64,000 nucleotides of DNA. Origin: Candidatus Doudnabacteria bacterium. GTDB lineage: Bacteria; Patescibacteriota; Doudnabacteria; UBA920; VMFF01. Every line of letters starts with the position of its first letter. Within the stretch, counting starts at the first letter, position 1. Made by a program: the position numbers and the translations under genes. The stretch covers positions 143,114-207,113 of the forward strand of contig JAQBQP010000001.1 of the NCBI GenBank assembly GCA_028286905.1. Reading direction: 5' to 3'. Positions 1 through 64,000 of the stretch are shown piece after piece. The notes under the pieces are model-generated. The model had not been told where the DNA came from and did no database searches. It saw only the letters and a list, made by a program, of their open reading frames with translations.

Positions 1-2338
1 GAGAAACCTGAGAGAACGAACCTCTAGCTCCAGAAACTACCATTGAGTTTACAGAACCGTTTGGGTCAACTGAGCTGGTAACATTCTTGGACATTTCTTC
101 CAAAACTTTGCTCCAGATTTCGATAACCTGAGAATATCTTTCGTGTTCAGTTAACAAACCTTCTCTGAAATGCTGATAAGTTGTTTCAACTTCAATATCT
201 GCAGCTGCCAACAATTCTTTCTTGATTTCAGGAATTTTCAAATCATCCATACCCCATGACAAACCAGATTTGGTTGCATAGTTGAACCCGGTTGATTTAA
301 TTCTGTCGATCAATTCAGCAGTCTTGTCGTTACCTAAAAGTTTATGTGCTTCACGAACCAAAGCTTGCAACTTTTTCTTATCAAAAGTTTCATTTCTGTA
401 TCCTAATTCAGGTGGCAAGATCTGGTTAAAGATAACTCTACCAACAGATGTTTCCATTACTTGGCCAAGCATTTTTACTTTGATAATTGCTTTAACGTGA
501 ATATAACCCATGTTGTAAGCAAGCAACGCTTCATCAGGAGATGAGAAGGCCTTACCTTCTCCAAGCATACCTTCACGAGTTTTTGTAATGTAGTAAGAAC
601 CTACCACAACGTCTTTATCTGGAGTCATCACTGGATCGCCGGATGCTGGCTTCAACAAGTTATGAGAAGAGACCATAATTTCTCTAGCTTCTTTTTGGGC
701 AGCATCAGTTAACGGTACGTGGATAGCCATTTGATCTCCGTCGAAGTCGGCATTGAAAGCCGCACAAACCATCGGATGCAATTGGATTGCCTTACCTTCA
801 ATCAAAACTGGTTGGAAGGCTTGGAAACCAAGTCTGTGCAAGGTTGGTGCACGGTTAAGCAAAACGTAATGACCTTGAGTAACTTCTTCTAGGATGTCAT
901 ATACTTCGCTCTTACCTTGTTCGATCAGCTTGTTAGCAGAACGAACGTTGTGCGCGTATTCACGACCAATCAATTTGGAGATAACAAAAGGTTTAAATAA
1001 TTCCAATGCCATTTTCTTAGGCAAACCACATTGATGTAATTTCAAATGTGGACCTACAACGATAACCGAACGACCAGAATAGTCGACACGTTTACCAAGC
1101 AAGTTCTGACGGAAACGGCCTTGCTTACCCTTCAACATGTCTGCAAGAGAACGTAATTTTCTCTTCTGACCAGTCGAAGCTGTAACTTCTTTACCATGAC
1201 GAATAGAGTTGTCGATCAAAGCATCAACTGCTTCTTGCAACATACGCTTTTCGTTTCTAGTGATAACCTCAGGAGCTTTAATTTCCAAAAGTTTCTTCAA
1301 ACGATTGTTTCGGTTGATTACTCTTCTATATAAATCGTTTAAGTCAGAAGCGGCAAAACGTCCACCATCCAACTGAACCATTGGACGTAAATCCGGTGGG
1401 ATAACTGGAAGATAGCTAATCAGTGTCCACTCTGGTCTTAGCCCAGCAGTGATCATTGACTTAACTAATTTCAAGCGCTTTAACATTTTGCGACGAGCCA
1501 TACCATCAGTTTCAACAAGTTCAGAATCCAACTGACGAGCAAGCTCTTCCATGTTTATATCTTCAAGCAAGCCCTTAACAGCTTCTGCACCGATTCCAGC
1601 TACGAATACTGGGCCATACTTCAAAGAAAGATCTCGGTATTCTAATTCAGAAATGATTTGCATCTTCTTGATAGTTTTCAATTCTGAACGAGCTTGATCT
1701 CGAATTGCATCTAAGTTTTCAGCTTCTTTTTTCCAAGCTTCCTGAAGACGAGTTACTTCGGCATCAATACCGGCAGCAACTAATTCTGCATCTTTCTTGG
1801 AATCTTTAAACTGCTTCGCTTTAGAAATCAAAGCTTCATACTTTGCTTCGATCTCTTTCTTCTTCATTTTAAATTCAGATTCGATTTGTTCTAAGGTGTT
1901 GTTTCTAGATTCTTCGTTTACATTAGTAATAATATAAGCGGCGAAGTAGAAAACTTTTTCCAAGTCCTGCACGGAAAGGTTCAAAATTGAACCGATTCTG
2001 GAAGGAACGCCGCGCAAGAACCAAATGTGCGCAACTGGAACAGCAAGCTTGATGTGACCCATGCGTTCACGGCGAACCGCAGCGCGAGTTACTTCAACTC
2101 CACACTTATCACAGACAATACCCTTATAACGAATTCTCTTGTACTTACCGCAATAACATTCCCAATCCTTAATCGGACCGAAAATCTTTTCATCAAACAA
2201 TCCGTCTTTTTCAGGACGTTGAGTACGGTAGTTGATAGTTTCAGGCTTCGTAACTTCTCCGTGTGACCATCCTAAGATAGTGTCGGGGCTAGCAAGCTTG
2301 ATCCTTACTCCTTTAAATTCATCTGATTGAGTGAACAT
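1..2338 (-). CDS. rpoC: DNA-directed RNA polymerase subunit beta' (N-terminal part; runs off window start)
   Basis: Reverse strand reads [83 protein letters not shown]... from ATG at 2338. This is the RpoC zinc-binding N-terminus. It lies immediately downstream of rpoB on the same strand. Absent from the ORF track because no stop falls inside the window. Confidence 0.85.
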
Positions 2339-2428
2339 AAATATATACTTTGTTAGTGGTTGAAAGGTGGTAAGGTCAGACCTTCTCTAATTAATACCGT
2401 GGAAGGTCAGACCTTTTATGCTAGTAAG

Positions 2429-5400
2429 TTACTTCTTACTTTTAGCCTTTTTCTTGTCTGCGACCTTTTCTTCTTCTAGTTCAAAGTTCAAACCTTTTTC
2501 ACTTTCTTGAGTTGCGATCATTGCGGCTGCTTCTGCCGGTTCTTTGATTTCAGAATCATCTTCGATTACGCCTTGTGCACCGAGCAAATCTACTTCAAGA
2601 CATAGGGACTGCAATTCTTTTACCAACACGCGGAATGATTCAGGAATGTTTGGCTTCTTGATTGGCTCCCCTTTTACAATCGCTTCATAGGTCTTGCTTC
2701 GACCAACCACATCGTCGGATTTAATTGTAATCATTTCCTGCAAAGTGTGCGCCGCGCCGTAACCTTCAAGCGCCCATACTTCCATTTCTCCGAATCTCTG
2801 TCCACCAAATTGAGCTTTACCACCCAAAGGCTGTTGTGTAATTAAGGAGTACGGACCAGTTGAACGAGCATGCATCTTATCGTCTACCAAATGGTGCAGT
2901 TTCAACATGTAAGTGTAACCAACGGTTACTCTTTCATCAAACTTTTCCCCGCTCTTACCATCGTAGATATCTACTTTACCGTCTTCTGGGAAACCAGCTT
3001 TTTTCAATTCTTCTTTAATCTGTTCTTCTGTAATACCGTCTAGTACTGGAGTAGCTACTTTGTAACCAAGCGTACCGGCAGCTAAACCTAAATGGGTTTC
3101 CAAAATCTGTCCTAGGTTCATACGGGAAGCCACACCCAGCGGATTCAAAATAATATCTACTGGCGTACCGTCTTTCAAATGCGGCATGTCTTCTAGTGGC
3201 ACAACTTTTGAAACGACACCTTTGTTACCATGACGACCAGCCATCTTGTCTCCAACCTGGATCTTTCTCAATACCGCTACAGAAACTTGGATTGATCGGA
3301 TTACACCGCTTGGCAATTTGTCGCCGTTTTCTCTGCTGAACTCTCGGATGTTTACAACCTTACCGTACTCGCCGTGCGGCAATACTAACGAAGTGTCTTT
3401 TACATCACGAGATTTTTCACCGAAGATAACACGCAACAATTTTTCTTCAGCAGTTAAATCAGTCTCACCTTTTGGAGTAATTTTTCCAACCAAGATGTCA
3501 CCAGCTTTAACCTGAGCACCAATACGGATTACACCGGATTCGTTTAAGTCTTTAAGTTTTTCATCACCAACGTTTGGAATATCGCGAGTTACGATTTCAG
3601 GTCCAAGCTTGGTATCACGAACATCGATTTTAAAATCTTCAATGTGAATAGAAGAGTAACGATCTTCTTTAACAACTCTTTCAGAAAGAATAATCGCGTC
3701 CTCATAGTTGTAACCATGCCAAGACATGAAAGCTACTAAAACGTTTTGACCAAGAGCCAACTCGCCGCCTTCAGTAGAAGCACCATCGGCAAGCACATCA
3801 CCCTTGCGAACCTTTGTGCCTTTAGTTGCACGAACCATTTGGTTGATTGCAGTACCCGAGTTTGTTCTTACGAATTTTAATAATTCATGAACAACTTTTT
3901 TACCGGTTTTTTCTTCTTCAACAGTAACCTTCTCGCCGTTAACAGCGATAACTTCACCGTCTACTTCAGAAAGAACTACCTGACCAGAGTCATAAGCAGC
4001 TTTTCTCTCCATACCAGTTCCAACGATTGGCGCTTGTGGGCGGATTGTAGAAACAGCCTGACGTTGCATGTTCGATCCCATCAGCGCACGGTTTGCATCG
4101 TCATGTTCCAAGAAAGGAATCAACGATGTTGTAACCGAAATAATTTGCTTTGGGGAAACGTCCATGTAGTCGATGTCATTTGTGTCAGAAATAGAAGGAG
4201 TGCCGTGAACACGAACAGAAGCTCTCTTCTCTGCGAATCTTCCATCAGCATCCAAAGCTGTGTTTGCTGGAGCGATAGTAAGTTTTTCTTCTTCGTAAGC
4301 ATCAAGGTATTCAATTTCTGCAGTTGCAACTGGCTTGATTCTTACTGTCTCTTCACCAGACTTAGCCATGGCTTTAGCCATTTCTGCAGTAATTTTCTCG
4401 CCTTCTAAATTGTATTCACCAATTGCTTCTTTACCATCGTTCTTAACAGAATTTTTTAGTTTTCTGTAAGGGGTTTCAATAAAACCAAAGTCGTTAATCT
4501 TTGCGTAAGTAGCCAAATGGGCAACCAAACCAATGTTTGGTCCTTCAGGAGTTGTAATCGGACATAGTCTGCCGTAGTGAGAACGATGCACGTCGCGAAC
4601 TTCGAAACCAGCGCGTTCACGGGACAAACCACCGGGACCCATCGCTGATAATCTGCGCTTGTGTTCAAGTTCTGCCAAAGGATTTGTTTGGTCCATGAAC
4701 TGTGATAATTGAGATGAAGAAAAGAATTCTTGCATTGAAGCAACAATTGGACGAACGTGAATTAACTGAGCAGGAGTAACTGTGTCTAAATCTGCTAAGC
4801 TCATGCGATCTTTTGCAATTCTTGCCATACGGGCAAGACCAACGCGGAATCTAGTTTGGATCAACTCACCTACTGAACGAATTCTGCGGTTTGCCAAATG
4901 GTCAATATCGTCTGCTTGGTCTTGAGTATTATTCAAACGAATAATCTCGCGAACAGTTGCAATCAAATCCTCTTTTCTTAAAATGTGTTCTGGATTTACA
5001 CCTAGTGCTAATCTTTGATCCAACTTGTAACGACCAACTTCAGATAAATCATAACGATCAAAGTTAAAGAACATCGCAGAAATTAAGCTCTTCGCATTAT
5101 CTACTGTTGCTAAATCACCAGGGCGAATTCTTTTGTAAACTTCTTTGAAACCTTCGTCAGCGTTCTTTGACGGATCTTTTTCTAAAGTAGTTGCAATATA
5201 TTTTGTATCAGGATCAGTATCGATATCCGCAAAGGCAGCTAATATTTCTTCATCAGAAGACAAACCAAAGACGCGCAACAATGCGGTAATTGGGATTCTG
5301 CGCTTTCTATCGATCTTAACTCCAATTACTCCAGCGGCATCAGTATCTAATTCCAACCATGCGCCACGGTTTGGAATAACTTTTGCGCCGTAATAATTTT

Positions 5401-5875
5401 TCCCTCTAGCAGGTTCTGCTGTGAAGAAAACTCCGGGAGACTTTATTAACTGTGAGACAACAACACGCTCCACACCATTAATTACGAATGTCGCGCGTGG
5501 TGTCATCAATGGAAAATCACCAAAATAAACATCTTGGGTCTTAGTTTTTCCAGTAATTTTGTTTACTAACTTTACGCTGCAGTACAATGGTGCTTCGTAA
5601 GTAGTATTTCTTTCTCTTGCGGTCTTCTCGTCATACTTTGGTTTGTCCAAGAAGTAATCGCCAAAAAACATTTCCAGGTTTTTGCCTGTGAAATCTTTGA
5701 TCGGAGTAATTTCTGTTAACAACTCCTTCAAACCTTTTTCAAAGAACCACTTATATGAGTTCAGCTGAGACTCAATAAGATGAGGAACTCCGGTAACCTC
5801 GCGCAAAGTTGTAAAAAACTTTCTAGGATTCTCCGCAGTTCTCGCAGAAACTAACAAACTTCCTTTTTTTGACAT
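2429..5875 (-). CDS. rpoB: DNA-directed RNA polymerase subunit beta
   Basis: 1148-aa ORF with recognisable RpoB conserved blocks. rpoB-rpoC order on the same strand. Confidence 0.95.
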
Positions 5876-5952
5876 AAAAAATCTCCATTTTAGAGAACGC
5901 TAAAATGGACCTTTCGTTAGGCTTAAAAAATTGGGCGAAAATGCATATGTCA

Positions 5953-5980
5953 ATCATAACATTTTGGGGGGCCTTGTCAA
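5953..5980 (-). promoter_or_regulatory. sigma70-type promoter of rpoB. On the minus strand: TTGACA (5975-5980), 16-nt spacer, TATGAT (5953-5958).
   Basis: Read directly from the sequence. Two further TTGACA-like hexamers lie upstream at 6000-6006 and 6013-6018. A 9-bp stem hairpin (5884-5909) and a GGAGA Shine-Dalgarno sit in the roughly 70-nt leader. Confidence 0.5.
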
Positions 5981-6213
5981 CTCTTCAGTTAAACCAGCTT
6001 TGTCAAGAATTTTGTCATTGATGGCTTAAATAAGCCATTTTTTTTAAAACTTTACCACATCAACTCCACACGATATCCCCAGAAGATTATCCCCAAACAG
6101 AAAATGCAAAAAACACCTCCAAATTCTGTCATTACACCCTATAAAATCTCCTGGGTCAACTTTTATACACAACCAATGTTGTATTTAGAGAACAGTTTGC
6201 ATATACTTTTAGT

Positions 6214-7137
6214 ATGCAAATTACAGAAAAGGTTATTATCGTTTCAAATTTAAATAAGAAGTATAAAGATTTTGAGGCAGTTAAAGGAATTAGTTTCGAA
6301 GTTAACAAAGGTGAGGTTTTTGGAATTTTAGGCCCAAACGGCGCTGGAAAAACCACGACCCTAGAGATAATTGAGGGTTTGAAAAAACAAACCTCAGGAA
6401 CTATTCAGGTTTTGGGCTTAGACAATCTCAAATCCGACAAAGAAATTAAGAAAAGAATTGGAGTTCAGCTACAAAGCAGCGAATATCTTAATTATTTAAC
6501 ACTTGGTGAACAAATTAAGCTATTTGGCAGTTTATATGGGGTAAAAGCTGATCCGATTGCTACTCTAAAGAAGGTTAATCTAGAAGATAAGGTGAATAAC
6601 GAAGTAAAAGAGCTTTCTGGCGGACAGAAACAACGTTTTACCATTGCCACTGCGCTAGTGCATACCCCAGAAATCCTCTTTTTAGATGAACCAACCACCG
6701 GCTTAGACCCCCAAGCGCGCAGAGATATGTGGAATTTAATAAAGGAATTAAACCTTCAAGGTATAACCATAGTTATCACTACGCATTACATGGAAGAAGC
6801 CGAATATTTATGCAATCGGGTAGCAATAATGGATTCTGGAAAAATTTTGCAATTAGACAGCCCCCAAGGCTTAATTCAATCCCTCTCTAAGGTTTATAAA
6901 CTTAGTTTTTTTGTTAACAAGCCTTTGGATAAAGAATTTTTCAATTCTTTTGGAACACTGAAAGTCTATAATGAGTTTCCTAAAATTATTATTGAGCTCG
7001 AAAATATTGAACTGTTGCCACAAATCATTCAGAAACTTAAAGATCAAGGCATCGATTATAAGTTTTTGAACCTTAAAACTGCAACTCTTGAAGACGTTTA
7101 CTTACACTTAACCGGCCGCGAATACCAGGAACAATAA
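6214..7137 (+). CDS. ABC transporter ATP-binding protein (ABC-2 type exporter)
   Basis: Walker A GPNGAGKTT, signature LSGGQKQR, Walker B ILFLDEPTTGLD. Confidence 0.85.
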   Translation: MQITEKVIIVSNLNKKYKDFEAVKGISFEVNKGEVFGILGPNGAGKTTTLEIIEGLKKQTSGTIQVLGLDNLKSDKEIKKRIGVQLQSSEYLNYLTLGEQIKLFGSLYGVKADPIATLKKVNLEDKVNNEVKELSGGQKQRFTIATALVHTPEILFLDEPTTGLDPQARRDMWNLIKELNLQGITIVITTHYMEEAEYLCNRVAIMDSGKILQLDSPQGLIQSLSKVYKLSFFVNKPLDKEFFNSFGTLKVYNEFPKIIIELENIELLPQIIQKLKDQGIDYKFLNLKTATLEDVYLHLTGREYQEQ

Positions 7138-7140
7138 ACT

Positions 7141-7878
7141 ATGTCTTTTTACCATCTTTTTATAACCAACATCCGTTTACTCTACCGCAACTGGCGTGGG
7201 TTGTTTTTTAATTTATTCCTGCCAATAGTTTTATATGTAGCCATTAGCAAGGTTGCAGGCAACGGATCCGGCAGTAGCAATTATGCAGATTTCCTTTTAC
7301 CGGGAATTATTGCAATGACTATTATGCAAACCGGCATATTCAGTTTGGCCTATTATTTAGTAGATCTGAAGTCGCGGGGCGTACTAAAACGTTTCTTTGT
7401 GACCCCTCTCTCCACCGCTGAACTTACAGGCTCTCTAATTTTATCTAGACTAGTTTTAATGGCAATTCAGATTGCAATTTTGGTGGGAATTGGGAAAATT
7501 TATTTCGGTGCACACGTAAACGGCAGTGTTTTGGCAATTATTCTACTGATGGTTCTTGGAGGCGGTGTATTCTTGGGATTGGGCTTCCTAATATCTAGTT
7601 TAGCGAATACCTATGACGAAGCGGCTCCAATGACCACCTTACTAAATTTGATTTTCACCTTCTTAGGAAATATTTTCTTTCCAAGCAGTGTTTTACCAAA
7701 AGCTTTTCAGGCGATTGGCAGTAAGCTTCCAGTAACATACCTTGCCGAGGGCATGCGCCATAACTTTATTGAACAATGGTCCTTGAAGCAAACTTTACCG
7801 GATTTTCTTGGGTTGGCCATCTGGCTGGTAATAATCCTTGCCGCGACAACCTACACCTTTAGACTAAAGAAGGAATAG
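7141..7878 (+). CDS. ABC-2 family transporter permease
   Basis: Multi-TM hydrophobic protein immediately after the ATPase, with a 3-nt gap. Confidence 0.65.
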   Translation: MSFYHLFITNIRLLYRNWRGLFFNLFLPIVLYVAISKVAGNGSGSSNYADFLLPGIIAMTIMQTGIFSLAYYLVDLKSRGVLKRFFVTPLSTAELTGSLILSRLVLMAIQIAILVGIGKIYFGAHVNGSVLAIILLMVLGGGVFLGLGFLISSLANTYDEAAPMTTLLNLIFTFLGNIFFPSSVLPKAFQAIGSKLPVTYLAEGMRHNFIEQWSLKQTLPDFLGLAIWLVIILAATTYTFRLKKE

Positions 7879-7916
7879 GCATGAGTCGTCCGCTTCGCTT
7901 CGACATAAATCTAAAA

Positions 7917-7947
7917 AAACCTCGATCAATTGATCGAGGTTTTTTTC
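7917..7947. terminator. bidirectional intrinsic terminator (aaacctcgatcaattgatcgaggttttttt)
   Basis: Perfect hairpin flanked by an A-run and a T-run, between convergent genes. Confidence 0.6.
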
Positions 7948-8333
7948 TTTATTGTGATATTTGGCTCAGCCCCATAAGCCGGATCAAAATCTGCACCTAC
8001 CTTTTTAAGCTTCATTTTTTCTAATTGGCTGAGGTCTTCTGGCAAACGATCCTTTTCGACAGCATATAAAGGAATGTTCTTTGCAAATGAAAAAGCCAAA
8101 CCGATCGTGACACCGACTCGAATTCCAGTAAAAGACCCCGGGCCTGAAACAACAATAATCTTTTCAATCTGGTTCAGTTTAACTTTCGAAGTTTTTAAAA
8201 ACTTCTCTAAATAACCTAGGGTTTTTTCGGTTTCAGGATAAGTTATCTTAATTTTCCTTGCCCTGGTTTTTAAATTGTTAATCAAAGCAAAATGGATTTG
8301 ATTATATCCCGCGCTGTCTATAAGTAATATCAT
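7926..8333 (-). CDS. tsaB: tRNA threonylcarbamoyladenosine biosynthesis protein TsaB (YeaZ-like)
   Basis: 135 aa with a GPGSFTGIRVG motif. Confidence 0.55.
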   Translation of the reverse strand: MILLIDSAGYNQIHFALINNLKTRARKIKITYPETEKTLGYLEKFLKTSKVKLNQIEKIIVVSGPGSFTGIRVGVTIGLAFSFAKNIPLYAVEKDRLPEDLSQLEKMKLKKVGADFDPAYGAEPNITIKKKTSIN

Positions 8334-9565
8334 AAAGCCTGTTCAATTACTTTTTTCTCATCCCATTCGATTCGTTGATTCCCGGGTAAAATCAAGAATT
8401 GCTCGGAGCCTTTTCCGGTTATCAAAACTATATCGTTCGATTGAGCTATTTGAAGAGCTCTTTTGATTGCATCCTTACGATCTAATATCACAATTATTTC
8501 TGAAACTTTTTTGTGTTCGGACTGCTTTATCCCTGACATTATATCTTCGACAATCTTAACCGGATCCGAGTCGTAAACATCGTCGTTAGTAATGATAATC
8601 TTATCGCTATATGCTGCTGAGATCTTCCCAAATTCAAAACGCTTGGCGACATCCCGATGTCCTCCAGTTGAACCAAAAACATGAATAATTTTTTTGTGCT
8701 CGATCAGTGAAATCGCTTTCAAAACGTTTTCCATTGCGACCGGTTCTGGAGCATAATCCAAAAATATTTTTAGCCCTTTGTCATTTGCTATCGATTGCAT
8801 TCGACCTGGAATCTCGCTAACTGCAGCTAAAGCATTTTTATGGATTTCAAGGTCAGTGACCCCTAGCGCTTCAGCGATGGACATTGCCATGATTGCATTA
8901 TTTTTATTAAAATCACCAACTAAATTTATTTTAACTTCTCGGTCTAAATTAATTTCAATTTTCTGATCGGCTTTGAAGCTTAGGAAGTATTCTTTATTAG
9001 CATCAGCTGCATTTACTAAAATTACTTTGGTTTTAAAAAATGGTTTTACGTAAGATTGCTCCAAAGCGGCGAAGAGCTTACCTTTTGCCTTTTTGTAATT
9101 TTCAAAGCCGCCGTGAGAATCTAAATGCGCTTCGGCAAGATTTGTAACCACAGCAAGGTCAAAATCTATTCCAGCATGTCGATTCTGTGCCAAACCTTCA
9201 GAGGTACATTCGATGATCGCATATTTACAATCGTTCTGTAGCATTTGTTTCAATTCTTTTTGCAGAAGGAATCGGCCTGGCATACTCATACCATGTTTAT
9301 TAAGAACATCGTTGCGTCCATCAAAAAAATTCACAGTAGTAATGTATCCGGTTTTTTTGCCGGCGGCATTTAAGATGCTTGCTAAAAACCTGGTAGTGGT
9401 CGACTTTCCGGCGGTACCAGTAATACCAACCACGATTAGCTTGCGTGAAGGAAAACCATAAATCACAGCACCAAGATATGCTAAAAATCCATGACCAACC
9501 GGCCGAATTCTTTTAACAAACTCTTCGGGCAATATTTTTTTTAATAAATTTAAGAATGTCTGCAT
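8330..9565 (-). CDS. Mur ligase family protein (MurE/MurT-like)
   Basis: GITGTAGKSTT P-loop and the characteristic Mur ligase layout. Exact family member not resolvable by eye. Confidence 0.55.
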   Translation of the reverse strand: MQTFLNLLKKILPEEFVKRIRPVGHGFLAYLGAVIYGFPSRKLIVVGITGTAGKSTTTRFLASILNAAGKKTGYITTVNFFDGRNDVLNKHGMSMPGRFLLQKELKQMLQNDCKYAIIECTSEGLAQNRHAGIDFDLAVVTNLAEAHLDSHGGFENYKKAKGKLFAALEQSYVKPFFKTKVILVNAADANKEYFLSFKADQKIEINLDREVKINLVGDFNKNNAIMAMSIAEALGVTDLEIHKNALAAVSEIPGRMQSIANDKGLKIFLDYAPEPVAMENVLKAISLIEHKKIIHVFGSTGGHRDVAKRFEFGKISAAYSDKIIITNDDVYDSDPVKIVEDIMSGIKQSEHKKVSEIIVILDRKDAIKRALQIAQSNDIVLITGKGSEQFLILPGNQRIEWDEKKVIEQAL

Positions 9566-10566
9566 TATTTTAATTTTCTGTTTAATGCCCTTAAAAGCTT
9601 ATAAACATGATACCAGCTATGATTATAAACATAATCGTAAGTACCAATGCTCGAATGCTCTACTCCGCCAAAGCCGGCTTTAAACTTACTAAAACCGTGC
9701 CATGGATGCTTCGGGTCACTTTCGTAACCCCACAAATCATACTGAGTATATCCAAAAGCTTTGGCATCTAGAATGGCTTGCCAATGCAGCGCATATGGCG
9801 CCATCAAATTTCGTTTTATATCGGAAGAGCCGCCGAACAGATAAATCATCAGATTATTTACCAGTCCATGCTCAGTGTAAATCATTAAGTTTGCAGCTAA
9901 GATATCGCCTTCATGCCAAGCGGTGTACAGCTTAGCAGTAACTCCTAATTGTGATTGCGCGAAAAATTGCAGGATCTTTTGATAATATTGTTCTTGGAAT
10001 GCTTTTATTTTTTGACGCTTTGCTGTGTCCAGGAAAAGCTTACCTGCTTCGCCCAACTCGTTCTGTATCCGAACCTGAACATTATGCTTCTTAGCGACCT
10101 TAATGTTATAGCGAGTTTTTGGATGCATTCCTTTTAGAATATCTTCTTCGGATTTACTTATATCTAAAATTAATGTTCGGTGCGGATTTAGATCAGCACT
10201 TTTAACAAATTCACTGCTCTTTAAATAAGCTAGCTTTTGCTGAAATTCAAAACGAATAAATAAGAGTTCTGGGTATTTTTTCTTTAGCTCTTTGGCGAAG
10301 AAAATAAAATGTTCTTCAAACTTGTGCTCATCGGAAAGCACTGGACCATACGGCAAAAATAAATAAGCGTGCTTTCCTTGCTTACTCAAAATCGCTTGGG
10401 CAACGAAAGAAAAAGTTTTAAATTCTTCAATTGCAAAACGTCGAACATCTTTACCAACACTTTTTTGAAAATCTCCCCAAGCCCAACTTTGCAAAAAGCT
10501 GCCCTTGGAATTTACCAGGCGCTGATATTGCTCACGGTCTTCTGCTGTTAGTTCTAGTAATTGCAT
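9565..10566 (-). CDS. FemAB-family peptidoglycan bridge peptidyltransferase
   Basis: 333 aa with a FemAB/FemX-like N-terminus. Adjacent to the Mur ligase. Confidence 0.5.
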   Translation of the reverse strand: MQLLELTAEDREQYQRLVNSKGSFLQSWAWGDFQKSVGKDVRRFAIEEFKTFSFVAQAILSKQGKHAYLFLPYGPVLSDEHKFEEHFIFFAKELKKKYPELLFIRFEFQQKLAYLKSSEFVKSADLNPHRTLILDISKSEEDILKGMHPKTRYNIKVAKKHNVQVRIQNELGEAGKLFLDTAKRQKIKAFQEQYYQKILQFFAQSQLGVTAKLYTAWHEGDILAANLMIYTEHGLVNNLMIYLFGGSSDIKRNLMAPYALHWQAILDAKAFGYTQYDLWGYESDPKHPWHGFSKFKAGFGGVEHSSIGTYDYVYNHSWYHVYKLLRALNRKLK

Positions 10567-11126
10567 TATTTGCTAAGATGCTTTAAGGCTTGTCTGAGTT
10601 TTTCTTCCGAAGTTAAGCTGTGATCAATTTTTGATAATACTTCTTTGATCTCGCGGGTTGAATAGCCTAAGCCTTCTAAGGCCGTAAGGATATCGTCGGA
10701 GCCGCCGCCAACAAAGCTGCCGCCAGAAATTGAACCAAGTTTTTCTTTTAGTTCCATAATAATTCGTTCCGCGGTTTTTTTGCCAACTCCACCAACCTTA
10801 GTAAATACCGCGACGTCTTGAGAAATAATCGCATTCCGAACTAAATCAATATCCCCCGCTGAAAGCACAGACATCGCCATTTTTGGTCCAACCCCGGAAA
10901 CGGTAATTAAAAGCTCAAAGAAATTCAATTCTGAAATCGTTTGGAACCCATACAAATTCAAAGCATCCTCGCGTACTTGTAAGTAAGTATGTACTTCTAT
11001 CTCAGAGTTAAGAGGTAACTCCAAGATCTTTGGAGTAGCCATAATTCGATAACCAATACCATTGTTTTCTAACAATAGTTGATTTTCGGTTTTTCCAATA
11101 ATTTTTCCTTTGATGTATCCGATCAT
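10566..11126 (-). CDS. ruvA: Holliday junction DNA helicase RuvA
   Basis: MIGYIKGK...GIGYRI...VSGVGPK motifs. Confidence 0.85.
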   Translation of the reverse strand: MIGYIKGKIIGKTENQLLLENNGIGYRIMATPKILELPLNSEIEVHTYLQVREDALNLYGFQTISELNFFELLITVSGVGPKMAMSVLSAGDIDLVRNAIISQDVAVFTKVGGVGKKTAERIIMELKEKLGSISGGSFVGGGSDDILTALEGLGYSTREIKEVLSKIDHSLTSEEKLRQALKHLSK

Positions 11127-11197
11127 ATCTAGATTATAAAAGAAAACGAGACCCCTTGATAGAGGCCCCGCGGTTTTCTTTGGCTTTCGCCCTCCTT

Positions 11198-11383
11198 CTA
11201 CAGCTGACTTATCCGATCTTCGTCGAGTTCGGTTTCAGACTCGGCGCCTTCACCTTGCTCGATTCCGTGCGGTGGCTCCGAGACCTGTGGAGCGTTGCTG
11301 GATCGGTTATGCACCGTTCCAAGGTCGATAATGTTCGTTCCCGGCATGCTCTTCCAACGCTGGTCCTCCCCGATCCTGTCCAT
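11198..11383 (-). CDS. hypothetical small acidic protein (61 aa) in a GC-rich islet
   Basis: An ATG preceded by AGGAG at 6-nt spacing gives MDRIGEDQRW...ETELDEDRISQL. The longer 81-aa track ORF would start at a TTG with no SD. Coding status is uncertain. Confidence 0.25.
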   Translation of the reverse strand: MDRIGEDQRWKSMPGTNIIDLGTVHNRSSNAPQVSEPPHGIEQGEGAESETELDEDRISQL

Positions 11384-11457
11384 GACCCACTCCTGTTGAA
11401 TCCTGTTGTATTTTACGTCCGTTGCGTTATGCCAGTCAAACAAGTAATATTTAATAT

Positions 11458-13437
11458 ATGTTTAATTTGGAATCAAAATTCAAACCTAGCGGCGATCAGC
11501 CAACGGCAATCAAAGCTTTGATAAAATCGATTAAAAATGGCAACCGCGATCAGACGCTTTTAGGCGTGACCGGATCTGGAAAAACCTTTACGATGGCGAA
11601 TATTATCCAGGAGGTACAACGTCCAACTTTAATTATTTCTCATAATAAAACTTTAGCAGCGCAGCTGGCTTCAGAGTTTCAAGAATTTTTCCCGAACAAC
11701 GCCGTGCATTACTTTGTTTCTTATTACGATTACTACCAACCAGAAGCTTATATTCCCCGCAGTGATACTTATATAGAGAAGGAAACTCAGATCAACGAAG
11801 AAATTGATCGTTTGAGGAACGCCGCTACACAAAGCCTACTAACTCGAAAGGATGTAATTATTGTCGCTTCGGTCTCTTGTATCTACGGGTTAGGCAGCCC
11901 CGAAGATTACGAAAAACTTTCTTTAACTATAAAAAAGGGTGAGAAGTTTAAACGCGACGGTTTGCTTAGACGTTTAACGGATTTGCAGTTTTCTCGCAAT
12001 GATATCGATTTACATCGCGGAACTTTTAGAGTGCGCGGTGATATTTTAGAAATTGTTTTAGCAGGCGCTGAAGTAATTGTCCGAGTTTCCTTCTTTGGCG
12101 ATGATATCGAAAGAATTTCTGAGCATGATATTTTAACCGGCGAGGACATCAAAGACCTTGATCAAATCAAGATCTTCCCAGCGAAGCATTTCGTAACAAC
12201 ACAGGAAAAGCTTCAAGCGGCCAGCGAAAATATTCGCAACGAAATGATTGAGCAAGTGGCGAAGTTTCAAAAAGAAGGCAAGTTGATTGAAGCACAAAGG
12301 ATTCAACAGCGCACTACTTTTGATTTGGAATTAATGGCTACAACCGGTTTTGTAAATGGAATAGAAAACTATTCTAGGCATTTAGATTTTCGTAGCCCTG
12401 GCGATCCGCCATCAACCTTGATGCACTACTTTCCTGATGATTTCCTAATGTTTATAGATGAATCGCATATGACCATCTCTCAAATCGGTGCGATGTATGA
12501 AGGCGACCGCAGCCGCAAACAAACTTTGATTGACTATGGTTTTAGACTGCCTTCGGCCTTAGATAATCGCCCTTTGAAATTTGCAGAGTTTGAAAAGAAA
12601 GTAAACCAAGTGGTTTATGTTTCAGCTACTCCGTCAAAATTTGAAATTGAAAAATCAAAAGATACTGTCATTGCCGAACAATTAATTCGCCCAACAGGAT
12701 TATTGGATCCGGTTATTGAGATCAAGCCAATTAAAAACCAGATTGATGATTTAATAGAAGAAGTTCGCAAAAGAGTAAGTGTGCACCAACGTGTTTTGGT
12801 AACTACTTTAACTAAAAGAATGTCTGAAGAGCTTACTGAATACATGAAGGAGCTCGGAATCAAGGTCCAGTATTTACACTCCGAAGTAGAAACCTTTGAA
12901 CGTTTAGAAATTTTGCGCGATTTACGTCTTGGAATTTTTGATGTGATTGTTGGAATTAACTTACTGCGCGAAGGATTAGATTTACCGGAAGTTTCCTTAA
13001 TTGCAATTCTAGATGCCGACAAAGAAGGCTTCTTGCGGAGCGAAACTTCGTTGATGCAAATCATCGGACGCGCCGCTCGACACGTTGAAGGAAGAGTAAT
13101 TATGTATGCCGATAAAATTACCCGTTCAATGAAAGCTGCGATCGATGAAACTGAGCGCAGAAGAAAAATCCAAACTGCGTACAATAAAAAGCATGGCATT
13201 ACTCCGCAGACAATTATAAAAGCAATTCGCGAAAGCCGCTTAGCAGGTAGCAAAATTATTGAAGAAGAAATTGATCCAGCTGATGTGCGGCATATGGATA
13301 AGCAAGAGTTGCGTTATTATACCGACGAACTTGAAGAACAAATGGACTTGGCAGCAAGAAATATGGAATTTGAAAAAGCGGCAAAGATTCGAGACAGGAT
13401 TTCAGAAATTAGAAAGATTAAGAAGCTCCGCACCTAG
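11458..13437 (+). CDS. uvrB: excinuclease ABC subunit B
   Basis: [10 protein letters not shown] Walker A, helicase motifs and a C-terminal UvrB/UvrC interaction helix. A TTGCGT-17-TAATAT-7-ATG arrangement suggests a leaderless start. Confidence 0.95.
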
Positions 13438-13522
13438 GCTTGATTTAATGCACCAAACATGGTAAATTATTGCTATCCCGTTTTATCCTCTAAATAAAAC
13501 AATTAATTTATAAGCAAGCTAA

Positions 13523-13780
13523 ATGCCAAATACAAAGAGCGCCGCTAAAGCCATGAGGCAGTCAGCGCGCAAGCGTGAGTTCAATCTAAAAGTTAAAGAT
13601 GCAGTGAAGCGAAGCGTTAAGGAAGTACGTAAGCTAATCAAGGAAGGCAAGAAGACTGAAGCCGCTGAAGCAATGAAGCGCGCAATGGCCGCCCTAGATA
13701 AAGCTGCTAAGAAAGGTGTTGTTCATAAGAACCATGCCTCCCGTAAGAAATCCAGACTTGCAAAATCTTTAGCTAAATAA
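13523..13780 (+). CDS. rpsT: 30S ribosomal protein S20
   Basis: MPNTKSAAKAMRQSARKRE... is a typical S20. Confidence 0.85.
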   Translation: MPNTKSAAKAMRQSARKREFNLKVKDAVKRSVKEVRKLIKEGKKTEAAEAMKRAMAALDKAAKKGVVHKNHASRKKSRLAKSLAK

Positions 13781-13792
13781 TCATCAAAAAAG

Positions 13793-13826
13793 CCAATAAA
13801 TCCCCTGTTTTAGGGGATTTTTTGTT
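13793..13826 (+). terminator. intrinsic terminator (aatcccctgttttaggggatttttt)
   Basis: Hairpin plus T-run after rpsT. Confidence 0.6.
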
Positions 13827-13956
13827 ACATAACCACTATCGTCAGCTCCTTGACTTTTAGACGTATTTATGATACTATGGTGGATACCTAATTTTAAGGT
13901 ATTCCACGCGTCGCAAGGCGCTTAGCACGTTCACAATGTCTGGGAGGACTACACAG

Positions 13957-15132
13957 ATGTTTAAGATTCGACCCAACACTCGCGTTCGCGCGGCTATTGC
14001 CATCCTGGCATTAGCCCCAGTCTTGACAGCATGCAACAGCGAGGGTGTCACCGGTGTCAGCGCCAACCCGCCGACCTACCCCGGACCCGCCGGACCGACG
14101 ATCCCTAAGAAGACCTGCTCCGACGATCCGACCACAGGACAGCCCTGCATCAACGGCTATCCCTGGAGCAGCGTCGGCGCGATCGACCTGCCAAACGCGG
14201 TAACCGCGATGCTGGTCACCCCCGATGACAAGACCGCCTACGTCGGCGAGGGCAACCTCGTTCAACAGTATGCGGTTTTGACGGACAGCCTTCCGGCCGT
14301 TCGCCTCCAGGCTGTCGGCTCTCCGATCGGGATCGCCAGCAATGGGCGGCAATTCACGCTCTGCAACGGCCAGATCACCGCTCCGTACGGCACCAGCGGC
14401 ATCAGCATGATCGACCCTGCAACACAGACGTCGATCACTCTGCCGACGCTGACCAACAACAAGATCAGCAGCCTATCGTGCTCTCCAGGGAATTCAATCC
14501 TGGTGATAACCGATACGAACGGCGCAGTGCTCCGGTACAACTACGCAACAAAGACGACGCTTCCGATTATTCGCGACACAACGCGAATGGGAGTGCCTGC
14601 CTTCGCCGCGCAGAACCCATCCGGCACCGCTTTCATCGCTGCGAACTTCTCGGAGCGATACCAGAGCGGACAAATCGGGGTAAACTCGCCGATGCTGATC
14701 AGCCTCACGAACAGCAACACCAACGGAGTGTACTTCCCATCAAGCGGCGCGGCACTGCCAATCAACGGCGTGACGTACGGCAGCTGGGCCGCGACCATCT
14801 CCGAAGACAAAAACCTTCGTGTGTATGATGCGGTGCTTCCCAACGGCCAGTTTCCGGAACACTGCATGATGCCGCTTCCGGGGATACCTACCACCGTGAC
14901 AGCCGCCGACAACAGCAACCTCCTCGCAGTCGGCGTCCCGTTTAGCGCCACCGGCAATAAGGTGATCATCTATCGCGCCAACCCTGGCCGCCAGGCAGGC
15001 TGCGACAAGATCTTCGAGGCCGACAATTCCGTCGCGAACTCGCCGATCAAGGCGCTGCACTTCAGCGCTTCTGGTGCACACCTCTTTGTCGCCAGCGGCA
15101 ATCGAATCATCGTACTGGTCGCGAACAAGTAA
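13957..15132 (+). CDS. putative secreted lipoprotein (GC-rich islet), probable beta-propeller/repeat protein
   Basis: GGGAGGA SD 8 nt upstream of ATG 13957. MFKIRPNTRVRAAIAILALAPVLTAC is a signal peptide with an LTAC lipobox. About 62% GC against a roughly 38% background. The track ORF starts at 13936. Confidence 0.5.
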   Translation: MFKIRPNTRVRAAIAILALAPVLTACNSEGVTGVSANPPTYPGPAGPTIPKKTCSDDPTTGQPCINGYPWSSVGAIDLPNAVTAMLVTPDDKTAYVGEGNLVQQYAVLTDSLPAVRLQAVGSPIGIASNGRQFTLCNGQITAPYGTSGISMIDPATQTSITLPTLTNNKISSLSCSPGNSILVITDTNGAVLRYNYATKTTLPIIRDTTRMGVPAFAAQNPSGTAFIAANFSERYQSGQIGVNSPMLISLTNSNTNGVYFPSSGAALPINGVTYGSWAATISEDKNLRVYDAVLPNGQFPEHCMMPLPGIPTTVTAADNSNLLAVGVPFSATGNKVIIYRANPGRQAGCDKIFEADNSVANSPIKALHFSASGAHLFVASGNRIIVLVANK

Positions 15133-15164
15133 GTTCGCACTACGAACGAACATCTGAAAACAAA

Positions 15165-15215
15165 CGAGCTCTCTTGGTTAACGCATTCCGCGTTATCCTC
15201 GAGAGCTCCTTTTTT
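15165..15215. terminator. bidirectional terminator (gagctctc...gagagctc plus T-run)
   Basis: Hairpin between the convergent lipoprotein gene and polA. Confidence 0.5.
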
Positions 15216-15231
15216 TATTTTTAAATTTTAT

Positions 15232-17991
15232 TTAATTCATCTCGCCCCAGTTTTGTCCGACTTTAGATTCCGCCACCAACGGCACATTTAACTTGTAAGC
15301 GTTCTGCATGATTTCTTTAATCTGTTTTGCGTATTTTTCTTCTGTCCCTTTTTTTACTTCGAAGACTAATTCATCGTGGACCTGAAGGAGTAATTTTATT
15401 TCCTCAGATTGGATGTTTATTTCTTTTACAACGTTTTGCATTGCAATTTTTAAGATATCCGCGGCTAAGGATTGAATTGGCATGTTAATTGCAGCGCGTT
15501 CGGCTGCGGCGCGAACCATAAACTGCGAGGAGTTCAACTCTGGCATATAAAGTTTTCGACCTGCTTCATTTATAACGTAACCGCTCTTCTTAGCTTCTTC
15601 AATTACTACCTTCAAATACTTTTCTACTGACGGGAAGCGTTGAAAGTATTTTTTTATAAAGTCCGCAGCCTCAGCTCGGTTCATCGCTACACGCTCCGAT
15701 AACCCAAAGGAGGAGACCCCGTAAAGAACTCCAAAGTTTATAGTTTTGGCGTCGCGACGCATCTCTTTGGTAATTTTGGACGCATCCCTGATATCATAAA
15801 GCTGCATTGCCGTTGCAGTATGAATATCTTCATTGCTCTTAAAAACTTCGGTCATTGTTTTGTCACCGGACAAATGCGCCACTACTCGTAATTCGATTTG
15901 TGAATAATCTACTGCTAACAGTAAATTACCTGGTGCAGCAATAAATCCTTTTCTAATTTCGCTGGCTACGCCGCTGCTGCCAACTGGAATGTTTTGTAAA
16001 TTTGGATTTGTTGAAGAAAGCCTTCCGGTAGAAGCGATAGTTTGATTATAGTTCGTATGCAATCGGCCATCTTTTTTTGAAACCTGGGAAGGTAAAGTAG
16101 TAATGTAGGTCGACTGTAACTTAGTTAGCTCGCGATATCCGGAAATTGCATCAATGATCGGATGCAGGCCACGCATCTTTTCCAACTCTGAAGCGGCAGT
16201 AGAATAGCCTGTTTTTGTTTTCTTTATAAAACCAACCTGCTTTTGCAGCTCCATCTTATCAAACAAAATTACTTTCATTTGAGTGGGAGAGTTTATATTA
16301 AATTCCTCACCCGCCAATTCATGAATTTTCTTTTCTAATTTATTAATTTCTTTCTGAACTTCCTTTTCCAGTCTTTTGAAAAGTGGTATATCAAGTAAGA
16401 TTCCATTTTCTTCTATTTCGGCAAGGATCAAAATCAAAGGCATTTCGATTTTAAAGAATACATCCAGTAAGTTTTCCTGCTCTAATCTTGGCAGTAGTAT
16501 TTTTTTTAAACGAAATGTGTAATCGACGTCTTCACAACCATAAAAAGTAATTTTATCCAGCGGCACATCCCTCATATTCCCCTGGTCCTTGCCTTTACCA
16601 ATCAGCTCCGCGATCGGCTGCATCTGATAGCCAAACTCATTAAAAGCCAAACTATCCAAGTCGTGAGTACGCGAACCTGGCGCTAGCAAATAAGAAGCGA
16701 TCATCGTATCGAAGTACAAATTTTTTACTTCTATTCCAAATTGTTTTAAAACTAAATAATCGTATTTTATATTGTGCGCGATTTTCCCAATTTTCGGATC
16801 GGAAAAAACTTTGCGCAAACCATCAAAGTCGTTTACTAACAACAAGCTAGCAGGAACATAATAAGCTTCGCCCTCTGCGTACGAGAAGGATATTCCGACC
16901 AAATCAAATTCTAGCGCACCCAAACCTTCGTTTTCGGTGTCGAATGCGAATTCTTTTTGCTTCAAAAGATTAGTTGATAGTTGGTGCAGTTTTTCTGCAG
17001 TATCAATTAAATAATACTTATCACTTTTCTTTGCCTCGATCTTTACCGCATCTTCTGCACTAAGTTCCTTTCGGCCTTCAACTTTTGGCAGCTTCGGAAT
17101 CAGTGATTTAAATTCCAGCTCCTGGAAGATTTGAACAATCACTTCGTAATTAATTTCTGAGAATTTATAAGGAAGGAAATTAAAGTCAATTGGTACATCG
17201 CAAATAATCTTCGACAGATCGTAAGACATTTCAATTTGTTCGCGATCGGTTTCAAATACTGAATATTTTTTTGCTTTGGCTTTAACCTTATCCAAATTTT
17301 TAAAAATGTTTTCTAAGCTGCCAAATTCTTTTACCAAATCTAAAGCGCCTTTCTCTCCAATACCCGGCGCGCCGGGAATGTTATCTGAGGGATCACCTTT
17401 AATTGCTTTAAAGTCTAAGATCTGGGAAGGCTTAATTCCGTACCTTTCGAAGATCGCTTCCTTATTATATATTCTGGCATCAGCAAGACCCTGAACTGCA
17501 GCGTAAATTTTTACGTGATCAGTGACCAACTGCAATGTATCTAAATCTCCGGTAACGATAAATACTTCGAAGTCAGTTGCTTTGTTTTCTTCTTGAATCT
17601 TTTGCGCCAAAGTGCCGAGCATGTCATCTGCTTCAAACCCTTTCATCTCATAAATGGGAATGCCAAGGTTTTTTACCACTTCTTTTATTCTCGGAAATTG
17701 AGCGTACAGTTCGTCGGCAGCTTTAACTCTGGTTCCTTTATATTCTTTGTATTTCTCATGTCGAAAAGTTGGCGACGCCAAATCAAAGGTCAGCGCAATA
17801 TGAGTCGGATTCAGATCTTTAATCGCCTTAAGTAAGATCACAGCAAAACCGTAAACTGCGTTAGTCGGTTCGCCACTTTTAGTAGAGAGATGCTGGATAG
17901 CGTGAAAAGCCCGATGCACCAAAGCATTTCCATCCACAAGCATGTACTTTTTAGAGTTTTTCTTAGTTTTTGTGCCAGTTGTTGTAGCCAT
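15232..17991 (-). CDS. polA: DNA polymerase I
   Basis: 919 aa with 5'-3' exonuclease, 3'-5' exonuclease-like and family A polymerase motifs. Confidence 0.95.
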   Translation of the reverse strand: MATTTGTKTKKNSKKYMLVDGNALVHRAFHAIQHLSTKSGEPTNAVYGFAVILLKAIKDLNPTHIALTFDLASPTFRHEKYKEYKGTRVKAADELYAQFPRIKEVVKNLGIPIYEMKGFEADDMLGTLAQKIQEENKATDFEVFIVTGDLDTLQLVTDHVKIYAAVQGLADARIYNKEAIFERYGIKPSQILDFKAIKGDPSDNIPGAPGIGEKGALDLVKEFGSLENIFKNLDKVKAKAKKYSVFETDREQIEMSYDLSKIICDVPIDFNFLPYKFSEINYEVIVQIFQELEFKSLIPKLPKVEGRKELSAEDAVKIEAKKSDKYYLIDTAEKLHQLSTNLLKQKEFAFDTENEGLGALEFDLVGISFSYAEGEAYYVPASLLLVNDFDGLRKVFSDPKIGKIAHNIKYDYLVLKQFGIEVKNLYFDTMIASYLLAPGSRTHDLDSLAFNEFGYQMQPIAELIGKGKDQGNMRDVPLDKITFYGCEDVDYTFRLKKILLPRLEQENLLDVFFKIEMPLILILAEIEENGILLDIPLFKRLEKEVQKEINKLEKKIHELAGEEFNINSPTQMKVILFDKMELQKQVGFIKKTKTGYSTAASELEKMRGLHPIIDAISGYRELTKLQSTYITTLPSQVSKKDGRLHTNYNQTIASTGRLSSTNPNLQNIPVGSSGVASEIRKGFIAAPGNLLLAVDYSQIELRVVAHLSGDKTMTEVFKSNEDIHTATAMQLYDIRDASKITKEMRRDAKTINFGVLYGVSSFGLSERVAMNRAEAADFIKKYFQRFPSVEKYLKVVIEEAKKSGYVINEAGRKLYMPELNSSQFMVRAAAERAAINMPIQSLAADILKIAMQNVVKEINIQSEEIKLLLQVHDELVFEVKKGTEEKYAKQIKEIMQNAYKLNVPLVAESKVGQNWGEMN

Positions 17992-18023
17992 ATATAAGAT
18001 TATAGCAGGTTAATTTAAAGAAA

Positions 18024-18052
18024 AAACACCGCGATATCCAATCGCGGTGTAA
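18024..18052 (-). terminator. intrinsic terminator after pilB (caccgcgat...tcgcggtg plus U-run on minus strand)
   Basis: Seen in sequence. Confidence 0.5.
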
Positions 18053-18063
18053 GCCTAATTTAA

Positions 18064-19698
18064 CTATTCTTGTGTTACTCTAAACACTTCTTCAACATCG
18101 GTTAAGCCTTGTAGCGCTTTTAGCAACCCGTCCTGCATCATTGTAATCATACCTTCAGCCAACATCGCCTTTTTAATTTCTCCACTGCCGGCGCCGGACA
18201 TAATCAATTTTTCTAAAAGATCAGATTTAACAATTACCTCGTAAATTCCAAGCCGGCCTTTGTAACCACTCTTGTTACAAGCTTGGCAACCTTTTGCGCT
18301 ATAAAATTTTAATTCTTTTGGAATTTGCACTTCTGCTTTTGAAGAGATAGTTTCAAAAATATCTTTTACTTTTTTCAACAGATCCAGTTCCAAAGATTTT
18401 TCCTGTTTGCACTCCTTGCACAAAAGCCGGACTAAGCGCTGTGCGATAATCGCATTCAAACCTGGGGCGATTACAAACGGCTTCACGCCCATGTTCTCTA
18501 ATCTTGGAATTGCACCCGCAGCGTCATTGGTGTGCAAAGTAGAAAGCACGACGTGCCCAGTTAACGCGGCTTGCAAAGCTACTTCCGCTGTTTCCTGATC
18601 TCGAATTTCTCCAACCATCACCACATCGGGATCTTGTCTTAAAATAGAGCGTAACCCTGAAGCGAAGGTCAGACCTCCACCAATTGGAGTTTGGTTAATT
18701 CCTTCCAACTTATATTCCACCGGATCTTCGAGAGTAATAATTTTTACCCCTGGCTCGTTAAGCTGATTTAGAAAAGCGTATAAGGTTGTGGTCTTACCAG
18801 AGCCAGTTGGTCCGGTGGTTATGATCATACCGTTGGGCTTTTCCAATTCGGCTTTGATCAAATCGTAAGACCGTCCGACAAAACCCAAATCATCCAAGTG
18901 CAAATTAACCGCTTGGTTTGAGAGCACTCGCATCACAATTCCCTCGCCATAAACTGAAGGCAAAATCGAAACACGAACATCAATTGATTTTAAGCCGATC
19001 GTAAAAGAGAGCCTGCCATCTTGAGGAACATTTTCAATGTTCAATTTCAGTTTCGATAAAATTTTAATTCTCGAAACAATTGTTTTTTGATAATCTTTAG
19101 AAAGTCTTAAAACATCCTGCAGCACGCCATCCATCCTAAATCGAACCTTTATATAGGTTTCTTCAGGTTCAATATGTATATCCGAACTGCCATAATTATT
19201 TGCGGCTCCAAAAATTGTCGCTAATATCTGGGTCGCTGGCAAACCTGTTTTATTTTCTAAGACCTTCAGCTCAGGGATATAATCCTTTTGTGGCTGAACC
19301 TTAACCACCTCTTCAGTAACTGCCTTAACCCGGACGATTTTATCGAACAAATCAAACATTTGCTTCAAGCTGCTTTGAGAAATAAAATAAACCTGAGATT
19401 TAAATTTTTCATTTTCCAAATCCTGTACCAGTTTTTTCAACAATGGATTGTGCGGCTCGGTACTGCCAATTCTAATATCGTTACCATCCTTAAAAAAAAT
19501 CACCGAACTTGATTCTTTACTGTCTCGTGCCGACCACATCCCCATTGCATTTAAATCAACAGGAAAAGATGATAGGTCAATGTAAGGAACCTTCAAAGCC
19601 AAAGACTTCTCAGCCGCCTGATCTTCTTCCATCTTTCTATTAGCGCTCGAAAATTTTCTTAAAAAATCTTTTTGTTTCTGATCATCTTGAAATAACAT
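18064..19698 (-). CDS. pilB: type IV pilus assembly / type II secretion ATPase (PilB/GspE family)
   Basis: GPTGSGKTTT Walker A, TLEDPVEY, C-terminal CxxC...CxxC zinc motif. Confidence 0.85.
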   Translation of the reverse strand: MLFQDDQKQKDFLRKFSSANRKMEEDQAAEKSLALKVPYIDLSSFPVDLNAMGMWSARDSKESSSVIFFKDGNDIRIGSTEPHNPLLKKLVQDLENEKFKSQVYFISQSSLKQMFDLFDKIVRVKAVTEEVVKVQPQKDYIPELKVLENKTGLPATQILATIFGAANNYGSSDIHIEPEETYIKVRFRMDGVLQDVLRLSKDYQKTIVSRIKILSKLKLNIENVPQDGRLSFTIGLKSIDVRVSILPSVYGEGIVMRVLSNQAVNLHLDDLGFVGRSYDLIKAELEKPNGMIITTGPTGSGKTTTLYAFLNQLNEPGVKIITLEDPVEYKLEGINQTPIGGGLTFASGLRSILRQDPDVVMVGEIRDQETAEVALQAALTGHVVLSTLHTNDAAGAIPRLENMGVKPFVIAPGLNAIIAQRLVRLLCKECKQEKSLELDLLKKVKDIFETISSKAEVQIPKELKFYSAKGCQACNKSGYKGRLGIYEVIVKSDLLEKLIMSGAGSGEIKKAMLAEGMITMMQDGLLKALQGLTDVEEVFRVTQE

Positions 19699-19710
19699 AC
19701 CTCAAGTATA

Positions 19711-20856
19711 CTACAGTCCTAATCGTGGCTTCAACTCAGTTAGAGCCTTAACAATTATACTTTCAACTTCTGTGATCGCTTTGTCCTTAATTTCAAATTT
19801 TGCCAATGAATCCGATACAAAACTGCCGCCGAAATAATTTACTAATTCTTGAAGCTTAATGTTCGGGTTTGAACTTACAAATACTTCAACAAAATTTTGT
19901 TGTTCAACCGCTAAAAATGAAAGTTTTGAATCGGTAATACTTGCCGCAAGGTCCTCAGCAACTTTCAAAATTACGACTTGATCCGCTTCTGATTTTTCGA
20001 TATCCTGTAAACTGACTACTGAGTAAGTGCTTGAAAATTCCGGCAAGGCTTTGATTCGAGCCATCGCTCTGCCCCAAAGCTTTAAAACCGGAAGCTCCTT
20101 GGTTTTAAATAAATTTTTTATAATTTCCTGTTGCTTTGCGCCCAAGGAAATTAATTCTGAAGCTTTCAAAAAAGAATTCGGTGTAGTTTTATTATGCTGA
20201 AAACTGTTTGTTTCGGCGATAATCCCAGTTAAAAGATTTGTGGCGATCCGTTCATCAATTAAACCGCCTTCATATTTTTTCAAAAGGTCTAGCAAAATCT
20301 CAGACGTAGACGAAGCGGTAACATCGACAATATTAATATTCGCATAGTTATCGTTAGTGATGTGATTATCAATATTAACCTTTGGAATACTGAAAAACAT
20401 TTCCGCATTTTTTTCATACAAAGCGCCAAGTGACTCTAGCGAAGGCGTATCGATGCAAATAATTAAATCAAATCCTGGAAATTCGCTGTTGAAGCTAAGA
20501 TCTTTTTCTGAAAAATTTCCTTGTTTTGGCTTCAAGTAAATATTCACCTTGTCAGGCAAAACATTATAGCTAAGCTCTTCAAGCTTCGCGTTTTCAGTAG
20601 AAAGGGATATCACGAAACTTTTTGGGAAAACTATTTCGTGTTTAATTGTTTCAACGCCTGGCAAAAACGAAAGGTTTCCAAAATCTTCTTTTTGGCAATA
20701 AATTTCTACTTGCTTATTCATTTTTTTCAAGAATTCAGCCAAAGCTAAACTGCCGCCGAGGGTATCGCCATTCGGACTAGCTGGTAAAGCCATTATAATT
20801 CTTTGGGATTTACCTAAAAGTTCAAATAATTGTTCAACTTCTGGGAGTTCGAGCAT
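19711..20856 (-). CDS. DHH/DHHA1 phosphoesterase-like protein (NrnA-like) with degenerate catalytic motifs
   Basis: NGDTLGG sits where DGDxLG is expected. NIDNH sits where the DHH motif is expected. FGGSF sits where GGGH is expected. Confidence 0.4.
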   Translation of the reverse strand: MLELPEVEQLFELLGKSQRIIMALPASPNGDTLGGSLALAEFLKKMNKQVEIYCQKEDFGNLSFLPGVETIKHEIVFPKSFVISLSTENAKLEELSYNVLPDKVNIYLKPKQGNFSEKDLSFNSEFPGFDLIICIDTPSLESLGALYEKNAEMFFSIPKVNIDNHITNDNYANINIVDVTASSTSEILLDLLKKYEGGLIDERIATNLLTGIIAETNSFQHNKTTPNSFLKASELISLGAKQQEIIKNLFKTKELPVLKLWGRAMARIKALPEFSSTYSVVSLQDIEKSEADQVVILKVAEDLAASITDSKLSFLAVEQQNFVEVFVSSNPNIKLQELVNYFGGSFVSDSLAKFEIKDKAITEVESIIVKALTELKPRLGL

Positions 20857-20912
20857 AGTTGATCAATATACCGAAAATAGCCTTTTTTCGCAAGTGCTGA
20901 TAAAATGAGCTT

Positions 20913-21374
20913 ATGAATATTGAGATTCTCTCGCTTTCAGAGCTAAAAATGTTCGCCAAGAAAATTGCGACAAATCTAAAAGGGGGCGAAACTATTGCTT
21001 TAATTGGCAATCTTGGAGCAGGTAAAACAACCTTTACTAAACTATTACTTAAGGCATCTGGCGTTCGTAAAAACATTACAAGCCCAACCTTTGTAATTAT
21101 GTTACCCTATAAGACCAAGCATTGGACATTTTACCATATCGACCTTTACCGAATTGGCAGCTATAAAGAAGTACAGGCATTGGGAATTCCGGATAACTGG
21201 AACAGGCGGTCAAATGTCTTCGTCATAGAGTGGGCGGATCTAATCAAAAAACATCTGCCAAAAAATACAATATTTTTAGAATTTAAAGTCAGTGAGTCAT
21301 CCGACTCAACAACTGCCAGAACCATAACCATAAAAAATGCCTCGAAAGTTTTTCAGAAAAATATTAGTCGTTAG
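20913..21374 (+). CDS. tsaE: tRNA threonylcarbamoyladenosine biosynthesis ATPase TsaE
   Basis: GNLGAGKTTF P-loop, SPTF motif, about 150 aa. Confidence 0.7.
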   Translation: MNIEILSLSELKMFAKKIATNLKGGETIALIGNLGAGKTTFTKLLLKASGVRKNITSPTFVIMLPYKTKHWTFYHIDLYRIGSYKEVQALGIPDNWNRRSNVFVIEWADLIKKHLPKNTIFLEFKVSESSDSTTARTITIKNASKVFQKNISR

Positions 21375-22602
21375 CACATTTATCCTTGCGATTAGCGCAT
21401 TAAGTCCTTTCAATTATGCAAAAGCGGCTCCAGCTACAGCCGCTTTTGTATTACACTCTTATAACAAAGACTATCCGATCAGCGCAAGCGATTTACAAAA
21501 TTGGCAAACTGCTTCGGGGCAGGGCGAAACATATGTTTCCTTCAGTCCAGAACAAGACCTAAACAGCTACGTTCTTAGCGAACTAGGCTTGCAAGATAAA
21601 GCATCAAGCCATCTTCATTTTGAGCAATATAACATCTCCTCTATATATAAAACTTTAAAGGCGATTGAAGCAGAAATTAACATCGATCCAGCAGATGCGA
21701 AGATGACAATTCAAAATGTTGATGGATTAGACCGGGTAACCGATTTTAACCCAGGAATAAATGGTGAGGATTTGGATGTTAAAAGTTCAATAAACAACAT
21801 CGTAACCGCCTTGTCTGAAAATAAAACTACTGCAAATCTAAACATTACCGAAACATTACCTTCAAAAACCTTGGCAACAACAAACAACCTTGGTATTAAT
21901 GAACTGGTTGCGTATGGTGAATCAAATTACTCCGGTTCTCCAAAAAACAGAATCTTTAATATCAAAGTTGGAGTTCAAAAAGAAGCTGGTATTTTAATTA
22001 AGCCTGGCGAAGAATTTTCTTTTAATAAATATCTTGGACCGGTGGATGGCGATCATGGCTTTCTTCCTGAACTAGTAATTAAGGGCGCCGAGGGAACGGT
22101 TCCAGAATTTGGTGGTGGCCTTTGCCAGGTTTCTTCAACAGTCTTTCGAGCGGCAATGAACGCAGGGCTGCCAATTACAGCCCGACGAAACCATTCTTAC
22201 GCCGTAAGCTACTACGCTCCCCAAGGAACTGATGCTACTATCTATCCGGGTGTTCAGGATATGAAATTTGTTAATGATTCTCCCGCGACTCTTTTGGTCT
22301 GGCCCGAACTATCCGATAAAAACATCTTGCGTTTCTATTTATACGGAACTAAAGATACTCGACAGGTAAGCTTCGATGGTCCGCACACTTTTGATAAACA
22401 AGCGAGCGGTGCGATGAAAGCGGTTTGGACCAGATTTATAACTTCCGCTGACGGCACTGTTAAAAAAGATGTCTTTAACAGCAACTACCAATCTCCTGCG
22501 TTATTCCATAAGACCACCACCGCGGAAAATCCTGTTCCGACAACTCCGCCATTAAATACCACTCCGATTACCAGTCCGCCACTTACGCCAATAACCCAAT
22601 AG
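21337..22602 (+). CDS. VanW-family protein with N-terminal signal/TM segment
   Basis: GGGLCQVSSTVFRAAMNAG is the VanW-domain core. The 5' end overlaps tsaE, so the true start may be later. Confidence 0.55.
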   Translation: MPRKFFRKILVVSTFILAISALSPFNYAKAAPATAAFVLHSYNKDYPISASDLQNWQTASGQGETYVSFSPEQDLNSYVLSELGLQDKASSHLHFEQYNISSIYKTLKAIEAEINIDPADAKMTIQNVDGLDRVTDFNPGINGEDLDVKSSINNIVTALSENKTTANLNITETLPSKTLATTNNLGINELVAYGESNYSGSPKNRIFNIKVGVQKEAGILIKPGEEFSFNKYLGPVDGDHGFLPELVIKGAEGTVPEFGGGLCQVSSTVFRAAMNAGLPITARRNHSYAVSYYAPQGTDATIYPGVQDMKFVNDSPATLLVWPELSDKNILRFYLYGTKDTRQVSFDGPHTFDKQASGAMKAVWTRFITSADGTVKKDVFNSNYQSPALFHKTTTAENPVPTTPPLNTTPITSPPLTPITQ

Positions 22603-22609
22603 CAAAATT

Positions 22610-23590
22610 ATGAAACTAGAACAAATTTACGAACTGAATATTGAGTGCGGCATCAGAAGCGATTTGCGCGGAGTACCCGCTGTAAAAAAACAGCTCGAAC
22701 GCGTTCGAATGCAATACCAAACTTTATCCAAAGAAGCTCAGGCAAATTTTGATACAGAGCTTTTAATCAATCCTTATACCGACTCTCGCTTACTCTATGG
22801 TGACTTGGATACAAATGTAAAAAAAGTTTTAGCTGGCATCGATATGCAAAGCGGTGAAGTTGCGATTGCTGATCGGATAGGCAATATTGATCTAATCATC
22901 GCCCACCATCCCGAAGGAAAATCTTTAGCAAAACTTGATGAACAAATGCATATCCAAGCGGAGATTTTAGCCGCTTATGGAGTACCAATTAACATCGCGC
23001 AAGGCGCGGTCAAGGAAAGAATTGCACAGGTTAGTAGGAAATTGCATGGGGAGAACACGGAACGAGCTGTAGACGCAGCAAGATTATTAGATATCCCCTA
23101 TCTGAACGCACACACTACTTGTGACAATCTTTCTGCATCTTTTATAAAAGATGCTTTGGATAAAGCAAAACCGCAATATGTCAGTGAAATTATGTCGGTG
23201 TTAAAATCTATTCCTGAATACCAGATTGCTGAAAAACAAGGTACCGGTCCAATGATCTTTGCCGGAGCACCTGGAAACTACTGTGGCAAAGTTGTGGTTA
23301 CAGAATTTACTGGTGGAACCAATGGCGCCAAACAAATGTACGAGAGAATGGCACACGCTGGGATTGGAACAATTATCAGCATGCATATTAGCGAGGAGCA
23401 CCGTAAAGAAGCCGAAAGTAACCATCTAAATGTTGTCGTTGCTGGACACATGAGCTCCGACTCGCTGGGCATGAATTTATTTCTAGATGAATTAGAGAAA
23501 CGCGGGGTGGAGATCATTCCAACCTCTGGCTTAATCAGAGTTTCCAGAAACAATTCCAAAAACAAAAAGACTAAAAAACTCCTCAAATAG
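22610..23590 (+). CDS. NIF3-family dinuclear metal centre protein (GTP cyclohydrolase 1 type 2 homologue)
   Basis: [10 protein letters not shown] and NAHTTCD motifs and a C-terminal AGHMSSD, resembling NIF3 conserved blocks. Confidence 0.45.
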
Positions 23591-23607
23591 AGGAGTTTTT
23601 TTATTAT
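23572..23607 (+). terminator. intrinsic terminator (ctcctcaaatagaggag plus T-run)
   Basis: Seen in sequence. Confidence 0.55.
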
Positions 23608-23630
23608 TTTCGATCCTGTATACTAAAACC

Positions 23631-24683
23631 ATGATCTCCTCCTCTCAACCAAATCCTGAAATAGAAGCAGCTGAAGAAACCGACGAAGTCCTTTCTCCTT
23701 TGGCAAAAGATAACACTTTAGATTTACAGCTCCGCCCAAAAGAGCTAAGTGATTATGTTGGCCAAGAAAAAGTTAAAGAAAATTTAAACGTGCTGATTAA
23801 AGCTGCGAAGCAGCGCGGGGAAAACCTTGAACACACTTTATTCTACGGGCCTCCTGGTTTAGGTAAAACCACTTTGGCATACATTCTTGCTAACGAGATG
23901 GGTGTGAATATTAAAATCACTTCTGGACCATCAATAGAGCGCGGCGGCGATCTGGCTAGCATTCTTACAAATCTTGCCGAGAATGATATTTTATTTATTG
24001 ACGAAATTCATCGCTTAAATAAAAATGTTGAAGAGATTCTTTACCCGGCAATGGAAGAATTCGCTTTAGATCTAGTGCTTGGTAAAGGACCAGGGGCACG
24101 TTCAATGCGCTTAGCATTACCGAAGTTTACAATTATTGGCGCTACTACCCGAATGGGATTATTATCCGCGCCTTTAAGGGATCGTTTCGGAATGATTCAA
24201 CGCTTAGATTTCTACGAACAAGATGAAATCGAAAAAATTATTAAACGCAGCGCTAGGTTGTTAGAGTTGCACTGTGAAGACGAAGCAATTACAGAATTGG
24301 CAAAGCGTTCCAGATTTACTCCACGTATTTCCAACCGCTTATTGAAACGCGCTCGAGACTTTGCCCAAGTGCATGGCAATGGCAAGTTAACCGTCGAAAC
24401 AGTTCGCAATGCTTTGAACATGATGCAAATTGATGAAGTTGGCTTAGATAAAAACGATCTCCGAATTCTGGAAGCTTTAATAGAAAAGTTTGACGGCGGG
24501 CCGGTTGGATTAAAAACTCTAGCAATGTCTACTTCTGAAGAAGAAGATACAATTACTGATGTTTACGAACCTTATTTGCTACGCTTAGGATTTATTAAAA
24601 GAACTCCCAAAGGCAGGCAGGCAACCGATCTTGCCTACCGACATTTAGGCAAAGCCTCCCCAAAAGGAAATGTTTTGCTATAA
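23631..24683 (+). CDS. ruvB: Holliday junction DNA helicase RuvB
   Basis: [11 protein letters not shown] Walker A and the AAA+ RuvB layout. Confidence 0.9.
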
Positions 24684-24690
24684 TTAACTT

Positions 24691-24918
24691 ATGCAAAATA
24701 TAAACAGTTTTAATCCGACAAATTTAAATCAGTTAATCATGGGTGTAATTTTTTACGGTTTACTGATCCTGATTACATTTTTTAGCTTTTCTTGCATTTA
24801 TGTTTTAATGAAAAATGGTAGATCCAGAGGTCTGTCTTTTTTTGCAAGCCTTCTTTATTTAATGTTCTTTTTGACCCTAGTATCTCAAGGTGTTAGCCTA
24901 TTAAACCAAATCAAATAA
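24691..24918 (+). CDS. small membrane protein (2 TM)
   Basis: Hydrophobic 75 aa, tightly packed with the next gene. Confidence 0.3.
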   Translation: MQNINSFNPTNLNQLIMGVIFYGLLILITFFSFSCIYVLMKNGRSRGLSFFASLLYLMFFLTLVSQGVSLLNQIK

Positions 24919-24919
24919 C

Positions 24920-25450
24920 ATGCATCGACTATTCCCCGGCCAACAAGACGATGAAGAAATTGTTTTAGTTATTCGACAGCACTGGTTTTATTTATCTGCA
25001 AAAATATTATTATGGTTGGTATTTGTCGCGATTTTATTTGTTTTTGATTATTTTACTCCGATGTATATTCCTAGTTTGTTTCAGGGCGGAGCACTACCCT
25101 ATGTAAATTTAATGAAAAATATTTATTTAATGTTTTTGATCTTGGGCTTGTTTATGATTTGGATTATTCATTATTTAAATGTTTGGATTATCACCAACAA
25201 GCGCGTCGTCTGCGTTTTCCAAAAAGGGATATTTGAACAAAGAATCTCAGAACTAACTTTTCCAAACGTTGAAGATATCAGCAGCGACACCAATGGAATA
25301 TTTGGAACTTTTATGTCCTACGGCAACGTTGAAGTAGAAACCGCCGGAGAAAAAGAAAACTTTGTATTTGAAAATGTACCTAAGCCAAAAGATATTGAAC
25401 GATTGATATTTAACTTAATGGATAAACATCCCACTCGCGGAAATGTTTAG
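24920..25450 (+). CDS. membrane protein with bacterial PH (bPH_2/YdbT-like) domain
   Basis: Two TM helices followed by ...ITNKRVV...ETAGEKENFVFENV..., a pattern like bPH_2. Confidence 0.4.
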   Translation: MHRLFPGQQDDEEIVLVIRQHWFYLSAKILLWLVFVAILFVFDYFTPMYIPSLFQGGALPYVNLMKNIYLMFLILGLFMIWIIHYLNVWIITNKRVVCVFQKGIFEQRISELTFPNVEDISSDTNGIFGTFMSYGNVEVETAGEKENFVFENVPKPKDIERLIFNLMDKHPTRGNV

Positions 25451-25596
25451 CGAAAATTTAAACTATTAAATAAAAAAGACCCACCTGGGGTCCTGCCGAG
25501 GTAGTAATTTCTTATCCGCTGCTCACGGGCTGCAAATTCGCAGCGCCTAAGAAATTCTACACTCGTCACCCCTCGGTGGGTCTTTTGATATCTAGC

Positions 25597-25884
25597 TTAA
25601 ATTTCGCAAACGATTCTGTAGACTAATTGTCTGCCTAAGCATGCATTTAAAGCTTCGATCAATCTTTTTTGGTAAAGATTGATTTCATAAGCAAGCTCTC
25701 TCGTTAAACTGGCAATCTTTAAAACTCCTTTTTCAAATGCTAAAGCCATGGTTTTTTGCGCGGCATTTGGCATAAATTCCGAAATTACTTTTTCCCAGAT
25801 CGATAACAGCTGATACTGCTTAACTTTCTCGTCAATCTTATATTTCTTTATTGTGGAATTTAAAGTTTTATTGATTTTCTGCAT
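25597..25884 (-). CDS. DUF721-like small protein downstream of recF
   Basis: 95 aa. Positional and weak sequence resemblance to DUF721 proteins found after recF. Confidence 0.35.
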   Translation of the reverse strand: MQKINKTLNSTIKKYKIDEKVKQYQLLSIWEKVISEFMPNAAQKTMALAFEKGVLKIASLTRELAYEINLYQKRLIEALNACLGRQLVYRIVCEI

Positions 25885-25899
25885 ATTTATTTTGTTATT

Positions 25900-26976
25900 T
25901 TATTGGTTAACAAGCTGCTTTAGATTAACATGTTGAGCTTCCATTTCAATTGGCACGGTACTAGTGATAAAGGTTTGGAAGCGGCCTTTTAAATATTTTA
26001 GTAGGAAAACTCGACGATCTTCGTCCAATTCCGACAGCACATCGTCCAGCAGAAGTATCGGATGGTCATCACCATTCTTCAAGTATTCTAATTCTAGAAT
26101 TTTTAGCGACAATACTTGAGATCTTAGCTCTCCTCGAGAGGAAAACGGCGCAAGGTACAAACCCTCGCTCTTCAAGGTAAAGTCGTCTCTATGAGGTCCT
26201 ATTAGCGAACTAGCGCTATATATTTCACGCTGTTGATTATCAAATAGTAACTTTTTAAAGTTTGCTAGCGTTTCAATCTTTCCTTGACCGGGAATACTTT
26301 GGTATTCCACCTCGATTGGCCGAGCAAATCCGGATACTGCCGCATAAACTTCAGAGATCGCTTGATTCAGGTAATTTGTATATTCTCTACGGGCTTCAAT
26401 AATCTCTGTTCCAAACAGCGCCATTTGTTCGTTCCAGCTATGTAGTTCGTTCGGGGAGGACTTACCATTTCGAATATTTGCGAGCAGTTGATTTTTTTGA
26501 GTAACAATCTTTTTATAGTTATAAAGATTTTCTAAATAATCTGAACTCTTTTGAGACAGCAACACGTTTAGATATCTGCGGCGTTCTTCTGGAGATTTGT
26601 TCAACAGATCGACATGAGTCGGATCAAATATTACTGCGGCAATATAACTTTCTAATTGCTTTTTAGTTTTTCGAACACCGTCTAATCGGAAGTTCGCAAA
26701 AATCTTACCTCGGTTTTCTAAAAATATTTCGATCGTGTGCTCTCGGCCTTCTTTTTCAATTGTCGCTTTGATTTCCAAATTAAAGGCGCCCTTCAAAAAC
26801 AGATAGTTAGACGCGTCTCTAAATGATTTAAACAAAGAGAGGAAATAGATTGATTCAAGCAGGTTCGTCTTGCCTGTGGCGTTCGGTCCATGGAAGACAA
26901 TTACATCGCTATTGAAGTCCAAATTTAAATCCTGGTGGTTACGAAAATTCTTTAAACTGATGTTCTTTACTTTCAT
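25900..26976 (-). CDS. recF: DNA replication and repair protein RecF
   Basis: GPNATGKTNLLESI Walker A, SMC-like signature. dnaA-dnaN-recF synteny. Confidence 0.9.
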   Translation of the reverse strand: MKVKNISLKNFRNHQDLNLDFNSDVIVFHGPNATGKTNLLESIYFLSLFKSFRDASNYLFLKGAFNLEIKATIEKEGREHTIEIFLENRGKIFANFRLDGVRKTKKQLESYIAAVIFDPTHVDLLNKSPEERRRYLNVLLSQKSSDYLENLYNYKKIVTQKNQLLANIRNGKSSPNELHSWNEQMALFGTEIIEARREYTNYLNQAISEVYAAVSGFARPIEVEYQSIPGQGKIETLANFKKLLFDNQQREIYSASSLIGPHRDDFTLKSEGLYLAPFSSRGELRSQVLSLKILELEYLKNGDDHPILLLDDVLSELDEDRRVFLLKYLKGRFQTFITSTVPIEMEAQHVNLKQLVNQ

Positions 26977-26985
26977 TTTTCTCCT

Positions 26986-28080
26986 TTAGATCTTTATCGG
27001 CATAACCAGATAAACATATCCCGGCAGGTCTCGACTCATTAATAGCGCGGGAGAATTTTCATTAATGATTTGGAAGGTTACATTCTTAGTACCAATTGTA
27101 GACAAGCAGTCCAGGATGTATCGGTGGTTGAAAATAATTTTTCCGGACTGACCGGTTACCTTACAAGGAATATTCAACTTACTTTCTCCAAGATCTCCAG
27201 AAGACGAACTGATTGTCAGCTTATCAGGCTCTTCAAACTCCAAAGTTACATTGTTTCCAGTCTGGGTAAAAATTCCAGCGGTACGCATTGCAGTACTTAA
27301 TTGATCTGCAGCCAAATCTATTTCTGTATTAAAGGTTTGCGGTACAATCTGTTTGTAATCTGGGTATTGTCCATCAATTAAACGTGAGGTTAGTTCTGTT
27401 TCTTCGGTCTTAAACATTATTTGGTTTTGACTAAAGAAAATCTGAGCAACATCACTGTCGCCATTTCCCAATATTTTTGCTAGCTCTTGCACGGCTTTGT
27501 TTGGAATAATCAAACTTTTAACGACTGAGTTTTTTATAGTTAAAGCTTTTTCTGCTAATCGATACCGGTCGGTAGCCGCCATCTTTAACAAACCTTCTTC
27601 GAAATTAAACAGTATTCCCGAGATTTCTGGCTGAGTTTCACTGTAAGCTGCTGCAAATGCTGTCTGGCTTATAGCGGTTTTAAGCTCTTTGCTTTTTACC
27701 TCAATTGGATTCTGTTCTTCGATTTGCGGGATCAAAGGAAATTCATCTGGAGCCAAACCCTTAATCTTTGTTTGATAATTACTAGTTTCAATTAACAAAT
27801 GATTGTTTTCAGTTGTTAAAGTAACATTGTCATTTGGTAGATTATTTATTAGATCTACAAATGTTTTTGCTGGTACAGAAATTCCACCCTGTTCGTCTAC
27901 CTTACATCTAATCCAAGTATTAACGCCCATTTCTAAATTAGTTGATGAAAGTTTTAATCCACCTTGGTCGGTCTTAATTAAGACATTATTTAAAACTGGT
28001 AAGGTTGTACTTCCATTAGAAACTCTGGATGTTATTCCTAAACCTCGTTTTAAGTTTTCCTGTGTGCAGATTACTTTCAT
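26986..28080 (-). CDS. dnaN: DNA polymerase III beta sliding clamp
   Basis: 364 aa in three-domain clamp layout, immediately downstream of dnaA. Confidence 0.9.
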   Translation of the reverse strand: MKVICTQENLKRGLGITSRVSNGSTTLPVLNNVLIKTDQGGLKLSSTNLEMGVNTWIRCKVDEQGGISVPAKTFVDLINNLPNDNVTLTTENNHLLIETSNYQTKIKGLAPDEFPLIPQIEEQNPIEVKSKELKTAISQTAFAAAYSETQPEISGILFNFEEGLLKMAATDRYRLAEKALTIKNSVVKSLIIPNKAVQELAKILGNGDSDVAQIFFSQNQIMFKTEETELTSRLIDGQYPDYKQIVPQTFNTEIDLAADQLSTAMRTAGIFTQTGNNVTLEFEEPDKLTISSSSGDLGESKLNIPCKVTGQSGKIIFNHRYILDCLSTIGTKNVTFQIINENSPALLMSRDLPGYVYLVMPIKI

Positions 28081-28345
28081 ATTATATTATGTTATTAAAC
28101 TTTAAATATTTAATAGTAGTAGTAAGTGTTGTTAATTTAGTGGATTACTTTCTTTGTTCTGCCAGGTGCTCATTTTTTACGCTTTTTTGTTTGCGCTGTA
28201 AGGGGATATCTGTGTGTACAAGCTGCGTTCATTTTTCAATTTTTTTACTTCCCGCTTAGGCATCGAATGCTTGTCCCCCAGTTATGAACAAGTTAGCGTT
28301 TTATAAACGTGCAACCTTCACTACTCTACCAGCAACTTACCAACA
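28081..28345. promoter_or_regulatory. candidate oriC segment (dnaA-dnaN spacer): AT-rich DUE-like stretch 28081-28135 and DnaA-box-like 9-mers
   Basis: TTATGAACA at 28282-28290. tagtggatta at 28136-28146. Shares ttgtcccc and ttagcgtttt motifs with the dnaA-upstream spacer. Confidence 0.4.
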
Positions 28346-29689
28346 CTACATGTACAGCTTGTTAACAATTAAATCTAACTCTTGCTTCAATGATTCTTTT
28401 TCAAGCAGCAGTTTAGAGATTTTATCTACCGCATGCATTACGGTGGTGTGGTCTCTTCCGCCAAAATGTTCTCCGATGCTTGGAAAAGAATTTTCTAATT
28501 CCTCGCGCATCAAGTACATTGCAATCTGTCTAGGTTTAACAAATTCTTTACGGCGAGACTGTCTTAGCAAATCATCTAATGTAATATTATAAAAATCGGC
28601 AACGACTTCCATTAATTTTTTAACAGAGATAACTCTTTTCTTCGCAGAAGCGACCCCGACTAATACGGCTTTAACTTGCTCTATAGTTGGACGGGTGTTG
28701 TTTAGTTGGCAATAGACCATTAAACGATTTAAAGCCCCTTCTAGCTCTCTGATATTGCTCTGAATGGTCTCCGCGATATAAGTTAGGACATTAGTATCAA
28801 CGTCATAATTCTTTTCAAGTGCCTTCGCTTTAAGAATTGCTAGTCTTGTTTCAAAATCCGGTGCTTGAATATCAGCAATCATACCCCATTCAAAACGAGA
28901 AACTAATCTTTCTTCAATTGCTGGGATATCTTTGGGTAGGCGATCAGAAGAAAGGATAACTTGTTTATTATTCTGATGCAGAGTATTAAAGGTATGGAAA
29001 AATTCTTCTTGGGTTTGTTCCTTGCCTGCTAAGAACTGAATGTCATCAATCATCAAAACATCGATTCCGCGATACAATTCTTTGAATTGAGCAACACGAC
29101 CTAAGCTTATTGACTGCACAAATTCATTAGTAAATTTTTCACTTGTGACATACATTACTTTTGCGGACGGATTAAATTTTAAAACCTCGTGTCCGATTGC
29201 CTGCATTAAATGAGTTTTGCCCAATCCTACTCCCCCATATAAAAACAAAGGGTTGTAAACCATGCCCGGTTTTTTTGAAACTGCATTACATGCAGCGTAG
29301 GCAAGTTCATTCCCTTTCCCAACGATAAAAGTCTCAAAAGTGTACTTTGGATTTAACCCAGTATTGGTAGTATTTTGTACTACACGGGTTCCTTGGGCAA
29401 CTTTATTTTGCGCTTCGTTTTGCTGAGGCTTTGGGGTTCCAGATGAGGATACGATTTGGTATTTAACTTCTTTAACTTCTGGCGCAATCATTCTTAATGC
29501 TTTAAGAATGTCAGTATTATATTTGTTTTGAAGCCATTCTTTAGTAAATGAGTTCGGTACGCTAACTACAATGTTGTCATCGTTTTTCTCTAAAATAGCT
29601 GTATTTTTGAACCAAGTTGTGAAGTTAGCTTTGCTCAAAGTTACTTCCAAATTACCCAAAATCGCTTGCCAGAGTTGTTGGTTAGTCAT
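28346..29689 (-). CDS. dnaA: chromosomal replication initiator protein DnaA
   Basis: AAA+ GGVGLGKTHL, C-terminal DNA-binding helix-turn-helix. SD GGGGA 9 nt before ATG. Confidence 0.95.
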   Translation of the reverse strand: MTNQQLWQAILGNLEVTLSKANFTTWFKNTAILEKNDDNIVVSVPNSFTKEWLQNKYNTDILKALRMIAPEVKEVKYQIVSSSGTPKPQQNEAQNKVAQGTRVVQNTTNTGLNPKYTFETFIVGKGNELAYAACNAVSKKPGMVYNPLFLYGGVGLGKTHLMQAIGHEVLKFNPSAKVMYVTSEKFTNEFVQSISLGRVAQFKELYRGIDVLMIDDIQFLAGKEQTQEEFFHTFNTLHQNNKQVILSSDRLPKDIPAIEERLVSRFEWGMIADIQAPDFETRLAILKAKALEKNYDVDTNVLTYIAETIQSNIRELEGALNRLMVYCQLNNTRPTIEQVKAVLVGVASAKKRVISVKKLMEVVADFYNITLDDLLRQSRRKEFVKPRQIAMYLMREELENSFPSIGEHFGGRDHTTVMHAVDKISKLLLEKESLKQELDLIVNKLYM

Positions 29690-29920
29690 ATTCAGATTGT
29701 CCCCAATTTCAAAAAGTTTTTATTTACTTAGCTATTCTAACAAGTAGTTATCAACATGTAAAATTAGCGTTTTTGTTGTAAAAACTTCATCAAGTCTTCA
29801 TAAATGTTCATATAGTGTTCATAACTTGAGGACATCTTTTTGCAGCAATTTTACTGCTTGCCAAAAGCTTACTTTTAAGGTACAATCTGAAAGTAATTTT
29901 GAGTATTTAATTTTAAATCA
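29690..29920. promoter_or_regulatory. candidate oriC segment / dnaA promoter region (dnaA-rpmH spacer)
   Basis: DnaA-box-like TTATCAACA (29748-29756), TGTTCATAT (29806-29814) and TGTTCATAA (29816-29824, the reverse complement of TTATGAACA). AT-rich stretch 29880-29920. Confidence 0.4.
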
Positions 29921-30061
29921 ATGAAACGAACGTATCAGCCAAAAGTAAAAAAGCGCGCTCGAAGACACGGTTTTAGAAAGCGCATGCAGACCAAGAGTGG
30001 TCGCAATGTTTTGGCCTCCAGAAGAGCGAAGGGTCGAAAGAAATTAACAGTAGCTGGCTAG
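29921..30061 (+). CDS. rpmH: 50S ribosomal protein L34
   Basis: [46 protein letters not shown]. Below the ORF-track length cutoff. Confidence 0.85.
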
Positions 30062-30065
30062 CTAA

Positions 30066-30398
30066 ATGTTAAAAAAAACTAATCGAATAAATAAAACCAG
30101 GGATCTTCAAAAGGTTTATCGCAGCGGTAAAACATTGCATACACCTGCCCTGGTTATTAAATTTGTTAGCGGTGCAAAGACCAGAGTGGGTATGGTCGTT
30201 TCGAAGAAGGTTTCCAAAAAAGCCGTTGAACGGAATCGAATTAAGCGCGCACTTCGAGAAAAAATGCGCAACGGTTTGCCTTCCCTGGCACCAGGCGATT
30301 ATATGCTAGTTGCCAAACCAACCGCAGCAAGCTATAAAGGTAAAGAGCTCTCCGATCAGCTTCAGGCTTCATTGGTAAGAGCTGGGTTGTGGAAATAG
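30066..30398 (+). CDS. rnpA: ribonuclease P protein component
   Basis: 110-aa basic protein directly after rpmH, at the canonical position. Confidence 0.85.
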   Translation: MLKKTNRINKTRDLQKVYRSGKTLHTPALVIKFVSGAKTRVGMVVSKKVSKKAVERNRIKRALREKMRNGLPSLAPGDYMLVAKPTAASYKGKELSDQLQASLVRAGLWK

Positions 30399-30468
30399 CA
30401 TAAAAACGATCAATTTTTGGCTAATATAAGCCAATTAAATAAACTAATAGCATTAAAAGCAAATTAAA

Positions 30469-31170
30469 ATGGGAAACTTTTTCTTTCTAATTCTGATCCA
30501 ACCAATCCTAAACCTTTTGGTTTTGATGTACCGTTACATTCCAGATATTGGTGTTGTTATTATCTTGTTAACAATCGTGATTCGATTGTTACTAATGCCT
30601 TCCTTCCACAAATCTTTGAAGGCGCAAAAGAAAATGACCGCCTTGCAACCTTTATTAAACGAGGTAAGAGAAAAACATAAGAATGATAAAGAGAAGCAAG
30701 CTAAAGCAATAATGGATCTTTATAAGGAACAGAAGGTCAGCCCATTCGGTTCGCTGCTTCCCTTGCTTATTCAGTTGCCCTTGCTAATCGCTTTATACAA
30801 AGTATTCATCTTGGGGTTAGGTGGAAAAGATCTTCAACAATATCTCTACCCATTTGTGCATAATCCCGGCACGCTTAATCCATACTTCCTGCATTTCTTA
30901 AACTTGGCAAAACCTAATATTTTTATGGGTATAATTGCTGGCGCGGCTCAATTTATTCAGTCTAAGATGATGATTCCGCCGCCAAGCAAAAGCAATGATG
31001 CTACTGCAAATGCTTTAGCGGTTCAAACAGTATATATTTTGCCGTTGTTAACAGTGTTTATCTCTCTACGGCTACCTGCCGGGTTACCGCTGTACTGGCT
31101 AGTAACAACCTTATTTGCTGTCGGTCAACAATACTATATAATAAAAACTAATAAAGTAGTCACTCAGTAA
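30469..31170 (+). CDS. yidC: membrane protein insertase YidC (short form)
   Basis: Multi-TM protein in the conserved rpmH-rnpA-yidC order. Confidence 0.8.
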   Translation: MGNFFFLILIQPILNLLVLMYRYIPDIGVVIILLTIVIRLLLMPSFHKSLKAQKKMTALQPLLNEVREKHKNDKEKQAKAIMDLYKEQKVSPFGSLLPLLIQLPLLIALYKVFILGLGGKDLQQYLYPFVHNPGTLNPYFLHFLNLAKPNIFMGIIAGAAQFIQSKMMIPPPSKSNDATANALAVQTVYILPLLTVFISLRLPAGLPLYWLVTTLFAVGQQYYIIKTNKVVTQ

Positions 31171-31173
31171 TTT

Positions 31174-31659
31174 ATGAACGATTTTAACGAACAATCTGAT
31201 AAAAAAGATTTTAGCGAAGAAATCGCCGTTATAATTGAAAGTATATTAAAACAGATGGGTGTTGAGGCACGTGTTAGTATCGAGAAAAATATTAATGGTA
31301 ACAGCTTCAATATTATTTCGCATGACTCTCATCTGCTGATTGGTCAGCGCGGTGCAAACTTATATGCTCTGCAAACCTTGGCGCACAATATGGCGTATAA
31401 GAAGTTTGGGATGATCGACCGCTTCACAGTAGATGTTGATGACTACAAGAAGAAACGAGAATGGTATTTGCGAGAAACGGCTAAAAAGGCTTTGGAACAC
31501 ATGAAAAAAACAGGCAGGCCGGTAATGTTAGAGCCGATGCCCGCACACGATCGCCGAGTAATTCACGCTTTCCTTTCCGCAGACTTTGATTACGAAACCG
31601 AAAGTCGGGGCGAAGAACCTAACCGAAGGATTGTTATAAAACCTAAAGAGAAGATATAA
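31174..31659 (+). CDS. Jag/KhpB RNA-binding protein (KH + R3H)
   Basis: C-terminal R3H-like PMPAHDRRVIHAF. Position after yidC. Confidence 0.7.
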   Translation: MNDFNEQSDKKDFSEEIAVIIESILKQMGVEARVSIEKNINGNSFNIISHDSHLLIGQRGANLYALQTLAHNMAYKKFGMIDRFTVDVDDYKKKREWYLRETAKKALEHMKKTGRPVMLEPMPAHDRRVIHAFLSADFDYETESRGEEPNRRIVIKPKEKI

Positions 31660-31690
31660 AAAATCACCGGAAGGTGATTTTTTGTTAACT
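31660..31690 (+). terminator. intrinsic terminator (atcaccggaaggtgatttttt)
   Basis: Seen in sequence. Confidence 0.6.
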
Positions 31691-31722
31691 TCAACGTTGA
31701 GTAATAAGTATATTTTTGGTTT

Positions 31723-32883
31723 TTAAGATTGAAACGCTAGAATTATCCAAAATACTAATGCTAGATCGTTTTTGAGATACGGGTTATCTACCATGCCATG
31801 TGTGAACAAAGCTATTAAGAATAGCGTTGTGCCGATTGCCAATAAGCCTTTTAATCGCATCGAGCGGTATAGTGCAAATAAGCAAATTAATACAAATAAC
31901 AATAAACCAAAGAATCCAGTTTCCACCCAAAAATTTAAAAATATATTATGCGCGAGATTTATTGGTAATTGAGTAGGGTCGGTATTGTACTTGCTAAAGT
32001 TTGCTTCAAATCCTTGAAGACCCTTTCCTAGAACGGGCGAATCCTTAATCATTTTATTTGCAGTGTGCCACAAGGAGTAGCGACTCTCGGTAGACTTATC
32101 TCCGCGATAAGCCAGAATTACGCGATATCTTAAAATTGGAATAGCGTATGCAACCCCAGCAAAAATTATTGCTGCGGCAATCAACGCGATTTTAACCCGT
32201 TTGGTAGCAAAAAATAATATGTAAGCTGCCACGGCTGCCGCAAAACCAAGCCATCCCCCACGGGAAAGACTTGCCACTAATCCAGCAATACTTATTAAGT
32301 AAAAGAGTTTATAGTACCAAGAAAGTTTTCTTTCAAAAACAAAAGGTAATAGAAATGCCAAAAGTGGAGTCAGAAACAATGCAAAACTATTCGGATGTTC
32401 AAAAACACTTAACGCTCTTTTTGGTTCGAGACTGTTTCCCCACCAAGCGTTTGGCAATCCGAACAATGTGAAATACTGGAAGAGGCCGTACAAACCCAAC
32501 CCCGCAATGTACCAAAACATAAACTTAACCATTCTTAGTTTATTCAGCGGACTGGAAAGAATATAGCTTGCTGGCATGTAAATCAAAATTGGTTCTAGAA
32601 ACAAAGCCACAAAAAGCCCTAATCCCCTGGCTTTGTTGGGCGCAACTAAGGCTTCTACAAATCCGACCAACAAAAACAATCCGGCAAAATAAAGCATTAA
32701 TCGCGGTTGGCCTTCAATGTGCTGAGTAAAATCACGCACTGCTTTATTTTTGTAAAGCCAAAATGCAAAAACCAGTAAAAAAGCTAAAGATAAGATCTCT
32801 AGCAGATTTACTGGAATTCCAATGTTAAACCTAATTACGTATGTTGGTGCGCTTACAAACAACAAAGCTAGTAGGTAAAACAT
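31723..32883 (-). CDS. O-antigen ligase / Wzy-like polytopic membrane protein
   Basis: About 10 TM segments with a Wzy_C-like central loop. Low specificity. Confidence 0.4.
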   Translation of the reverse strand: MFYLLALLFVSAPTYVIRFNIGIPVNLLEILSLAFLLVFAFWLYKNKAVRDFTQHIEGQPRLMLYFAGLFLLVGFVEALVAPNKARGLGLFVALFLEPILIYMPASYILSSPLNKLRMVKFMFWYIAGLGLYGLFQYFTLFGLPNAWWGNSLEPKRALSVFEHPNSFALFLTPLLAFLLPFVFERKLSWYYKLFYLISIAGLVASLSRGGWLGFAAAVAAYILFFATKRVKIALIAAAIIFAGVAYAIPILRYRVILAYRGDKSTESRYSLWHTANKMIKDSPVLGKGLQGFEANFSKYNTDPTQLPINLAHNIFLNFWVETGFFGLLLFVLICLFALYRSMRLKGLLAIGTTLFLIALFTHGMVDNPYLKNDLALVFWIILAFQS

Positions 32884-35463
32884 TTATTTAAAGTTAAGTT
32901 TGATACTTGTGTCCGCGGTATTGCCTTTATCATCCACAGCATGGACTGCAAAGGTATGATCACCTTTTCCTGGATTGTTCATAATCGTAAAGTTATAAGG
33001 TGCAGTCACTAAGCTTTGCACAAAAGTCCCATCAACTAAAAGATCAATACGCACGATGCTATTTCCTTGGTCAGGCGTAGCGTTTACTTGAAGGGTAAAT
33101 GGTGTGGAGCTTATCTCTGAGCCATCGGCTGGGTTTATGATGCTTACAGAAGGAGGGCTGCCAGCAGGAGTGTTGCCAGTGCCTGGAATTGAGCCTCCAG
33201 TCACCGGATTGCTGCCGGTTGGTGGATAACTGTAGCCGTGTTCCAATGCCCAGGCGATCACAGGGTTTTCCCAATTCGGGTCACTTGGCTTTTCAGAATG
33301 TAATACCGTATAAACTTGGCGAGAAGTTTGCGCTTGCGGATCTATTGTAGGGGGTAAGAAACCACCAGGATTATTCGGATCAACTTGGAGAGAAGGTGTA
33401 TTTATTACATCAACTGCAACGTGAGTATCATCGATATCTTTTGGAACAGAAAAAGATGCAAATATTTCGTTCTTGGTTTTTTGAGTATAAGGGCCTGGAA
33501 GTTTGCCGGATAATGCGTCAACATCGACATGCTGGATTCCATCCGGTACTGCAAATTCTTCAGCAGGAGTTCCTTTTAGCGCTTGCTCCATGAAAGATTT
33601 CCAAATTGGACCTGCGGTTATAATCGCATCAGTTTTCATAAGAGTGCCGTCATTATTCCCTGTCCAAACTCCTGCTGCCAATGAAGGTGTAAAACCCAAG
33701 GTCCAACCATCGTGGAAGTTTTGAGTTGTTCCAGTTTTTGCTGCTACGGTGCGATCAGGTAAAACTAAATTTTGAGAACTCGATCCAAAAGTGAACTGAC
33801 GAGAAGCATTGTCTGTCATGATGCTGATTAATTCGTAAACTGATTGAGGATCAATTACTTCATGGGATTGATCTTGATACTGTTCAAGTATTTTTCCAGA
33901 CGAATCCTCTATTTTTAGAATTCCAGTGTCTTGGTGCTGAGTACCTTCGGTTGCAAAGGTGGAATATCCAGCAGTGTGATCAAGTAAGGTTACTTCACAT
34001 CCTCCTAACACTAAAGTCAGCCCGCAGCGGTCTTTAGTTAAGTTTGGGTTTGTAATTCCAACATCCTTCATTGTTTGGATCGCATTGTCGATGCCTACCA
34101 AATCCAAGGTTTTAACCGCAGGGATGTTTAACGAACCTGCTAAGGCTTGTCGAATTGATACTGGGCCAAAGACTTTACCGCCATAATTTTGAGGGATGTA
34201 TGCTTTGCCGCCAAACGTTCCAAAATTTGTTGAAACATCTAGACGTAAGGTTGCTGGATTTTGAGCAAACTCCGGTTTAAAGGCAGTTGCATAAACATAA
34301 GGTTTCATTGAAGAACCTGCTTGTCGAAGCGAAGTTGCCACATTTACCTCGGGTTCAAAGGTACAATTTAGACCTGGGGTACAACCGGCCGGCTCGGGAG
34401 TTCCAAAGTAATCTTTAGAGCCCACCATTGCCAATATTTGCCCGGTCTTTGGGTCGATCGCCACCAAAGCCGCGTTATGTCCGTTATAAGATTTTGAGTT
34501 CTTAGCGGCCCCATCTTTTACCGCCTGTTCCGCAATACCCTGTAGACGAGAATCTAGTGTTGTTGTAACTTGTAGCCCCCCTTCTTCAAGAATTTTTTCC
34601 CCGTATTTTTGAGTTAGGTAATTTTGGATGTAAAAAACAAAGTGTGGTGCACTAATTGAGTTTTGGCTTTTCTGGAAAGCCACGACTTCCGTTTTTGCTT
34701 TGTCATGCTCGTCTTTGTTGATATAGCCCTGAGCAAGCATCTGATCCAAAACCGTATTCTTTCTGTTATCTAAGGAGTCGCGGTTTGGACCAGTCGGGTT
34801 GTAAAAACTAGGCGCTTGTGGGATCGCAGCCAAGTAAGCGGACTCTGCTAAATCTAAATCTTTAGCATGTTTATTGAAGTAAGTCTGAGAAGCTGCTTCG
34901 ATACCGTAAGCATTTCGACCATAAGGGACTTCATTCAAATACAATCTTAAAATTTCGTCTTTGGAAAAACGCTTGTTAATTTCCAAAGATAAAATAATCT
35001 CTTTGATCTTGCGGGCATAGGTCTTGTCGCGAGTAAGAACCGCATTGCGAACAAATTGCTGAGTAATTGTACTGGCGCCTTGTGCTTTGCTTCCCGAGGT
35101 TAAATCTGCAACGATGGAGCGAGCAATGCCTTTGAAGTCGATGCCGCCTTCGTTGTAAAAATTCTTATCCTCAATTGCAACTGTGGCATTTCTAATATTC
35201 GGGTTCATTTCCGAAAAAGGGATTAGAGTGCGTTTGAATTCCCCATGGATCTCATAAAGAAGTTGTCCATCACGGGAATAGATTTTAGTTGACTGAGGAA
35301 TTGAGCGGGCCAATAGCTTGTTTGGATCGGGTAAATCCTTTGAATACCAAATAAATAGGAAGGCAATTAAGGCAAAGCCAACCGCAGTTATTCTAATGAT
35401 CCAGGTCCAAAAACGTTTGCTTTTAAAGGTTGATTTAAGCTTAGATTTTATATTATATTTCAT
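32884..35463 (-). CDS. class A penicillin-binding protein (transglycosylase + transpeptidase) with C-terminal Ig-like extension
   Basis: N-terminal TM, GT51 motifs (EDKNFYNEGGIDF, RKIKE), transpeptidase SxxK-type region, C-terminal beta-rich domain. Confidence 0.85.
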   Translation of the reverse strand: MKYNIKSKLKSTFKSKRFWTWIIRITAVGFALIAFLFIWYSKDLPDPNKLLARSIPQSTKIYSRDGQLLYEIHGEFKRTLIPFSEMNPNIRNATVAIEDKNFYNEGGIDFKGIARSIVADLTSGSKAQGASTITQQFVRNAVLTRDKTYARKIKEIILSLEINKRFSKDEILRLYLNEVPYGRNAYGIEAASQTYFNKHAKDLDLAESAYLAAIPQAPSFYNPTGPNRDSLDNRKNTVLDQMLAQGYINKDEHDKAKTEVVAFQKSQNSISAPHFVFYIQNYLTQKYGEKILEEGGLQVTTTLDSRLQGIAEQAVKDGAAKNSKSYNGHNAALVAIDPKTGQILAMVGSKDYFGTPEPAGCTPGLNCTFEPEVNVATSLRQAGSSMKPYVYATAFKPEFAQNPATLRLDVSTNFGTFGGKAYIPQNYGGKVFGPVSIRQALAGSLNIPAVKTLDLVGIDNAIQTMKDVGITNPNLTKDRCGLTLVLGGCEVTLLDHTAGYSTFATEGTQHQDTGILKIEDSSGKILEQYQDQSHEVIDPQSVYELISIMTDNASRQFTFGSSSQNLVLPDRTVAAKTGTTQNFHDGWTLGFTPSLAAGVWTGNNDGTLMKTDAIITAGPIWKSFMEQALKGTPAEEFAVPDGIQHVDVDALSGKLPGPYTQKTKNEIFASFSVPKDIDDTHVAVDVINTPSLQVDPNNPGGFLPPTIDPQAQTSRQVYTVLHSEKPSDPNWENPVIAWALEHGYSYPPTGSNPVTGGSIPGTGNTPAGSPPSVSIINPADGSEISSTPFTLQVNATPDQGNSIVRIDLLVDGTFVQSLVTAPYNFTIMNNPGKGDHTFAVHAVDDKGNTADTSIKLNFK

Positions 35464-35508
35464 AGAGGAATTATATCTGAATCTCTTTAAACTTGCTATA
35501 ATATCGAT

Positions 35509-36678
35509 ATGACTGACAAAATTGATGAAATTTTAACTCGCGGAGTTGCCGAGATCATAGACCGTAAAAATCTTGAGCAAAAACTACGAAGCAAGAAAAA
35601 AATTAGAATAAAATTGGGCATCGATCCGACCTCCTCTAACATTCACATTGGTCGTGCCGTTTCTTTATGGAAACTTCGAGCGCTTCAAGACTTGGGCCAC
35701 AAAATAGTTTTCATCGTCGGAGACTTTACAGGCTTAATTGGTGACACTTCGGATAAAGAAGCCGAACGTCCAATGCTTTCGGCAAAAGATGTTAAAGAAA
35801 ACATGAAAAATTATATTGCCCAAGTTGGGAAGATTATTGATATCAAGAAGACAGAGGTGCATTATAATTCAAAATGGTTGAAGAAACTTAGTTTCTTGGA
35901 AATTGCCGAGCAGGCGAACCAATTTTCGCTTCATGAATTTGAGGCAAGAGAAAACATTTCAAAAAGAATGAAGGCTCAGAAGCGTGTTTCATTGCGAGAG
36001 CTTTTGTATCCTCTGATGCAAGGCTATGACTCAGTCGCGATTAAAGCAGATTTGGAAGTTGGCGGTACAGATCAACGTTTTAATTTACTTGCCGGACGCG
36101 TTCTACAGAGACATTATGGCCAAGAGCCGCAAGATATCATGACCTTTGATTTATTGGAAGGCACTGATGGTCGTAAGATGAGCTCCTCTTGGGGGAACGT
36201 TATAACTTTGACAGAAGAACCGAACAACATGTTTGGTCAGGTTATGTCTATCCTAGACTCCCTTATAATCAAATACTTCATAATGTGCACAAAAGTAACA
36301 ATGGATGAGATAAATTCCTTGGAAAAAGGCTTAAAGAATGGAAAGCTTAATGCGCGAGACGTTAAGGCGAGCCTGGCGTATGAGATTGTAGCTTTATATC
36401 ACGGTGCAAAACTGGCAAAGACCGCATCCGAAGAGTTCGATCGAGTCCATAAAAACAGAGAACTTCCTGAAGATATTAAATCTTATAAGATGGCTGGTAA
36501 TCAATTGGTCAAAGTGCTTATAGATACAAAACTGGCAAAGAGTTCCAGCGAAGCCAGACGTCTTATTGACCAAGCTGGTGTTAAAATAAACGGTGAAACT
36601 GCAAAAGATTATGCTCAGGCCATTCCCAAAGATACGATCGTGCAAGTAGGTAAAAGAAATTTCGCGAAAATAATTTAA
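35509..36678 (+). CDS. tyrS: tyrosine--tRNA ligase
   Basis: HIGH-like NIHIGR, KMSKS-like KMSSS, C-terminal S4 domain. TATAAT 6 nt before ATG and no SD, suggesting a leaderless start. Confidence 0.8.
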   Translation: MTDKIDEILTRGVAEIIDRKNLEQKLRSKKKIRIKLGIDPTSSNIHIGRAVSLWKLRALQDLGHKIVFIVGDFTGLIGDTSDKEAERPMLSAKDVKENMKNYIAQVGKIIDIKKTEVHYNSKWLKKLSFLEIAEQANQFSLHEFEARENISKRMKAQKRVSLRELLYPLMQGYDSVAIKADLEVGGTDQRFNLLAGRVLQRHYGQEPQDIMTFDLLEGTDGRKMSSSWGNVITLTEEPNNMFGQVMSILDSLIIKYFIMCTKVTMDEINSLEKGLKNGKLNARDVKASLAYEIVALYHGAKLAKTASEEFDRVHKNRELPEDIKSYKMAGNQLVKVLIDTKLAKSSSEARRLIDQAGVKINGETAKDYAQAIPKDTIVQVGKRNFAKII

Positions 36679-36687
36679 TAACTTCAT

Positions 36688-36720
36688 TAAAATCCCCGAC
36701 TAGTTCGGGGATTTTTGCTA
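36688..36720 (+). terminator. intrinsic terminator (aaatccccgactagttcggggattttt)
   Basis: Seen in sequence. Confidence 0.6.
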
Positions 36721-36772
36721 TACTTCAATTGTAAGACATGCAAGTTCATGGAGGACTAACTGGGAGGTTGGA

Positions 36773-36952
36773 ATGTACGAACAGTCCAGGTCGACCAGTT
36801 TGCCGGAGATCGTTTATTTCACCGATCAAGAGGTTCCGGGCCCCCAGATAATGGTGGTGGCAACAGCGTTCGTGTTCGTATATCGCCATCCAAGCCCGCT
36901 CGAGGTCGAGGATATCGTTCCTGAGGTTTGGGAGCGTCAGCCGATCCAGTAG
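36773..36952 (+). CDS. hypothetical 59-aa protein in a GC-rich islet
   Basis: GGGAGG SD 5 nt before ATG gives MYEQSRSTSLPEIVYFTDQEVPGPQIMVVATAFVFVYRHPSPLEVEDIVPEVWERQPIQ. Stop followed directly by hairpin ccccgcgttttcttttggaaacgcgggg. Below the track cutoff. A competing 94-aa minus-strand ORF overlaps ruvC. Confidence 0.25.
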   Translation: MYEQSRSTSLPEIVYFTDQEVPGPQIMVVATAFVFVYRHPSPLEVEDIVPEVWERQPIQ

Positions 36953-36995
36953 CAACACCCCGCGTTTTCTTTTGGAAACGCGGGGTGGATCATTT

Positions 36996-37472
36996 CTATT
37001 TTGTATTTTTAAAACTTGCACACAGCGCAATTCCTAAAGCATCAGCAGCATCATCGGGTTTCGGTAAAGTTTTTAAATTAAAAGTTTTTTGAACCATCAA
37101 TTGAACTTGTCTTTTTTCAGCTTTGCCATAGCCGCAAATCATCGACTTAACCTGCAATGGCGTAAATTCAAACAGTTCTATCTTACTTTGTTCTAATGTG
37201 AGCAATACGACTCCCCTCGCCTGCGAAACAGTCATTGCGGTGGTGACATTAGTTTTGAAGAAAAGCTTTTCAACTCCTGCGCGGTTAGGCTTATATTTTG
37301 TAATGATCTTTTTTAAATCTTTTTGCAATTCCGCTAACCGTGCGGAGTCGCTAAGAGTTTTCTTTGTTTGAATCACTCCGAAATCCAAAATCCGAAAAGA
37401 ATTATCTTTTTGTTTTTTTATTAAAGCATAACCAGTAGTTGCTGTTCCCGGGTCTATCCCAAGTATAATCAT
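36996..37472 (-). CDS. ruvC: crossover junction endodeoxyribonuclease RuvC
   Basis: MIILGIDPGTATTGYALI RNase-H-like fold start, 158 aa. Confidence 0.85.
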   Translation of the reverse strand: MIILGIDPGTATTGYALIKKQKDNSFRILDFGVIQTKKTLSDSARLAELQKDLKKIITKYKPNRAGVEKLFFKTNVTTAMTVSQARGVVLLTLEQSKIELFEFTPLQVKSMICGYGKAEKRQVQLMVQKTFNLKTLPKPDDAADALGIALCASFKNTK

Positions 37473-37474
37473 TT

Positions 37475-38185
37475 TTATAAATTAGCGGATGTGTGCACTG
37501 CAATAACGTCTTCATCGTCAGAAAGAGCGTCATAAAGTTTTTGGACTGCTGGAATCTGCTCTGCGGTTAAATCAGTTCCTTGCGAAGATTCTTTGATCAC
37601 TTCAGCTTGTGCAATCCTGGCGTTAACTTTTTCCAAAGCTTCCTTCATTTTTTCTAAATCTTCTGGCTTTGTGTAGATTTCCAACCCTTCGTTTGATTCG
37701 CGAACATCGCTGGCACCAGCGTCGATTGCCGCTAGCTCAATTGCATCTAAATCTCCGGCTCGTTCTATTAGCAGCTGTCCTTTAGTTTGGAACATCCATC
37801 CGACACTCCCTTGTTGGCCGATGTTACCGCCGTTTTTGGTAAAAATATTCCGGACGTTTTGAAAAGTTCGGTTTGGATTATCACTGGCAGCTTCAATTAA
37901 AAAAGCAGTGCCAGAAGGCCCATACCCTTCGTACAAAAGGCTTGTAATCGCATTAGCTTCTGCGCCAGTGCCTTTCTTAATCGCCCGTTCAATATTATCG
38001 CTAGGCATTGATTGGTCGCGCGCTTTTAAAATTGCTAAGCGTAGCTTGAAGTTCATCGATGGATCTTCTCCGTCTCTAGCGGCGATCGTAATTTGTTTGG
38101 ATAGCTTTGCAAATAGTGCGCCTTTTTTTACATCTGCAGCACCCTTTGATCTTTTTATCTGAGCCCATTTAGAATGTCCGGACAT
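37475..38185 (-). CDS. YebC/PmpR family transcriptional regulator
   Basis: MSGHSKWAQIKRSKG...KLRLAILKAR is the hallmark N-terminus. Confidence 0.85.
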   Translation of the reverse strand: MSGHSKWAQIKRSKGAADVKKGALFAKLSKQITIAARDGEDPSMNFKLRLAILKARDQSMPSDNIERAIKKGTGAEANAITSLLYEGYGPSGTAFLIEAASDNPNRTFQNVRNIFTKNGGNIGQQGSVGWMFQTKGQLLIERAGDLDAIELAAIDAGASDVRESNEGLEIYTKPEDLEKMKEALEKVNARIAQAEVIKESSQGTDLTAEQIPAVQKLYDALSDDEDVIAVHTSANL

Positions 38186-38186
38186 A

Positions 38187-38852
38187 TTATTTAAAACTAA
38201 TGACTACAGTAATCTCCCCTTTGATGCTCTGGCGGCTATTTAGTTTTTCAGCTACTTCTAGCGCGCTGCCTCGAATAAATTCTTCATGCATTTTTGTCAG
38301 TTCTCGCGCCACAACCACCTTGGCGTCTGGCCAGGTCGTTGCTAAGTAGCCAATGGTTTTATTAATTCGATGCGGTGATTCATAAAATATAATCGTTGCT
38401 TCTAAATCCACCGCGCTTTGGATTTCATTAGAAAATTTAATTTCAGTTTTGGGAACGAAACCAAGAAAAATAAATTTATCGGTTGGTAATCCTGAAGCGC
38501 ACAATGCAGTGATTGCGGCATTTGGTCCGGGAATTGGTGTGACCGGAATGTTTAATTTTATTGCTTCGCGAATTAATTTAAATCCAGGGTCTGAAATCCC
38601 AGGCGTCCCGGCATCGCTTATTAAAACGGCATCTTCTTTTTGCAGCAGTTCCAAAAGCATGGGTAGGCTTCTCAGTTCATTGTGCTCCGCAAACTGTACA
38701 AACTTTTTCCCCGATACCCCCAGGTGGTCGGTAAGCTTTTTGGAATACAAAGGGTTTTCAGCGATGATTAGATTTATATCGGTTAAAGTTTGCTTAGCTC
38801 GATCGCTAAGGTCTGAAAGATTTCCGATTGGTGATGAGAGTATGTATAGCAT
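38187..38852 (-). CDS. rsmI: 16S rRNA (cytidine1402-2'-O)-methyltransferase RsmI
   Basis: Tetrapyrrole-methylase fold start MLYILSSPIGNLSD, about 220 aa. Confidence 0.7.
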   Translation of the reverse strand: MLYILSSPIGNLSDLSDRAKQTLTDINLIIAENPLYSKKLTDHLGVSGKKFVQFAEHNELRSLPMLLELLQKEDAVLISDAGTPGISDPGFKLIREAIKLNIPVTPIPGPNAAITALCASGLPTDKFIFLGFVPKTEIKFSNEIQSAVDLEATIIFYESPHRINKTIGYLATTWPDAKVVVARELTKMHEEFIRGSALEVAEKLNSRQSIKGEITVVISFK

Positions 38853-39550
38853 TAGTAATGAATTAATTTGATTCCGTTGATTTCACATTTATCATTTCTC
38901 GCGGTGCAATATTTTCTACCAAATAAAATTAGTTGATCAGCAAATTTTACCCAATCTTCTTTCGGAACAATTTTGATTAAGTCTTGCTCTACTTTTTTAG
39001 GGTCTTCATTTTTTGTCAGTCCGAGTCTTTTCGTAACTCTTTTAACATGGGTGTCGACTACAAATCCGGAAGGAATATTGTAAGCATGGCCCAGTACGAC
39101 GTTTGCGGTTTTACGAGCTACTCCCGGCAACTCTATTAATTGCTCTAAAGTTCTAGGTACGTTCCCATTGTATCGCTTTTCTATGATTTGCGCTGTCTTT
39201 TTAATGGATTTCGCTTTGTTTCTGTAAAATGTCACCGGATAGATATCTTTTGTTAAGGTGGTCAAATTTGCTTTGGCAAAATCTGCGGGAGATTTGTATT
39301 TTTTGAAAAGCGTAGCAGTTACTTTATTTACCAAAACGTCGGTGCATTGAGCAGACATTATCGTGGCTATTAGTAATTCAAAGGGATTTTTATAATTTAA
39401 AGCTGTAGTTGCCTCTGGAAAGGCTTTGTTTAAGACTTTTTTTGCAGCTTTATAGCGGTTTTTTAATTCAGCAGCAGTTGGATTAGGCATACACTGATCA
39501 TACCAAAAGCAAAACTCTCCTATCAAGGAGAGTTTTGCCGAAAAGTTCAC
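38852..39550 (-). CDS. nth: endonuclease III
   Basis: HhH-GPD domain. C-terminal Cys cluster (CTARNDKCE...) consistent with the Nth Fe-S cluster. Confidence 0.8.
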   Translation of the reverse strand: MNFSAKLSLIGEFCFWYDQCMPNPTAAELKNRYKAAKKVLNKAFPEATTALNYKNPFELLIATIMSAQCTDVLVNKVTATLFKKYKSPADFAKANLTTLTKDIYPVTFYRNKAKSIKKTAQIIEKRYNGNVPRTLEQLIELPGVARKTANVVLGHAYNIPSGFVVDTHVKRVTKRLGLTKNEDPKKVEQDLIKIVPKEDWVKFADQLILFGRKYCTARNDKCEINGIKLIHY

Positions 39551-39771
39551 AAAAGAGCTATTTAATACTTGCGATTAATACCGCAATTATGTAGTTAGTG
39601 AACTAACTGGGGTTGAGTCTATTTAATTGTGTTTTATTTTTGTTTCGAACTTCACACTAAGTGAACTTTGAACTTTTCTATTACTAGTATAGCAAAAATA
39701 AAGGCTTTAGTCAATGTTTTGTGATGTTTGAAGCAGTGGCTTATAATACAAATACAAATTAATCAAACAAA

Positions 39772-40575
39772 ATGATAACCCCTGACATACAAATACCTCA
39801 ACCAAGTGTTAATAGTGGATCCTTACGAGGACTCGGAAGTTTATTAGCAGGTAGCCTGAATATTTATAAAAACAAATTAGCCTTGTTTTTAAGTTTAAGC
39901 CTAATATCCTTGGTACCATATACCCTAGCCAGCCTTTTGTATACATTAAACGGCTTTATTTATTTAGCGGGTGCGGTGATAGCTGTTGCCTTTTTCTTTA
40001 TCGGACAAGGGGGGATTTATTTTGCTGCAAAAAATTACCAAAGTAAAATTAGCATCGGTCAGGCATTGAATTTTGGTTTAAAAAAAAGCCCTTACTATCT
40101 ATGGACTATGATCTTATCAGGATTGCTCTCGTCTTTGGGCTTCGTTTTGTTTATAATTCCAGGACTCATATTAAGTACTTGGTTCGCGTTTGCTCCTGCA
40201 ATTTTAGTTGATGAAGACATTCGTGGAACTAGGGCAATATTAAAAAGCAAATATTATGTTCAAAATTTTGGTATGGCAATTTTTGGACGAATATTTTGTG
40301 TCGGGTTTTTAATAGGGATACTTTCTTTTTTGGAAGGTTTGCTAACAAAAGGTTTGAGCGGGCAGTTGGTTTCGATCCTGGATACAGTTCTAGCAGTTTT
40401 GACCCTTCCTTTGTTCGCGATATTTACATATGAGCTTTACACAGATGTTAAGGCTAGAAAGAACTCTGCTCTTTTCCAGTCTTCATCTACTTCTCGAGCG
40501 CTTATCATTATTGGAGCAGCTATAGGATTGATTGTCCTAGTCGTACTGTTTATTCTCCGTTTGCTTAAGGGCTAA
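39772..40575 (+). CDS. polytopic membrane protein (unknown function)
   Basis: Six or more hydrophobic helices. No diagnostic motif. Confidence 0.35.
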   Translation: MITPDIQIPQPSVNSGSLRGLGSLLAGSLNIYKNKLALFLSLSLISLVPYTLASLLYTLNGFIYLAGAVIAVAFFFIGQGGIYFAAKNYQSKISIGQALNFGLKKSPYYLWTMILSGLLSSLGFVLFIIPGLILSTWFAFAPAILVDEDIRGTRAILKSKYYVQNFGMAIFGRIFCVGFLIGILSFLEGLLTKGLSGQLVSILDTVLAVLTLPLFAIFTYELYTDVKARKNSALFQSSSTSRALIIIGAAIGLIVLVVLFILRLLKG

Positions 40576-40579
40576 AAAA

Positions 40580-40607
40580 ATCCCGGTCGACGACCGGGAT
40601 TTTTTAT
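40580..40607. terminator. bidirectional intrinsic terminator (atcccggtcgacgaccgggat flanked by A/T runs)
   Basis: Seen in sequence. Serves both the + membrane-protein gene and the minus-strand tRNA. Confidence 0.6.
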
Positions 40608-40683
40608 TGGTGGGCACGCCAGGACTCGAACCTGGGACCAGTTGTGTATAAGACAACCGCTCTACCAACTGAGCTACGTGCCC
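40608..40683 (-). tRNA. tRNA with anticodon UAU (Ile, AUA decoder), CCA encoded
   Basis: Hand-folded cloverleaf GGGCACG/CGUGCCC acceptor, D arm GCUC...GAGC, anticodon arm GUUGU-CUUAUAC-ACAAC, T arm CCAGG-UUCGAGU-CCUGG. Confidence 0.7.
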
Positions 40684-40813
40684 TCGTCGCACCCGCCAGA
40701 CATCTTTCTCAGCTCTGCTTCGCAGAGCTTCTAATATGTCTGGCGGGTGCTCCTCTTAAAACTGCCTATCCTCCCTTCGGTCAGACACACGGCAGTTTTG
40801 CTACGCAAGGTTT

Positions 40814-41431
40814 TTATATTCTAACTTTTACACCAAGTTTTTTCAAGGCTTTAATAACCGCCGGAACATTCCCCGTAAAACGGATTGTATGCCAGCCAAT
40901 TTTCTTTGGCTCTACTAAGTTATAAATCCGATCGTCTATAAAGACTATCTCCTCAGGTTTAGCTTTAAGCTTCTTTGTTACATATTCGTAAATTTCACTG
41001 CCAGGCTTGCGCAGTTTAATCTCGGCAGAGTTAAACATTTTAAATTTATTAAAACTGACCTTTAAATTATTAGCCATTTTTTCTGGCCAGCCTTTTTGAT
41101 TATTTGTCAGAATTGCTATCGGGTAATCTCTTGTTAAGCTTGTTGCTAGTTTCCACATTGGTTTTATTAAAGCAGAACTGGTTAGAAATGTTTCCACTTC
41201 TGTTTCTGTGAGCGAAAGGTCGAAGCTTCGAATAATTGTTTTTAACAATTCTCGAACTGGCTTATCTCCACGTTCCGTTTGGTGGATCATGCCTTTGTAT
41301 TCATCTCGGGCATCGTCCGAAAGTTTGTTTAGATGAAAGACTTTTTCGAAAACAAATTCCGTATCGACAATTAAAACATTGCCGATGTCGAAAATTATAT
41401 ATTTGATTACCGTTGGTTCTTTGGTCTTCAT
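40814..41431 (-). CDS. HAD-superfamily hydrolase (subfamily IA-like)
   Basis: Motif I FDIGNV(L), motif II ILTN, C-terminal K...IDD. Confidence 0.55.
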   Translation of the reverse strand: MKTKEPTVIKYIIFDIGNVLIVDTEFVFEKVFHLNKLSDDARDEYKGMIHQTERGDKPVRELLKTIIRSFDLSLTETEVETFLTSSALIKPMWKLATSLTRDYPIAILTNNQKGWPEKMANNLKVSFNKFKMFNSAEIKLRKPGSEIYEYVTKKLKAKPEEIVFIDDRIYNLVEPKKIGWHTIRFTGNVPAVIKALKKLGVKVRI

Positions 41432-41463
41432 AAAGCTAAAGGAGGTGTTTCCACCTCCTTAGT

Positions 41464-43926
41464 CTACTGCATTATTGTGCTAGAAGCTACTCTGTCTCCC
41501 GGATCCAAACGCATTATTCGAACGCCTTGGGTCGCTCTGCCTAAGGTAGAGATATTTCCCAGCTTCGTTCGTAACGCTTGTCCGCTCTGGGAAAGCATTA
41601 CTAGGTCATGCTCTTCACTACCGGAAATAATATGCATTGAAATAATTTTTCCAGTTTTGTCTGTAATCTTTAAAGTCTTGATTCCAGACCCGCCTCGCTT
41701 TTGAATCTTATAAAACTCTAAATCAGTTTTTTTACCAAGACCATTCTCAGTAACGATCAGTACTTGAAGATCTTTAACATTTCGATCTTTACTAATCAAA
41801 TCCATGCTCATTAACAGGTCTTTACCTTTCATGCGCATTCCGCGAACACCAGCTGCTCCTCTGCCCATTGGGCGGATATCTTTTTCGCTAAAGCGAATTG
41901 CTTGGCCGAGCTCAGTTGAAAGCATAATTTGGTCGTCACCATTCGAGAATCGAACCCACTTTAATTCATCATCGCCTTTTAACTTAATCGCGATCATTCC
42001 GGATCTGCGAACCTTAGCAAAAGCATCACGCTCAACTTTTTTAATTAAACCTTGCTTAGTCGCCATTACCAAGTATTTTGCAGGGTTCTTTTTGGATTGA
42101 GCTAAAATTGCGGTGGTGTACTCTCCCGCAGAAAGCTGCAAGAAGTTTACAAGCGCCTGCCCTTTGGCAACACGAGAGCTTTCTGGAATTTCATAAACCT
42201 TAGTTTGGAAAACCCGGCCCTTGTTGGTATAAAAGCTAATGTCGTCATGAGTGTTTGCGCTCAAAATATTGTCTACGACATCTTCTTCTTTAGTAGTCAT
42301 ACCAATTACGCCCTTGCCACCTCTGCCTTGAGCCTTATAGACGTCTGGTGCCATACGCTTGATGTAGCCGGACTTGGTAGTTGCGATCATGACGTTTTCT
42401 TCAGGGATCAAGTCCTCTGCTTTAAACTGTCCGATTGGAGAAGCAATAACTGCGGTGCGACGTTCATCACCAAACTTCTCTTTCATTTCGACTACTTCTT
42501 TTTTAATGATCCCAAAAATTTTCTTTGGAGATTTTAGGATATCTTCTAATTCAGCAATAAGTTTACGCTTCTCTTCTAACTCATCTTCAATTCTTTTTCT
42601 TTCCAAGCCAGCAAGGGTCTGTAAGCGCATGTCTAAGATTGCACGGGTTTGAATCTCAGAAAGTTTAAACTTCTTGATTAAGTTTACAAACGCTTCTTCC
42701 TTAGTGGGAGATTTTTTGATAACCTGAATCACTTCGTCGATATGGTCTAGGGCGATGCTTAAACCTTCTAAAATGTGAGCACGGTCTTTAGCTTTTTGTA
42801 ATTCAAATTCTGTGCGACGACGGATAACAATTTGGCGGTGTTCAAGGTACTTTTGTAAGATCGTATGTAAATTCAAAACCATTGGTTCAATACCATCCAC
42901 CAAAGCTAGCATGTTCATGTGGAAAGTTTCTTGCAGTTGGCTGTAGCTAAATAGTTGGTTCAAAATTTTGTTTGGAAGCGCATCTTTTTTTAAATCGACT
43001 ACAACACGCACGCCGTCTTTATCAGACTCGTCACGTACATCGCGGATTCCTTCTACTTTTTTATCACGAACTAAATCCGCAAACTTTTGCAGCAGAGTCG
43101 CCTTGTTTACCCGATAAGGAATTTCATTGATGATAATTTGGAAAGCACCGGTCTTAGTTTCTACGATTTCCGTTTTAGCACGCATGACAATACTGCCTTT
43201 ACCTGTGGCATAAGCGGCGCGAATAGCAGCGACATCGTAAATAATTCCGCCAGTTGGGAAATCCGGACCTTTAACAAATTCTAATAAATCTTCAGTAGTC
43301 GCTTTTGGGTTATCTATTAAAGTAATAATGGCATCACAAAGTTCGTGCAAATTATGTGGGGGAATGTCTGTGGCCATACCTACGGCAATTCCAAGCGTTC
43401 CGTTCAATAAAAGATTTGGCAGTTTTCCTGGCAAAACTGAAGGTTCTTGTTTTCTGCCATCATAGTTGTCTCTAAAATCTACCGTAGCTTTGTCGATGTC
43501 TGTCAGTAGCTCTTCAGCGATATGGCTCATTCTAGCCTCGGTATAACGATATGCAGCCGCGCCGTCGCCATCCATGCTACCGAAGTTTCCTTGGCCGTCT
43601 ACTAATGGATAGCGCATCGCAAAGTCTTGAGCCATATGCACCATCGAATCGTAAACAGCAGCATCACCGTGCGGGTGGTAGCTACCTAAAACTTCTCCGA
43701 CCACGGTCGCAGATTTTCTATATTTTGCAGTATGCGTTAAGCCCAGTTCGTGCATTGAATATAAAATTCTACGATGCACGGGTTTCAAGCCATCACGAAC
43801 ATCGGGTAAAGCACGATCAACAATTACGCTCATCGCGTAATCAAGGAAGCTTTCCTGCATTTCTGATTCAATCGTTCTCTGACGGAGCAGTCCGATTTCA
43901 GAAGTATTTTTCTTATCTTCAGCCAT
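41464..43926 (-). CDS. gyrA: DNA gyrase subunit A
   Basis: 820 aa with an AAMRYTE active-site tyrosine region and C-terminal beta-pinwheel repeats. Confidence 0.95.
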
Positions 43927-43929
43927 AAA

Positions 43930-44145
43930 TTATTGATTATTAGTATTTGGATTATCTAGTTTGAAACTCTTTATGCCTGTGCCAATTGTTTTAAACAAGT
44001 CAGTGTTCTTTTTGGTTGAGTCGTTATAGCGTCCAACCAAAATCCATAAGATTATTAGAACCACAGCTGCTATCGCGGTGATTTGCCAAATCAATTTAAT
44101 TTTTTCTTCGCGAGATTTTTTTCGAACGTTTTCTAGCCAAGCCAT
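43930..44145 (-). CDS. small single-TM protein
   Basis: 71 aa with one hydrophobic helix. Tight spacing suggests an operon with gyrA. Confidence 0.3.
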   Translation of the reverse strand: MAWLENVRKKSREEKIKLIWQITAIAAVVLIILWILVGRYNDSTKKNTDLFKTIGTGIKSFKLDNPNTNNQ

Positions 44146-44148
44146 TTT

Positions 44149-44781
44149 TTACCTCAAAGGTTCTAAGACTATTACTCTTATTGGTGCATCTGCAACAAAT
44201 TCTTTTTTCTTGATGCTTAGCTTTTCCATTGTCTCTGCCTTGCCACCCATTTCTTTTAAGAACTTTTCTTCGCTTGCCGCATCAATCTTTAAACCATTCA
44301 TTTTATAATGCATTGGAATTACAATCTTTGGTTCGATAAAGTTCACGGTCTTTGCTGCTTCATCGTATTCGAGTACATCTCCACCGCCAATTGGTATTAA
44401 GAGAATATCCACTTCACCAATGTCTTCAATTTCATCCTGGGTCAATGCCAATTTTTTGATGTGCGCCATGAACAGGATTTTAATTCCTTCTAACTCTATT
44501 AAATAAATCGTAATAACTTTGCCGTCTTTATCTTTTACCGGAATTCCAGTAATAGTATGTTCTTTAACATCATATTCTCCAGGGCCATCCACTATAAATG
44601 GTTCGCCAGAAATGCTGGATGAATAAGAGTAAAGCTCATTATCCTTCTCCGATAAAATTAAAAGATCGGCATTCCCTCTTGGAGGGGTAAGGCCGGATTC
44701 TTTGGAGAACGGGTCAAGGATTGAGGTAGTATCTTTGGAAGAAAACTTGAACGAGCTGAGCCCGAAATATTGGATTTGCAT
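44149..44781 (-). CDS. metallo-beta-lactamase-fold hydrolase
   Basis: About 210 aa with a beta-lactamase-like fold pattern (HxHxD region is weak). Low specificity. Confidence 0.4.
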   Translation of the reverse strand: MQIQYFGLSSFKFSSKDTTSILDPFSKESGLTPPRGNADLLILSEKDNELYSYSSSISGEPFIVDGPGEYDVKEHTITGIPVKDKDGKVITIYLIELEGIKILFMAHIKKLALTQDEIEDIGEVDILLIPIGGGDVLEYDEAAKTVNFIEPKIVIPMHYKMNGLKIDAASEEKFLKEMGGKAETMEKLSIKKKEFVADAPIRVIVLEPLR

Positions 44782-44848
44782 GTCCTTATTTTAACAAAAA
44801 ACGAGCTAATTTGGAAGGCTTAAAAAGCCTATAAAACTAAACGGACTC

Positions 44849-45424
44849 TTATTCAGAGTCCGTTCGGGTTAAAGGTTCGAGATCAATACCACAGAGCGTA
44901 CAATAGCCTTCGTACTGAAGAAAAATTGCGCGCGGGTGACCAGCTCGGCACTCGATCATTCGATGGTGTGCCAGGCTCCTGCCGTTCAGCGCCAAGAAGA
45001 CTTTGTGTGCGAAATGCGCGTTCTTTTCACCGCAGCATTCGCAGAATCGGCAATCGGCTTGGACCTGCTCACCGCACGAAGGCTCTTCGCACAAGGTGGT
45101 TTGTCCATACTGCCCGAGAGCGTAGAGGTGTCCCCTCAATGTATCGTGATTAGGCGCGTTCGCGGTGTCGCCAGCCGCTTGCTCAAGCTCTTGGATTTTT
45201 TTCTCAACGAAGGCATTTGATTTTTTCAGCCGGCTAGCAATAACCGCTGATTCAATCCCTTCAGAATGCATTCGAAGAATAAGAAAATCTTCGGCTGGAA
45301 TTGTTCGCGCCAGTTCCCAGCACTTTCGACTGAGTTCCTGGAAGAGCATCTCAATCTCATCATCGAGAAGAGAGTCCTGGTCGTCCTCATTGTTCTCCTC
45401 GGGTTCGGGGTCTATCCAAGTCAT
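44849..45424 (-). CDS. sigma-70 region-4-like HTH + zinc-ribbon protein, paralogue 1 (GC-rich islet)
   Basis: Start MTWIDPEPEE overlaps the upstream stop as ATGA. Sigma4-like FLILRMHSEGIESAVIASRL. C-terminal CxxCG...CxxCG, GHP, GYCxLCG. The stop is embedded in a terminator hairpin. Confidence 0.5.
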   Translation of the reverse strand: MTWIDPEPEENNEDDQDSLLDDEIEMLFQELSRKCWELARTIPAEDFLILRMHSEGIESAVIASRLKKSNAFVEKKIQELEQAAGDTANAPNHDTLRGHLYALGQYGQTTLCEEPSCGEQVQADCRFCECCGEKNAHFAHKVFLALNGRSLAHHRMIECRAGHPRAIFLQYEGYCTLCGIDLEPLTRTDSE

Positions 45425-46077
45425 AATTCCTCGTCGTTTTCGAATTGCCCAAGGATCGGCGCGAGATCTGTGCCGCACAGATTGCAATACCCGACGCACC
45501 GATACTTAATCGCTATTGGGTGGCCAACATGGCATTCACCAGCGCACTCTTCTTCATATGAGTTGCCTCGTACTTGAAGAAAGATCCGAGCGTCGAACTC
45601 GCTATTTGGCTTACCGCACTGGACGCAGTACTTAAGGTCTTCGTGCTGGAAAAAGCCGCAATTTGAACAGCGAGTTTGATAGCCGTATTCAGCTAAGGCA
45701 TGCATTGCTTCATCAAGGTTTGGCACCCAACGCAGCAGGTGTACAGTGGCAATGCGTTCTGCCGAGGCGCGAACCCCGGCAATTTCCTCAGGCGTAATAC
45801 TCAGCCTGTTTGCAATTTGATCTTCCGACAGAAATGTCAGTAGCCGAAGGATCAAAAACGCGTCTTCTCTAAGCAAGGCTGCCGCTGCAGCCGCTCGCTC
45901 CCGTACAATCTGCTCGTTCTTTTCTGCGCGCTTGAATTTCTCGAATGTTTGGGGTTGTCCAGGTTCTGCCCCTGTCGACTCGTCTGACTTGAAGATTTTG
46001 AACGAATCTGAGTGTATTCCCTCGGGGTTCCAGGCGTTGTCGTCTGAATTTTCCCAAGGATCTCTTTCCTTTTTCAT
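45421..46077 (-). CDS. sigma-70 region-4-like HTH + zinc-ribbon protein, paralogue 2 (GC-rich islet)
   Basis: GGAGG SD 4 nt before MKKERDPW. Acidic N-terminus. Sigma4-like LREDAFLILRLLTFLSEDQIANRLSITPEEIAGVRASAERI. C-terminal CSNCG...CVQCG, ECAGECHVGHP, GYCNLCG. Confidence 0.5.
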   Translation of the reverse strand: MKKERDPWENSDDNAWNPEGIHSDSFKIFKSDESTGAEPGQPQTFEKFKRAEKNEQIVRERAAAAAALLREDAFLILRLLTFLSEDQIANRLSITPEEIAGVRASAERIATVHLLRWVPNLDEAMHALAEYGYQTRCSNCGFFQHEDLKYCVQCGKPNSEFDARIFLQVRGNSYEEECAGECHVGHPIAIKYRCVGYCNLCGTDLAPILGQFENDEEL

Positions 46078-46125
46078 ACATCCTCCGGGAAGTTGGTTGA
46101 ATCTAGTATACATCCATTAAAACCT

Positions 46126-46155
46126 CTTGCCAAAGACCCTGCCTTCGCCTATACT
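46126..46155 (-). promoter_or_regulatory. sigma70-type promoter for the paralogue pair (minus strand TTGGCA-17-TATACT)
   Basis: Seen in sequence in the AT-rich flank upstream of paralogue 2. Confidence 0.4.
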
Positions 46156-46296
46156 ACCACTACTTAATGACTCGGCGCGTTAACTCAATAATTAACAATT
46201 CATTAAGTCTTAGAAATAAGCGCGCTATTAAGAATTAACCAATTAAATAGATTTTCTAAATCTATCTCAGGTTAATTCTGGGATTTTATTATATAT

Positions 46297-47490
46297 ATGG
46301 CAGATATCCAAACAATGAACGATTTACTCCAAAGCGGAGTTGAAATCAAAGTATTAAAGCCTGGTGACATGATTGCCGGCAAGATTCTAACAGTAGGTAA
46401 AAATGAAGTTTATGTAGATATTGAAGGTTACGGCATTGGTGTGGTTCGTGGTCGTGAATTATACGATGATGAAGCTACCCTATCGAACTTAAAAGCTGGT
46501 GCTGAAGTTTACGCTTCAGTAGTGGAAACTGAAAACAAAGATGGCAATATTGAATTGTCATTCAGACAAGCTGGTCAGGAAAGAGTATGGACCACTCTTC
46601 AAGATAAATTGACTACTAAAGAAGTTATTAGAACAAAGATCTTGGAAGCAAACAAAGGTGGTTTGATGGTAGAGATTAACAATGTTGTTGGCTTCTTGCC
46701 AGTATCTCAACTTGCTACCGAACACTACCCTCGCGTAGAAGACGGCGACAAGAACAAGATTCTTTCAGTATTGAACAGCTATGTTGGTACAATGTTTGAT
46801 GTTCAAATTATCACAGCTGATCAACAAGAAGAAAAGTTGATCGTTTCTGAAAAAGCGGTTTTTGAAAAAGAATTGCAAGACAGAATCAGCAAACTTAAAA
46901 TTGGTGATACAGTTACCGGAACAGTTTCAGGTATCGTCGACTTCGGTGTGTTTGTGAAGTTTGGTGAACTTGAAGGTTTGGTACACATTTCTGAATTGGC
47001 TTGGCAAAGAATCGAACACCCAAAAGATATTGTAAAAGTTGGTCAAGAAGTTAAATGTATCGTAATTGGTTTGGACAAAGGTAGAATTTCTTTGTCGATG
47101 AAGCAATTAGAAAAAGATCCATGGCAGGATTCAGTAAAGAAATATCAAATTGGTCAGGTTGTTAAAGGTAAAGTTTCTAAGGTAATGCCATTCGGCGTAT
47201 TCGTAGAACTTGATGATCAAATTCAAGGCCTTGCTCATTTGATGGAACTTTCCCACGACGAAGTTAAAAATCCAGAAGATATCTTAAAAGTTGGTGACAA
47301 AAAAGAATTTAAAATTATCTCAATTGAACCGCAAGAGCATAGATTAGGACTGTCTATTAAAGCGCTTCATGAAAAGCCAGCTGCCAAAGAAGATAAAGCA
47401 GCGGACAAAGACGCAGAAGTTAAAGAAGAAATGAAAGAAGAGCAGGCGGAAGTAGAAGAAGAAAAAATGGAAGAGTCAAAGCCTGAATAA
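46297..47490 (+). CDS. rpsA: 30S ribosomal protein S1 (four S1 domains)
   Basis: Repeated S1 OB-fold motifs (G..V.G.V..I..FG.FV) and an acidic C-terminus. Confidence 0.85.
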   Translation: MADIQTMNDLLQSGVEIKVLKPGDMIAGKILTVGKNEVYVDIEGYGIGVVRGRELYDDEATLSNLKAGAEVYASVVETENKDGNIELSFRQAGQERVWTTLQDKLTTKEVIRTKILEANKGGLMVEINNVVGFLPVSQLATEHYPRVEDGDKNKILSVLNSYVGTMFDVQIITADQQEEKLIVSEKAVFEKELQDRISKLKIGDTVTGTVSGIVDFGVFVKFGELEGLVHISELAWQRIEHPKDIVKVGQEVKCIVIGLDKGRISLSMKQLEKDPWQDSVKKYQIGQVVKGKVSKVMPFGVFVELDDQIQGLAHLMELSHDEVKNPEDILKVGDKKEFKIISIEPQEHRLGLSIKALHEKPAAKEDKAADKDAEVKEEMKEEQAEVEEEKMEESKPE

Positions 47491-47502
47491 ATACAGTAAA
47501 TT

Positions 47503-47528
47503 AAATACCGCCCATAAGGCGGTATTTT
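47503..47528. terminator. bidirectional terminator (aaataccgcccataaggcggtatttttt)
   Basis: Seen in sequence. Confidence 0.6.
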
Positions 47529-47831
47529 TTATATTTCTAACCCCTGATTGATTTTTAAAAGTTTTTCAAAATTGTCATTCGGAGATGTTTTATTATTTTT
47601 TTCGTAACCACAAATAGTGCATTGGTGTTTGATTACATATTCACCATTTTTAAGAAATACTTGAACTGGTTTCATTAAGCCACCACAGCTACTAGCTCTA
47701 TCTCCGGGGTTAATATCTACGTGCTTGCTGTATAAGCAATTAGGGCAATGGTTGGTATAACCATCTCCTTTTACTAGATTGTTGCAATGCTCGCAAGTGA
47801 AGTTTTCAATTTTTCTGGTGAACTTTTTCAT
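47529..47831 (-). CDS. RNHCP-domain zinc-ribbon protein
   Basis: FTCEHCN...YTNHCPNC...CTICG, matching the RNHCP motif family. Confidence 0.45.
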   Translation of the reverse strand: MKKFTRKIENFTCEHCNNLVKGDGYTNHCPNCLYSKHVDINPGDRASSCGGLMKPVQVFLKNGEYVIKHQCTICGYEKNNKTSPNDNFEKLLKINQGLEI

Positions 47832-47861
47832 TTACAGTAGTTTAGCAAATTTACCATCTAT

Positions 47862-47892
47862 ATAAAAACAAGACCCGCTGACTTTCGCCAGC
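47862..47892. terminator. hairpin terminator (cccgctgactttcgccagcggg with U-rich tails on both strands)
   Basis: Seen in sequence, between the GC-rich gene and the RNHCP gene. Confidence 0.45.
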
Positions 47893-47951
47893 GGGTGCTT
47901 ATTTGTTTTTCCCTATCTTCCTCCGTCAAGATAAGGGAGACAATTTGTTCG

Positions 47952-48980
47952 TTACAGGATTTCGAGTTTTCGAGTGTTCATGTCCACTACCGCCGTGAGA
48001 ACTTCGAGATGTTTGAGCAGATCAGGCGTGTGAGCTTCGATTACGTCCCGTGCGTATGCGCTTAGGAACTTCGTCTTTTCAATTGCCAATTGGCGATCTG
48101 GACCTACCGGCTTGCGGTAAGCTGCGGAGGTCATCAAGACCAAACCATCTGCGCCGTTAACCCTGCCGGAGACGATGTTGTCCTGAAGCAGAATTGCCGC
48201 AGTCTTGATTGGTCCAGTTATGTCCGGTGAGTATGGGCCGACAAGAAAAGCGGCGTTGATCTCGTGTAGCCAATCGAACCCACTGCCGATACCAATCATC
48301 CACTCCTTGTGTTCTACTTCGGAGTTCGGGCGGTTCGATGCACGTATTTCCTTGATGTGCTTGAGGTTTCCTGCCAACAGCGGCAAAAAATCCGTTTGCA
48401 CTTGTTCAGGCATCGATGGGTACAGGCGCTTGATCAGGTCCTTTAATTCTGCGGATGACGCCGTTTCGTTCAGTTCGGACAGGTCGACACGTTCGCCATT
48501 TTCTCCGTGGAGGATTAGTGCATCCAGGTCGGTTTCGATTCCGCAGACAATTGAGGTTACAGCCTGACCTTTGAAGACAGTACTAATCTGTTGCTTCAGG
48601 GTGGCCATCTCCAAAAGTGCGGCGTCGGTGTTATAGTCGAAGCCTCTGCAACCGCGGTGTGCGTCTCCTCTGGAGAAATGGTAGGTTACCAAGACTAAAC
48701 ACGGTCTTGCTCGGCTGATTGCGTAGGATACCCATTCGTTGAGAGTGGTTTGGAAGTGAGCCCAGCCCAAGTTAAACCGACCACCGAGATTTCGGAACGG
48801 TCGGATTATGCCCAACGGAGTTTGTGTGATTATCGGCAAGTGAAGCCTGCCGTCCATGCATTTCAGCACGGCGATTTCCGTTGGATGCTGGCTGCGGTAC
48901 AAACTGCGATCCAGTGCTTGGTTGAGGAAGCTGGTTGAGCTACTTGCATTCAAATCAACGAGGTGTTTTATCCTATTCAA
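47952..48980 (-). CDS. hypothetical protein with beta-carbonic-anhydrase-like zinc-site motifs plus a roughly 140-aa C-terminal extension (GC-rich islet)
   Basis: TTG start with GGAGA SD at 6 nt. CMDGR (CxDxR), FRNLGG about 20 aa later (compare beta-CA VRNAGN), and HRGC (HxxC) about 67 aa after the first Cys. Confidence 0.4.
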   Translation of the reverse strand: MNRIKHLVDLNASSSTSFLNQALDRSLYRSQHPTEIAVLKCMDGRLHLPIITQTPLGIIRPFRNLGGRFNLGWAHFQTTLNEWVSYAISRARPCLVLVTYHFSRGDAHRGCRGFDYNTDAALLEMATLKQQISTVFKGQAVTSIVCGIETDLDALILHGENGERVDLSELNETASSAELKDLIKRLYPSMPEQVQTDFLPLLAGNLKHIKEIRASNRPNSEVEHKEWMIGIGSGFDWLHEINAAFLVGPYSPDITGPIKTAAILLQDNIVSGRVNGADGLVLMTSAAYRKPVGPDRQLAIEKTKFLSAYARDVIEAHTPDLLKHLEVLTAVVDMNTRKLEIL

Positions 48981-49117
48981 AGCTGTTCTCCTTTAGTGAT
49001 CTTATTGTTTCCCTTCTACCCGCGTGGGTAGGAAAATATATTAGCAAAAATATTTAGAATTGAAAAGTTTCAAATAAAATAGCGATCACAAAATGTGCCG
49101 CTATCTAAAAATTAACT

Positions 49118-49204
49118 TGGTGCCTGGGGCGGGAATCGAACCCGCAAGCCCTTACGAGCAAGGGATTTTAAGTCCCTCGTGTATACCAATTCCACCACCC
49201 AGGC
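49118..49204 (-). tRNA. tRNA-Leu (anticodon UAA), long variable arm
   Basis: Hand-folded. Anticodon arm AGGGA-CUUAAAA-UCCCU. CCA encoded. Confidence 0.8.
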
Positions 49205-49243
49205 TCGAATGTATTATTAAAAGTTTTTTGGCGTTGCCAAATT

Positions 49244-49318
<75 letters not shown>

Positions 49319-49334
49319 AAAAATGCTTTAATAT

Positions 49335-49363
49335 CTTAGCGAATAAAGCATTATTAATCAAGG
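49335..49363 (-). promoter_or_regulatory. sigma70-type promoter for the tRNA-Cys / tRNA-Leu unit (minus strand TTGATT-17-TAAGAT)
   Basis: Seen in sequence just upstream of tRNA-Cys. Confidence 0.4.
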
Positions 49364-49372
49364 CAAAAACAA

Positions 49373-49400
49373 AACTCCTCCGGAATACCGGAGGAGTTTA
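49373..49400 (-). terminator. intrinsic terminator (ctcctccgg...ccggaggag plus U-tract on minus strand)
   Basis: Seen in sequence downstream of the 49404..50012 gene. Confidence 0.55.
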
Positions 49401-49403
49401 AAA

Positions 49404-50012
49404 TTAACTTTCTTGTGGGAACTGTTGTTCGATTTTATTCAAATCTGTGTAAACGCTTTTAGTTGCTCTTATCCAGGAAGTACTTCTAGGATAAACGTAA
49501 ATTCCGTTCATCTTATCTAGTGTCCATCCATCATAACGCTTGCTTAAGAGTCCTTGTAAGTCGACAATCCAGTCAGCCTTGGTTTCGTATTTCTTCAAAC
49601 CAGCATAACCTTGGTCGTATCTTGCGTATATACCGCTACAGTTGTTGTAGTAACAGTGCTGTCCCATAGTGCTTTCCGCATTAGAGATCGCAATAATTGT
49701 TTTCCAGTCTTTTTGCGCTAATATTATGCCTGCGTAATCTGCTAACGGAGAATTTCTTTTTTCCAGGTATTCTGTTAGTAATGCCACCTGCTTATCAGCA
49801 TTTTCTTTTTTTATTTGGGAAATTTTATTTTCGGGACTCAGTAATGAATCCGGGTTTTCAGTTTTGATTTCAAAAACTTGGCTGTTTTCCTGACCAACGA
49901 TCTGGGCGTGAGCCTTAGCTACTGGAGTGATCCAAGGAACTAGAGATAACAGAGTTAATATAACTACTGTTTTATCTTTGGCAGATCGTAGGGCATTCAA
50001 AGAAGCGGTCAT
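49404..50012 (-). CDS. secreted/exported hypothetical protein
   Basis: N-terminal signal-like hydrophobic segment ...VVILTLLSLVPWITPVAKAHA. No diagnostic motif. Confidence 0.35.
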   Translation of the reverse strand: MTASLNALRSAKDKTVVILTLLSLVPWITPVAKAHAQIVGQENSQVFEIKTENPDSLLSPENKISQIKKENADKQVALLTEYLEKRNSPLADYAGIILAQKDWKTIIAISNAESTMGQHCYYNNCSGIYARYDQGYAGLKKYETKADWIVDLQGLLSKRYDGWTLDKMNGIYVYPRSTSWIRATKSVYTDLNKIEQQFPQES

Positions 50013-50221
50013 TTTATATGATCAATTCCTTTCTTCCCTAATATTTAGATTAAAGTGTGCAAAAGCCTACAATCAGGCTTTTAAAACCTTTTGCCGAGTT
50101 CTATCTCAGCAGAACCATACTTTATCATACTTAAGACCATTTGTCAAGGAGTTTGTCAAGATGACATTTAGGCCAAAAAATGGTCTAAAAAAGCAAAAAC
50201 CTCAATGAATCAGGTAAAAAT

Positions 50222-50256
50222 TGAAAGAAGCGCTCTACCGTAGGGGGTACGGGAGC
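50222..50256 (-). terminator. GC-rich hairpin terminator (gaagcgctc...gagcgcttc plus U-tract on minus strand)
   Basis: Seen in sequence. Confidence 0.5.
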
Positions 50257-50277
50257 GCTTCTGGGCGGTCGATGCGT

Positions 50278-50868
50278 TCATGCAATTTGCGGTAAGCCAG
50301 CAATGTGAAGGCGACGGAGCTGGGCAATATGTCTCACGATCTTGCCCATTAAGGTGTGGTGGATCCATTCCGGGGTATCCTTCGCGTTTACCAGCAAATA
50401 CCGGCCTTTTGGGTAGCGGGTTTTGCTAGCTACCAGGGCTTGCTCCTCTTTGGCGTAGTGGGCCATCACTTCACGGCCTCCTTTGCCATCGATCAGAAAG
50501 ACCACGGCCATTCCTTGCTCGTTAAGGAATTGAGCGTCCTTTAGGAGCTGGCCACAGCTACTGTCACAGAGGTCCACTATTGCAATAGATTCTGCACCCA
50601 AGCTCCCCTCGGCTACCAGCTCGGCTATGCCGGGGTGAACAGGCAGTGAAGGTTCCTTGCAAACCCTTTGCACAAAGATCGTGGTGAATCTCCCTATGTG
50701 CGGGTCGGTGGGAAGCTTAGCGATATCATCGCTTAGCCTCTTAAGGACTTTCATGTGGGCTCGCGAGGATGGCGATTCGGAGATGATTAGGATGACGCGT
50801 TCGCGGGCGCGCCTTTCTGGGTTCTCTCCACTGCGGGGTGTGATCCGCCGGTCGGAAAGCATCGACAT
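50278..50868 (-). CDS. hypothetical alpha/beta protein (GC-rich islet)
   Basis: GGAGGAG SD 6-7 nt before MSMLSDRR. Alternating hydrophobic strands (RVILIISES, IAIVDLCDSSCG, MAVVFLIDGKGG) suggest a Rossmann/flavodoxin-like fold. Family not recognised. Confidence 0.35.
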   Translation of the reverse strand: MSMLSDRRITPRSGENPERRARERVILIISESPSSRAHMKVLKRLSDDIAKLPTDPHIGRFTTIFVQRVCKEPSLPVHPGIAELVAEGSLGAESIAIVDLCDSSCGQLLKDAQFLNEQGMAVVFLIDGKGGREVMAHYAKEEQALVASKTRYPKGRYLLVNAKDTPEWIHHTLMGKIVRHIAQLRRLHIAGLPQIA

Positions 50869-51041
50869 TTGTAACTCCTCCTGAGAGTTCCATGTATACA
50901 TCGCACGGCAACCCCTAGGTTGCTACTTGCTGCGTGCTGCTTACTACTTACATTAAATACCTTAACAAAAGAAAAGACCTTACGGAAGATCGTCAAGGCC
51001 TTTTTTCGTGGACATGTTATGGATAACCTGTTGGTTAGCTG

Positions 51042-51449
51042 TTAATTTTTCGAAATTTCTTGTTTATATTTAGCGTAATCCTCAATATAGTCTTCTCTGT
51101 TGGGATTGTAGTTGGTTGAAGAAACTGCGAGTAAAACTAAGTCGTCAGATAAATTCTTGAACCCGTGCCAAATGTAATTGCCAATATATATTGCGTCTGT
51201 GGGTGCATTTAATAAAATTTCTTCCAAACCTTGTCCCCTATCAATAATCGCGGTACAAGACCCACTTTGAACGATGAACAATTCTTTTTCTTTCAAATGG
51301 CAATGTTGGCCGGTGTCCCCGGTAGGCTTTGTAATAAAATAAATTCTTTTTACTTCAAAATCAATATATTCGTTTAGCTCGACAGGACTCATCACAAAAT
51401 GAGGCGCCTGTATTTTTTTAATTTGAAATTGCTTAAACTCTAAGTGCAT
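51042..51449 (-). CDS. cupin-fold sugar 3,4-ketoisomerase-like protein (FdtA/WxcM-like)
   Basis: Cupin His motifs GQHCHLKEKELFIV. Directly downstream of rfbB. The track ORF extends to 51509; a start at M21 avoids overlap with rfbB. Confidence 0.45.
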   Translation of the reverse strand: MHLEFKQFQIKKIQAPHFVMSPVELNEYIDFEVKRIYFITKPTGDTGQHCHLKEKELFIVQSGSCTAIIDRGQGLEEILLNAPTDAIYIGNYIWHGFKNLSDDLVLLAVSSTNYNPNREDYIEDYAKYKQEISKN

Positions 51450-51454
51450 GATCT

Positions 51455-52675
51455 TTATTTTATATGTCCGTTGATTGCAGAGTTTCTTTTCTGCACATTT
51501 TCGGACCATTCTTTATTATTTAAATACCATTCAATCGTTTTTGGTAAAGCTTCTTCAAAACGATGTTCAGGATACCAACCAAGGTCATTCATAATCTTTG
51601 TGGCATCAATAGCATATCTACGATCATGGCCTGGTCGATCAGGAACAAATTTGATTGTTGATTCTGGAAGATTAAAGTATTGCAAGATAAGCTTCGCAAT
51701 TTCAAGATTGTTCTTTTCGTTGTTGCCGCCGATATTATAAACTTCACCGGGAATCCCTTTGTGCAGCATTAAATCAATAGCTTTTACGTGATCTAGAACG
51801 AACAACCAATCGCGGATATTCCTGCCATCGCCATAGATTGGGAATGGCTCATTGTTTAAAGCTTTGCCGATTAAGAACGGAATAAGTTTTTCTGGGAACT
51901 GGTAAGGGCCATAATTATTTGAACAATGACTAACTATTACGGGTACTCCAAAGGTTTGGTAATATGCTCGACATAGTAAATCCCCACCGGACTTTGCTGC
52001 GGCATAAGGAACGTTTGGTTCAAAAGCAGTGTTCTCTAAAAACATTCTATGTTCGTTCAATTTTAGAGAACCATAAACTTCATCGGTTGAAATATTTATA
52101 AATTTAAAAAGATTGTGTCGTCTGGTTGCATCTAATAGAGTTTGCACTCCGACAACGTTGGTCATAACGAATTCTCTGGAGCCAACATGAATGCTTCGGT
52201 CAACATGTGTTTCAGCTGCAAAGTTTACGATCGCATCTATTTTTTCAGTAGTAATAACATGTTCAATCATTTGCTGATCGACAATGTCGCCATGGTAGAA
52301 TTTATAGTTGGAAAGATGTTCAATGTCGATCAAATTTTCAAGATTGCCAGCGTAAGTAAGCTTGTCCAAGTTCACTATTTTATAATGCGGGTACTTTGTG
52401 ACCATATGTCGGACAAAATTGCTGCCAATAAAACCCGCGCCACCACAAACCAAAACATTTAGTTGGCGTACGGGCAAACTCATTCCGCGGAGGATCGATG
52501 AAAATATTTCTGCGGATAGTCCAGAAATTTTGATTGCATCGTGAATTTCGATATCACCTTCCTTGTATAAACGGATTGCTAAGCGTGTTCTTTCAGAAGT
52601 GGTCATCTGACTAAGAATTTCTTCGCTATAGGCTTCTGTTCCGGTTTGAGTGTTGTTTGGCTGCCAGTCGGTCAT
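51455..52675 (-). CDS. rfbB: dTDP-glucose 4,6-dehydratase (start uncertain; the core may begin at about 52483)
   Basis: GGAGFIGSNFV Rossmann motif, YAAAKSGGDLL (YxxxK), NNYGPYQFPEKLIP. The roughly 64-aa N-terminal extension in the longest ORF has no SD. Confidence 0.8.
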   Translation of the reverse strand: MTDWQPNNTQTGTEAYSEEILSQMTTSERTRLAIRLYKEGDIEIHDAIKISGLSAEIFSSILRGMSLPVRQLNVLVCGGAGFIGSNFVRHMVTKYPHYKIVNLDKLTYAGNLENLIDIEHLSNYKFYHGDIVDQQMIEHVITTEKIDAIVNFAAETHVDRSIHVGSREFVMTNVVGVQTLLDATRRHNLFKFINISTDEVYGSLKLNEHRMFLENTAFEPNVPYAAAKSGGDLLCRAYYQTFGVPVIVSHCSNNYGPYQFPEKLIPFLIGKALNNEPFPIYGDGRNIRDWLFVLDHVKAIDLMLHKGIPGEVYNIGGNNEKNNLEIAKLILQYFNLPESTIKFVPDRPGHDRRYAIDATKIMNDLGWYPEHRFEEALPKTIEWYLNNKEWSENVQKRNSAINGHIK

Positions 52676-52821
52676 AGGAAAAGTCTTACTTGTTTATGTA
52701 ATAAAGTATCATCAAACGACCTGGTTGGTCAAGATAACGACACCGCTATCAGATACGAAAAGCCCAGAACCGGAGTTCTGGGCAGATCGTTATATTTGTT
52801 GCTGTACTGACGGCACAGGGT

Positions 52822-53543
52822 TCAGGCGTGTGCCAGGATGACCTGCACCTTCTTGATCGCGGCGATGGACAGCGGGCAGACGATCTCGTCGGCCCCGATC
52901 ATCTCGTCGATCTCCTCCTGGGTGAAGAAGTCGACCTTGTAGATCTTCTCCTTCTCGTCAGGGTTCTGCTTGCCGAGCCGGTCTTCGTCGACCCGTGCCA
53001 GGAAGATCGGGGTGTAGCCGCAGATGAAAGTGGTGTTGCCTGCAACGATCTGCCCGATCTTCTCGCAGCTGAGCAGCGGGCCCCCGATCTCCTCACCGCC
53101 TTCACGCATGGCGGTCTCCTTCGTGGTTTCGCCTGCTTCGGCATGCCGCGGGGAACTTCCCAGAGTCCGGTGCCGAACTTGGAGAAGTCGGTTGGTGGGT
53201 AGGAGTAGTCATCCGGGTTCGCCACTGCGGGACGGTCAACCTTGACTAGACCGATACGCTCCTTCGAGTCGACGACCATGGTAATGGCGCCGATGTTCTC
53301 GAAATGCAGAGGCTGGTCCCACAGCGGGGTGCCATCGTCCTTGCAGATGGCGACGTGCACGAGCTGCCCGATCCCCTTCGTGTGCTCGAAGACGATGTCA
53401 GTGTTGGGGTTGGAGTCTTCGGTGCTGTACAAGTACCAGCCACGAAGGGGGCGCTTCTCGCCGTTTCTCTTGGCCTGTTCGTACAAGACGGGAGTGCCGT
53501 AAAAGAACTGGCTTGCTACCTGTGAGAATGGGACGACCTTCAT
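52822..53543 (-). pseudogene. Nudix hydrolase, frame-disrupted within the Nudix box (GC-rich islet)
   Basis: Frame A (from 53543) ends ...FGTGLWEVPRG, then runs into an Arg/Ser-rich stretch that does not look like real coding sequence. The frame shifted by one nucleotide continues ...HAEAGETTKETAMREGGEEIGGPLL..., a perfect Gx5Ex7REUxEExGU Nudix signature. A single-nucleotide frame change near 53140-53155 joins the two frames. Confidence 0.5.
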
Positions 53544-53742
53544 GTGTCAAACCTCGGGTGGAAGTGAAACTGCAAACGCGGGAACAAATATAACTTCAAT
53601 TTAGCCTCCTTTAGACTAAACAATAAATGATAGTACTATTTTTGAGGTTTAAAGTCAAGAAGGTTGATGCTTAATGACGGGGCTGGAAATTTTCTACGAG
53701 GTGTACTATAATACACGAGCATTCTGAAATTGTTCCTGTCCC

Positions 53743-53829
53743 GCCCGGGTGGCGAAACTGGCAGACGCACTACCTTGAGGTGGTAGCGGGAGCAATCCCA
53801 TAGGAGTTCGACTCTCCTCTCGGGCACCA
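53743..53829 (+). tRNA. tRNA-Leu (anticodon GAG), long variable arm
   Basis: Hand-folded. Anticodon arm CUACC-UUGAGGU-GGUAG. CCA encoded. Confidence 0.8.
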
Positions 53830-53844
53830 TTCAAATATGTATAA

Positions 53845-53921
53845 GGGCGATTAGCTCAGTTGGTTAGAGCGTCTCGTTTACACCGAGAAGGCCAAAGGTT
53901 CGAATCCTTTATCGCCCACCA
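53845..53921 (+). tRNA. tRNA-Val (anticodon UAC)
   Basis: Anticodon arm UCUCG-UUUACAC-CGAGA. CCA encoded. Confidence 0.85.
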
Positions 53922-53959
53922 TTCTTTCAAAAATTCGCGTTTAGTTTTGCGAACGACGC

Positions 53960-54034
53960 GCCTCGGTAGCTCAGTGGTAGAGCGCAGCCCTGAAGAGGCT
54001 GGCGTCGTCAGTTCAATTCTGACCCGAGGCACCA
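53960..54034 (+). tRNA. tRNA-Phe (anticodon GAA)
   Basis: Anticodon arm CAGCC-CUGAAGA-GGCUG. CCA encoded. Confidence 0.85.
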
Positions 54035-54042
54035 TAAATTTA

Positions 54043-54116
54043 GCGGCTATGGTTCAATGGTAGAACTCTTCCTTGCCAAGGAAGGGACAGGGGTTCGATT
54101 CCCCTTAGCCGCTCCA
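54043..54116 (+). tRNA. tRNA-Gly (anticodon GCC)
   Basis: Anticodon arm CUUCC-UUGCCAA-GGAAG. CCA encoded. Confidence 0.85.
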
Positions 54117-54119
54117 AAT

Positions 54120-54150
54120 AAAAAACACCTGTTCAGGTGTTTTTTATTTT
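54120..54150. terminator. bidirectional terminator (aaaaaacacctgttcaggtgtttttt)
   Basis: Seen in sequence after the tRNA cluster, convergent with nrnA. Confidence 0.6.
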
Positions 54151-55190
54151 TCTATTTTCCAGCCACCATCAGCGGTTCTTTTTAAACGCCCTTCTAGTTC
54201 AAATCCTGCTGCCAGTTTGTGCCCCCCTCCCCCTAATAATTTGGCTAAGAAAGATACATCCATTTTTTTATTTTCTTCGCTTCGAATACTTCCTTTAATT
54301 TTATTTCCATCTTGTCGTAAAAACATTGCAAACCTAGTTCCTGGAATTTTATTTAACGTTTCAACAAATCCACCGAAAGTATCAGAAGGCAGATCCCCTA
54401 TTTCTCGGAGGTCTTCTTCGGTAATAACGCTAATCGCGATTTCGTTATTTTTTGCTAGCCTAGTGTTCTCTAAAGCTTTGCCCCAGGCTTTTAAGCCGCG
54501 AATATCTTTGTTTTGATAAGTGAACTCATGAATTTTATCAACTCGTGCGCCATACTTCATTAGTTCACCAGCCGCTTCAAGTGTTGAGGCTTGGGTATTC
54601 GAATGCATAAATGATCCGGTGTCAGTAAAAATTCCGGTCAGCAAGCACTTGGAAATGTCTGGTGTAATTTCAACGCCTAAGAATTTTATAAAATCAAAAA
54701 CCAGTTCTGCTACGGAAGACTTTGTTTCATCTACTAAGTTAATATCGCCAAACCTTGCGTTATCCTGATGGTGATCGATATTTAAAACCGGCAAGTTAGA
54801 ATTAATAACTTTGTCTAAGCCTGTGCGCTGTTTGTTGTTGCAGCCGAATAAAATAATTCCGTCGTAAAATTCCTTTATTGCTTCATTAGGTACATCGTCA
54901 AAAATTTCATTTTGTTTCGGCAAAAATTGCAATGTTAAGGGTACTCCGCCTTTGGCTACAGGAATTGCCGCCTTATTTAAGGACTGCAAAATAAAGCTCA
55001 TTGCAAGCATAGAACCGCCATCGTCGCCATCAGTTCGGGCATGACTGGCTAAGATAAAGCGGTTTTTTGATTCTATAAATTTTTTAGCTTCCTCAAAAGC
55101 TGGGGTATTATTCTGCATCTGTTTTTGTATTTTTGCGACCTTGGTCTTCCTTTTCAATTTCATGAAATAGTTGGCTGATATGATCAGCAT
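54144..55190 (-). CDS. nrnA: DHH/DHHA1 phosphoesterase NrnA (oligoribonuclease / pAp phosphatase); start probably internal
   Basis: DGDDGGS, NIDHHQDN (DHH) and GGGGH (DHHA1) motifs are intact. The longest ORF overlaps rbfA by 83 nt; the start at MQNNT (about 55118) is more likely. Confidence 0.7.
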   Translation of the reverse strand: MLIISANYFMKLKRKTKVAKIQKQMQNNTPAFEEAKKFIESKNRFILASHARTDGDDGGSMLAMSFILQSLNKAAIPVAKGGVPLTLQFLPKQNEIFDDVPNEAIKEFYDGIILFGCNNKQRTGLDKVINSNLPVLNIDHHQDNARFGDINLVDETKSSVAELVFDFIKFLGVEITPDISKCLLTGIFTDTGSFMHSNTQASTLEAAGELMKYGARVDKIHEFTYQNKDIRGLKAWGKALENTRLAKNNEIAISVITEEDLREIGDLPSDTFGGFVETLNKIPGTRFAMFLRQDGNKIKGSIRSEENKKMDVSFLAKLLGGGGHKLAAGFELEGRLKRTADGGWKIEK

Positions 55191-55500
55191 AACGCGAAGT
55201 AGTATCTAGATGAAAAGAGATTCTGGGAATAATTTTAACTTCCATTAAACGATTTAATTCACCCTGAATATCGAAAAGATTATTTTGCAAAGTTTTCAAA
55301 ACTTTCTTGTCTTTCTCTTCATCGACAACGGTGATCCAGATCTTTGCCCAGCGTAAATCCTTAGAAGTATTTACTTTGCTGATTGTTATAATCGTACCTT
55401 GGTCTTTTGTGTAAGGCAAAATAATAACGCCTAAAAGCATTTGAATTAGCGCGTTAATTTTTTCAACGCGGTTAGTCTTTTTATGAGGAATTTCGCGCAT
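55108..55500 (-). CDS. rbfA: ribosome-binding factor A
   Basis: About 120 aa KH-like. Immediately downstream of infB. Confidence 0.7.
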   Translation of the reverse strand: MREIPHKKTNRVEKINALIQMLLGVIILPYTKDQGTIITISKVNTSKDLRWAKIWITVVDEEKDKKVLKTLQNNLFDIQGELNRLMEVKIIPRISFHLDTTSRYADHISQLFHEIEKEDQGRKNTKTDAE

Positions 55501-55514
55501 AGAGCTAGATGAAA

Positions 55515-57476
55515 TTATTTTGAAGTTATAAAGTCTTTTGCTTTTAGTTTTTCTTCAAAAGATTCAATCATATCGCCTTCTACAATTTTCACGTGAGTTT
55601 TAACCTTCATGCCGAATTCGTTGCCCGCTACAACCTCTTTAGCCATAATCTTGCTTTGTTGTAGGTCAAGAATTTCTCCTCTGCCAATCTCTTCCTGTTC
55701 ACCCTCGGCATTCTTTCTAAGCACAGCAATTTCACCAGCTTTTTTAATCATGCCGTCTTCTACTCTTCCACCGATAATCATCGAGCCTTTATCAGTCATA
55801 AACACCTTTAAAATTTTTGCTCGACCAAAACTGGTTTTAATAAGCTCAGGAGAAAGCATTTTAACTACTGCTGTAGTTACATCTTCAATAAGTTCATAAA
55901 TGATATCGTAGAGGTCAATCACAACTTTTTGTTGCTTGGCGAGGTTCATCGCCTTAACATTTGCTTTAGTGTTAAATCCGATAATGGTGGATTTTGAAGC
56001 GGAGGCTAAAGTGACATCGTTTTCTGTAATCTCGCCGGCGCCTTCAGAGATAATATTTATAGTTACTTCTTCATTTTTCAATTTATCGATTGATTGTTTG
56101 ATAGCTTCCAAAGATCCCAAAACATCAGACTTGATAATTAAATTTAAAGTCTTGCTCTCGCTGTCGCCTTTGATGCGCTGATTTTGGTTGATTTTACGAA
56201 CGCGTTCTTTGCGTTGGATTTGGAAAGCAATACTTTTTGCTTCATCCAAAGTTGCTCTAGTTGTTAAAATATCGCCAGTTTGGGGCACATCTGAAATACC
56301 TGAGATTTGTGCTGGCATTGAAGGGGTCGCTTCTTTCAATTTCTTGCCTAATTCATCTTCCAAGGCTCTGACTCTGCCAAAAGTTCCGCCAATGGTAACA
56401 ATATCCCCTACTTTTAGGGAGCCATTTTGGATTATAACGGTAGCAACAGGACCTTTGCCCTGTGAAAGGTGCGATTCGATAACGGTGCCCAGAGCTTGTC
56501 CATTTGGGTTAGCTCTAAAATTTTCGACATCGGCTGTAAGTAAAATCATTTCTAGGAGATCATCAATACCCTCTCCTGTTTTAGCGGAAATCGGCACGGC
56601 AATGGTCTTCCCGCCCCAGTCTTCCGTCAAAACGCCGTGTTCTGCTAGTTCTTGTTTTACACGAGTAATATTTGCACCTTCTTTATCAATTTTGTTTACT
56701 GCCACAATAATAGGTGTGTTGGTAAACTTCGCTCTATTAATTACTTCAATCGTTTGCGGCTTAACACCATCATCTGCCGCCACCACTAAAATAATTAAAT
56801 CAGTGACGTTTGCACCGCGGGCACGCATTTCAGAGAAAGCTTCGTGACCAGGAGTGTCCAAAATAGTAATAAATTTACCATTTTTCTTAACTTGATAGGC
56901 CCCAATGTGTTGAGTGATAGCACCTGCTTCCCCACCCACGACATTTGTTTTACGAATGAAGTCGATTAAAGAAGTTTTACCATGGTCAACGTGACCCATA
57001 ATCGCAACAATTGGAGGGCGATGTTTTAAGGTTGATTCATCTTCTTTTTTCAAAGTATCTTGCAGGGAGCTGGCACCCATTTCAGCATTGCTTTGAGACT
57101 GTTCTTCAGAAACATCAAAACCAAGTTCTGTAGCTACAATCGCAGCCGTATCATAATCAATTTCTTCATTGATATTTGCCATCACACCATTCTTCAATAA
57201 AGATTTAATAACATCCTGGATAGACATGCCTAAAAGATCAACGTAATCCTTTACCTTGATAAATGCCGGAAGCGAAACTTTTTTTATAATCTTTGGAGCA
57301 TTCGGATCGATTTTTGGCTTTGGTTTCAAAGCATCCATTATTTGGCGCGCCAAATAATTATCGACTTTACGTGCGCGCGGAGATAATCGGATCCCGGCAT
57401 CGTATACTTTTTGTCGAAGCTCTTTTTCGTTTAAATTAAGTTGTTTTGAGAGTGAACTTAAATCCATAACTTCCAC
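55515..57476 (-). CDS. infB: translation initiation factor IF-2
   Basis: GHVDHGKTSL G1 motif, DTPGH, NKID, C-terminal beta-barrel domains. Confidence 0.95.
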   Translation of the reverse strand: MEVMDLSSLSKQLNLNEKELRQKVYDAGIRLSPRARKVDNYLARQIMDALKPKPKIDPNAPKIIKKVSLPAFIKVKDYVDLLGMSIQDVIKSLLKNGVMANINEEIDYDTAAIVATELGFDVSEEQSQSNAEMGASSLQDTLKKEDESTLKHRPPIVAIMGHVDHGKTSLIDFIRKTNVVGGEAGAITQHIGAYQVKKNGKFITILDTPGHEAFSEMRARGANVTDLIILVVAADDGVKPQTIEVINRAKFTNTPIIVAVNKIDKEGANITRVKQELAEHGVLTEDWGGKTIAVPISAKTGEGIDDLLEMILLTADVENFRANPNGQALGTVIESHLSQGKGPVATVIIQNGSLKVGDIVTIGGTFGRVRALEDELGKKLKEATPSMPAQISGISDVPQTGDILTTRATLDEAKSIAFQIQRKERVRKINQNQRIKGDSESKTLNLIIKSDVLGSLEAIKQSIDKLKNEEVTINIISEGAGEITENDVTLASASKSTIIGFNTKANVKAMNLAKQQKVVIDLYDIIYELIEDVTTAVVKMLSPELIKTSFGRAKILKVFMTDKGSMIIGGRVEDGMIKKAGEIAVLRKNAEGEQEEIGRGEILDLQQSKIMAKEVVAGNEFGMKVKTHVKIVEGDMIESFEEKLKAKDFITSK

Positions 57477-57491
57477 AGTATACTGATTTTG

Positions 57492-58538
57492 TTAGACTTT
57501 GTCGAGTCTTGATTCGTATACTCGGTAGGAGTTATTTTCGTTAATTACTGTTAAGTTGCCAAAAGCTTTTTTTAGTAACGGTCGATAGCCAAGAAACGTA
57601 TTTGCTACGATTCGAATTTTACCTCCTGGTCTGAGGTGGTTTTTTGCTTCAGCGATGAATTTCGCACTGACATCGTAGTTCGTTTCAATGCCTTTGTGGA
57701 ATGGTGGATTAGAAAGAATGTAGTCATATTTGTCTTTAACATCAGAAAAAATATCAGAAGTCCAAACTCTTTCTGTCTCAAAACCGTTTTCTTCCATAGT
57801 CAATCGGCTAGCCTCTACTGCAAGGGCATTGCTATCTACCATGTCGATTTCAATATTTGGACTTGTTTTTTTGATGAATGCTCCAATAACTCCTGCCCCG
57901 CTACCCCAATCTAATATTTTTTCATTTTCAAACCGTGGTAAGGTTTCTAAAAGCATTTTTGTTCCATCATCTAGTCTGCCATGACTAAAAACTCCAGGTA
58001 AACTTACCACTTCTAATGATACATCAGAAATTTCTAACATAAATTTTTGCACCCAGTTCTCTAACGAATTATTAGGTAATACAGCTTGGGTCAAGGAGCT
58101 TTGATATATAACTGAATGTCGCGCCGCATCTTTATATTCAATTGGTCCGATATACTTTTCGATTGTTTCAGTTTGGGATTTTATTCCAGCTTTGTTTTGT
58201 CCAACTACATACACTTTACCCTTTGGGATTAAGGCGCCGTTTATAATGCTAAATAGCATTTCTATTAAAGCTTCGCTCTTTGGCAAATATATTATTGCAG
58301 TATCATGTAGCTTCTTTGGCTGATACCACGCACCAAAAAGATTTTTTGGCTCTTGTTCCCCTAGTTTTTTAAATGCGTAATAATCAAAATTAAAAACTGT
58401 CGGCACAGTTTTTAAAAGATCGGTTATTTCGTTTAAGGCTTCTTTCTCAGATAGGCCGACAATCAAAATGTTGTCGCCTTTAATCAATCCGATGCTTCGC
58501 AAAAGTAGCTGAGTTGGCAGCGAATATTTTCTAGACAT
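57492..58538 (-). CDS. rsmC: 16S rRNA (guanine-N2)-methyltransferase RsmC-like
   Basis: DWGSGAGVIG SAM-binding motif, NPPFH catalytic motif, two-domain layout. Confidence 0.65.
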   Translation of the reverse strand: MSRKYSLPTQLLLRSIGLIKGDNILIVGLSEKEALNEITDLLKTVPTVFNFDYYAFKKLGEQEPKNLFGAWYQPKKLHDTAIIYLPKSEALIEMLFSIINGALIPKGKVYVVGQNKAGIKSQTETIEKYIGPIEYKDAARHSVIYQSSLTQAVLPNNSLENWVQKFMLEISDVSLEVVSLPGVFSHGRLDDGTKMLLETLPRFENEKILDWGSGAGVIGAFIKKTSPNIEIDMVDSNALAVEASRLTMEENGFETERVWTSDIFSDVKDKYDYILSNPPFHKGIETNYDVSAKFIAEAKNHLRPGGKIRIVANTFLGYRPLLKKAFGNLTVINENNSYRVYESRLDKV

Positions 58539-58540
58539 GT

Positions 58541-59389
58541 TTAAAAGGTCCTGTTTTTACCTACGATCATTTTCAGACCTTGTGGCAAAAGCTCAACCGT
58601 TGCAGGGAATTTTGCTACCTCAATCCCGTCGACACTAATTTTATAATTTATTGGCTCCAAAAATTCTACTTTAGTACATCGAACAGAAGTAGCAGAAGGA
58701 ATGTTTTCGTAGCAGCCGTTCTCGATTTCTTTTTTATATTTTGCTGCACTCATTCGCGAAAGCTTTTCTATTAGCAGTAAATCTAAAAACCCATCTTGAG
58801 GGTTACCAATTGCGCCGCCAGCGCACATCTTCGTTCCGCGAGTGTTCACTAATAACCCGCCCATCGTTTTTGAAGTAATCGTATAAGCATCGTCGATCCG
58901 CATTTTAATTTCTGTTAAAGCGCTGCCAGCAAATAGTTTAATAGAAGAAAGCATTCCAAGCGGTTTATTTGTTTGGCTACCTATGCCTAATTCTAAATAT
59001 GAAATAAAATAATTGTTGTCGATTTTTGCTAAATCAATTTTCTCAGTTCTTCTGCTAGCAATTGTTTTTACGCAGGTTGCTAAGTCATCCATGCCTAAAA
59101 TCCTGCCCAATTGAGTGTTTGGGGCAAAAGGAATAAAACCCAAAGTAAAATCACGATCCTTGACTGCAGCAAGCATCTGATTAAATGTTTCATCGGTTCC
59201 GCAAGCAATTAAAGTTTTTACGCCCCGGCTGGCGGCAGTGTCCACTAAATCTTGAATAATTCTAAGTGGAGTAATTTTTGCCATTTCGCCACTAACATTA
59301 AATTCGGTTAGGAGGCTTTGTAATTCAGTTTGTTGTCTTTCGAAATTCTTTTGCGGAATGTTATGTGGATCGAGAATATAGAAATACAT
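58541..59389 (-). CDS. DAGK-catalytic-domain lipid kinase (YegS/BmrU-like)
   Basis: ACGTDET (compare GGDGT), LGFIPFAPNTQLGR (compare LGxIPxGTGNDxAR). Confidence 0.55.
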   Translation of the reverse strand: MYFYILDPHNIPQKNFERQQTELQSLLTEFNVSGEMAKITPLRIIQDLVDTAASRGVKTLIACGTDETFNQMLAAVKDRDFTLGFIPFAPNTQLGRILGMDDLATCVKTIASRRTEKIDLAKIDNNYFISYLELGIGSQTNKPLGMLSSIKLFAGSALTEIKMRIDDAYTITSKTMGGLLVNTRGTKMCAGGAIGNPQDGFLDLLLIEKLSRMSAAKYKKEIENGCYENIPSATSVRCTKVEFLEPINYKISVDGIEVAKFPATVELLPQGLKMIVGKNRTF

Positions 59390-59399
59390 TTAGTAAGCC

Positions 59400-59783
59400 C
59401 TATTTATCTTCGGATATTGGTTCTATTTTATTACCTGAATCTTTCATTTGGCACTTCCCTGCAAAGTAAGCGCCCTCTTCAACTTGTAGGGTCCCGCAGA
59501 TCATATCTCCCAGTAAACGGCCAGTTTTACCTAATATTAGAGCTCCGGTGACTTTGATGTTGCCCTGTACAGTGCCGCCAATTACGGCGTTTTCTGCTTC
59601 TACGTCAGCAGAAATATTGGCGCTTTCCCCAACATATAGATTTTGAGAGGTTTTTACTTTACCTGTGACGGTTCCATCGATTCTAAGGTTTCCTTGGCTT
59701 TTTAGGTCGCCGTCAATTTTTACTGAGGGTCCGACGATGCTTTCGCTAGCTTGTGACAAGCTTTCTTGTTGTTTTCTATCCAT
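59400..59783 (-). CDS. bactofilin (polymer-forming cytoskeletal protein, DUF583)
   Basis: Repetitive beta-helix pattern IDGDLKSQGNLRIDGTVTGKVKTSQNLYVGESANISADVEAENAVIGGTVQGNI. Confidence 0.7.
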   Translation of the reverse strand: MDRKQQESLSQASESIVGPSVKIDGDLKSQGNLRIDGTVTGKVKTSQNLYVGESANISADVEAENAVIGGTVQGNIKVTGALILGKTGRLLGDMICGTLQVEEGAYFAGKCQMKDSGNKIEPISEDK

Positions 59784-59787
59784 TTTT

Positions 59788-60297
59788 TTACGAATTAATT
59801 ATTTTAGAGGATGTAATTGCTTTTTCTTCTTCCGTAGTAAGGGTAAATTCGGATTTTCCTTGGATGATTGGTTTGGAATAAATTCGATTCTGTTCTCTAC
59901 CATGCATTGAGGTAATAACTACGCCGTTATTTTTTGCGTCTAATAACGCCATGCTGAAGCTTAAGTTTCCACCGTTGTCAGCAAAGGGGTTATAACGAAC
60001 TAGTCCGATTTTTTGAATTGAGTCTTTTTGGATTTCCCTCAAATCTTTAATCGCCTGCTCTATATAATTTGCTTGAGCTGCTAGTTCATTTATTTTTTTG
60101 CTCTGATTTATAATGAAATCTTCTAAAGATGCAGCCTGTTTCCCTTCGAAAAATGTTTTGCTAACTTTGGAAAACTTAGTCAATTTTGCAATTGCTACGA
60201 TAGCAATCAAGGCAGCAAAAATAGATAAAATTAAAGAAGTAATTTGGGCGTAATTCATATGCGAATTTATCATACATTGAATTAGTCTTGTTCGCAA
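59788..60297 (-). CDS. DUF4446-like membrane protein
   Basis: N-terminal TM, coiled-coil, conserved GLVRYNPF.DNGGNLSFS..LLD block. Confidence 0.35.
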   Translation of the reverse strand: MRTRLIQCMINSHMNYAQITSLILSIFAALIAIVAIAKLTKFSKVSKTFFEGKQAASLEDFIINQSKKINELAAQANYIEQAIKDLREIQKDSIQKIGLVRYNPFADNGGNLSFSMALLDAKNNGVVITSMHGREQNRIYSKPIIQGKSEFTLTTEEEKAITSSKIINS

Positions 60298-60525
60298 ATT
60301 ATCAAGATGCTATACTTTTTGTACTATGAAAAACAACAACTCTCAATTCAAAACTATCTCACACGAAGAAGAGTATCAGATTATTCGGCACGATCTTTTC
60401 AAAGTATTGCTATTAAACTCGGTTTATTTAATTGCGATCTTGGCTTTGTATTTCACGAATAAAAACTCGCATTACCTTGAGACTCTTTTTGCAAAAATCT
60501 TACACTTTTAATTCTGCTAGAAAAT

Positions 60526-61752
60526 ATGCAGAACCAAAAAACCACTTGCCCAGATTGCGGCCCATCAACAGTTAATCATTTTCTTTCTAAGACGATTTTG
60601 ATTATTGATTGGACACTCTCTCCGGTAAATGGTTTTTTTATGTCCATAACAAAAACGATTATAAATTTGCTAAACCACTTGGGTTTTCGAAACATTGGCA
60701 TAAACTTTTTTGTCTTTCTTTCAAAAGTGGGATTAGCTCAAATTTCAGAACACAACCAAGAAGATAATTCAGACCGTACAAAATGTTTGTGGGAAGCGGC
60801 AGAGGCGCGTGGAATAAAAATGTATCAAATCAGAATTCTTGATAAACCAACTGAACTTTTTTGGTCAGAAAAAAATCACAAAAAATTATTGTTTGAATGC
60901 TTGCCTCGCCCTCTACCTTTGAGCGAAGCATTTTATTGGATGGATGACAAAGGGGCGATGCGCAAAAAATTTGCCGAAGCCAATTTGCCAATTGGAATTG
61001 GAGAGATCTGTTTTACCTACAAGCATGCGCTTGAAGTTTTGAAAAAAGTGAACGGATCAGTTATTACAAAGCCCAACGTCGGCTCACGTAGTAGGCATAC
61101 TACTATTCATATTAGCAATCCCGAAATGCTTAAAAAAGCCTTTAAAATAGCAAAAAAACTATCCCCTTGGGTAATTGTGGAGCAAGAATTAAAAGGTACT
61201 GTTTACAGAGTAACTTTAATCGGTGGTGAACTGGCTGCTGTAATGCGTCGAGATCCCCCATTTGTAATTGGCGACGGCATTTCTAATTTAAAAGAATTGG
61301 TTCTAAAAGAAAATCAAAATCCAAAAAGACATGGACCGCATTTTCACGAAATTCCGATTGATAATTTTACTGATGAAGAAATCGCGCGCCAAGGTTTAAC
61401 ATGGAACACAATTCCAGAGAATGGGAAAATGATTATCGTTAGAAATAATATTGGCAGAAGTTCCGGAGGTTCCAACTCTGATATAACTGATAAAGTTCAT
61501 CCAGAAAATAAAAAACTATTTGAAAAAATCGCCAAGGTTGTTGGCGATCCGATCATTGGTATGGATTTTATAATTGAAGATATGAACAAGTCCTGGACTG
61601 AGCAATATCCTTGCGGGGCTATTGAACTTAATAGTGTCCCCTTTCTTGATTTACATCATTTTCCGTTGTACGGGAATGCTGTGGATGCATCTGGCAAGTT
61701 GTGGGATTTTGTATATCGCGATTCATCTTCTATTAGCATGTCGCCTAAATAA
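60526..61752 (+). CDS. ATP-grasp domain protein (RimK / cyanophycin-synthetase-like ligase)
   Basis: ATP-grasp pattern: central KPNVGSRSRH, EQELKGTVYRV, C-terminal GMDFII...ELN. Confidence 0.5.
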   Translation: MQNQKTTCPDCGPSTVNHFLSKTILIIDWTLSPVNGFFMSITKTIINLLNHLGFRNIGINFFVFLSKVGLAQISEHNQEDNSDRTKCLWEAAEARGIKMYQIRILDKPTELFWSEKNHKKLLFECLPRPLPLSEAFYWMDDKGAMRKKFAEANLPIGIGEICFTYKHALEVLKKVNGSVITKPNVGSRSRHTTIHISNPEMLKKAFKIAKKLSPWVIVEQELKGTVYRVTLIGGELAAVMRRDPPFVIGDGISNLKELVLKENQNPKRHGPHFHEIPIDNFTDEEIARQGLTWNTIPENGKMIIVRNNIGRSSGGSNSDITDKVHPENKKLFEKIAKVVGDPIIGMDFIIEDMNKSWTEQYPCGAIELNSVPFLDLHHFPLYGNAVDASGKLWDFVYRDSSSISMSPK

Positions 61753-62162
61753 AAACGAAACTGTTCGCGCGCGTCTCTGAAATCTTTTTCAAAAAAATGA
61801 TCGATAGGATTTGACTCCGGGGTTAACTCATAGTGGCCGCGGATTTCTCGGTCTTCAAATAATCTTAAGTGATGCTGCCATCGAAAGCTGTCATGTTTTC
61901 TTAGAACCAAAATTTCACCTTCGTCTTCCCAGGCAACAACGTGATGGTGAAAATTATGCTTGCGTAAACGTTCTTTATAGTGCTCAATTGTATAATTAGG
62001 AGAAAGGTGTCCTAAGTAGAAATTTTGTCTGCCAGAGTGATGGACAATTTTTAGTTTCAATAGACCATCTCGAACATACGGAAATATCGGGTAAAGTATA
62101 TGCCAAAGAATTTGTTTTAGGTGTTCAGCAAAAGTTTTTTTCCCTTTGTAGTATTGAGCCAT
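61656..62162 (-). CDS. hypothetical His-rich protein
   Basis: 168-aa ORF whose 3' end overlaps the convergent ATP-grasp gene by about 97 nt. No diagnostic motif. Confidence 0.3.
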   Translation of the reverse strand: MAQYYKGKKTFAEHLKQILWHILYPIFPYVRDGLLKLKIVHHSGRQNFYLGHLSPNYTIEHYKERLRKHNFHHHVVAWEDEGEILVLRKHDSFRWQHHLRLFEDREIRGHYELTPESNPIDHFFEKDFRDAREQFRFYLGDMLIEDESRYTKSHNLPDASTAFPYNGK

Positions 62163-62171
62163 AGATTAAAT

Positions 62172-63476
62172 TTACCACAGAAAATTTTTAACCACAATTC
62201 TTTGATTCAAAATCAACCCAACTATCAACCATAAAAGTAATTGAGTTTGTTGGATAGTATAAAAATAGTGATCAAAAAACATTAGCATAATTATCCCCAA
62301 AAATGTAATCAAGAATATGGTAGAGAAAATTTTAGTTTCATCTGGAACTATTTTTTTAAATCCCCTGCTTAATAAATAAATTAGGTATCCAAAAATAATA
62401 ATAATAAATGCCACACCTTCTATGCCTGCTTCACATGCAACTGTCAAAAAGTAATTGTGTGGTGGCTGAACTTGAATTTCGCTGGTGGGTTTAATTGTTT
62501 TCCTCATTTCATTGATCATGTTCCCAAAACCCACTCCAAAGGGGTGCTCTTTTATTATTCGAATCGCAATTTGATTGTAATAGGTTCTGGAGAATTCAGT
62601 AGAAGCAGTATTTATTGCTCTAGCCTTCAAAAAAGGCAAGAAACTAGTAACTCCGATAATCGTGGCAAACAGTAAAACCATGCCAATTTTCTTTATTTGT
62701 TCGATCTTACCTGGAACCTCTCTATATATTAGATAAATGATACTAATAAGTGTTACATATGAAACTACAAGGCCCGACCGGGAAAAAGTTGCAAAGTTGC
62801 CCAATGTTGAACCAAACAAGCAAAAACCATAAAAAACTTGAGATTGGTAGCTTTTTGTAGTTATAAATGCATAAGCACAGGTTGCACATACAACTAACAG
62901 GAAAGCACTTAAAACGTTTGGATGCGGAAAGGTGCCGTACCCTCTTATTAACTTAAGGGGTCCTATATCTATCTTAGCGACTCCTATAATTGAATTATTT
63001 AGAAAATCTTCCCCTACGAGCTTCAGTCCTACTGAACGTTGCATGACAAACTGTAAAATTGCCAAAGAACTTTGAAGGATGCCCAATATTGCCATAAGTG
63101 GCTTAAAAACTACAAAATAATCGGTAGTTTGTTTTATTCCACGTGCTACAAATGCTAAATAAAATAATAAAAGCGCTAATTCTTCTAACTTTAATAAAGA
63201 AAACCAATTATATGTTCCACGTGGTGAAATAAATTCCACGCTAAAGAATATTACGATTCCCACTGTCGCAAGGATTCGCCCCTTGTGCGGATAATCTCTA
63301 AAGATATAACCAAAACCAAGCCATGCAATTAATGCTAAATCGCTGATGTATAGGCTCAGTCTGGTAAATTCGCTTTCCGATAAATTCCAAGAAAAAATAT
63401 GCCGTCTGTTTAGCGGTAAAGTTATTAAAAATATTCCGAAAAGAATTTTCTCTATGAATGTCTGATTTAGTTTCAT
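62172..63476 (-). CDS. O-antigen ligase / Wzy-like polytopic membrane protein
   Basis: 434 aa, about 12 TM segments. Second member of this type in the window. Confidence 0.45.
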   Translation of the reverse strand: MKLNQTFIEKILFGIFLITLPLNRRHIFSWNLSESEFTRLSLYISDLALIAWLGFGYIFRDYPHKGRILATVGIVIFFSVEFISPRGTYNWFSLLKLEELALLLFYLAFVARGIKQTTDYFVVFKPLMAILGILQSSLAILQFVMQRSVGLKLVGEDFLNNSIIGVAKIDIGPLKLIRGYGTFPHPNVLSAFLLVVCATCAYAFITTKSYQSQVFYGFCLFGSTLGNFATFSRSGLVVSYVTLISIIYLIYREVPGKIEQIKKIGMVLLFATIIGVTSFLPFLKARAINTASTEFSRTYYNQIAIRIIKEHPFGVGFGNMINEMRKTIKPTSEIQVQPPHNYFLTVACEAGIEGVAFIIIIFGYLIYLLSRGFKKIVPDETKIFSTIFLITFLGIIMLMFFDHYFYTIQQTQLLLWLIVGLILNQRIVVKNFLW

Positions 63477-63559
63477 TTGAGTGTTGGTACGCTTTAATTA
63501 TATCCTAATTCTTTACTCTATATATAAATAAGGATAAACTATTCTAGTAATTTCAAATT

Positions 63560-63636
63560 GCCCCTGTAGCTCAGTGGATTAGAGCGGTTCCGTCCTAAGG
63601 AAAAGGTCGTAGGTTCGATTCCTGCCAGGGGCACCA
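63560..63636 (+). tRNA. tRNA-Arg (anticodon CCU)
   Basis: Acceptor GCCCCUG/CAGGGGC, anticodon loop GUCCUAA, T arm GUAGG-UUCGAUU-CCUGC. CCA encoded. Confidence 0.75.
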
Positions 63637-63643
63637 AATATAA

Positions 63644-64000
63644 ACCAAACAAATGATTTTTCCAACTTTTACAAAAGAGCGCCAAGGGCTACAAAGAGGT
63701 TTTGATTTTATAGCCGGATGTGATGAGGTCGGCGCAGGCCCCGTAGCGGGACCTGTTGTTGTAGCTGCATGTATTTTAAACCCTAATAATATAGGAGAAA
63801 AGCGCAGCGGTAAAAAATGGTATTATCGCGTTAGAGATTCTAAAACTGTAAGCGAAAAAGAGCGGGAGAAGTTGGTAGAGGAGATTTTAAAAAACTGTAT
63901 TAGCTATGGGATAGGGGAGGTGCAAGCTGATGAAATAGATAAAATAAATATTCATCAAGCAAAATTGCTAGCCATGAAGCTCGCAGTAGAGGATATGCTA
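63644..64000 (+). CDS. rnhB: ribonuclease HII (N-terminal part; runs off window end)
   Basis: Translation MIFPTF...FIAGCDEVGAGPVAGPVVVAACIL shows the RNase HII DEVGRGxxxGPVV motif. Absent from the track because there is no stop in the window. Confidence 0.8.

Follow-up and report, generated by a model that had tools for sequence, protein, structure and literature searches.

GC-rich genes in the intergenic gaps of an AT-rich Candidatus Doudnabacteria chromosome: a probable long-standing accessory layer

GC-rich segments lie between core genes

The sequence analysed (the window, 64,000 nt) is a chromosome segment of Candidatus Doudnabacteria (Patescibacteria/CPR), an ultra-small bacterium, that includes dnaA. 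Its GC content is 40.3%, and 38.9% in the background outside nine GC-rich segments (islets I1–I9). A first-pass annotation had put these segments at 55–62% GC by eye; the excursions are real, but that estimate was mostly too high, as the measured values are 48–57%. When the GC of each islet was compared with background windows of equal length (the z-scores below), seven of the nine exceeded every such window, I3 and I5 being the others. The islets do sit between conserved core genes, as had been claimed; their neighbours are RuvA/UvrB, S20/PolA, TyrRS/RuvC, an MBL-fold protein/S1, RNHCP/tRNA-Leu, and FdtA/epimerase/a tRNA cluster.

Seven islets, lying to either side of the dnaA region, are small, self-contained transcription units that comprise one gene or two, with an SD and a terminator in each. 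Five (I2 and I6–I9) carry protein genes with high GC3 and two (I1 and I4) carry ORFs of about 60 codons. The first-pass annotation had credited most islets with their own promoter and terminator. Terminator hairpins were indeed present in all seven gene islets; consensus promoter matches were found only in I1, I2, I6 and I9. Codon usage separated the islet ORFs (GC3 0.51–0.89) from backbone genes (0.30–0.43, n = 50), and GC3 exceeded GC2 in every large islet ORF. Two compositional classes can be told apart by GC3, one of I2 and I9 (0.75–0.89) and one of I6–I8 (0.51–0.61), so a single cause may not suit them all. The dinucleotide signatures of I2 and I9 were the most deviant, at or beyond the background maximum, and resemble foreign DNA.

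The best-fitting GC-rich blocks matched CDS borders to within ∼80 nt. Elevated GC was limited to the ORF and the terminator stem; promoters and UTRs were AT-rich and backbone-like. No GC3 gradient was seen in the adjoining core genes (polA 0.39, MBL 0.37, S1 0.30, epimerase 0.35). In agreement with the earlier report of no integrase, transposase or direct-repeat scars, no integrase, transposase or reverse transcriptase was found among the scanned ORFs, and no long direct repeats, TR/VR repeat or Avd in the window.

Small ORF units and hairpins

I1 (11146..11439, minus strand; GC of 11150–11450 53.8%, z 4.1) is a small accessory transcription unit with a consensus promoter-like site (11410–11439), a 61-codon ORF (11198–11383) preceded by an SD (AGGAG), and a terminator hairpin (11146–11171). 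The RuvA/UvrB gap of the closest relative (L001; L numbers denote relatives) holds a small GC-rich ORF and terminator different from those of I1. I4 (36773..36985, plus strand; GC of 36740–36995 53.9%, z 3.9) consists of a 59-codon ORF (36773–36952), with an SD (GGGAGG) upstream, and a terminator hairpin (36958–36985). There was no significant homologue of I4 in the corresponding gap of L082, and no family match in an Rfam search. I1 and I4 are read as probably coding solely from the geometry of SD and ORF, detectable homologues being absent.

I3 is an extended hairpin of 113 nt (25474..25586, strand unassigned) with an A-run on one side and a T-run on the other. The two genes that converge on it are a bPH-domain gene and dciA. 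Its predicted folds are very stable (MFE −58 and −67.6 kcal/mol, z −7.6 and −8.8), while its GC excess is marginal (25465–25592, 48.4%, z 1.9; 3.4% of background windows are equally high). It matched no Rfam family, and at this position in L007, a distant relative, there is a short terminator of the ordinary kind. I5 (40689..40799, minus strand; GC of 40684–40810 54.3%, z 3.0) comprises two hairpins (40758–40799 and 40689–40750) between a HAD-hydrolase gene and tRNA-Ile(UAU), with a fold of MFE −66.1, z −8.9; the two-hairpin layout recurs in L082 with different sequence. We read I3 as an elaborated bidirectional terminator, and I5 as a terminator plus tRNA-leader stem, rather than as gene islets.

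GC-rich intergenic DNA in AT-rich genomes is usually structured non-coding RNA. That the segments in general are such RNAs would suit the stable hairpins of I3 and I5, the conservation of the I5 structure in L082, and the short I1 and I4 with their lack of protein homologues. It is, nevertheless, highly improbable: for I2, I6, I7 and I9 the called frame is matched by conserved homologous proteins, GC3 is above GC2 in all large ORFs, and the SD–ATG geometry of I1 and I4 is canonical. Rfam at gathering score matched tRNAs alone, with nothing credible up to E 1 in the small islets.

Protein-coding islets

I2 (13850..15216, plus strand) has a promoter-like site (13850–13878), an ORF of 398 aa (13936–15132) for a lipoprotein with a signal peptide, a lipobox (LTAC) and weak beta-propeller hits, and a terminator inverted repeat (15158–15216). 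GC is 57.2% over 13850–15230 (z 8.1); that of the ORF is 0.60, with GC3 0.75. An orthologue in L081 adjoins polA, also has a GC3 of 0.75, and is 50% identical, as compared with 76–82% for the flanking proteins. No homologue from outside the clade was found among 5.8 billion proteins, which gave two hits in all.

I6 is a bicistronic unit (44839..46133, minus strand; GC of 44790–46140 49.7%, z 4.7) with a promoter-like site (46105–46133), I6b (218 aa, 45421–46077), I6a (191 aa, 44849–45424), whose start overlaps the I6b stop (ATGA), and a terminator (44839–44865). The two proteins are paralogous, each with a LuxR/GerE-like HTH and two zinc ribbons, of which the Cys/His ligands are invariant. Six relatives have single-copy orthologues, 24–41% identical, in the gap from the MBL-fold gene to S1, where flank identity is 71–96%, and the pairwise identity matrix of I6 parallels the backbone groupings. 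Searches of the 5.8 billion proteins gave no I6 homologue outside the clade; eight clusters matched, and all those with a source name were from Doudnabacteria/Patescibacteria. Judged by these searches, both I2 and I6 represent orphan families that do not extend beyond this Doudnabacteria clade.

I7 (47873..48980, minus strand; GC of 47850–48990 50.5%, z 4.9) lies immediately 3' of tRNA-Cys and tRNA-Leu. It holds a CsoSCA/beta-carbonic-anhydrase-like gene of 342 aa (47952–48980), with a TTG start after AAGGAG, and a terminator (47873–47896). Orthologues occupy the same place in L082 (75% identical) and L083 (68%), with GC3 0.56–0.65, and are absent from L085 and L117. Because the family is spread over Nitrosomonas, CPR and DPANN, at least this gene did arrive through transfer at some time.

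I8 (50226..50901, minus strand; GC of 50210–50950 54.3%, z 5.8) carries an ORF of 207 aa (50278–50901), with its likely start at Met12 (50868) after AGGAAGAA, and a terminator hairpin (50226–50262). The product is a predicted alpha/beta protein, according to a low-confidence structure model. Weakly similar proteins (∼26% identity, common N-terminus, GC3 0.58–0.59) are encoded in this gap in L082 and L167, and a different protein instead in L083.

I9 (52762..53658, minus strand; GC of 52690–53590 56.9%, z 7.1) has a promoter-like site (53630–53658), a 19-codon uORF (53540–53599) that overlaps the main ATG, a Nudix hydrolase gene (52822–53543) and a terminator (52762–52783). The gene is broken by a 1-nt deletion at ∼53133–53138, within the Nudix box; once repaired, the ORF has 240 aa and a GC3 of 0.83, with a NUDIX domain match of 3.9e-08. 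Intact orthologues adjoin the epimerase gene in L167 (243 aa, GC3 0.75) and L166 (240 aa, GC3 0.73), at 51% and 40% identity, respectively, versus 85% and 78% for the flanks. There were 60 matches among 1.84 billion representatives, of which the best two were these syntenic Doudnabacteria copies.

Besides small proteins, the cargo comprises two kinds of enzyme (beta-CA-like and Nudix), a surface lipoprotein and regulators of the HTH/zinc-ribbon type. It largely corresponds to the first-pass description (small acidic peptides, lipoprotein, sigma4/zinc-ribbon pair, beta-CA-like and alpha/beta proteins, broken Nudix), except that I3 and I5 are hairpins, and it suggests functions in interaction and regulation rather than housekeeping.

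GC-rich genes recur at the same positions in relatives

GC-rich genes were present in the same gaps around uvrB in L001, L002, L005 and L006, and the pattern recurred elsewhere in the independent assemblies of L081, of L082 and L083, of L084–L086 and L117, and of L166 and L167. Assembly or binning chimerism, in which GC-rich fragments of other organisms were misjoined into an AT-rich contig, had been the null of the first-pass annotation and has nothing beyond the compositional contrast itself in its favour. It is rejected, since the same gaps are filled by GC-rich genes in at least 10 contigs from unrelated projects and assemblers. The orthologues also co-diverge with their flanks, and the islets have AT-rich promoters of native type, SDs and terminators.

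These comparisons show that the islet genes form a layer specific to a single low-GC clade of Doudnabacteria, with islets present or absent by subclade; the earlier suggestion of a lineage-specific accessory layer is upheld. Orthologues of I2 and I6–I9 are syntenic and ∼24–75% identical, as compared with 63–96% for flanking proteins. All but I7 diverge much faster than their neighbours. Fast evolution also occurs without high GC: p267, a UPF0259 protein, shares 36% identity with the corresponding protein of L083 and has a GC3 of 0.32, and FemAB and Mur-ligase homologues are 50–58% identical with GC3 0.33–0.34. AT-rich accessory or fast genes in these genomes include p267, a LAGLIDADG gene (L166) and extra insertions (L086). 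In L006, the GC-rich gene of the RuvA/UvrB gap is the target of a diversity-generating retroelement (DGR), whose TR and VR differ at TR adenines alone; the GC3 of this gene is 0.73, and that of the adjacent reverse transcriptase and Avd genes 0.33 and 0.31.

Islet composition is maintained

Identity at four-fold sites was close to random expectation in most backbone genes (0.30–0.43 versus 0.26–0.28), near-saturation that corresponds to ∼1.2–2.2 substitutions per site between pairs. In islet genes, which have few four-fold sites (18–123), it was 0.26 versus 0.26 for I7 and 0.43 versus 0.31 for I2. GC4 was nonetheless alike between orthologues (I2, 0.73/0.75; I7, 0.49–0.62), backbone genes typically having 0.34–0.46. 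On the assumption that backbone four-fold sites are at local mutational equilibrium, equal GC in lineages whose synonymous sites have nearly turned over indicates a maintained, gene-specific equilibrium rather than the fading mark of a recent import.

A similar result came from the closely related L085 and L117, with L086 used to polarise the changes. I6 had 17 GC-to-AT and 29 AT-to-GC changes, and the backbone 187 and 259. The I6 counts depart from the expectation of GC-to-AT decay (binomial P 0.007, for 46 changes at all codon positions, with 30 more unpolarisable). Divergence of this pair was 12% in I6 and 8–12% in the backbone.

The reading that the first-pass annotation had put first was multiple independent acquisitions from a high-GC donor. 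Recent, independent imports from one or several such donors, not yet ameliorated, would fit the strongly atypical codon usage, the patchy occurrence among relatives, the deviant dinucleotides of I2 and I9, the I7 homologues in Nitrosomonas and many CPR/DPANN lineages, and the disruption of I9, a frequent fate of newly imported genes. As a recent process, however, this is quite unlikely. Syntenic orthologues keep their GC4 at near-saturated synonymous divergence, I6 diverges with the backbone and shows no GC-to-AT excess, no homologue of I2 or I6 turned up beyond the clade among 5.8 billion proteins, and the nearest relatives of I9 are syntenic Doudnabacteria copies. The AT-rich promoters and UTRs and the lack of detected mobility genes and repeats also speak against it.

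An old locus might instead receive young copies by repeated allelic replacement from a co-diversifying GC-rich reservoir (a host bacterium, phage or plasmid), which would jointly account for constant GC, constant position and high divergence. CPR bacteria are thought to import foreign DNA. HGT into Patescibacteria is also widely reported (PMC12455944). We consider such replacement very unlikely, as copies of I2 and I6 were found solely on Doudnabacteria-type contigs, I2, I6b and I8 had no matches in 50,697 phage records or in PHROGs, and the L085/L117 divergence of I6 is that predicted by vertical descent.

Alternatively, the islets could be recombination hot spots, in which frequent swapping between strains and GC-biased gene conversion raise GC. 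For bacteria, GC-biased conversion is a proposed process, and AT-rich genomes with GC-rich antigenic-variation loci are known. A GC equilibrium kept without decay, the occupation of an L006 islet by a DGR target gene, and fast divergence with presence/absence variation, which fits diversifying selection, agree with this explanation. It is still unlikely, because GC changes abruptly where the ORFs begin and end, neighbouring core genes show no GC3 gradient, and the effect (GC3 up to 0.75–0.89 versus 0.35) is far above what the reported effects in bacteria would lead one to expect.

We favour, with a probability of about 0.65, the view that the seven gene islets are an old, vertically inherited accessory layer, subject to gain and loss and held at its own GC equilibrium. 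Islet genes would have entered intergenic gaps at different times, as foreign or novel ORF insertions, and would then have been passed on vertically, their GC-rich codon usage being held by a force that acts on coding sequence. This force is most likely selection that keeps the gene class in a separate codon/mRNA regime, our leading inference; GC-biased repair or conversion is less likely.

Comparison with known systems

The islets resemble horizontally acquired genomic islands and islets in their atypical GC and codon usage, core-gene flanks, patchy presence, accessory or unknown cargo, and, for I7, a position against the 3' end of a tRNA gene. They differ in comprising one or two genes (0.3–1.4 kb) rather than many, in lacking integrase, transposase and flanking repeats, and in a composition that does not decay over saturating divergence and deviates only as far as the ORF borders. 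Accessory DNA is usually AT-richer than its host genome, whereas the islets are GC-richer. Integron cassettes likewise carry heterogeneous cargo as single ORFs, each with an imperfect palindrome after it; the islets, however, have no integrase, array or attC-type conserved ends, bring promoters of their own, and have palindromes that are T-tailed terminators of the ordinary kind.

Like ORFan genes, I2, I6 and I8 (with I1 and I4) have no or nearly no homologues outside one clade, and they diverge several-fold faster than their neighbours. Orphan genes are usually AT-rich or compositionally unremarkable, whereas these form a discrete GC-rich class among fast and accessory genes that are otherwise AT-rich. 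The vls locus of Borrelia is a GC-rich antigenic-variation locus in an AT-rich genome. At loci of this type, as in the islets, GC is raised locally within a low-GC genome, in surface or interaction genes that vary rapidly; the islets differ in having no silent cassette arrays, repeats or signs of segmental conversion, and in a cargo that includes cytoplasmic enzymes and regulators.

DGRs are common in CPR genomes. DGR mutagenesis spans ∼100 nt and fails to explain high GC over whole genes, and the window yielded no reverse transcriptase, Avd or TR/VR. The gene in the RuvA/UvrB gap of L006 is itself a DGR target, and islet genes generally resemble fast-diversifying interaction proteins.

GC content and codon usage of the nine segments

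The first-pass annotation had placed nine islets of about 55–62% GC in the window, here numbered I1–I9 along it. Measurement confirmed the rise but not its height: the nine segments had 48.4–57.2% GC, as compared with 40.3% for the whole window and 38.9% for the background. Seven of them lay above every background window of the same length (z 3.9–8.1), and the GC signal is real for these gene-carrying islets, which had 50–57% GC. The remaining two, I3 and I5, are hairpins; I5 reached z 3.0 and I3 z 1.9, with 3.4% of same-length background windows as high as I3.

Codon usage set the islet genes clearly apart. GC at third codon positions (GC3) was 0.51–0.89 in islet ORFs and 0.30–0.43 in the AT-rich core genes around them (the backbone), so that the islets show the deviant GC and codon usage of a horizontally acquired island. 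The best-fitting borders of the GC blocks matched the coding sequences to ~80 nt or better, and the 51–100 nt upstream of the ORF starts had 16–38% GC. The I6 pair was the exception, I6a lying directly behind I6b and the I6b block at the upstream edge of the GC block. Two compositional groups were distinguished: I6–I8 on the one hand and, on the other, I2 and I9, in which codons ending in C are very frequent. The islets may therefore have more than one history. At ~1 kb, the noise in dinucleotide signatures was too great for donors to be assigned.

Genes carried by the islets

A stable hairpin ends each of the seven gene units, in agreement with the earlier proposal that most islets have their own intrinsic terminators. 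I1 is a 61-codon ORF on the minus strand (11383–11198) with a promoter-like site, an SD and a terminator; I4 is a 59-codon ORF on the plus strand (36773–36952), located behind GGGAGG and followed by a terminator. I2, which also has a promoter-like site and a terminator, encodes a predicted lipoprotein of 398 aa with weak beta-propeller matches; its N-terminus, ...AILALAPVLTAC-NSEG, read by eye in the translation, is compatible with a lipobox L-x-x-C.

I6 is a bicistronic pair of paralogues whose start and stop overlap as ATGA. The ligand sets CxxC...CxxC (C149, C152, C163, C166) and C...H...CxxC (C194, H198, C210, C213) were invariant in eight sequences, and on these conserved sets I6 is a predicted zinc-ribbon protein; zinc-ribbon Pfam matches were weak. 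No helix–turn–helix (HTH) domain was matched in I6 by Pfam scan. An AF2 model with pLDDT of about 90 over residues 50–210 gave EL222, FixJ and GerE as best Foldseek matches, all with E ≥ 0.28, and a TM score of about 0.69 on the length of GerE (rmsd about 3 Å). The modelled helical domain may thus resemble LuxR/GerE/FixJ HTH domains, with weak scores.

I7 encodes a protein with a CsoSCA/beta-carbonic-anhydrase domain, which matched PF20686 (CsoSCA-type catalytic domain) at 25.1 bits (cut-off 21.5, E 1.4e-05) and PDB 2FGY at 4e-05. Its score against the full-length CsoSCA equivalog TIGR02701 was 27 bits, far under the cut-off of 241, and it is therefore related through the domain rather than being a carboxysome CsoSCA. 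The translation contains KCMDGR and HRGC, comparable by eye, unaligned to the 2FGY ligands, with the zinc-ligand motifs C-x-D-x-R and H-x-x-C. I8 encodes a protein with no assigned function; its single-sequence AF2 model, of alpha/beta type, was of low confidence (pLDDT 54) and was left out of the fold search. Apart from the weak CsoSCA match, searches of the islet proteins with PHROGs, PADLOC and NCBIfam gave nothing useful.

I9 is a Nudix gene split by a 1-nt deletion at ~53133–53138, inside the Nudix box. With one G restored it encodes a 240-aa protein that scored 33.8 bits against PF00293 (cut-off 21.1) and in which the box G-x5-E-x7-REGGEEIGG is visible. The reading frame is intact in its orthologues on two contigs of relatives, L166 and L167, and the deletion may be a sequencing error. 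On the minus strand, the start codon of a 19-codon uORF (53540–53599) is TTG, with a strong SD (AAAGGAGG) 6 nt ahead of it, and the TGA of this uORF overlaps the Nudix ATG as ATGA. No SD precedes the Nudix ATG; together with the overlap, this suggests that translation of the Nudix gene could be coupled to the uORF.

Hairpins at I3 and I5

I3 and I5 fold far better than shuffled sequences (z –7.6 to –8.9). I3, a hairpin of 113 nt, lies between convergent genes, is flanked by A and T runs on both sides and has a stem much longer than those of other terminators in the window; in the distant relative L007 the site holds an ordinary terminator. Both I3 and the first hairpin of I5 have the GC-rich stem, U-tract and gene-end position of intrinsic terminators. 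The two hairpins of I5 (40689–40799, minus strand), joined by a AAGAGGAG linker, lie between a HAD-hydrolase gene and tRNA-Ile, as does an element with the same linker in the relative L082 (L082:11017–11156). The structure is kept between the two and the stem sequence is not, so that a functional structure, either tRNA leader or terminator, is suggested. In L083 the element is missing and the gap at this place measures only 27 nt. Rfam reported tRNAs only at gathering score, and chance-level matches on the small islets at E up to 1. The tRNA-Ile (40608–40683, minus strand) has the anticodon UAU, unlike the usual lysidine-modified CAU type, and is kept at the same place in L082, L083, L086 and L117.

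Backbone and corresponding gaps in relatives

The window belongs to the chromosome of a Candidatus Doudnabacteria bacterium (Patescibacteria/CPR), and its backbone consists of housekeeping genes: rpoB, an ABC transporter, a Mur ligase, FemAB, ruvA, uvrB, rpsT, polA, a T2SS-type ATPase, a DHH protein, tsaE, ruvB, dciA-recF-dnaN-dnaA, rnpA-yidC-jag, PBP1, tyrS, ruvC, yebC, gyrA, S1, an epimerase, an nrnA-like gene, rbfA and infB. Given the origin-type cluster dciA-recF-dnaN-dnaA, the window spans the dnaA region, and islets are present on either side of it. This neighbourhood of the chromosomal origin (25597–31659) has dciA, recF, dnaN and dnaA on its minus strand and, on its plus strand, rnpA, yidC and jag/khpB. 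The 376-bp dnaA|rnpA gap (29690–30065) is the likely oriC; no clean switch in cumulative GC skew was seen there. At four-fold sites, no gene of the window is poorer in GC than that of S1 (46297–47490, plus strand; 0.19–0.20). Genes presumed to be highly expressed in this genome thus favour codons ending in A or U and stand at the far end of the range from the islet genes.

Two islet proteins were 100% identical to the NCBI entries JWO40_140 and JWO40_172, and the closest UvrB relatives were Doudnabacteria and Patescibacteria MAGs. Gene order was kept across related contigs from unrelated projects. GC-rich genes were found in the RuvA|UvrB gap of L001 and L006, in the UvrB|S20 gap of L002, L005 and L006, beside polA in L081 and beside the epimerase gene in L166 and L167. 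They also occurred at MBL|S1, tRNA-Leu|RNHCP and p202|FdtA in L082–L086 and L117, each gap being filled in some only. That the same kinds of gap are GC-rich in unrelated projects leads us to reject an assembly chimera, which had been the null reading. In distant relatives (S1 identity of 78% or less), backbones had 39–56% GC, mostly above 43%, and enlarged gaps were not GC-rich.

Alignment with relatives revealed the sporadic distribution of genomic islands. L085, L086 and L117 lack I7 and I8; I9 is missing from L085, L117 and L083, and I6 from L087 and L089; the gap of L086 at the I9 position is enlarged, with no I9 match. Around uvrB, the gaps occupied differ between relatives, and tblastn and blastn against the first 80 loci found no islet homologues, so that the same gaps there hold non-homologous GC-rich DNA. 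Nor was there significant similarity between I4 and the ORF in the gap of L082.

The window and L082 carry the I7 unit as an insertion exactly between tRNA-Leu and RNHCP. In relatives lacking it, only a few nt separate the 3' end of tRNA-Leu(UAA) from the start of the RNHCP gene (L117:11420–11470, as compared with window:47800–47831), and this gene is presumably transcribed together with the tRNAs. At the tRNA-Cys/tRNA-Leu locus of L166, an AT-rich LAGLIDADG homing-endonuclease ORF (4472–5125, GC3 0.31) was called; its 3' end is overlapped by tRNA-Cys (4418–4493, ARAGORN).

Divergence of islet genes and their composition

The islet orthologues match the window copies both in position and in GC richness. 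The L081 copy of I2 is 50% identical with GC3 of 0.75, its flanks being 76–82% identical. The L167 and L166 copies of I9 are 51% and 40% identical (GC3 0.75 and 0.73), with an epimerase flank at 85% and 78%. For I7, the copies in L082 and L083 are 75% and 68% identical (GC3 0.56 and 0.65); I6 copies in six relatives are 24–41% identical (GC3 0.54–0.63), and I8 copies in L082 and L167 about 26% (GC3 0.58–0.59).

Saturation was measured at four-fold degenerate sites in conserved residues. Backbone sites were mostly 0.30–0.43 identical as compared with a random expectation of 0.26–0.28, corresponding to roughly 1.2–2.2 substitutions per site; I7 sites were 0.26–0.27 identical (0.26 expected) and I2 sites 0.43 (0.31 expected). 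GC at these sites (GC4) was 0.73/0.75 for I2 and 0.49–0.62 for I7, and typically 0.34–0.46 in the backbone. Under a two-state model of amelioration, the drift of imported DNA towards host composition, an imported GC excess would have dropped to about a quarter at this turnover; on that expectation, the values of I2 and I9 would be impossible without a maintaining force.

I6 identity was 87% between L085 and L117 (MBL 95%), 52% in pairs with L086 (MBL 90–91%) and 24–37% between the two clades; this matrix mirrors the backbone groupings and supports vertical descent. In the close pair L085/L117, polarized by L086, I6 had undergone 17 GC-to-AT and 29 AT-to-GC changes, and the backbone 187 and 259. 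Decay towards backbone composition predicts a GC-to-AT share of 0.56 (binomial P 0.007 for I6), and the lack of a GC-to-AT excess likewise supports vertical descent. At the uvrB|rpsT islet, L002, L005 and L006 were too divergent for a second polarized test.

I2 had one homologue among 5.8 billion proteins, the I6 profile retrieved eight clusters, of which all with a named source were from Doudnabacteria or Patescibacteria, and the N-terminal half of I9 had 60 representatives among 1.84 billion, the best two being the syntenic copies. I7 is exceptional, with a family that is widespread in Nitrosomonas/Nitrosospira, several CPR phyla and DPANN. The CsoSCA-domain gene of this family lies, at backbone-like GC, directly behind the F1Fo ATP-synthase operon in another Doudnabacteria genome (L164:6001–7089) and in an Uhrbacteria genome (L165:6001–7080); this position hints that this carbonic-anhydrase-like protein is functionally linked to ATP synthase in CPR bacteria.

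Of the origins first proposed, multiple acquisitions from a high-GC donor would account for the deviant composition and sporadic distribution. As a recent event this is disfavoured by syntenic orthologues with unchanged GC4 at near-saturated synonymous divergence and by the absence of decay in I6. The other, a lineage-specific accessory layer, is supported by the GC-rich orthologues at the same positions and by the clade-limited I2 and I6 families. These data support the view that the islets are an old, vertically inherited and fast-evolving accessory layer, subject to gain and loss and at its own ORF-limited GC equilibrium.

Searches for mobility functions

As in the initial reading, no integrase or transposase was found, nor any reverse transcriptase, in Pfam scans of the islet ORFs and 32 backbone ORFs; most other ORFs are syntenic core genes in relatives. 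The reported lack of direct-repeat scars also held: no repeats of 35 nt or more flanked any islet, where old scars could have eroded, and alignment with the empty sites of L117 and L085 revealed no duplicated tRNA segment at I7. A phage origin was unsupported, as tblastn against a phage collection gave no matches for I2, I6b and I8; PHROGs and defence-system searches of the islet proteins were empty. Integron cassettes were considered and rejected, there being no integrase and no array, and the hairpins being T-tailed terminators.

The RuvA|UvrB gap of L006 (1625–4211; contig JAKCAE010000037.1) holds a complete diversity-generating retroelement (DGR), with a reverse transcriptase (RVT_1, 5e-24) and bAvd (8.6e-17). 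Its template repeat (TR, 3047–3170) and variable repeat (VR, 3484–3607) are 86% identical, with all mismatches at TR adenines, and the VR forms the C-terminus of a GC-rich ORF of 246 aa. GC3 was 0.33 for the reverse transcriptase, 0.31 for Avd and 0.73 for the target gene. The combination of reverse transcriptase and adenine-differing repeats was found in L006 only. The window contains neither a reverse transcriptase nor a TR/VR pair, and its islets were rejected as DGR targets on this ground; a TR for the islet genes may lie elsewhere in the genome.

Maintenance of high GC and its implications

Relaxed constraint or fast evolution was rejected as the sole cause of high GC, since other fast-evolving genes are AT-rich: p267 is 36% identical to its L083 counterpart and FemAB and Mur-ligase homologues 50–58%, all with GC3 of 0.32–0.34. 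Other accessory insertions in relatives are AT-rich as well. A regional force, such as biased gene conversion or local mutation bias, fits poorly because GC changes abruptly at the borders of the ORFs, with no gradient in the core genes next to them. These abrupt changes, along with the contrast in the L006 DGR between AT-rich reverse transcriptase and Avd and the GC-rich target, indicate that high GC follows gene class and not DNA block. The maintaining force would then act on the coding sequence, most plausibly as selection on codon or mRNA properties of the gene class.

A broader reading, to which we give a probability of about 30%, is that genomes of this low-GC Doudnabacteria clade have two compartments, in which clade-specific, fast-evolving interaction and regulation genes are actively held at GC3 of 0.5–0.9 by an ORF-specific force while the backbone stays at ~0.35. 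Candidate forces would be a separate codon or tRNA-dependent translation regime or targeted GC-biased repair or conversion. If this two-compartment reading is true, composition marks a functional gene class and not foreign origin, and the usual amelioration clock is inapplicable.

Atypical GC is routinely taken as a sign of recent horizontal transfer and is used in cleaning metagenome-assembled genomes. The atypical genes here are old residents that have kept their composition. Detectors of horizontal transfer that rely on composition would therefore misdate them, CPR genomes could wrongly lose them when bins are cleaned, and this lineage is not described by the amelioration model. Where these ultra-small genomes, otherwise syntenic, differ from one another, the few genes involved are those of the GC-rich class: a predicted surface lipoprotein, putative HTH/zinc-ribbon regulators, small proteins and, in one relative, a DGR target. 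In this group of uncultured symbionts they are the natural candidates for a role in interaction with the host.

Horizontal gene transfer in Patescibacteria is reported in general terms in the literature, where we found no description of this pattern of GC-rich accessory genes. Compositionally atypical accessory genes are a familiar kind, from which the islets depart in their failure to ameliorate.

Follow-up and report, generated by a model that had tools for sequence, protein, structure and literature searches.

Locus and gene context

Bacteria of the CPR (Patescibacteria) carry very little non-coding DNA in their tiny genomes, and the locus studied here raises the question of what an elaborate block of palindromes is doing between a hydrolase gene and a tRNA gene in one of them, a Candidatus Doudnabacteria bacterium whose genome has a GC content of about 40%. 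In the window, by which we mean the whole stretch of 64,000 nucleotides (64 kb) that was analysed, the order on the minus strand is gyrA (43926-41464), the gene for a HAD-family hydrolase (40814-41431), the two-hairpin block (40810-40684), the gene for tRNA-Ile(UAU) (40608-40683) and a terminator. A preliminary description of the DNA had placed the block between the stop of the HAD gene and the 5' end of the minus-strand tRNA, and these coordinates agree with it. The hydrolase was identified as an ORF matching the Pfam families PF00702/PF13419 (Hydrolase/HAD_2), and the 3' end of its gene holds a promoter-like site that is described below. The tRNA, whose CCA end is encoded in the gene, was recognised by ARAGORN and by the Rfam tRNA family (75.2 bits); tRNA-Ile with the anticodon UAU is an unusual tRNA that reads AUA codons.

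The terminator behind the tRNA gene (40575-40605, both strands) is a bidirectional intrinsic one made of an A-run, a CCCGGUCG stem and a U-run, with a perfect 15-bp inverted repeat, and it is common to the tRNA transcript and to a convergent gene for a membrane protein. This membrane-protein gene, downstream of the tRNA, is without close homologues and is missing in L111, one of the two related contigs introduced below, so that the downstream context on the opposite strand is not conserved. The neighbouring genes are gyrA, the HAD gene, the membrane-protein gene, nth, rsmI, yebC and ruvC. Neither an integrase nor a recombinase nor a transposase is encoded among them, and a duplicated tRNA segment, as would be expected at an integrase attachment site, was not found at the locus.

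Architecture of the block

The most conspicuous part of the block is a perfect 15-bp inverted repeat with the arms gcacccgccagacat (40689-40703) and atgtctggcgggtgc (40736-40750), which are 32 nt apart as first described; it was read directly from the sequence and was also returned by an inverted-repeat search. Between the arms lies a perfect 8-bp stem, agctctgc (40711-40718) and gcagagct (40722-40729), exactly as the preliminary description had it, but the loop that it encloses is 3 nt long (ttc on the plus strand, 40719-40721, which is a GAA triloop in the minus-strand RNA) and not UUCG, and the inner hairpin stretch agctctgcttcgcagagct accordingly has 19 and not 20 nt. A further hairpin, with a 9-bp stem formed by aaaactgcc (40758-40766) and ggcagtttt (40791-40799) and a loop containing cctcccttcgg, is also present as had been noticed, although it begins 7 nt past the palindrome where about 10 had been given.

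Read from 5' to 3' on the minus strand, the predicted RNA starts with an unpaired end of about 12 nt in the RNA fold, AACCUUGCGUAGC (40800-40811), which is followed by hairpin H1 (40758-40799), defined by the single-sequence folds and by an alignment of three genomes. The outer stem of H1 has 9 bp (AAAACUGCC/GGCAGUUUU) and ends at a conserved 3-nt GUG bulge, beyond which a 5-bp helix, UGUCU/GGAUA, includes two G·U pairs; a tandem G·A/A·G, two base pairs and a GAA triloop complete the hairpin. The alignment then gives a single-stranded purine linker, AAGAGGA (40751-40757), which reads AAGAGGAG when the first base of the next hairpin is counted in. That hairpin, H2 (40689-40750), is the nested palindrome described above, and it emerged alike from the sequence, the fold and the inverted-repeat search. 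It is built of the perfect 15-bp outer stem, a purine-rich internal loop, the perfect 8-bp inner stem and the GAA triloop, and in the internal loop AUUAGA faces GAGAAAG with two Watson-Crick pairs and a tandem G·A. Between H2 and position +1 of the tRNA there is a single-stranded spacer of 5 nt, GACGA (40684-40688), which is presumed to be the region where RNase P contacts the leader. We could not match the internal loop or the GUG bulge, by inspection, to the consensus of a K-turn or a loop-E motif.

Folding of the minus-strand transcript, which the preliminary description had proposed as a check, bore out its structured character. For the 130-nt RNA of the minus strand the folding energy is -66.1 kcal/mol, compared with -34.8 +/- 3.5 kcal/mol for 200 dinucleotide shuffles, none of which was equally stable (0/200; z = -8.9). 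The plus strand comes close to this (z = -8.1) because the stems in the window consist almost entirely of Watson-Crick pairs. Leaders were folded likewise for the remaining tRNA operons of the window; they gave z values of -5.2, -0.4 and +0.7 and contain no comparable GC-rich structured block; the one at -5.2 holds a terminator-like hairpin with a U-run, which is presumably the terminator of its upstream gene. Two further ideas about the leader were rejected. A long-range pairing of the leader with the tRNA or with the trailer amounts to a single 6-bp match in the window that is not kept in L111, and for a small ORF behind the linker, which resembles a Shine-Dalgarno (SD) sequence, neither a start codon nor a reading frame is kept in the three sequences.

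Promoter-like site and transcription context

The promoter scan detected a sigma-70-like site, TTGAAA-17-TAGAAT, with 10 of 12 consensus matches. Its -35-like hexamer TTGAAA (40841-40846, minus strand) lies within the final codons of HAD, and its -10-like hexamer TAGAAT (40818-40823, minus strand) ends at 40818, about 7 nt ahead of the block, with a predicted transcription start at about 40811. This site is a credible promoter of the tRNA gene. A terminator scan of 40684-40810 found none on either strand, nor is there one elsewhere between the HAD and tRNA genes, so that read-through transcripts from gyrA-HAD are probable, and these would probably continue into the tRNA. The predicted leader fits its position on the tRNA strand, between the promoter-like site and +1 of the tRNA, with no terminator intervening. 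We infer from this arrangement that the block would be the 5' leader of the tRNA and, if read-through occurs, the 3' UTR of the HAD mRNA as well.

The pattern TTGAAA-N17-TAnAnT was present where the HAD gene ends in each of the nine HAD-bearing loci examined (9/9), with leaders of 14-143 nt; in the loci without the element, the -10-like hexamer is 16-36 nt before the tRNA and the leaders are 14-34 nt long. The promoter-like site overlaps conserved HAD codons (ALKK...), and its conservation could partly reflect coding.

Conservation and covariation in two other genomes

Two further Doudnabacteria contigs carry the element, L111 (NCBI GCA_034680565.1) and L118 (JGI 3300053229). They were found by a search with the HAD protein, after which the contigs encoding HAD homologues were inspected, and their HAD proteins are 64% and 59% identical to that of the window, respectively. 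In both contigs H1, the linker, H2 and GACG follow each other in the window's order from the HAD stop codon to tRNA-Ile(UAU). H1 repeats the 9-bp outer stem with the GUG bulge and ends in an inner stem-loop, and the linker reads (A/G)AAGAGGAG. In H2 a purine-rich internal loop separates an outer stem of 14-15 bp from an inner stem of 8 bp, which is capped by a tri- or tetraloop. The spacer is GACGA in the window and in L111, and GACGCGC in L118.

A structural alignment of the three sequences was fitted by hand, with N padding to keep the MAFFT register. It holds 41 pairs, with 97.6% of the cells paired and 25 pairs altered on both sides (n = 3 sequences), counts that the hand fitting of so few sequences inflates somewhat. 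When the 3' partner was slid by 1-3 columns as a control, 33-44% of the cells were paired and 3-6 pairs were changed on both sides, and in a shuffle test of covariation none of 500 shuffles (0/500) reached the observed value on any measure. Moreover, RNAalifold, which was given no structure, predicts identical helices, and the single-sequence MFE folds of the three genomes agree. All 16 pairs of H1 are kept in the three genomes (16/16), 6 of them being changed on both sides, and in H2 this double change affects 19 of the 25 pairs.

The divergence of the stems is considerable. Between L111 and L118, whose HAD proteins are 80% identical, 8 of 30 positions are identical in the outer stem of H2 and 4 of 16 in its inner stem, which is near-random, and over all comparisons between genomes the identity of the outer stem is 8-17 of 30. 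Across the three sequence pairs the identity is 67-79% in unpaired columns and 49-60% in paired ones, and the linker is identical at all of its eight positions (8/8) in the three genomes. The 5' end of the leader is not conserved, with 0-4 of 6 aligned columns identical in the three genomes. These comparisons show that the stems are free to diverge while the bases of the bulge, the internal loop, the linker and the spacer are better conserved.

The perfect stems of the window had made a palindrome acting at the level of DNA look possible. However, H2 of L118 contains two mismatches and three G·U pairs, from which it follows that the constraint is on RNA pairing, and on the tRNA strand. Among the 123 pair cells of the alignment there are five G·U and no A·C on the tRNA-sense strand (approximately p = 0.03 if the strands were equivalent), and 97.6% of the cells are paired on the sense strand compared with 93.5% on the antisense strand. 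That the block is truly a structured RNA, conserved and lying on the tRNA strand, is very probable. Among the roles suggested at the outset, that of a structured pre-tRNA leader is supported, since the block is on the tRNA strand, downstream of a conserved promoter-like site, and two other genomes have its architecture before the orthologous tRNA, with many compensatory changes in the stems. A role as a processing signal, which had also been suggested, is plausible.

Searches for further copies and known families

A covariance model built from the hand-fitted alignment of three sequences scored 124.9 bits on the window's own element, 128.9 bits on L111 and 118 bits on L118. The next-best match in the 64-kb window, with the filters off, reached 12.9 bits (E = 0.19), and the element's own hairpin on the opposite strand 24 bits; in 785 kb of related loci the best match beyond the L111 and L118 sites was not significant (12.3 bits, E = 3.4). 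Within the 64-kb window there is no second copy of a 14-mer of the arm or of the inner hairpin. As far as the data reach, that is, in the 64-kb window and the 785 kb of related loci, the element is single-copy, and the possibility of a repeat family is refuted. The two ends of the module do not form an inverted pair, terminal inverted repeats were not found, and no target-site duplication is clear when L114, L119 and L115, in which the site is empty, are compared.

In Rfam 15 no family, including T-box, SRP, tmRNA and the self-cleaving ribozymes, matched the block at the gathering score. At E <= 10 the 401-nt region around it gave sub-threshold matches only, the best with 14.1 bits against a cut-off of 315 bits. 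For the L111 and L118 leaders nothing was returned on the tRNA-sense strand at E <= 5, and the sole match inside them was an antisense mir-981 with 17.5 bits against a cut-off of 51 bits. Viral contigs gave no match (0) either to the arm pattern or to a leader-plus-tRNA pattern.

Metagenome contigs scanned with the pattern CCGCCAGACAT-N15-45-ATGTCTGGCGG yielded 30 loci. In about 22 of them the match is the 3' end of a tRNA-Ser, CCGCCA, plus GACAT, followed by a terminator and contained in a longer palindrome, and these loci are apparently gammaproteobacterial, as judged from their gene order; 8 more are intergenic hairpins without relation to the element. All 30 were rejected as relatives, the arms of L111 and L118 not sharing the 11-mer, and the overlap is coincidental.

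Distribution among Doudnabacteria

In 80 gyrA neighbourhoods taken from GTDB species representatives the element was not found (0 of 80), and tRNA-Ile(UAU) is downstream of gyrA in most Doudnabacteria loci. The closest GTDB locus, L001, has a gap of 71 nt with a weaker first hairpin alone: H2 is missing, H1 is decayed and the linker has decayed to CAGAAGACG. The decay of H1 and the linker where H2 is lost suggests that the parts function together. Seven other HAD-bearing loci, a count that leaves out P0009, are also without the element; in five of them leaders of 14-34 nt could be read, and in two (P0011 and P0012) the gene spacing is too tight for it.

The distribution of the element conflicts with the gyrA tree. 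By the last 480 amino acids of the gyrA product the window groups with L114, L119 and L115 (92-94% amino acid identity), none of which has the element, and L111 groups with L001 (94%). By contrast, the HAD protein of the window is nearer to those of L111, L118, L112 and L113 (60-65%) than to those of L114 and L119 (50-56%). The nearest gyrA relatives (L114, L119 and L115) do without these hairpins, their leaders being 14-32 nt long, and the element is therefore dispensable. The patchy distribution may have arisen through exchange of the HAD-leader segment between lineages by recombination, or through several losses. In addition, L112, L113, L010 and L025 have a smaller hairpin just before the orthologous tRNA, which suggests a generic benefit of a leader hairpin at this place.

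Proposed role in RNA processing and stability

As far as the sequences tell, the element is a structured 5' leader RNA (5' external transcribed spacer) of about 128 nt belonging to tRNA-Ile(UAU) in a few Doudnabacteria lineages. For its function our preferred reading, which we hold tentatively, is that it may act in cis, as a cassette for processing and stability that RNase P sets free. Transcription of the leader together with the tRNA would be driven by TTGAAA-17-TAGAAT within the 3' end of the HAD gene, and transcripts running on from gyrA-HAD would contribute as well. RNase P generally cleaves at the 5' end of the tRNA, and a cut at 40683/40684 would free the tRNA here. The pair of hairpins would be the intercistronic processing and stability cassette, in which H1 could be a barrier that shields the upstream gyrA-HAD mRNA from 3' exonucleases, the exposed purine linker could give access to an endonuclease, and H2 could be either a double-strand processing signal of the RNase III type or a 5' cap that protects the pre-tRNA. 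H1, whether as a barrier or as a terminator, would sit within the tRNA's own transcript, since it is downstream of the predicted promoter.

Two known kinds of intercistronic hairpin come close to such a cassette. RNase III acts on processing hairpins of the phage T7 R1.1 type and on the stems of rRNA and of mRNA leaders; these hairpins have about two turns of mostly double-stranded RNA, often with an internal loop, and are parts of polycistronic transcripts. With about 29 stacked pairs, H2 is a rod that the purine-rich internal loop breaks, its geometry being 15 bp, an internal loop with two Watson-Crick and several purine-purine pairs, and 8 bp. It resembles the RNase III hairpins in being long and coaxial, in having an internal loop, in lying between two cistrons and in having no terminator tail. 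It differs from them in the conserved sequence of the internal loop and in the accompanying H1 and linker. Hairpins of the REP/BIME type are intercistronic 3' barriers that stabilise mRNA and are dispersed repeats with conserved sequence. Like them, the element offers stable hairpins after a coding gene in a longer transcript, able to block 3'-to-5' exonucleases. Unlike them, it is single-copy as far as the 64-kb window and the 785 kb of related loci show, and its stem sequences drift while its loops are conserved. The conserved GUG bulge, internal loop and 8-nt linker are not needed by a generic barrier and point instead to a specific partner that does not figure in the cassette as proposed.

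Alternative readings

The main alternative is that RNase P would free the leader of about 128 nt as a stable trans-acting sRNA, whose purine motifs bind a protein or other RNAs, a role that we consider rather doubtful. An sRNA or a protein-binding RNA would account better than the cassette for the constancy of the linker and for the conserved bases of the GUG bulge and the internal loop, as is visible in the eight identical linker positions and in the greater identity of unpaired than of paired columns. Hairpins at both ends would stabilise the freed fragment, and the joint decay of the parts in L001 is what would be expected of one functional unit. RNAs derived from tRNA spacers also have a precedent in the 3'ETS of an E. 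coli tRNA transcript (3'ETS-leuZ), which acts as an sRNA sponge (Lalaouna et al. 2015, as cited in PMC9514646). The leader resembles 3'ETS-leuZ in being a non-tRNA portion of a tRNA primary transcript that would be freed by tRNA-processing nucleases and in having conserved sequence features of its own, which suggest a role beyond discard. In contrast to 3'ETS-leuZ, the Doudnabacteria leader is 5' of the tRNA, has two long hairpins with 41 pairs and belongs to a CPR host, and there is no sequence or Rfam relationship between the two. Against an sRNA stands the lack of the element in the closest relatives. The linker is SD-like, yet SD sequences are seldom used (an SD-like core is found at 8 of the window's 52 long ORFs), so that binding to the anti-SD of 16S rRNA is not obvious. 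The more particular idea that the leader is a functional sRNA released by RNase P whose module spreads between lineages by recombination at the HAD-tRNA locus seems unlikely to us; recombination of the module between Doudnabacteria lineages would explain the patchy distribution.

It is more improbable that the block is a terminator or attenuator of the gyrA-HAD operon, with H1 stopping transcription before the tRNA and H2 as an accessory. H1 does look somewhat like a Rho-independent terminator, its GC-rich stem being flanked by a 5' A-run and a short 3' U-run in the window and in L111, about 15 nt past the HAD stop codon, and the stems of the block in general are GC-rich. However, the U-run of H1 comprises 3-4 U (in L118 it reads UUUG) and takes part in pairing with the A-run, and the 'loop' above it is 24 nt long, whereas the genuine terminators of this genome, the one at 40575-40605 and three other inverted repeats, have 7-8 U. 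The scan found no terminator in the block, H1 is downstream of the conserved promoter-like site, the relatives have no terminator between HAD and tRNA, and the canonical terminator comes after the tRNA. For the large palindrome, which the preliminary description had also considered as a terminator, the proposal fails, as H2 has no U-run and is followed by GACGA and then the tRNA. The remark in the same description that the block is more elaborate than a plain terminator was well founded, the block being a conserved two-hairpin leader RNA.

Very improbable is an element acting as DNA, be it a palindrome for protein binding or recombination, a cruciform, or a mobile MITE- or REP-like insertion in the tRNA leader. 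Its attraction comes from the perfect Watson-Crick stems of the window, from the folding of both strands, and from the presence and absence of the element among close relatives in conflict with the gyrA tree. But what is kept in the arms is their pairing and not their sequence (8-17 of 30 identical in the outer stem of H2), which makes a sequence-specific DNA-binding protein unlikely. Furthermore, the five G·U against no A·C pairs lie on one strand, and the internal loops are asymmetric, with purine-rich sequence on one strand only. The protein-binding or attachment palindrome proposed earlier is not borne out by these features, and integrase, recombinase and transposase genes are lacking nearby. 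As for a MITE- or REP-like repeat, the search for other copies of the arms that had been suggested found one copy in 64 kb and none in the 785 kb of related loci, where the element itself has just two orthologous sites; no terminal inverted repeats or target-site duplication were seen, no viral contig matched and the 30 metagenome matches are unrelated.

Finally, the reading of the arm ...CCCGCCA-GACAT as a permuted or duplicated tRNA or tmRNA 3' end (G73-CCA), to which the roughly 22 metagenome loci with the exact 11-mer as a tRNA-Ser end (CCGCCA) joined to GACAT, inside a palindrome that surrounds a terminator, had lent some colour, is effectively refuted, as 6 of the 11 shared bases are the universal tRNA-Ser end and the loci are tRNA-Ser genes, no T-arm or other tRNA-like part stands beside the window arm, ARAGORN and Rfam gave no match, and the arms of L111 and L118 are quite different and lack CCA.

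Meaning for the biology of the CPR

The element is an undescribed, narrowly distributed structured leader RNA, although its kind is known from tRNA-precursor spacers and from orphan motifs. Orphan structured RNA motifs (the 'motif' class of Rfam) were reportedly brought to light by comparative genomics by Weinberg and colleagues in 2017, and the present element is like them a conserved intergenic structure with covariation, a narrow range and no assigned function. Unlike them it is absent from Rfam 15 and has three examples so far. Given how scarce non-coding DNA is in the CPR, a GC-rich RNA of 128 nt that is kept by selection is unlikely to be junk. Its practical weight is limited by the three examples, the narrow clade, the dispensability in close relatives and the uncultured host. 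To our knowledge almost no regulatory RNAs have been described in the CPR, whose RNA biology is almost unexplored, and the finding adds to this group an RNA motif absent from Rfam that is attached to the unusual tRNA-Ile(UAU). If the leader is a processing cassette, it shows how CPR bacteria separate the mRNA and the tRNA of one transcript; if it gives rise to an sRNA, it would be a rare candidate for a regulatory RNA in the CPR and would represent a new class derived from the 5' leader of a tRNA.

The tRNA-Ile gene and its junction with gyrA

The tRNA-Ile gene of the window (40608-40683, minus strand) carries a genome-encoded UAU anticodon, and it is kept downstream of gyrA in most of the Doudnabacteria loci that were fetched (L001-L033 and others). 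In most bacteria the tRNA that decodes AUA has the anticodon CAU and is modified by TilS; a tRNA-Ile with the UAU anticodon is known in a few lineages, for example Mycoplasma mobile (PMC3575796). In four Doudnabacteria loci without the HAD hydrolase gene (L002, L003, L004 and L071; about 6400-6452), the tRNA-Ile gene lies 37 nt after gyrA. There, a 7-bp hairpin, GUUGCCU…AGGCAGC, extends over a TATAAT-like box and the stop codon of gyrA, and the stem of this hairpin is similar to the outer stem, UUGCC…GGCAA, of H1, the first hairpin of the leader.

Palindromes at tRNA-Ser genes

In many metagenome contigs that look gammaproteobacterial by their gene order (L082-L110), a long perfect palindrome encloses the 3' end of tRNA-Ser (…CUCUCCGCCA) together with GACAT and a terminator. 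The far arm of this palindrome is the start of a unit that is conserved and about 125-175 nt long (GGAGAGAGG-TTGATGAAAACCC-GTTCGAC…); it occurs as two tandem repeats in contig L104 (4885-5330). The unit has no Rfam match at the gathering score; it could be a decayed inverted 3' half of tRNA-Ser, or an unannotated RNA.

Other coding regions and possible recombination

Two neighbouring, overlapping ORFs on the minus strand (44849-45499 and 45421-46113; 216 and 230 aa, respectively) are apparently paralogues; both have relatively high GC and Cys-rich C-termini with CxxC…CxxC motifs, and neither gave a match in a Pfam search. A further ORF of 398 aa (13936-15132, plus strand), whose N-terminus is signal- or lipoprotein-like, lies inside a 2-kb stretch with 52% GC, compared with 36-43% for the genome. 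No Rfam match accounts for this GC peak, and the ORF was possibly acquired horizontally. The 20 nt that precede the first ATG contain a Shine-Dalgarno-like core in just 8 of the 52 long ORFs of the window, a crude estimate since the start codons are uncurated, and this count suggests that Shine-Dalgarno usage is weak in this organism.

The nearest relatives of the window differ by gene among the contigs with HAD homologues (L111-L119): the phylogeny of gyrA (41464-43926, minus strand) points to L114 and L119, and that of the HAD gene (40814-41431, minus strand) to L112, L113, L111 and L118. This disagreement between the two phylogenies hints that recombination occurred in the segment comprising the HAD gene and the leader.

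Follow-up and report, generated by a model that had tools for sequence, protein, structure and literature searches.

Tandem paralogues beside rpsA in Candidatus Doudnabacteria: a sigma-region-4-like helix-turn-helix joined to a predicted two-metal module

Genomes of the CPR/Patescibacteria are small and hold few recognisable regulators; their lineage-specific genes are mostly blank in annotation, and orphan families are many. Two genes, here called A and B, lie beside rpsA in a window of 64,000 nucleotides (the whole stretch of DNA that was analysed) from a Candidatus Doudnabacteria genome, and the databases hold their products as hypothetical proteins of a Candidatus Doudnabacteria MAG (A: P0001, 'hypothetical protein JWO40_169'; B: P0002, JWO40_168). 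The original prediction, made from the sequence alone, read both as a stand-alone module of the sigma region 4 type fused to Cys/His fingers, which raises the question of what kind of protein they are and what a domain of this type might do outside a sigma factor. With the analysis reported here, a blank gene acquires a confident fold assignment, a ligand set, a transcription unit and an evolutionary history.

The A-B transcription unit

Both minus-strand reading frames, of about 218 and 191 amino acids, are present as they had been described, and direct reading confirmed that the stop codon of A overlaps the start codon of B as ATGA (Table 1). The N-terminus of B (MTW...) agrees with those of P0006 and P0007 in the family alignment. 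The promoter and Shine-Dalgarno sequence that had been proposed for A were recovered by pattern scan and by reading, respectively, and are kept in six genomes: in the alignment, the promoter hexamers are retained as TTGGCAAG and a TATAAT-like element, and the ATG is preceded by CCCGGAGGA in W, L011, L008 and L010 and by GGAGGA in L001 and L003. An upstream ATG at 46113 was considered as the start of A and ruled out, the six-genome alignment of promoter, Shine-Dalgarno sequence and ATG placing the start at 46077, in agreement with the family alignment. The divergent promoter of rpsA shares this short region, its –35 element overlapping that of the A-B promoter on the opposite strand, and both of its hexamers lie within invariant blocks of the same alignment.

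Table 1. Positions of the A-B unit, its expression signals and its encoded domains in the window
Feature	Positions	Strand	Details
Gene A	45421..46077	(-)	218 aa; ATG at 46077 (MKKERD...), TGA at 45421
Gene B	44849..45424	(-)	191 aa; ATG at 45424 (MTWIDPEP...), TAA at 44849
ATGA overlap, A stop/B start	45421..45424	(-)	read directly from the sequence
GAGGA before B	45432-45428	(-)	3 nt ahead of the B start
A-B promoter, TTGGCA-17-TATACT	46105..46133	(-)	pattern scan, 10/12
rpsA promoter, TTGCCA-17-TATACT, divergent	46127..46155	(+)	pattern scan
Shine-Dalgarno sequence of A, GGAGGA	46081..46086	(-)	read from the sequence
Intrinsic terminator hairpin, TAA in loop	44839..44865	(-)	scan, z=-4.85
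A residues 1-42, disordered acidic tail with Trp motif	45952..46077	(-)	pLDDT 56-61
A residues 43-114, four-helix HTH of sigma-region-4/LuxR type	45736..45951	(-)	modelled helices 43-66, 71-79, 85-92, 96-113
B residues ~16-88, same HTH domain (FLILRM...VIASRL)	45161..45379	(-)	BLASTP register with A, alignment
A residues 134-205, predicted two-metal module	45463..45678	(-)	site 1: C137, C140, C151, C154; site 2: C182, H186, C198, C201
B residues 109-182, predicted two-metal module	44879..45100	(-)	C112, C117, C128, C131; C159, H163, C175, C178; alignment

At the other end of the unit, the terminator hairpin that had been predicted to enclose the stop codon of B was found by scan, and an equivalent hairpin is present in all six of the related genomes folded; the stem sequence differs from genome to genome, the stop codon lies in the loop and a U tract follows. 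The gene downstream, which encodes an MBL-fold protein, has conserved signals of its own (TAAAAT and AAGGA). Since promoter and terminator are both conserved and the MBL-fold gene carries its own signals, A and B form an insulated unit.

Domain architecture and family of A and B

A and B are true paralogues, as had been proposed, sharing 34% identity over 145 aa (BLASTP, E=1e-19). We are highly confident that each consists of an acidic tail with a Trp motif, a helix-turn-helix (HTH) domain of the sigma4/LuxR superfamily and a C-terminal module, and that the pair is a self-contained, translationally coupled unit belonging to an unannotated family of one Doudnabacteria subclade. The AlphaFold2 model of A, computed with the family alignment, has a mean pLDDT of 87 and exceeds 94 for residues 45-210, residues 1-42 being disordered. 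The N-termini are acidic, as anticipated; that of A (42 residues) has a net charge of –5 and that of B (23 residues) one of –11. The tail of A contains the motif PWEN..D.AW.PEG, corresponding to W-[ED]-x3-5-W-[KR]-G in the family alignment; judged by its sequence, this conserved Trp-acidic-Trp-Lys-Gly motif in a disordered tail looks like a docking peptide.

Searches with curated profiles gave little for either protein. No HMM of Pfam, NCBIfam, PHROGs or PADLOC matched A or B above threshold; the Pfam families Sigma70_r4, Sigma70_r4_2 and GerE gave no match to either at E<=10, and none of the three ranks with the 25 families that the 44 relatives matched most frequently. Below threshold, a sigma factor family of NCBIfam was matched at E=0.12, and searches of PDB sequences with A, B and the profiles returned FliA region 4 (E=0.07) and LuxR DNA-binding domains (E=0.16-0.3). 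The top PDB match of the profile, a 'CAP repeat', is a designed repeat protein and was set aside. When the HTH alignment was compared by hhalign with a sigma4/LuxR template (RpoE, RpoD, GerE and NarL), the two aligned over 49 columns in the expected register, with a probability of 84.8% and a pairwise E of 6.6e-6; we take this as supportive only.

The four-helix HTH of the model superposes on sigma region 4, and the SigL4-RslA complex (matched via its sigma chain) is one of the fold matches. The closest known domains are the ECF sigma region 4 of E. coli SigmaE, M. tuberculosis SigL and P. aeruginosa AlgU and, on the LuxR/FixJ/GerE side, the DNA-binding domains of EL222, GerE, NarL and VraR. 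Foldseek against the PDB gave no match at E<=0.001, with the sigma4 and LuxR families still ranked first below significance. Taken from the model, these results place the HTH in the sigma4/LuxR superfamily by its predicted fold, and not by any curated HMM.

The C-terminal Cys/His module is real, as predicted from the sequence. Its eight ligands (seven Cys and one His) are invariant in nine full-length members, and across 44 sequences C140, C154, H186, C198 and C201 are invariant and C137, C151 and C182 at least 90% conserved. The module should bind two metals, one predicted on four Cys and the other on Cys-His-Cys-Cys. In the model of A, two helices stand between the sites, and the insert residues N158, F161 and F166 are invariant or at least 90% conserved in the 44 sequences. 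The Pfam family DZR was matched by 32 of 44 relatives at E<=0.1, the best at 5e-8, whereas A and B themselves (13.6 and 11.7 bits) do not reach its gathering cut-off of 27.3. Like DZR and other zinc ribbons (PF12773, PF13240, PF13248), the module has CxxC...CxxCG knuckles and two four-ligand sets; unlike DZR, its second site reads C-x3-H...C-x2-C and a helical insert that is itself conserved (N..F....F....G.sL.E...EC..GHP) stands between the sites. We therefore treat it, from its sequence, as a putative divergent double zinc ribbon of the DZR type with a family-specific helical insert. The domain reading of the original prediction was thus largely correct: every peptide that it quoted is present, the one error being a CxxC for the first knuckle of B, which is C-x4-C (LCEEPSCG). 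The profile matches that it had put forward as a check did not materialise for A and B themselves: Sigma70_r4 is not matched, nor is GerE, and the zinc-ribbon matches stay below the gathering cut-off.

We compared this architecture with that of known systems. The proteins had been said to match neither a sigma factor nor a known anti-sigma arrangement, and they do lack both a sigma region 2 and the ZAS motif. A sigma factor of the sigma-70 family was ruled out, as there is no Sigma70_r2 match and residues 1-42 are disordered and acidic; compared to sigma-70 factors, A and B measure only 191-218 aa, half of which is the metal module, and have no region 2 or 3; only the disordered acidic tail precedes the HTH, and the metal module follows it. 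From LuxR/FixJ/GerE proteins they differ in having no receiver or ligand domain and no GerE HMM match and in being acidic with a neutral recognition helix; the usual N-terminal sensor gives way to a two-metal module at the C-terminus. The ZAS anti-sigma factors (RsrA, RslA, ChrR) are likewise small cytoplasmic Cys/His metal proteins, and act on sigma region 4. This class was also ruled out, as H-x3-C-x2-C is absent from A and B and zf-HC2 is not matched; in addition, no ECF sigma gene adjoins A and B (the neighbours are rpsA and the MBL-fold gene), and the sigma4-like domain and the Cys/His module share one polypeptide. DksA/TraR proteins combine a coiled coil bearing an acidic tip with a C4 zinc finger, and were ruled out by the lack of an HMM match and of a long antiparallel coiled coil in the model. 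Antitoxins of the MqsA type have an N-terminal zinc ribbon, a C-terminal XRE HTH and an adjacent toxin; here the domains follow each other in the opposite order, the HTH belongs to the sigma4/LuxR type and no toxin-like gene neighbours the family at any locus, which ruled out this class as well.

The family came to light only when 1.84 billion representatives were searched exhaustively with a profile. A word-indexed homologue search with A returned A alone, and with a nine-member profile only five proteins. The exhaustive search yielded seven further full-length relatives of 181-235 aa, and a follow-up added two, giving 11 full-length members in all. It also yielded some forty short proteins of 85-135 aa made up of the C-terminal module alone, and a few in which the module is joined to a different HTH (LS..E..iL.rWA.GdD..SVA..FG). 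The pair arrangement on which the original prediction dwelt is found here and in one other contig (P0011 and P0010) and is not the rule, most genomes having a single copy; no more paralogues were found within the window. No conserved partner gene was found around the full-length members or the distant module-only homologues. In the literature searched, on Doudnabacteria and on stand-alone proteins that join sigma region 4 to a zinc ribbon, no such protein is described, and neither these papers nor the profile libraries contain this domain combination with its tail motif. The family, narrowly distributed and built from known parts, thus seems to be undescribed.

The genomic slot and the divergence of its gene

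In every full-length member among the contigs read, the family gene (X) occupies the same slot: rpsA, then divergently X, the Lactamase_B_3 (MBL-fold) gene, a small ORF and gyrA. With the MBL-fold protein as anchor on GTDB species representatives, we found 38 loci in Doudnabacteria (some labelled Saccharibacteria) and Moranbacteria that keep the order rpsA, MBL-fold gene, gyrA without X; in most of them the slot is an AT-rich 320-520 bp. Since carriers share one slot and the synteny persists without X in 38 species, X is an old, subclade-specific insertion rather than a recent island. The proposal that A and B had been brought in with a GC-rich islet is thus right in that the genes are inserted relative to these species and are GC-rich, and wrong as to age, the insertion being old, at one and the same place and GC-rich in all carriers.

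Neighbour joining places A with P0004 and B with P0006, so the duplication that gave A and B predates the split of the lineages of the window, L007 and L008, and differential loss followed. P0010 and P0011 are mutually closest, this pair being either an independent duplication or homogenised. The history that emerges starts with insertion of the family into an ancient divergent intergenic region between rpsA and the MBL-gyrA genes, after which it passed down together with its flanks, duplicated before that split and was later reduced to one copy in several lineages. A tblastn search of the rpsA-X gap of L007, 600 bp long, detected no decayed copy of the A type, and the other loci held no remnant. 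The family thus combines insertion, duplication and differential loss with very fast divergence under purifying selection.

A and B have a GC content of 50-51% in a window of about 40%, in agreement with the GC-rich islet first noted. X is GC-rich in every genome that carries it (51-53% GC, GC3 0.50-0.59), with neighbours at a GC3 of 0.30-0.47 in six of seven genomes and of 0.44-0.50 in the GC-richer L007. In most genome comparisons X proteins share 23-39% identity, compared to 71-97% for S1, the MBL-fold protein and GyrA; identity of X is higher in two pairs (L001/L003, 52%; L001/L012, 66%). The dN/dS ratio is 0.14-0.16 for X and 0.02-0.05 for its neighbours, and X, judged from these sequence comparisons, is under purifying selection (dN/dS ~0.15). 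In most pairs even the flanks are saturated at synonymous sites, and what sets X apart from them there is constraint, with a dN of 0.4-0.8 in X and of 0.02-0.14 in the flanks. In the close comparison of L001 with L012/L013, dS is 1.45 in X and 0.19-0.28 in the flanks; DNA identity falls only within the coding sequence, and the rpsA-X intergenic region is 97-100% identical. The divergence of X could stem from old alleles being exchanged through recombination between the conserved flanks, or from a mutation or conversion process that is locally raised and GC-biased. A mechanism of the DGR type was rejected, as divergence spans the whole coding sequence and not a C-terminal variable repeat; no reverse transcriptase gene was found in the X neighbourhoods read.

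Other GC-rich islets of the window show similar behaviour. In the slot beside an FdtA-like gene, the GC-rich genes found in one genome and the next are unrelated, and a CsoSCA-like gene of 342 aa has another GC-rich gene in its place in two genomes.

How the sigma4-like domain might act

As a tentative reading, which we hold short of probable, A and B would be small cytoplasmic transcription regulators in which the sigma4-like domain serves as a surface for protein contact and not as an operator reader. The domain would occupy, or compete for, a site of sigma region 4, such as the beta-flap of RNA polymerase or a partner that binds sigma4; the metal module would provide a rigid platform and perhaps double as a thiol switch, the acidic Trp tail would serve in docking or auto-inhibition, and A and B may form a heterodimer where both are present. 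The pI is 4.3-5.0 in eight of nine members, and in these nine the net charge ranges from –4 to +2 for the HTH domain and from –2 to +2 for its recognition helix. The DNA-reading positions of that helix are unconserved, in contrast to the hydrophobic scaffold (FLILRL, EIA.RL), and the basic residues with which sigma region 4 reads the –35 element are not kept in the family. The rpsA-X intergenic region, the only candidate operator DNA nearby, is near-invariant while the recognition helix varies freely. Acidic proteins, a neutral and unconserved helix, invariant intergenic DNA and the tail motif together favour protein contact over operator binding, and DNA binding by the sigma4 module, as originally claimed, is not borne out by the charge or conservation of the recognition helix, as far as sequence can indicate. 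Against the protein-contact reading stands the default expectation for an HTH protein, which is DNA binding.

The alternative is a classical regulator, in which a LuxR/GerE-like HTH would read an operator, the metal module would dimerise (as an A-B heterodimer in genomes with two copies) and the acidic tail, as an activation region, would contact RNA polymerase. HTH plus zinc ribbon is a common layout for regulators, and the intergenic region that X adjoins is highly conserved and has TTAAT-rich repeats. However, a neutral or acidic, unconserved recognition helix in proteins so acidic fits this alternative poorly, and operator and reader do not co-vary, the intergenic DNA being 97-100% identical where X proteins share 66%. 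We regard a classical regulator as possible, if on balance unlikely.

A thiol or metal stress switch is improbable. Analogous in logic to RsrA, Hsp33 and WhiB-type proteins, it would hold Zn or Fe on its seven Cys and its single His, oxidation releasing the metal and changing the activity of the HTH. The invariance of all eight ligands is consistent with such a switch, as are weak, sub-threshold sequence matches to rubredoxin/rubrerythrin-type proteins and a Fe/Mn superoxide dismutase gene adjoining or near two distant module-only homologues in unrelated genomes. Conversely, most CxxC...CxxC knuckles have a structural role, another two of the distant module-only homologues have no superoxide dismutase neighbour, the full-length members are without linked redox genes and the ZAS motif HxxxCxxC is absent. 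A switch of this kind could be combined with either protein contact or a classical regulator.

Two linked proposals go further, and we jointly assign them a low probability: that the proteins are free mimics of sigma region 4, and that X is one among several GC-rich, hyper-divergent 'cassette slots' lying between AT-rich, highly conserved housekeeping genes. At the beta-flap, the mimics might be competitors or protectors of the housekeeping sigma, or else they might sequester proteins whose target is sigma region 4. The slots might be subject to a local GC-biased process that raises the diversity of CPR accessory genes, for example biased gene conversion at a hot spot of recombination, or the replacement of alleles time and again. 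Were protein contact the way in which the sigma4-like domain works, it would be a new mode of modulating RNA polymerase; if it is a mimic, it would represent a class of regulator as yet undescribed, and this in a lineage that has very few of them. The GC-rich, hyper-divergent slots would offer a testable handle on accessory-gene turnover in streamlined episymbiont genomes. The sigma4-like domain, standing alone as it does, and its GC-rich, rapidly diverging slot both merit follow-up.

Very unlikely, in our assessment, is a conflict-driven decoy, in which a free sigma4-like domain would trap phage proteins of the AsiA/G1 ORF67 type that target host sigma region 4, or take part in some other arms race. 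It would explain the very fast evolution of X relative to its neighbours, the confinement of divergence exactly to the coding sequence and a synonymous divergence in the closest pair 5-7 times that of the flanks, and one of the fold matches, at rank 45, is to a complex of sigmaA region 4 with ORF67. However, a dN/dS of 0.14-0.16 indicates no gene-wide positive selection, no PADLOC or PHROG match is significant, and the context is not a defence island, the neighbours being housekeeping genes. A recently transferred islet, or decaying or spurious ORFs, to which the GC content of A and B relative to the window and the lack of X in 38 more distant species with the same synteny might point, are essentially excluded: the search of 1.84 billion representatives turned up no outside donor pool, slot, promoter and terminator are common to all carriers despite mostly saturated synonymous sites in the flanks, and the metal ligands are invariant in genes that evolve at a dN/dS of ~0.15.

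GC-rich islets and other genes in the window

Besides the two-gene A-B unit, the window carries four discrete GC-rich islets, each of about one gene, at 51-61% GC (GC3 reaching 0.75) against a genome of 40% GC. In related genomes, the position of the 207-aa orphan is occupied by unrelated GC-rich genes, and at L008 and L011, loci of other genomes, a different GC-rich gene stands in place of the CsoSCA-like gene. The RNHCP-domain gene that lies immediately downstream of rpsA keeps this position in most related loci. The window also encodes a tRNA-Ile with the anticodon TAT; in bacteria, an isoleucine tRNA with a UAU anticodon is the less common way of decoding AUA.

Features in the window and in loci of other genomes
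Feature	Location	Strand
Lipoprotein-like beta-propeller islet, 398 aa	window 13936-15132	+
CsoSCA-like islet, 342 aa	window 47952-48980	-
Orphan islet, 207 aa	window 50278-50901	-
ORF-pair islet, 95 + 214 aa, possibly frameshifted	window 52822-53543	-
tRNA-Ile (TAT)	window 40608-40683	-
RNHCP-domain Cys-rich protein, 100 aa	window 47529-47831	-
rpsA and A-B promoter overlap and leader	window 46127-46296	
Small Cys-rich slot ORF	L023 3566-3826	
Small Cys-rich slot ORF	L032 3543-3827	
Small Cys-rich slot ORF	L039 3619-3879	
Small Cys-rich slot ORF	L042 3654-3872	
GC-rich stretch	L007 5703-5900	
Insertion at rpsA start	L008 about 2692-2770	
Insertion at rpsA start	L010 about 5705-5790	
Metal-module protein and Fe/Mn superoxide dismutase	L015 7001-8056	
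Metal-module protein and Fe/Mn superoxide dismutase	L017 4467-7303	

The divergent promoter region and the start of rpsA

The promoters of rpsA and A-B have a back-to-back arrangement, in which the -35 hexamer of one overlaps that of the other on the opposite strand (TTGCCAA/TTGGCAA). They are followed by a leader of ~140 nt, rich in TTAAT/ATTAA repeats and near-invariant across six genomes, which is a possible rpsA control element. At L008 and L010, an insertion of ~75 bp that is not present in the window adjoins the rpsA start codon. It contains a palindrome (ATTATGCAAGCATAAT) between direct repeats TTCGCTCGCTC and looks like a miniature mobile element.

Other contents of the slot between rpsA and the MBL-fold gene

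In other Doudnabacteria species without the A/B paralogue family (L023, L032, L039 and L042), this slot carries another family of small Cys-rich ORFs (72-94 aa, roughly 50% GC), which share the pattern ...C.G.V[VI]P...ANP...IC..CG... and show no significant similarity to the A/B family (E 0.2-0.9). At L007, the gap between rpsA and the A/B-family gene is 600 bp and includes a 200-bp stretch at 56-62% GC; similarity of this stretch to A-type proteins was not detectable, and a decayed gene is one possible explanation among others.

Stand-alone metal-module homologues

Two other stand-alone homologues of the C-terminal metal module have no Fe/Mn superoxide dismutase gene adjacent or nearby. The distant stand-alone proteins P0027 and P0025 (at L015 and L017), from unrelated genomes (60% and 43% GC), are encoded beside or near such a gene.

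Follow-up and report, generated by a model that had tools for sequence, protein, structure and literature searches.

What does a GC-rich, TTG-initiated gene of Candidatus Doudnabacteria encode, if its product carries the motif set of β-class carbonic anhydrases (β-CAs) and exceeds their typical length by about 140 aa? The gene (47952-48980, minus strand, stop codon at 47952-47954) lies in the window, by which we mean the whole 64 kb stretch of DNA analysed. The ORF call gives a complete gene of 342 aa, the product of which matches the deposited "hypothetical protein JWO40_172" of a Candidatus Doudnabacteria MAG at 100% identity. No start codon lies between the preceding in-frame stop and its TTG, and the Shine-Dalgarno sequence GGAGA (48987-48991, minus strand) stands 6 nt 5´ of it. 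The 5´ leader contains a small palindromic hairpin with a 6-bp stem and a 4-nt loop (CTACCC-GCGT-GGGTAG, 49016-49031, minus strand), which appears in both the MFE and the centroid fold; the z-score of -2.0 covers the whole 143-nt spacer 5´ of the gene and not this hairpin alone. GC content is 0.513 and GC3 0.586, compared with medians of 0.389 and 0.359 for the ORFs of the window, and the gene ranks fourth in GC-richness among the 54 window ORFs. The ORF, its start, the GGAGA, the hairpin and the GC-richness had all been pointed out in the initial annotation of this DNA and are all present. The same is true of the strings CMDGR (residue 41), PFRNLGG (61) and HRGC (108), with spacings of 20 and 67 residues. 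They had been read as the zinc site and Asp-Arg dyad of a β-class carbonic anhydrase, and on this point the annotation was right: every one of 68 close and 115 distant homologues keeps C41, D43, R45 and C111, so the motif set of this real and conserved gene is not a product of chance. The type of carbonic anhydrase and one of the zinc ligands turned out to be different.

Membership in the compact CsoSCA family

The Doudnabacteria protein belongs, over its full length, to the compact CsoSCA family that occurs outside carboxysomes. Such homologues of the carboxysomal enzyme were described from sequence under the name CsoSCA2 (Sutter, Kerfeld & Scott 2022, PMC9164163) and as the "non-cso" cluster (Pulsford et al. 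2024, PMC11086599), and the enzyme type is thus already catalogued. The 2022 survey covered isolate genomes only (PMC9164163); in contrast to its compact variant, the present protein comes from a member of Patescibacteria known as a MAG. It resembles that variant, which has about 350 aa, an N-terminal segment of ~35-40 aa with two helices, one active and one defunct domain, a full set of active-site residues and a gene placed outside the cso locus.

A canonical β-CA had been expected initially, with Pro_CA (PF00484) as the matching Pfam family. This profile does give a weak match (E = 0.089), but its 13.5 bits are below the cutoff of 25.7, whereas CsoSCA_cat (PF20686) clears its cutoff of 21.5 with 25.1 bits. 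PF20686 likewise matches 54 of the 68 family members, and a Pro_CA match of any kind at E <= 0.1 was found in only 14 of 68 relatives. TIGR02701, the equivalog model of carboxysomal CsoSCA, yields 27.3 bits, far from its cutoff of 241. When the PDB is searched by phmmer and hmmsearch, CsoSCA chains alone reach E <= 1e-4 (2FGY at 4e-5; 8THM at 1.9e-7 by profile). Proteins of Nitrosomonas oligotropha Nm45/Nm75 and N. marina share 56-58% identity with the query over ~339 aa (residues 4-342; E ~1e-125 to 1e-127), those of N. oligotropha 56-57%. Their database annotation reads carboxysome shell carbonic anhydrase domain protein, and the one from N. oligotropha is a named example of CsoSCA2 (PMC9164163). 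With ~350-aa members in 475 species genomes, and 535 clusters at 50% identity, the family of CsoSCA2-type proteins is large and coherent.

The structural comparison leads to the same assignment. The AF2 model of the protein (pLDDT 93.9, pTM 0.90) matches solved CsoSCA structures over the full length in Foldseek (360-390 columns), namely 8THM of Cyanobium PCC 7001 (E = 5.5e-17) and 9G4T and 2FGY of Halothiobacillus neapolitanus (TMq 0.76 and 0.72). The two-domain pseudo-dimer fold is thus shared with the carboxysomal enzyme, although identity in these structure-based alignments is only ~19-22%. The next match is the tandem β-CA 1DDZ of Porphyridium purpureum (E = 2.3e-6, TMq 0.48), followed by single-domain β-CAs that cover about one third of the query (TMq ~0.2-0.36, TMt ~0.5). 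Foldseek probabilities of 0.97-1.0 for CcaA and for the β-CAs of H. influenzae, V. cholerae and M. tuberculosis confirm that the alpha/beta core of β-CAs is present.

The most obvious difference from carboxysomal CsoSCA concerns the N-terminus. The carboxysomal enzyme begins with a domain of ~144 aa, with a hook motif and a Rubisco-binding peptide, whereas in the Doudnabacteria protein only 34 residues precede the catalytic domain (residues 1-34; 48879-48980, minus strand). The model folds them into two helices (3-20 and 22-31), and its first strand starts at residue 35. Compact CsoSCA2 proteins were described as having just such a segment of ~40 aa with two short helices (PMC9164163). Further, carboxysomal CsoSCA is encoded in the cso operon together with cbbLS, csoS2 and shell genes, and the Doudnabacteria gene is not. 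The widespread CsoSCA2 may represent a free-living ancestor of the carboxysomal enzyme.

Predicted zinc ligands and the zinc-less second domain

The catalytic domain spans residues ~35-224 (48309-48878, minus strand), its border being approximate, as it was set by homology to the H. neapolitanus (Hn) enzyme. Alignments to 2FGY and 8THM map the active site to Hn CsoSCA as follows: C41 to C173, D43 to D175, R45 to R177, H101 to H242, C111 to C253, H224 to H397 and E226 to E399. The aligned pairs (query first) are CMDGR/CADGR, YHF/YHF, HRGC/HSGC (paired through their GC) and EHKE/GHAE. All seven residues are invariant in the 68 close relatives. Among 115 distant representatives, which are 28-49% identical to the query, C41, D43, R45, H101 and C111 are conserved in 100%, H224 in 97% and E226 in 94%.

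These data correct the zinc ligands assigned initially. C41 and C111 stand, whereas H108 of HRGC is rejected; it is conserved in only 50% of the 115 representatives and aligns to Hn H250. As judged from the alignments, the zinc histidine is H101 of the YHF motif, the equivalent of the crystallographic ligand Hn H242. The deposited "hypothetical protein" can now be confidently classed as a CsoSCA2-type carbonic anhydrase with a revised set of ligands.

The surplus of ~140 aa is real as well, but it is not an extension appended to an ordinary β-CA. It superposes on CsoSCA and consists of the CsoSCA-type helical insert and a second, zinc-less β-CA-like domain, from H224-x-E226 on. This C-terminal domain (residues ~225-342; 47955-48308, minus strand) is included in the full-length Foldseek alignments and begins with E226 and GxGFDW; the motif H-x-E...G-x-G-F-D aligns to Hn 397-408. 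No conserved Cys/His zinc triad is found within residues 225-342 of the 115 representatives. A search with the C-terminal half alone, suggested in the initial annotation, gave no Pfam match at E <= 10, CsoSCA_C included, so the identity of this half rests on its fold and on the H-x-E/GxGFD motif.

With carboxysomal CsoSCA the protein has in common the Cys/His/Cys zinc ligands, a His that precedes the second Cys by 10-11 residues, the Asp-Arg dyad and the His-x-Glu motif at the domain junction. Canonical β-CAs (E. coli Can, H. influenzae CA, CcaA) share the alpha/beta core, Cys-x-Asp-x-Arg and Cys/His/Cys zinc chemistry. They have, however, an H-x-x-C motif, ~200-220 aa and true homodimers with two sites, whereas the ligand His of the Doudnabacteria protein lies 10 residues before the Cys and a degenerate second domain replaces the partner subunit. 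The tandem enzyme 1DDZ also has two β-CA-like domains per chain and forms an internal pseudo-dimer. Both of its repeats keep a zinc site, whereas in the Doudnabacteria protein only the first domain does.

One more element of the carboxysomal enzyme is missing here. A vicinal cysteine redox switch (Hn C283/C284) occurs in ~80% of carboxysomal CsoSCA orthologues, and replacement of the pair by alanine abolishes activity (bioRxiv 10.64898/2026.04.02.716132). The corresponding site of the Doudnabacteria protein reads VF-KGQ, and of the family members none of 68 close and one of 115 distant ones has the pair. The activity of a protein that naturally has no such pair thus cannot simply be assumed. 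With neither targeting domain nor redox switch, this minimal 342-aa CsoSCA2 would be a convenient subject for studies of second-domain role, constitutive activity in a reducing cytoplasm and monomeric state; the 2022 survey expects a monomer or lost dimer contacts.

Genomic setting in the window and in relatives

The gene is flanked on both sides by terminator-like hairpins. Upstream, a stem of 11-12 bp followed by the U-run UUUUAUUU (49070-49105, minus strand; fold of 48975-49117 on the same strand) stands directly 3´ of tRNA-Leu(taa), and the carbonic anhydrase gene should therefore have its own promoter further downstream. An Rfam scan of the window returned tRNAs only, with no riboswitch or leader 5´ of the gene. 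Downstream, the terminator scan found a hairpin of 10 pairs, 7 of them G-C, followed by CTTGTTTTTA (47863-47896, minus strand). By its sequence this terminator-like element would end the transcript before the next gene, which encodes an RNHCP protein (PF12647, E = 4.9e-29; 47529-47831, minus strand). We suggest that the carbonic anhydrase gene is monocistronic and compositionally foreign.

The initial annotation had placed the RNHCP gene immediately downstream on the same strand. Strand and neighbourhood hold, with a distance of 120 bp, but the hairpin separates the two genes, and of the 90 loci fetched RNHCP adjoins the carbonic anhydrase gene in three only (the window and its close relatives L002 and L090). 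RNHCP was therefore rejected as a functional partner. The remaining surroundings are tRNA genes and genes for S1, GyrA, FdtA, an epimerase and hypothetical proteins, and amid this housekeeping set the gene stands out by its high GC. Pfam was run on 35 window proteins, which include those encoded next to the carbonic anhydrase gene and the majority of the larger ORFs. Among them no partner gene using bicarbonate or CO2 was detected, and neither these 35 nor the genes adjoining the carbonic anhydrase gene belong to Rubisco or carboxysome-shell families. By tblastn, neither atp nor Dab genes were detected in the 64 kb.

Among relatives, in about 12 of 30 Patescibacteria loci the gene lies beside or within an F1Fo ATP-synthase operon, with gaps of 5-15 bp in two of them (L088 and L089) and of 6-39 bp after atpC in most of the others. 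In Nitrosomonadaceae it follows a DabA/antiporter cluster. DabA is reportedly a β-CA-related zinc protein working with proton-translocating antiporter-like subunits. Although encoded in the same cluster as CsoSCA2 in these bacteria, DabA (PF10070) is a separate family of ~800-1100 aa, and no search detected a sequence match between it and the Doudnabacteria protein. The inorganic-carbon and proton genes found near relatives comprise DabA and antiporter-like subunits, SulP/STAS, P-II and the F1Fo operon. For other CsoSCA2 members, DabA/antiporter, permease or "NAD/hydrogenase"-type genes have been reported or seen as neighbours, whereas the Doudnabacteria copy is solitary, GC-rich and located beside tRNA genes.

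Gene order around the carbonic anhydrase gene is stable across three genomes. Neighbor-joining bootstraps recovered two robust clades only, the window copy with L002 and L090 (100/100) and Nitrosomonadaceae (100/100). A first tree had joined the two as sisters; this grouping has a bootstrap of 24-42 of 100, so the tree does not fix the direction of transfer between the phyla. Recent transfer from ammonia oxidisers as a cause of the high GC content is likewise unsupported, as the gene clusters with two copies in Doudnabacteria that share its synteny, and these too exceed the GC of their flanks by 8-9 points. Two further candidates were discarded. An archaeal (DPANN) distribution would depend on one locus labelled "Nanoarchaeota", a doubtful label, since its neighbours are the CPR-typical DUF5671/DUF5674. 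Three clusters of uncharacterised proteins encoded next to family members (c41, c44 and c28), with CxDxR- or HxxC-like strings, were not shown to be carbonic anhydrase-like: none of them contains a Pfam family, and in hhalign c41 and c44 matched the family profile with a probability below 1%.

Proposed function and its alternatives

With gene boundaries, family membership, fold and residue conservation established, we infer metal binding, catalytic activity and cellular role as follows. The protein is probably (about four chances in five) a cytosolic, zinc-dependent β-class carbonic anhydrase of the compact non-carboxysomal CsoSCA lineage. A single polypeptide would fold as a pseudo-dimer of a catalytic β-CA domain, binding one Zn2+ via C41, H101 and C111, and a zinc-less β-CA-like domain, placed where the partner subunit sits in ordinary β-CAs. 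The D43-R45 dyad would orient the zinc-bound water or hydroxide, and H224 with E226 at the domain junction would complete the active site for the reaction CO2 + H2O <-> HCO3- + H+. Because both the carboxysomal N-terminal domain (Rubisco/shell-targeting and hexamerising) and the redox switch are missing, the enzyme presumably acts free in the reducing cytoplasm. As the scanned window proteins include no partner, its role in the host can be read from relatives only; a likely one is housekeeping equilibration of CO2, bicarbonate and protons, serving either bicarbonate supply or pH and proton buffering.

Several other explanations accept the fold and question the activity or the substrate. The protein might possess the CsoSCA fold and zinc site and be nevertheless regulated, inactive by default, a bicarbonate/CO2 sensor, or an obligate part of a proton-translocating membrane complex (ATP synthase or DAB-like), active only when docked. 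The inactivity of the alanine-substituted carboxysomal enzyme, set against a CsoSCA2-type family without the cysteine pair, speaks in favour of this, as do the genes of relatives embedded in atp operons with short gaps. A free cytosolic carbonic anhydrase next to a DabA-type pump would also be expected to short-circuit bicarbonate accumulation. We nevertheless consider this improbable, for purifying selection has strongly preserved the seven catalytic residues in homologues of 28-49% identity, three genuine CsoSCA clades lack the pair as well, and the window gene, solitary and with neither atp nor Dab genes within 64 kb, must work without a partner encoded in cis. Hydrolysis of another small linear molecule, for example carbonyl sulfide or carbon disulfide, is a still weaker candidate. 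The COSase of Thiobacillus and the CS2 hydrolase of Acidianus have the β-CA fold and the same Cys-His-Cys zinc site; sequence cannot tell the substrates apart, and CsoSCA2 is a family known from sequence. On the other hand, the nearest relatives in structure and sequence are all bona fide CO2/HCO3- enzymes, family neighbours are related to inorganic carbon (DabA, SulP/STAS, P-II), and no sulfur-metabolism genes were seen beside the gene in the loci examined.

The remaining explanations dispute the family itself. A canonical Pro_CA enzyme using H108 and C111 as its HxxC pair, with a novel C-terminal extension and possibly cooperating with the RNHCP protein, could draw on the CxDxR and HxxC strings that are literally there, on the weak Pro_CA match and on the adjacency of RNHCP in three related genomes. 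It is very improbable, since CsoSCA_cat and not Pro_CA passes its cutoff, H101 and not H108 is fully conserved, the extension superposes on CsoSCA, and RNHCP is both preceded by the hairpin and missing from the other 87 loci. We give even less credence to a remnant of a carboxysome locus, i.e. a carboxysomal CsoSCA truncated after loss of shell and Rubisco genes. The protein is a CsoSCA homologue, and duplication of the carboxysomal gene is indeed the origin of one CsoSCA2 variant, known from Nitrobacter and Nitrosomonas nitrosa (PMC9164163). Low identity to solved CsoSCA, the TIGR02701 score, the size and coherence of the ~350-aa family, the stable gene order and the lack of Rubisco or shell families among the window proteins scanned all speak against such an origin.

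Within the preferred reading, a cytosolic carbonic anhydrase of the compact lineage, placement of relatives next to atp genes in Patescibacteria and to DabA/antiporter genes in Nitrosomonadaceae suggests a general coupling of the lineage to proton-translocating machines. We found no report of it in the searchable literature, and nothing relevant on linkage of a carbonic anhydrase to ATP-synthase operons or on DabA, Nitrosomonas and carbonic anhydrase; if real, the coupling would bear on CPR energy metabolism. As a rather speculative and, on balance, doubtful elaboration, the Patescibacteria branch might be an accessory of the F1Fo ATPase, supplying or buffering protons in fermentative, respiration-less CPR cells. 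The lineage may have been exchanged between CPR and ammonia oxidisers and recruited in the latter to a DabA/antiporter inorganic-carbon pump, and the window copy would be a relocated monocistronic module. Such an accessory can be likened to the arrangement of carbonic anhydrase II, H+-ATPase and SLC26-SLC4 in acid-secreting animal cells.

The gene and its family

The carbonic anhydrase (CA) gene occupies 47952..48980 (-) and encodes 342 aa from a TTG, the furthest-upstream start codon behind the preceding in-frame stop. This codon is preceded at 6 nt by GGAGA, and sequence and folding place a hairpin (6-bp stem, 4-nt loop) at 49016-49031. Residues 41, 61 and 108 are the first of the motifs CMDGR, PFRNLGG and HRGC, respectively. 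GC and GC3 of the gene are 0.513 and 0.586, against window ORF medians of 0.389 and 0.359, and an RNHCP-domain gene (PF12647, E = 4.9e-29) follows on this strand after 120 bp. All these features, from ORF position to GC richness, had been listed in the initial annotation and were found again in the sequence. Its zinc-site motif of beta-CA kind was also correctly seen, with an assignment that is partly wrong.

In Pfam, the product passes CsoSCA_cat (PF20686; 25.1 bits, cutoff 21.5), and the canonical beta-CA model that had been suggested for it, Pro_CA, stays below cutoff (13.5 vs 25.7 bits). The protein also falls far below the NCBIfam equivalog of true carboxysomal CsoSCA (27 vs 241 bits). 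PDB-sequence matches at E <= 1e-4 are exclusively carboxysome-shell carbonic anhydrases (2FGY, 4e-5, single-sequence query; 8THM, 1.9e-7, family profile query). An AlphaFold2 model from 68 homologues (pLDDT 93.9, pTM 0.90) aligns over its full length with the CsoSCA structures of Cyanobium and Halothiobacillus (E ~1e-16 to 1e-17, TMq 0.72-0.76). The next-best structural match is the red-alga tandem beta-CA 1DDZ, and single-domain beta-CAs cover only part of the model.

A 100% identical protein is deposited as 'hypothetical protein JWO40_172' from a Candidatus Doudnabacteria MAG. Homologues of ~350 aa number more than 1,300; exhaustive profile search of 1.84 billion representatives gave 535 clusters at 50% identity, and relatives occur in 475 of 185,579 species-level genomes. 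Non-carboxysomal CsoSCA homologues were named 'CsoSCA2' by Sutter, Kerfeld and Scott (2022; PMC9164163), who described the family as never studied. Their compact variant, exemplified by Nitrosomonas oligotropha, has a ~40-aa N-terminus with two predicted short helices, shortened loops, one active and one defunct domain and a full set of catalytic residues. The same 'non-cso' orphan cluster was described independently by Pulsford et al. (2024; PMC11086599). Because the window protein shares 56-58% identity, across residues 4-342, with Nitrosomonadaceae proteins including those of N. oligotropha and N. marina, and its model begins with exactly two helices (residues 3-20 and 22-31), it is a member of CsoSCA2. 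Judged by sequence and model, the gene is a new addition to an already described, uncharacterised family.

Active site and proposed function

The defining residues of Halothiobacillus neapolitanus (Hn) CsoSCA are C173, D175, R177, H242, C253, H397 and E399, with C173, H242 and C253 as zinc ligands. In HMMER alignments (28-residue tag offset of 2FGY verified on four separate motifs) they map to C41, D43, R45, H101, C111, H224 and E226. These residues are invariant in 68 close homologues, where H108 reaches at least 90%. Among 115 representatives, 28-49% identical to the window protein, conservation is 100% for C41, D43, R45, H101 and C111, 97% for H224, 94% for E226 and 50% for H108. From the mapping and this conservation, the earlier choice of H108, in His-x-x-Cys, as a zinc ligand picked the wrong histidine; the predicted ligand is the Y-H-F histidine, which precedes the Cys by ten residues, as in CsoSCA.

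We suggest, with a probability of about 0.8, that the protein is an intramolecular pseudo-dimer working as a cytosolic Zn-hydroxide carbonic anhydrase; it would bind metal, catalyze and, in its Doudnabacteria host, equilibrate CO2, bicarbonate and protons. Carboxysomal CsoSCA carries an N-terminal domain with a hook motif and Rubisco/shell-binding functions; the window protein lacks it and has just 34 residues ahead of its catalytic domain. In a 2026 preprint (bioRxiv 10.64898/2026.04.02.716132), oxidation of the vicinal Cys pair Hn C283/C284 activates carboxysomal CsoSCA, and alanine variants of the pair are inactive. The corresponding position in the window protein is 'F-K' by alignment, and the pair is missing in 68/68 close and 114/115 distant family members. 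Its absence fits an enzyme obliged to act in reducing cytoplasm, but for the same reason activity is not simply extrapolable from the carboxysomal enzyme. A regulated or docking-dependent protein in place of a free CA is unlikely, and the catalytic set is almost fully retained across the family. A hydrolase of COS/CS2 type, using the same putative zinc site, appears more improbable still; the PDB matches are all carbonic anhydrases.

The initial annotation had proposed a canonical beta-CA with a novel C-terminal extension. The extra ~140 aa do exist, and the C-terminal half searched alone has no Pfam match; through its fold match and the H-x-E...G-x-G-F-D motif, however, the region is identified as a CsoSCA-type helical insert and a second, zinc-less beta-CA-like domain, which leaves that proposal very little probability. 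Least credible of all is a carboxysome remnant, for which the CsoSCA fold might speak. No Rubisco, carboxylase or transporter families were found among the Pfam-scanned window proteins (most larger ORFs).

Neighbourhood and origin of the gene

Genes for tRNA-Cys and tRNA-Leu precede the CA gene on the same strand. Directly behind tRNA-Leu(taa), at 49070-49105 (-), the tRNA unit closes with a strong hairpin of terminator type carrying a U-run, just upstream of the CA gene leader. Downstream, between the CA gene and RNHCP, stands a G+C-rich hairpin of 10 bp with a T-run, and we infer that the CA gene is monocistronic. The Pfam-scanned proteins are housekeeping ones (DnaA, UvrB, Mur ligase, IF-2, TyrRS, GyrA, S1, sugar-nucleotide enzymes), and probing the window by tblastn for atp and Dab genes gave none. 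Since dnaA lies at 28346-29689 (-; Bac_DnaA, E = 9.8e-72), the region around the chromosomal replication origin may fall within the window.

The order FdtA-hyp-hyp-CA-RNHCP-S1(-)...MBL-GyrA is repeated on two contigs, the loci L002 and L090, whose CA proteins share 68% and 75% identity with the window protein. RNHCP is missing from the other 87 family loci and is thus not a family partner. Both contigs, with their different syntenic copies, belong to GCA_034680565.1; as contig names imply tens of thousands of contigs, this assembly probably represents at least two related Doudnabacteria, not one genome.

The CA gene exceeds its flanks by 8-11 GC points in each of the three genomes. Of the 54 window ORFs, five stand out sharply as GC-rich: the CA gene, 13936-15132 (+), 45421-46113 (-), 50278-50901 (-) and 52899-53543 (-). 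The five have GC of 0.50-0.60 and GC3 of 0.51-0.75, the remaining ORFs at most 0.45 GC. The four others have no Pfam family above cutoff, and three of them are no more than 5 kb away from it; these outliers, the CA gene included, may have been horizontally acquired. The recurring gene order and raised GC suggest that the CA gene was acquired before the three genomes split.

In bootstrapped NJ trees, the window protein, L002 and L090 form one clade (100/100) and Nitrosomonadaceae another, monophyletic one (100/100), with no particular relation supported between the two. Identity to betaproteobacterial proteins (~57-58%) falls within the range among members from Patescibacteria (CPR; 47-75%), so inter-phylum transfer, in one direction or the other, is likely.

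Loci of relatives

Neighbour genes were clustered in 85 family loci. We consider embedding of CPR relatives in the F1Fo ATP-synthase operon the lead most worth following: the CsoSCA2 gene adjoins or sits inside this operon in ~12 of the 30 distinct loci labelled Patescibacteria, in four configurations and often with gaps of 5-40 bp. It follows atpC (L053, L055/L006, L060/L005, L063, L066, L077, L078; gaps down to 6 bp) or atpH (L071, L074), lies between atpA and atpG (L088/L089 7001-8059, 5- and 15-bp gaps; protein found on 11 contigs), or just upstream of atpB (L085, and L084, which additionally carries a SulP gene). By our own estimate, a random gene would be this near an 8-gene operon in ~1-2% of cases, and the variety of insertion points speaks against synteny by simple inheritance. 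We found no report of the linkage in searchable literature.

Antiporter-like (Proton_antipo_M) genes lie directly upstream on the same strand in 45 loci, all of Nitrosomonadaceae type, 40 of which also have a DabA-like gene (1090 aa in the sole case with a called length). The commonest arrangement is ANTIP-DabA-ANTIP-ANTIP-ANTIP-CA (L003/L004 1-7053; L008-L056, CA gene ~10001-11014), often followed by a SulP/STAS transporter (15 loci) or P-II protein. The 'NAD or [Fe-Ni] hydrogenases or permeases' given as neighbours in PMC11086599 are probably these antiporter-like and SulP genes. Physiologically, it is puzzling that a free CA should be encoded together with a DAB-type pump.

Some CPR-like loci have recurrent neighbours with CxDx(R)...HxxC-like strings of their own (clusters c28, L083 55-726; c44, L080 10142-10729; c41, L059 11110-12777), all lacking a Pfam family. 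Two of them, c41 and c44, were compared by hhalign with the CsoSCA2 profile, and no kinship was detected.

Several taxon labels call for caution. The 'Nanoarchaeota archaeon' member L087 (GCA_030695805.1, gene 7001-8068) lies among DUF5671 and DUF5674 genes, typical of CPR bacteria, and its archaeal assignment looks doubtful. L054 (CAYNQD010000001.1, 594 kb), an 'uncultured Candidatus Saccharibacteria', nests in the Nitrosomonas clade, and five 'uncultured Gammaproteobacteria' loci (L076, L080-L082, L086) have atp and CA genes arranged as in CPR-like loci; the taxa given for these third-party assemblies seem unreliable.

In three loci a second, divergent CsoSCA2 paralogue accompanies the first, just downstream in L076 (8835-9968; PF20686, E = 1.3e-8) and L081; in L057 its position is upstream, on the other strand. 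It retains CMDGR, YHY, the second zinc Cys and H-x-E, with SLGC replacing HRGC.
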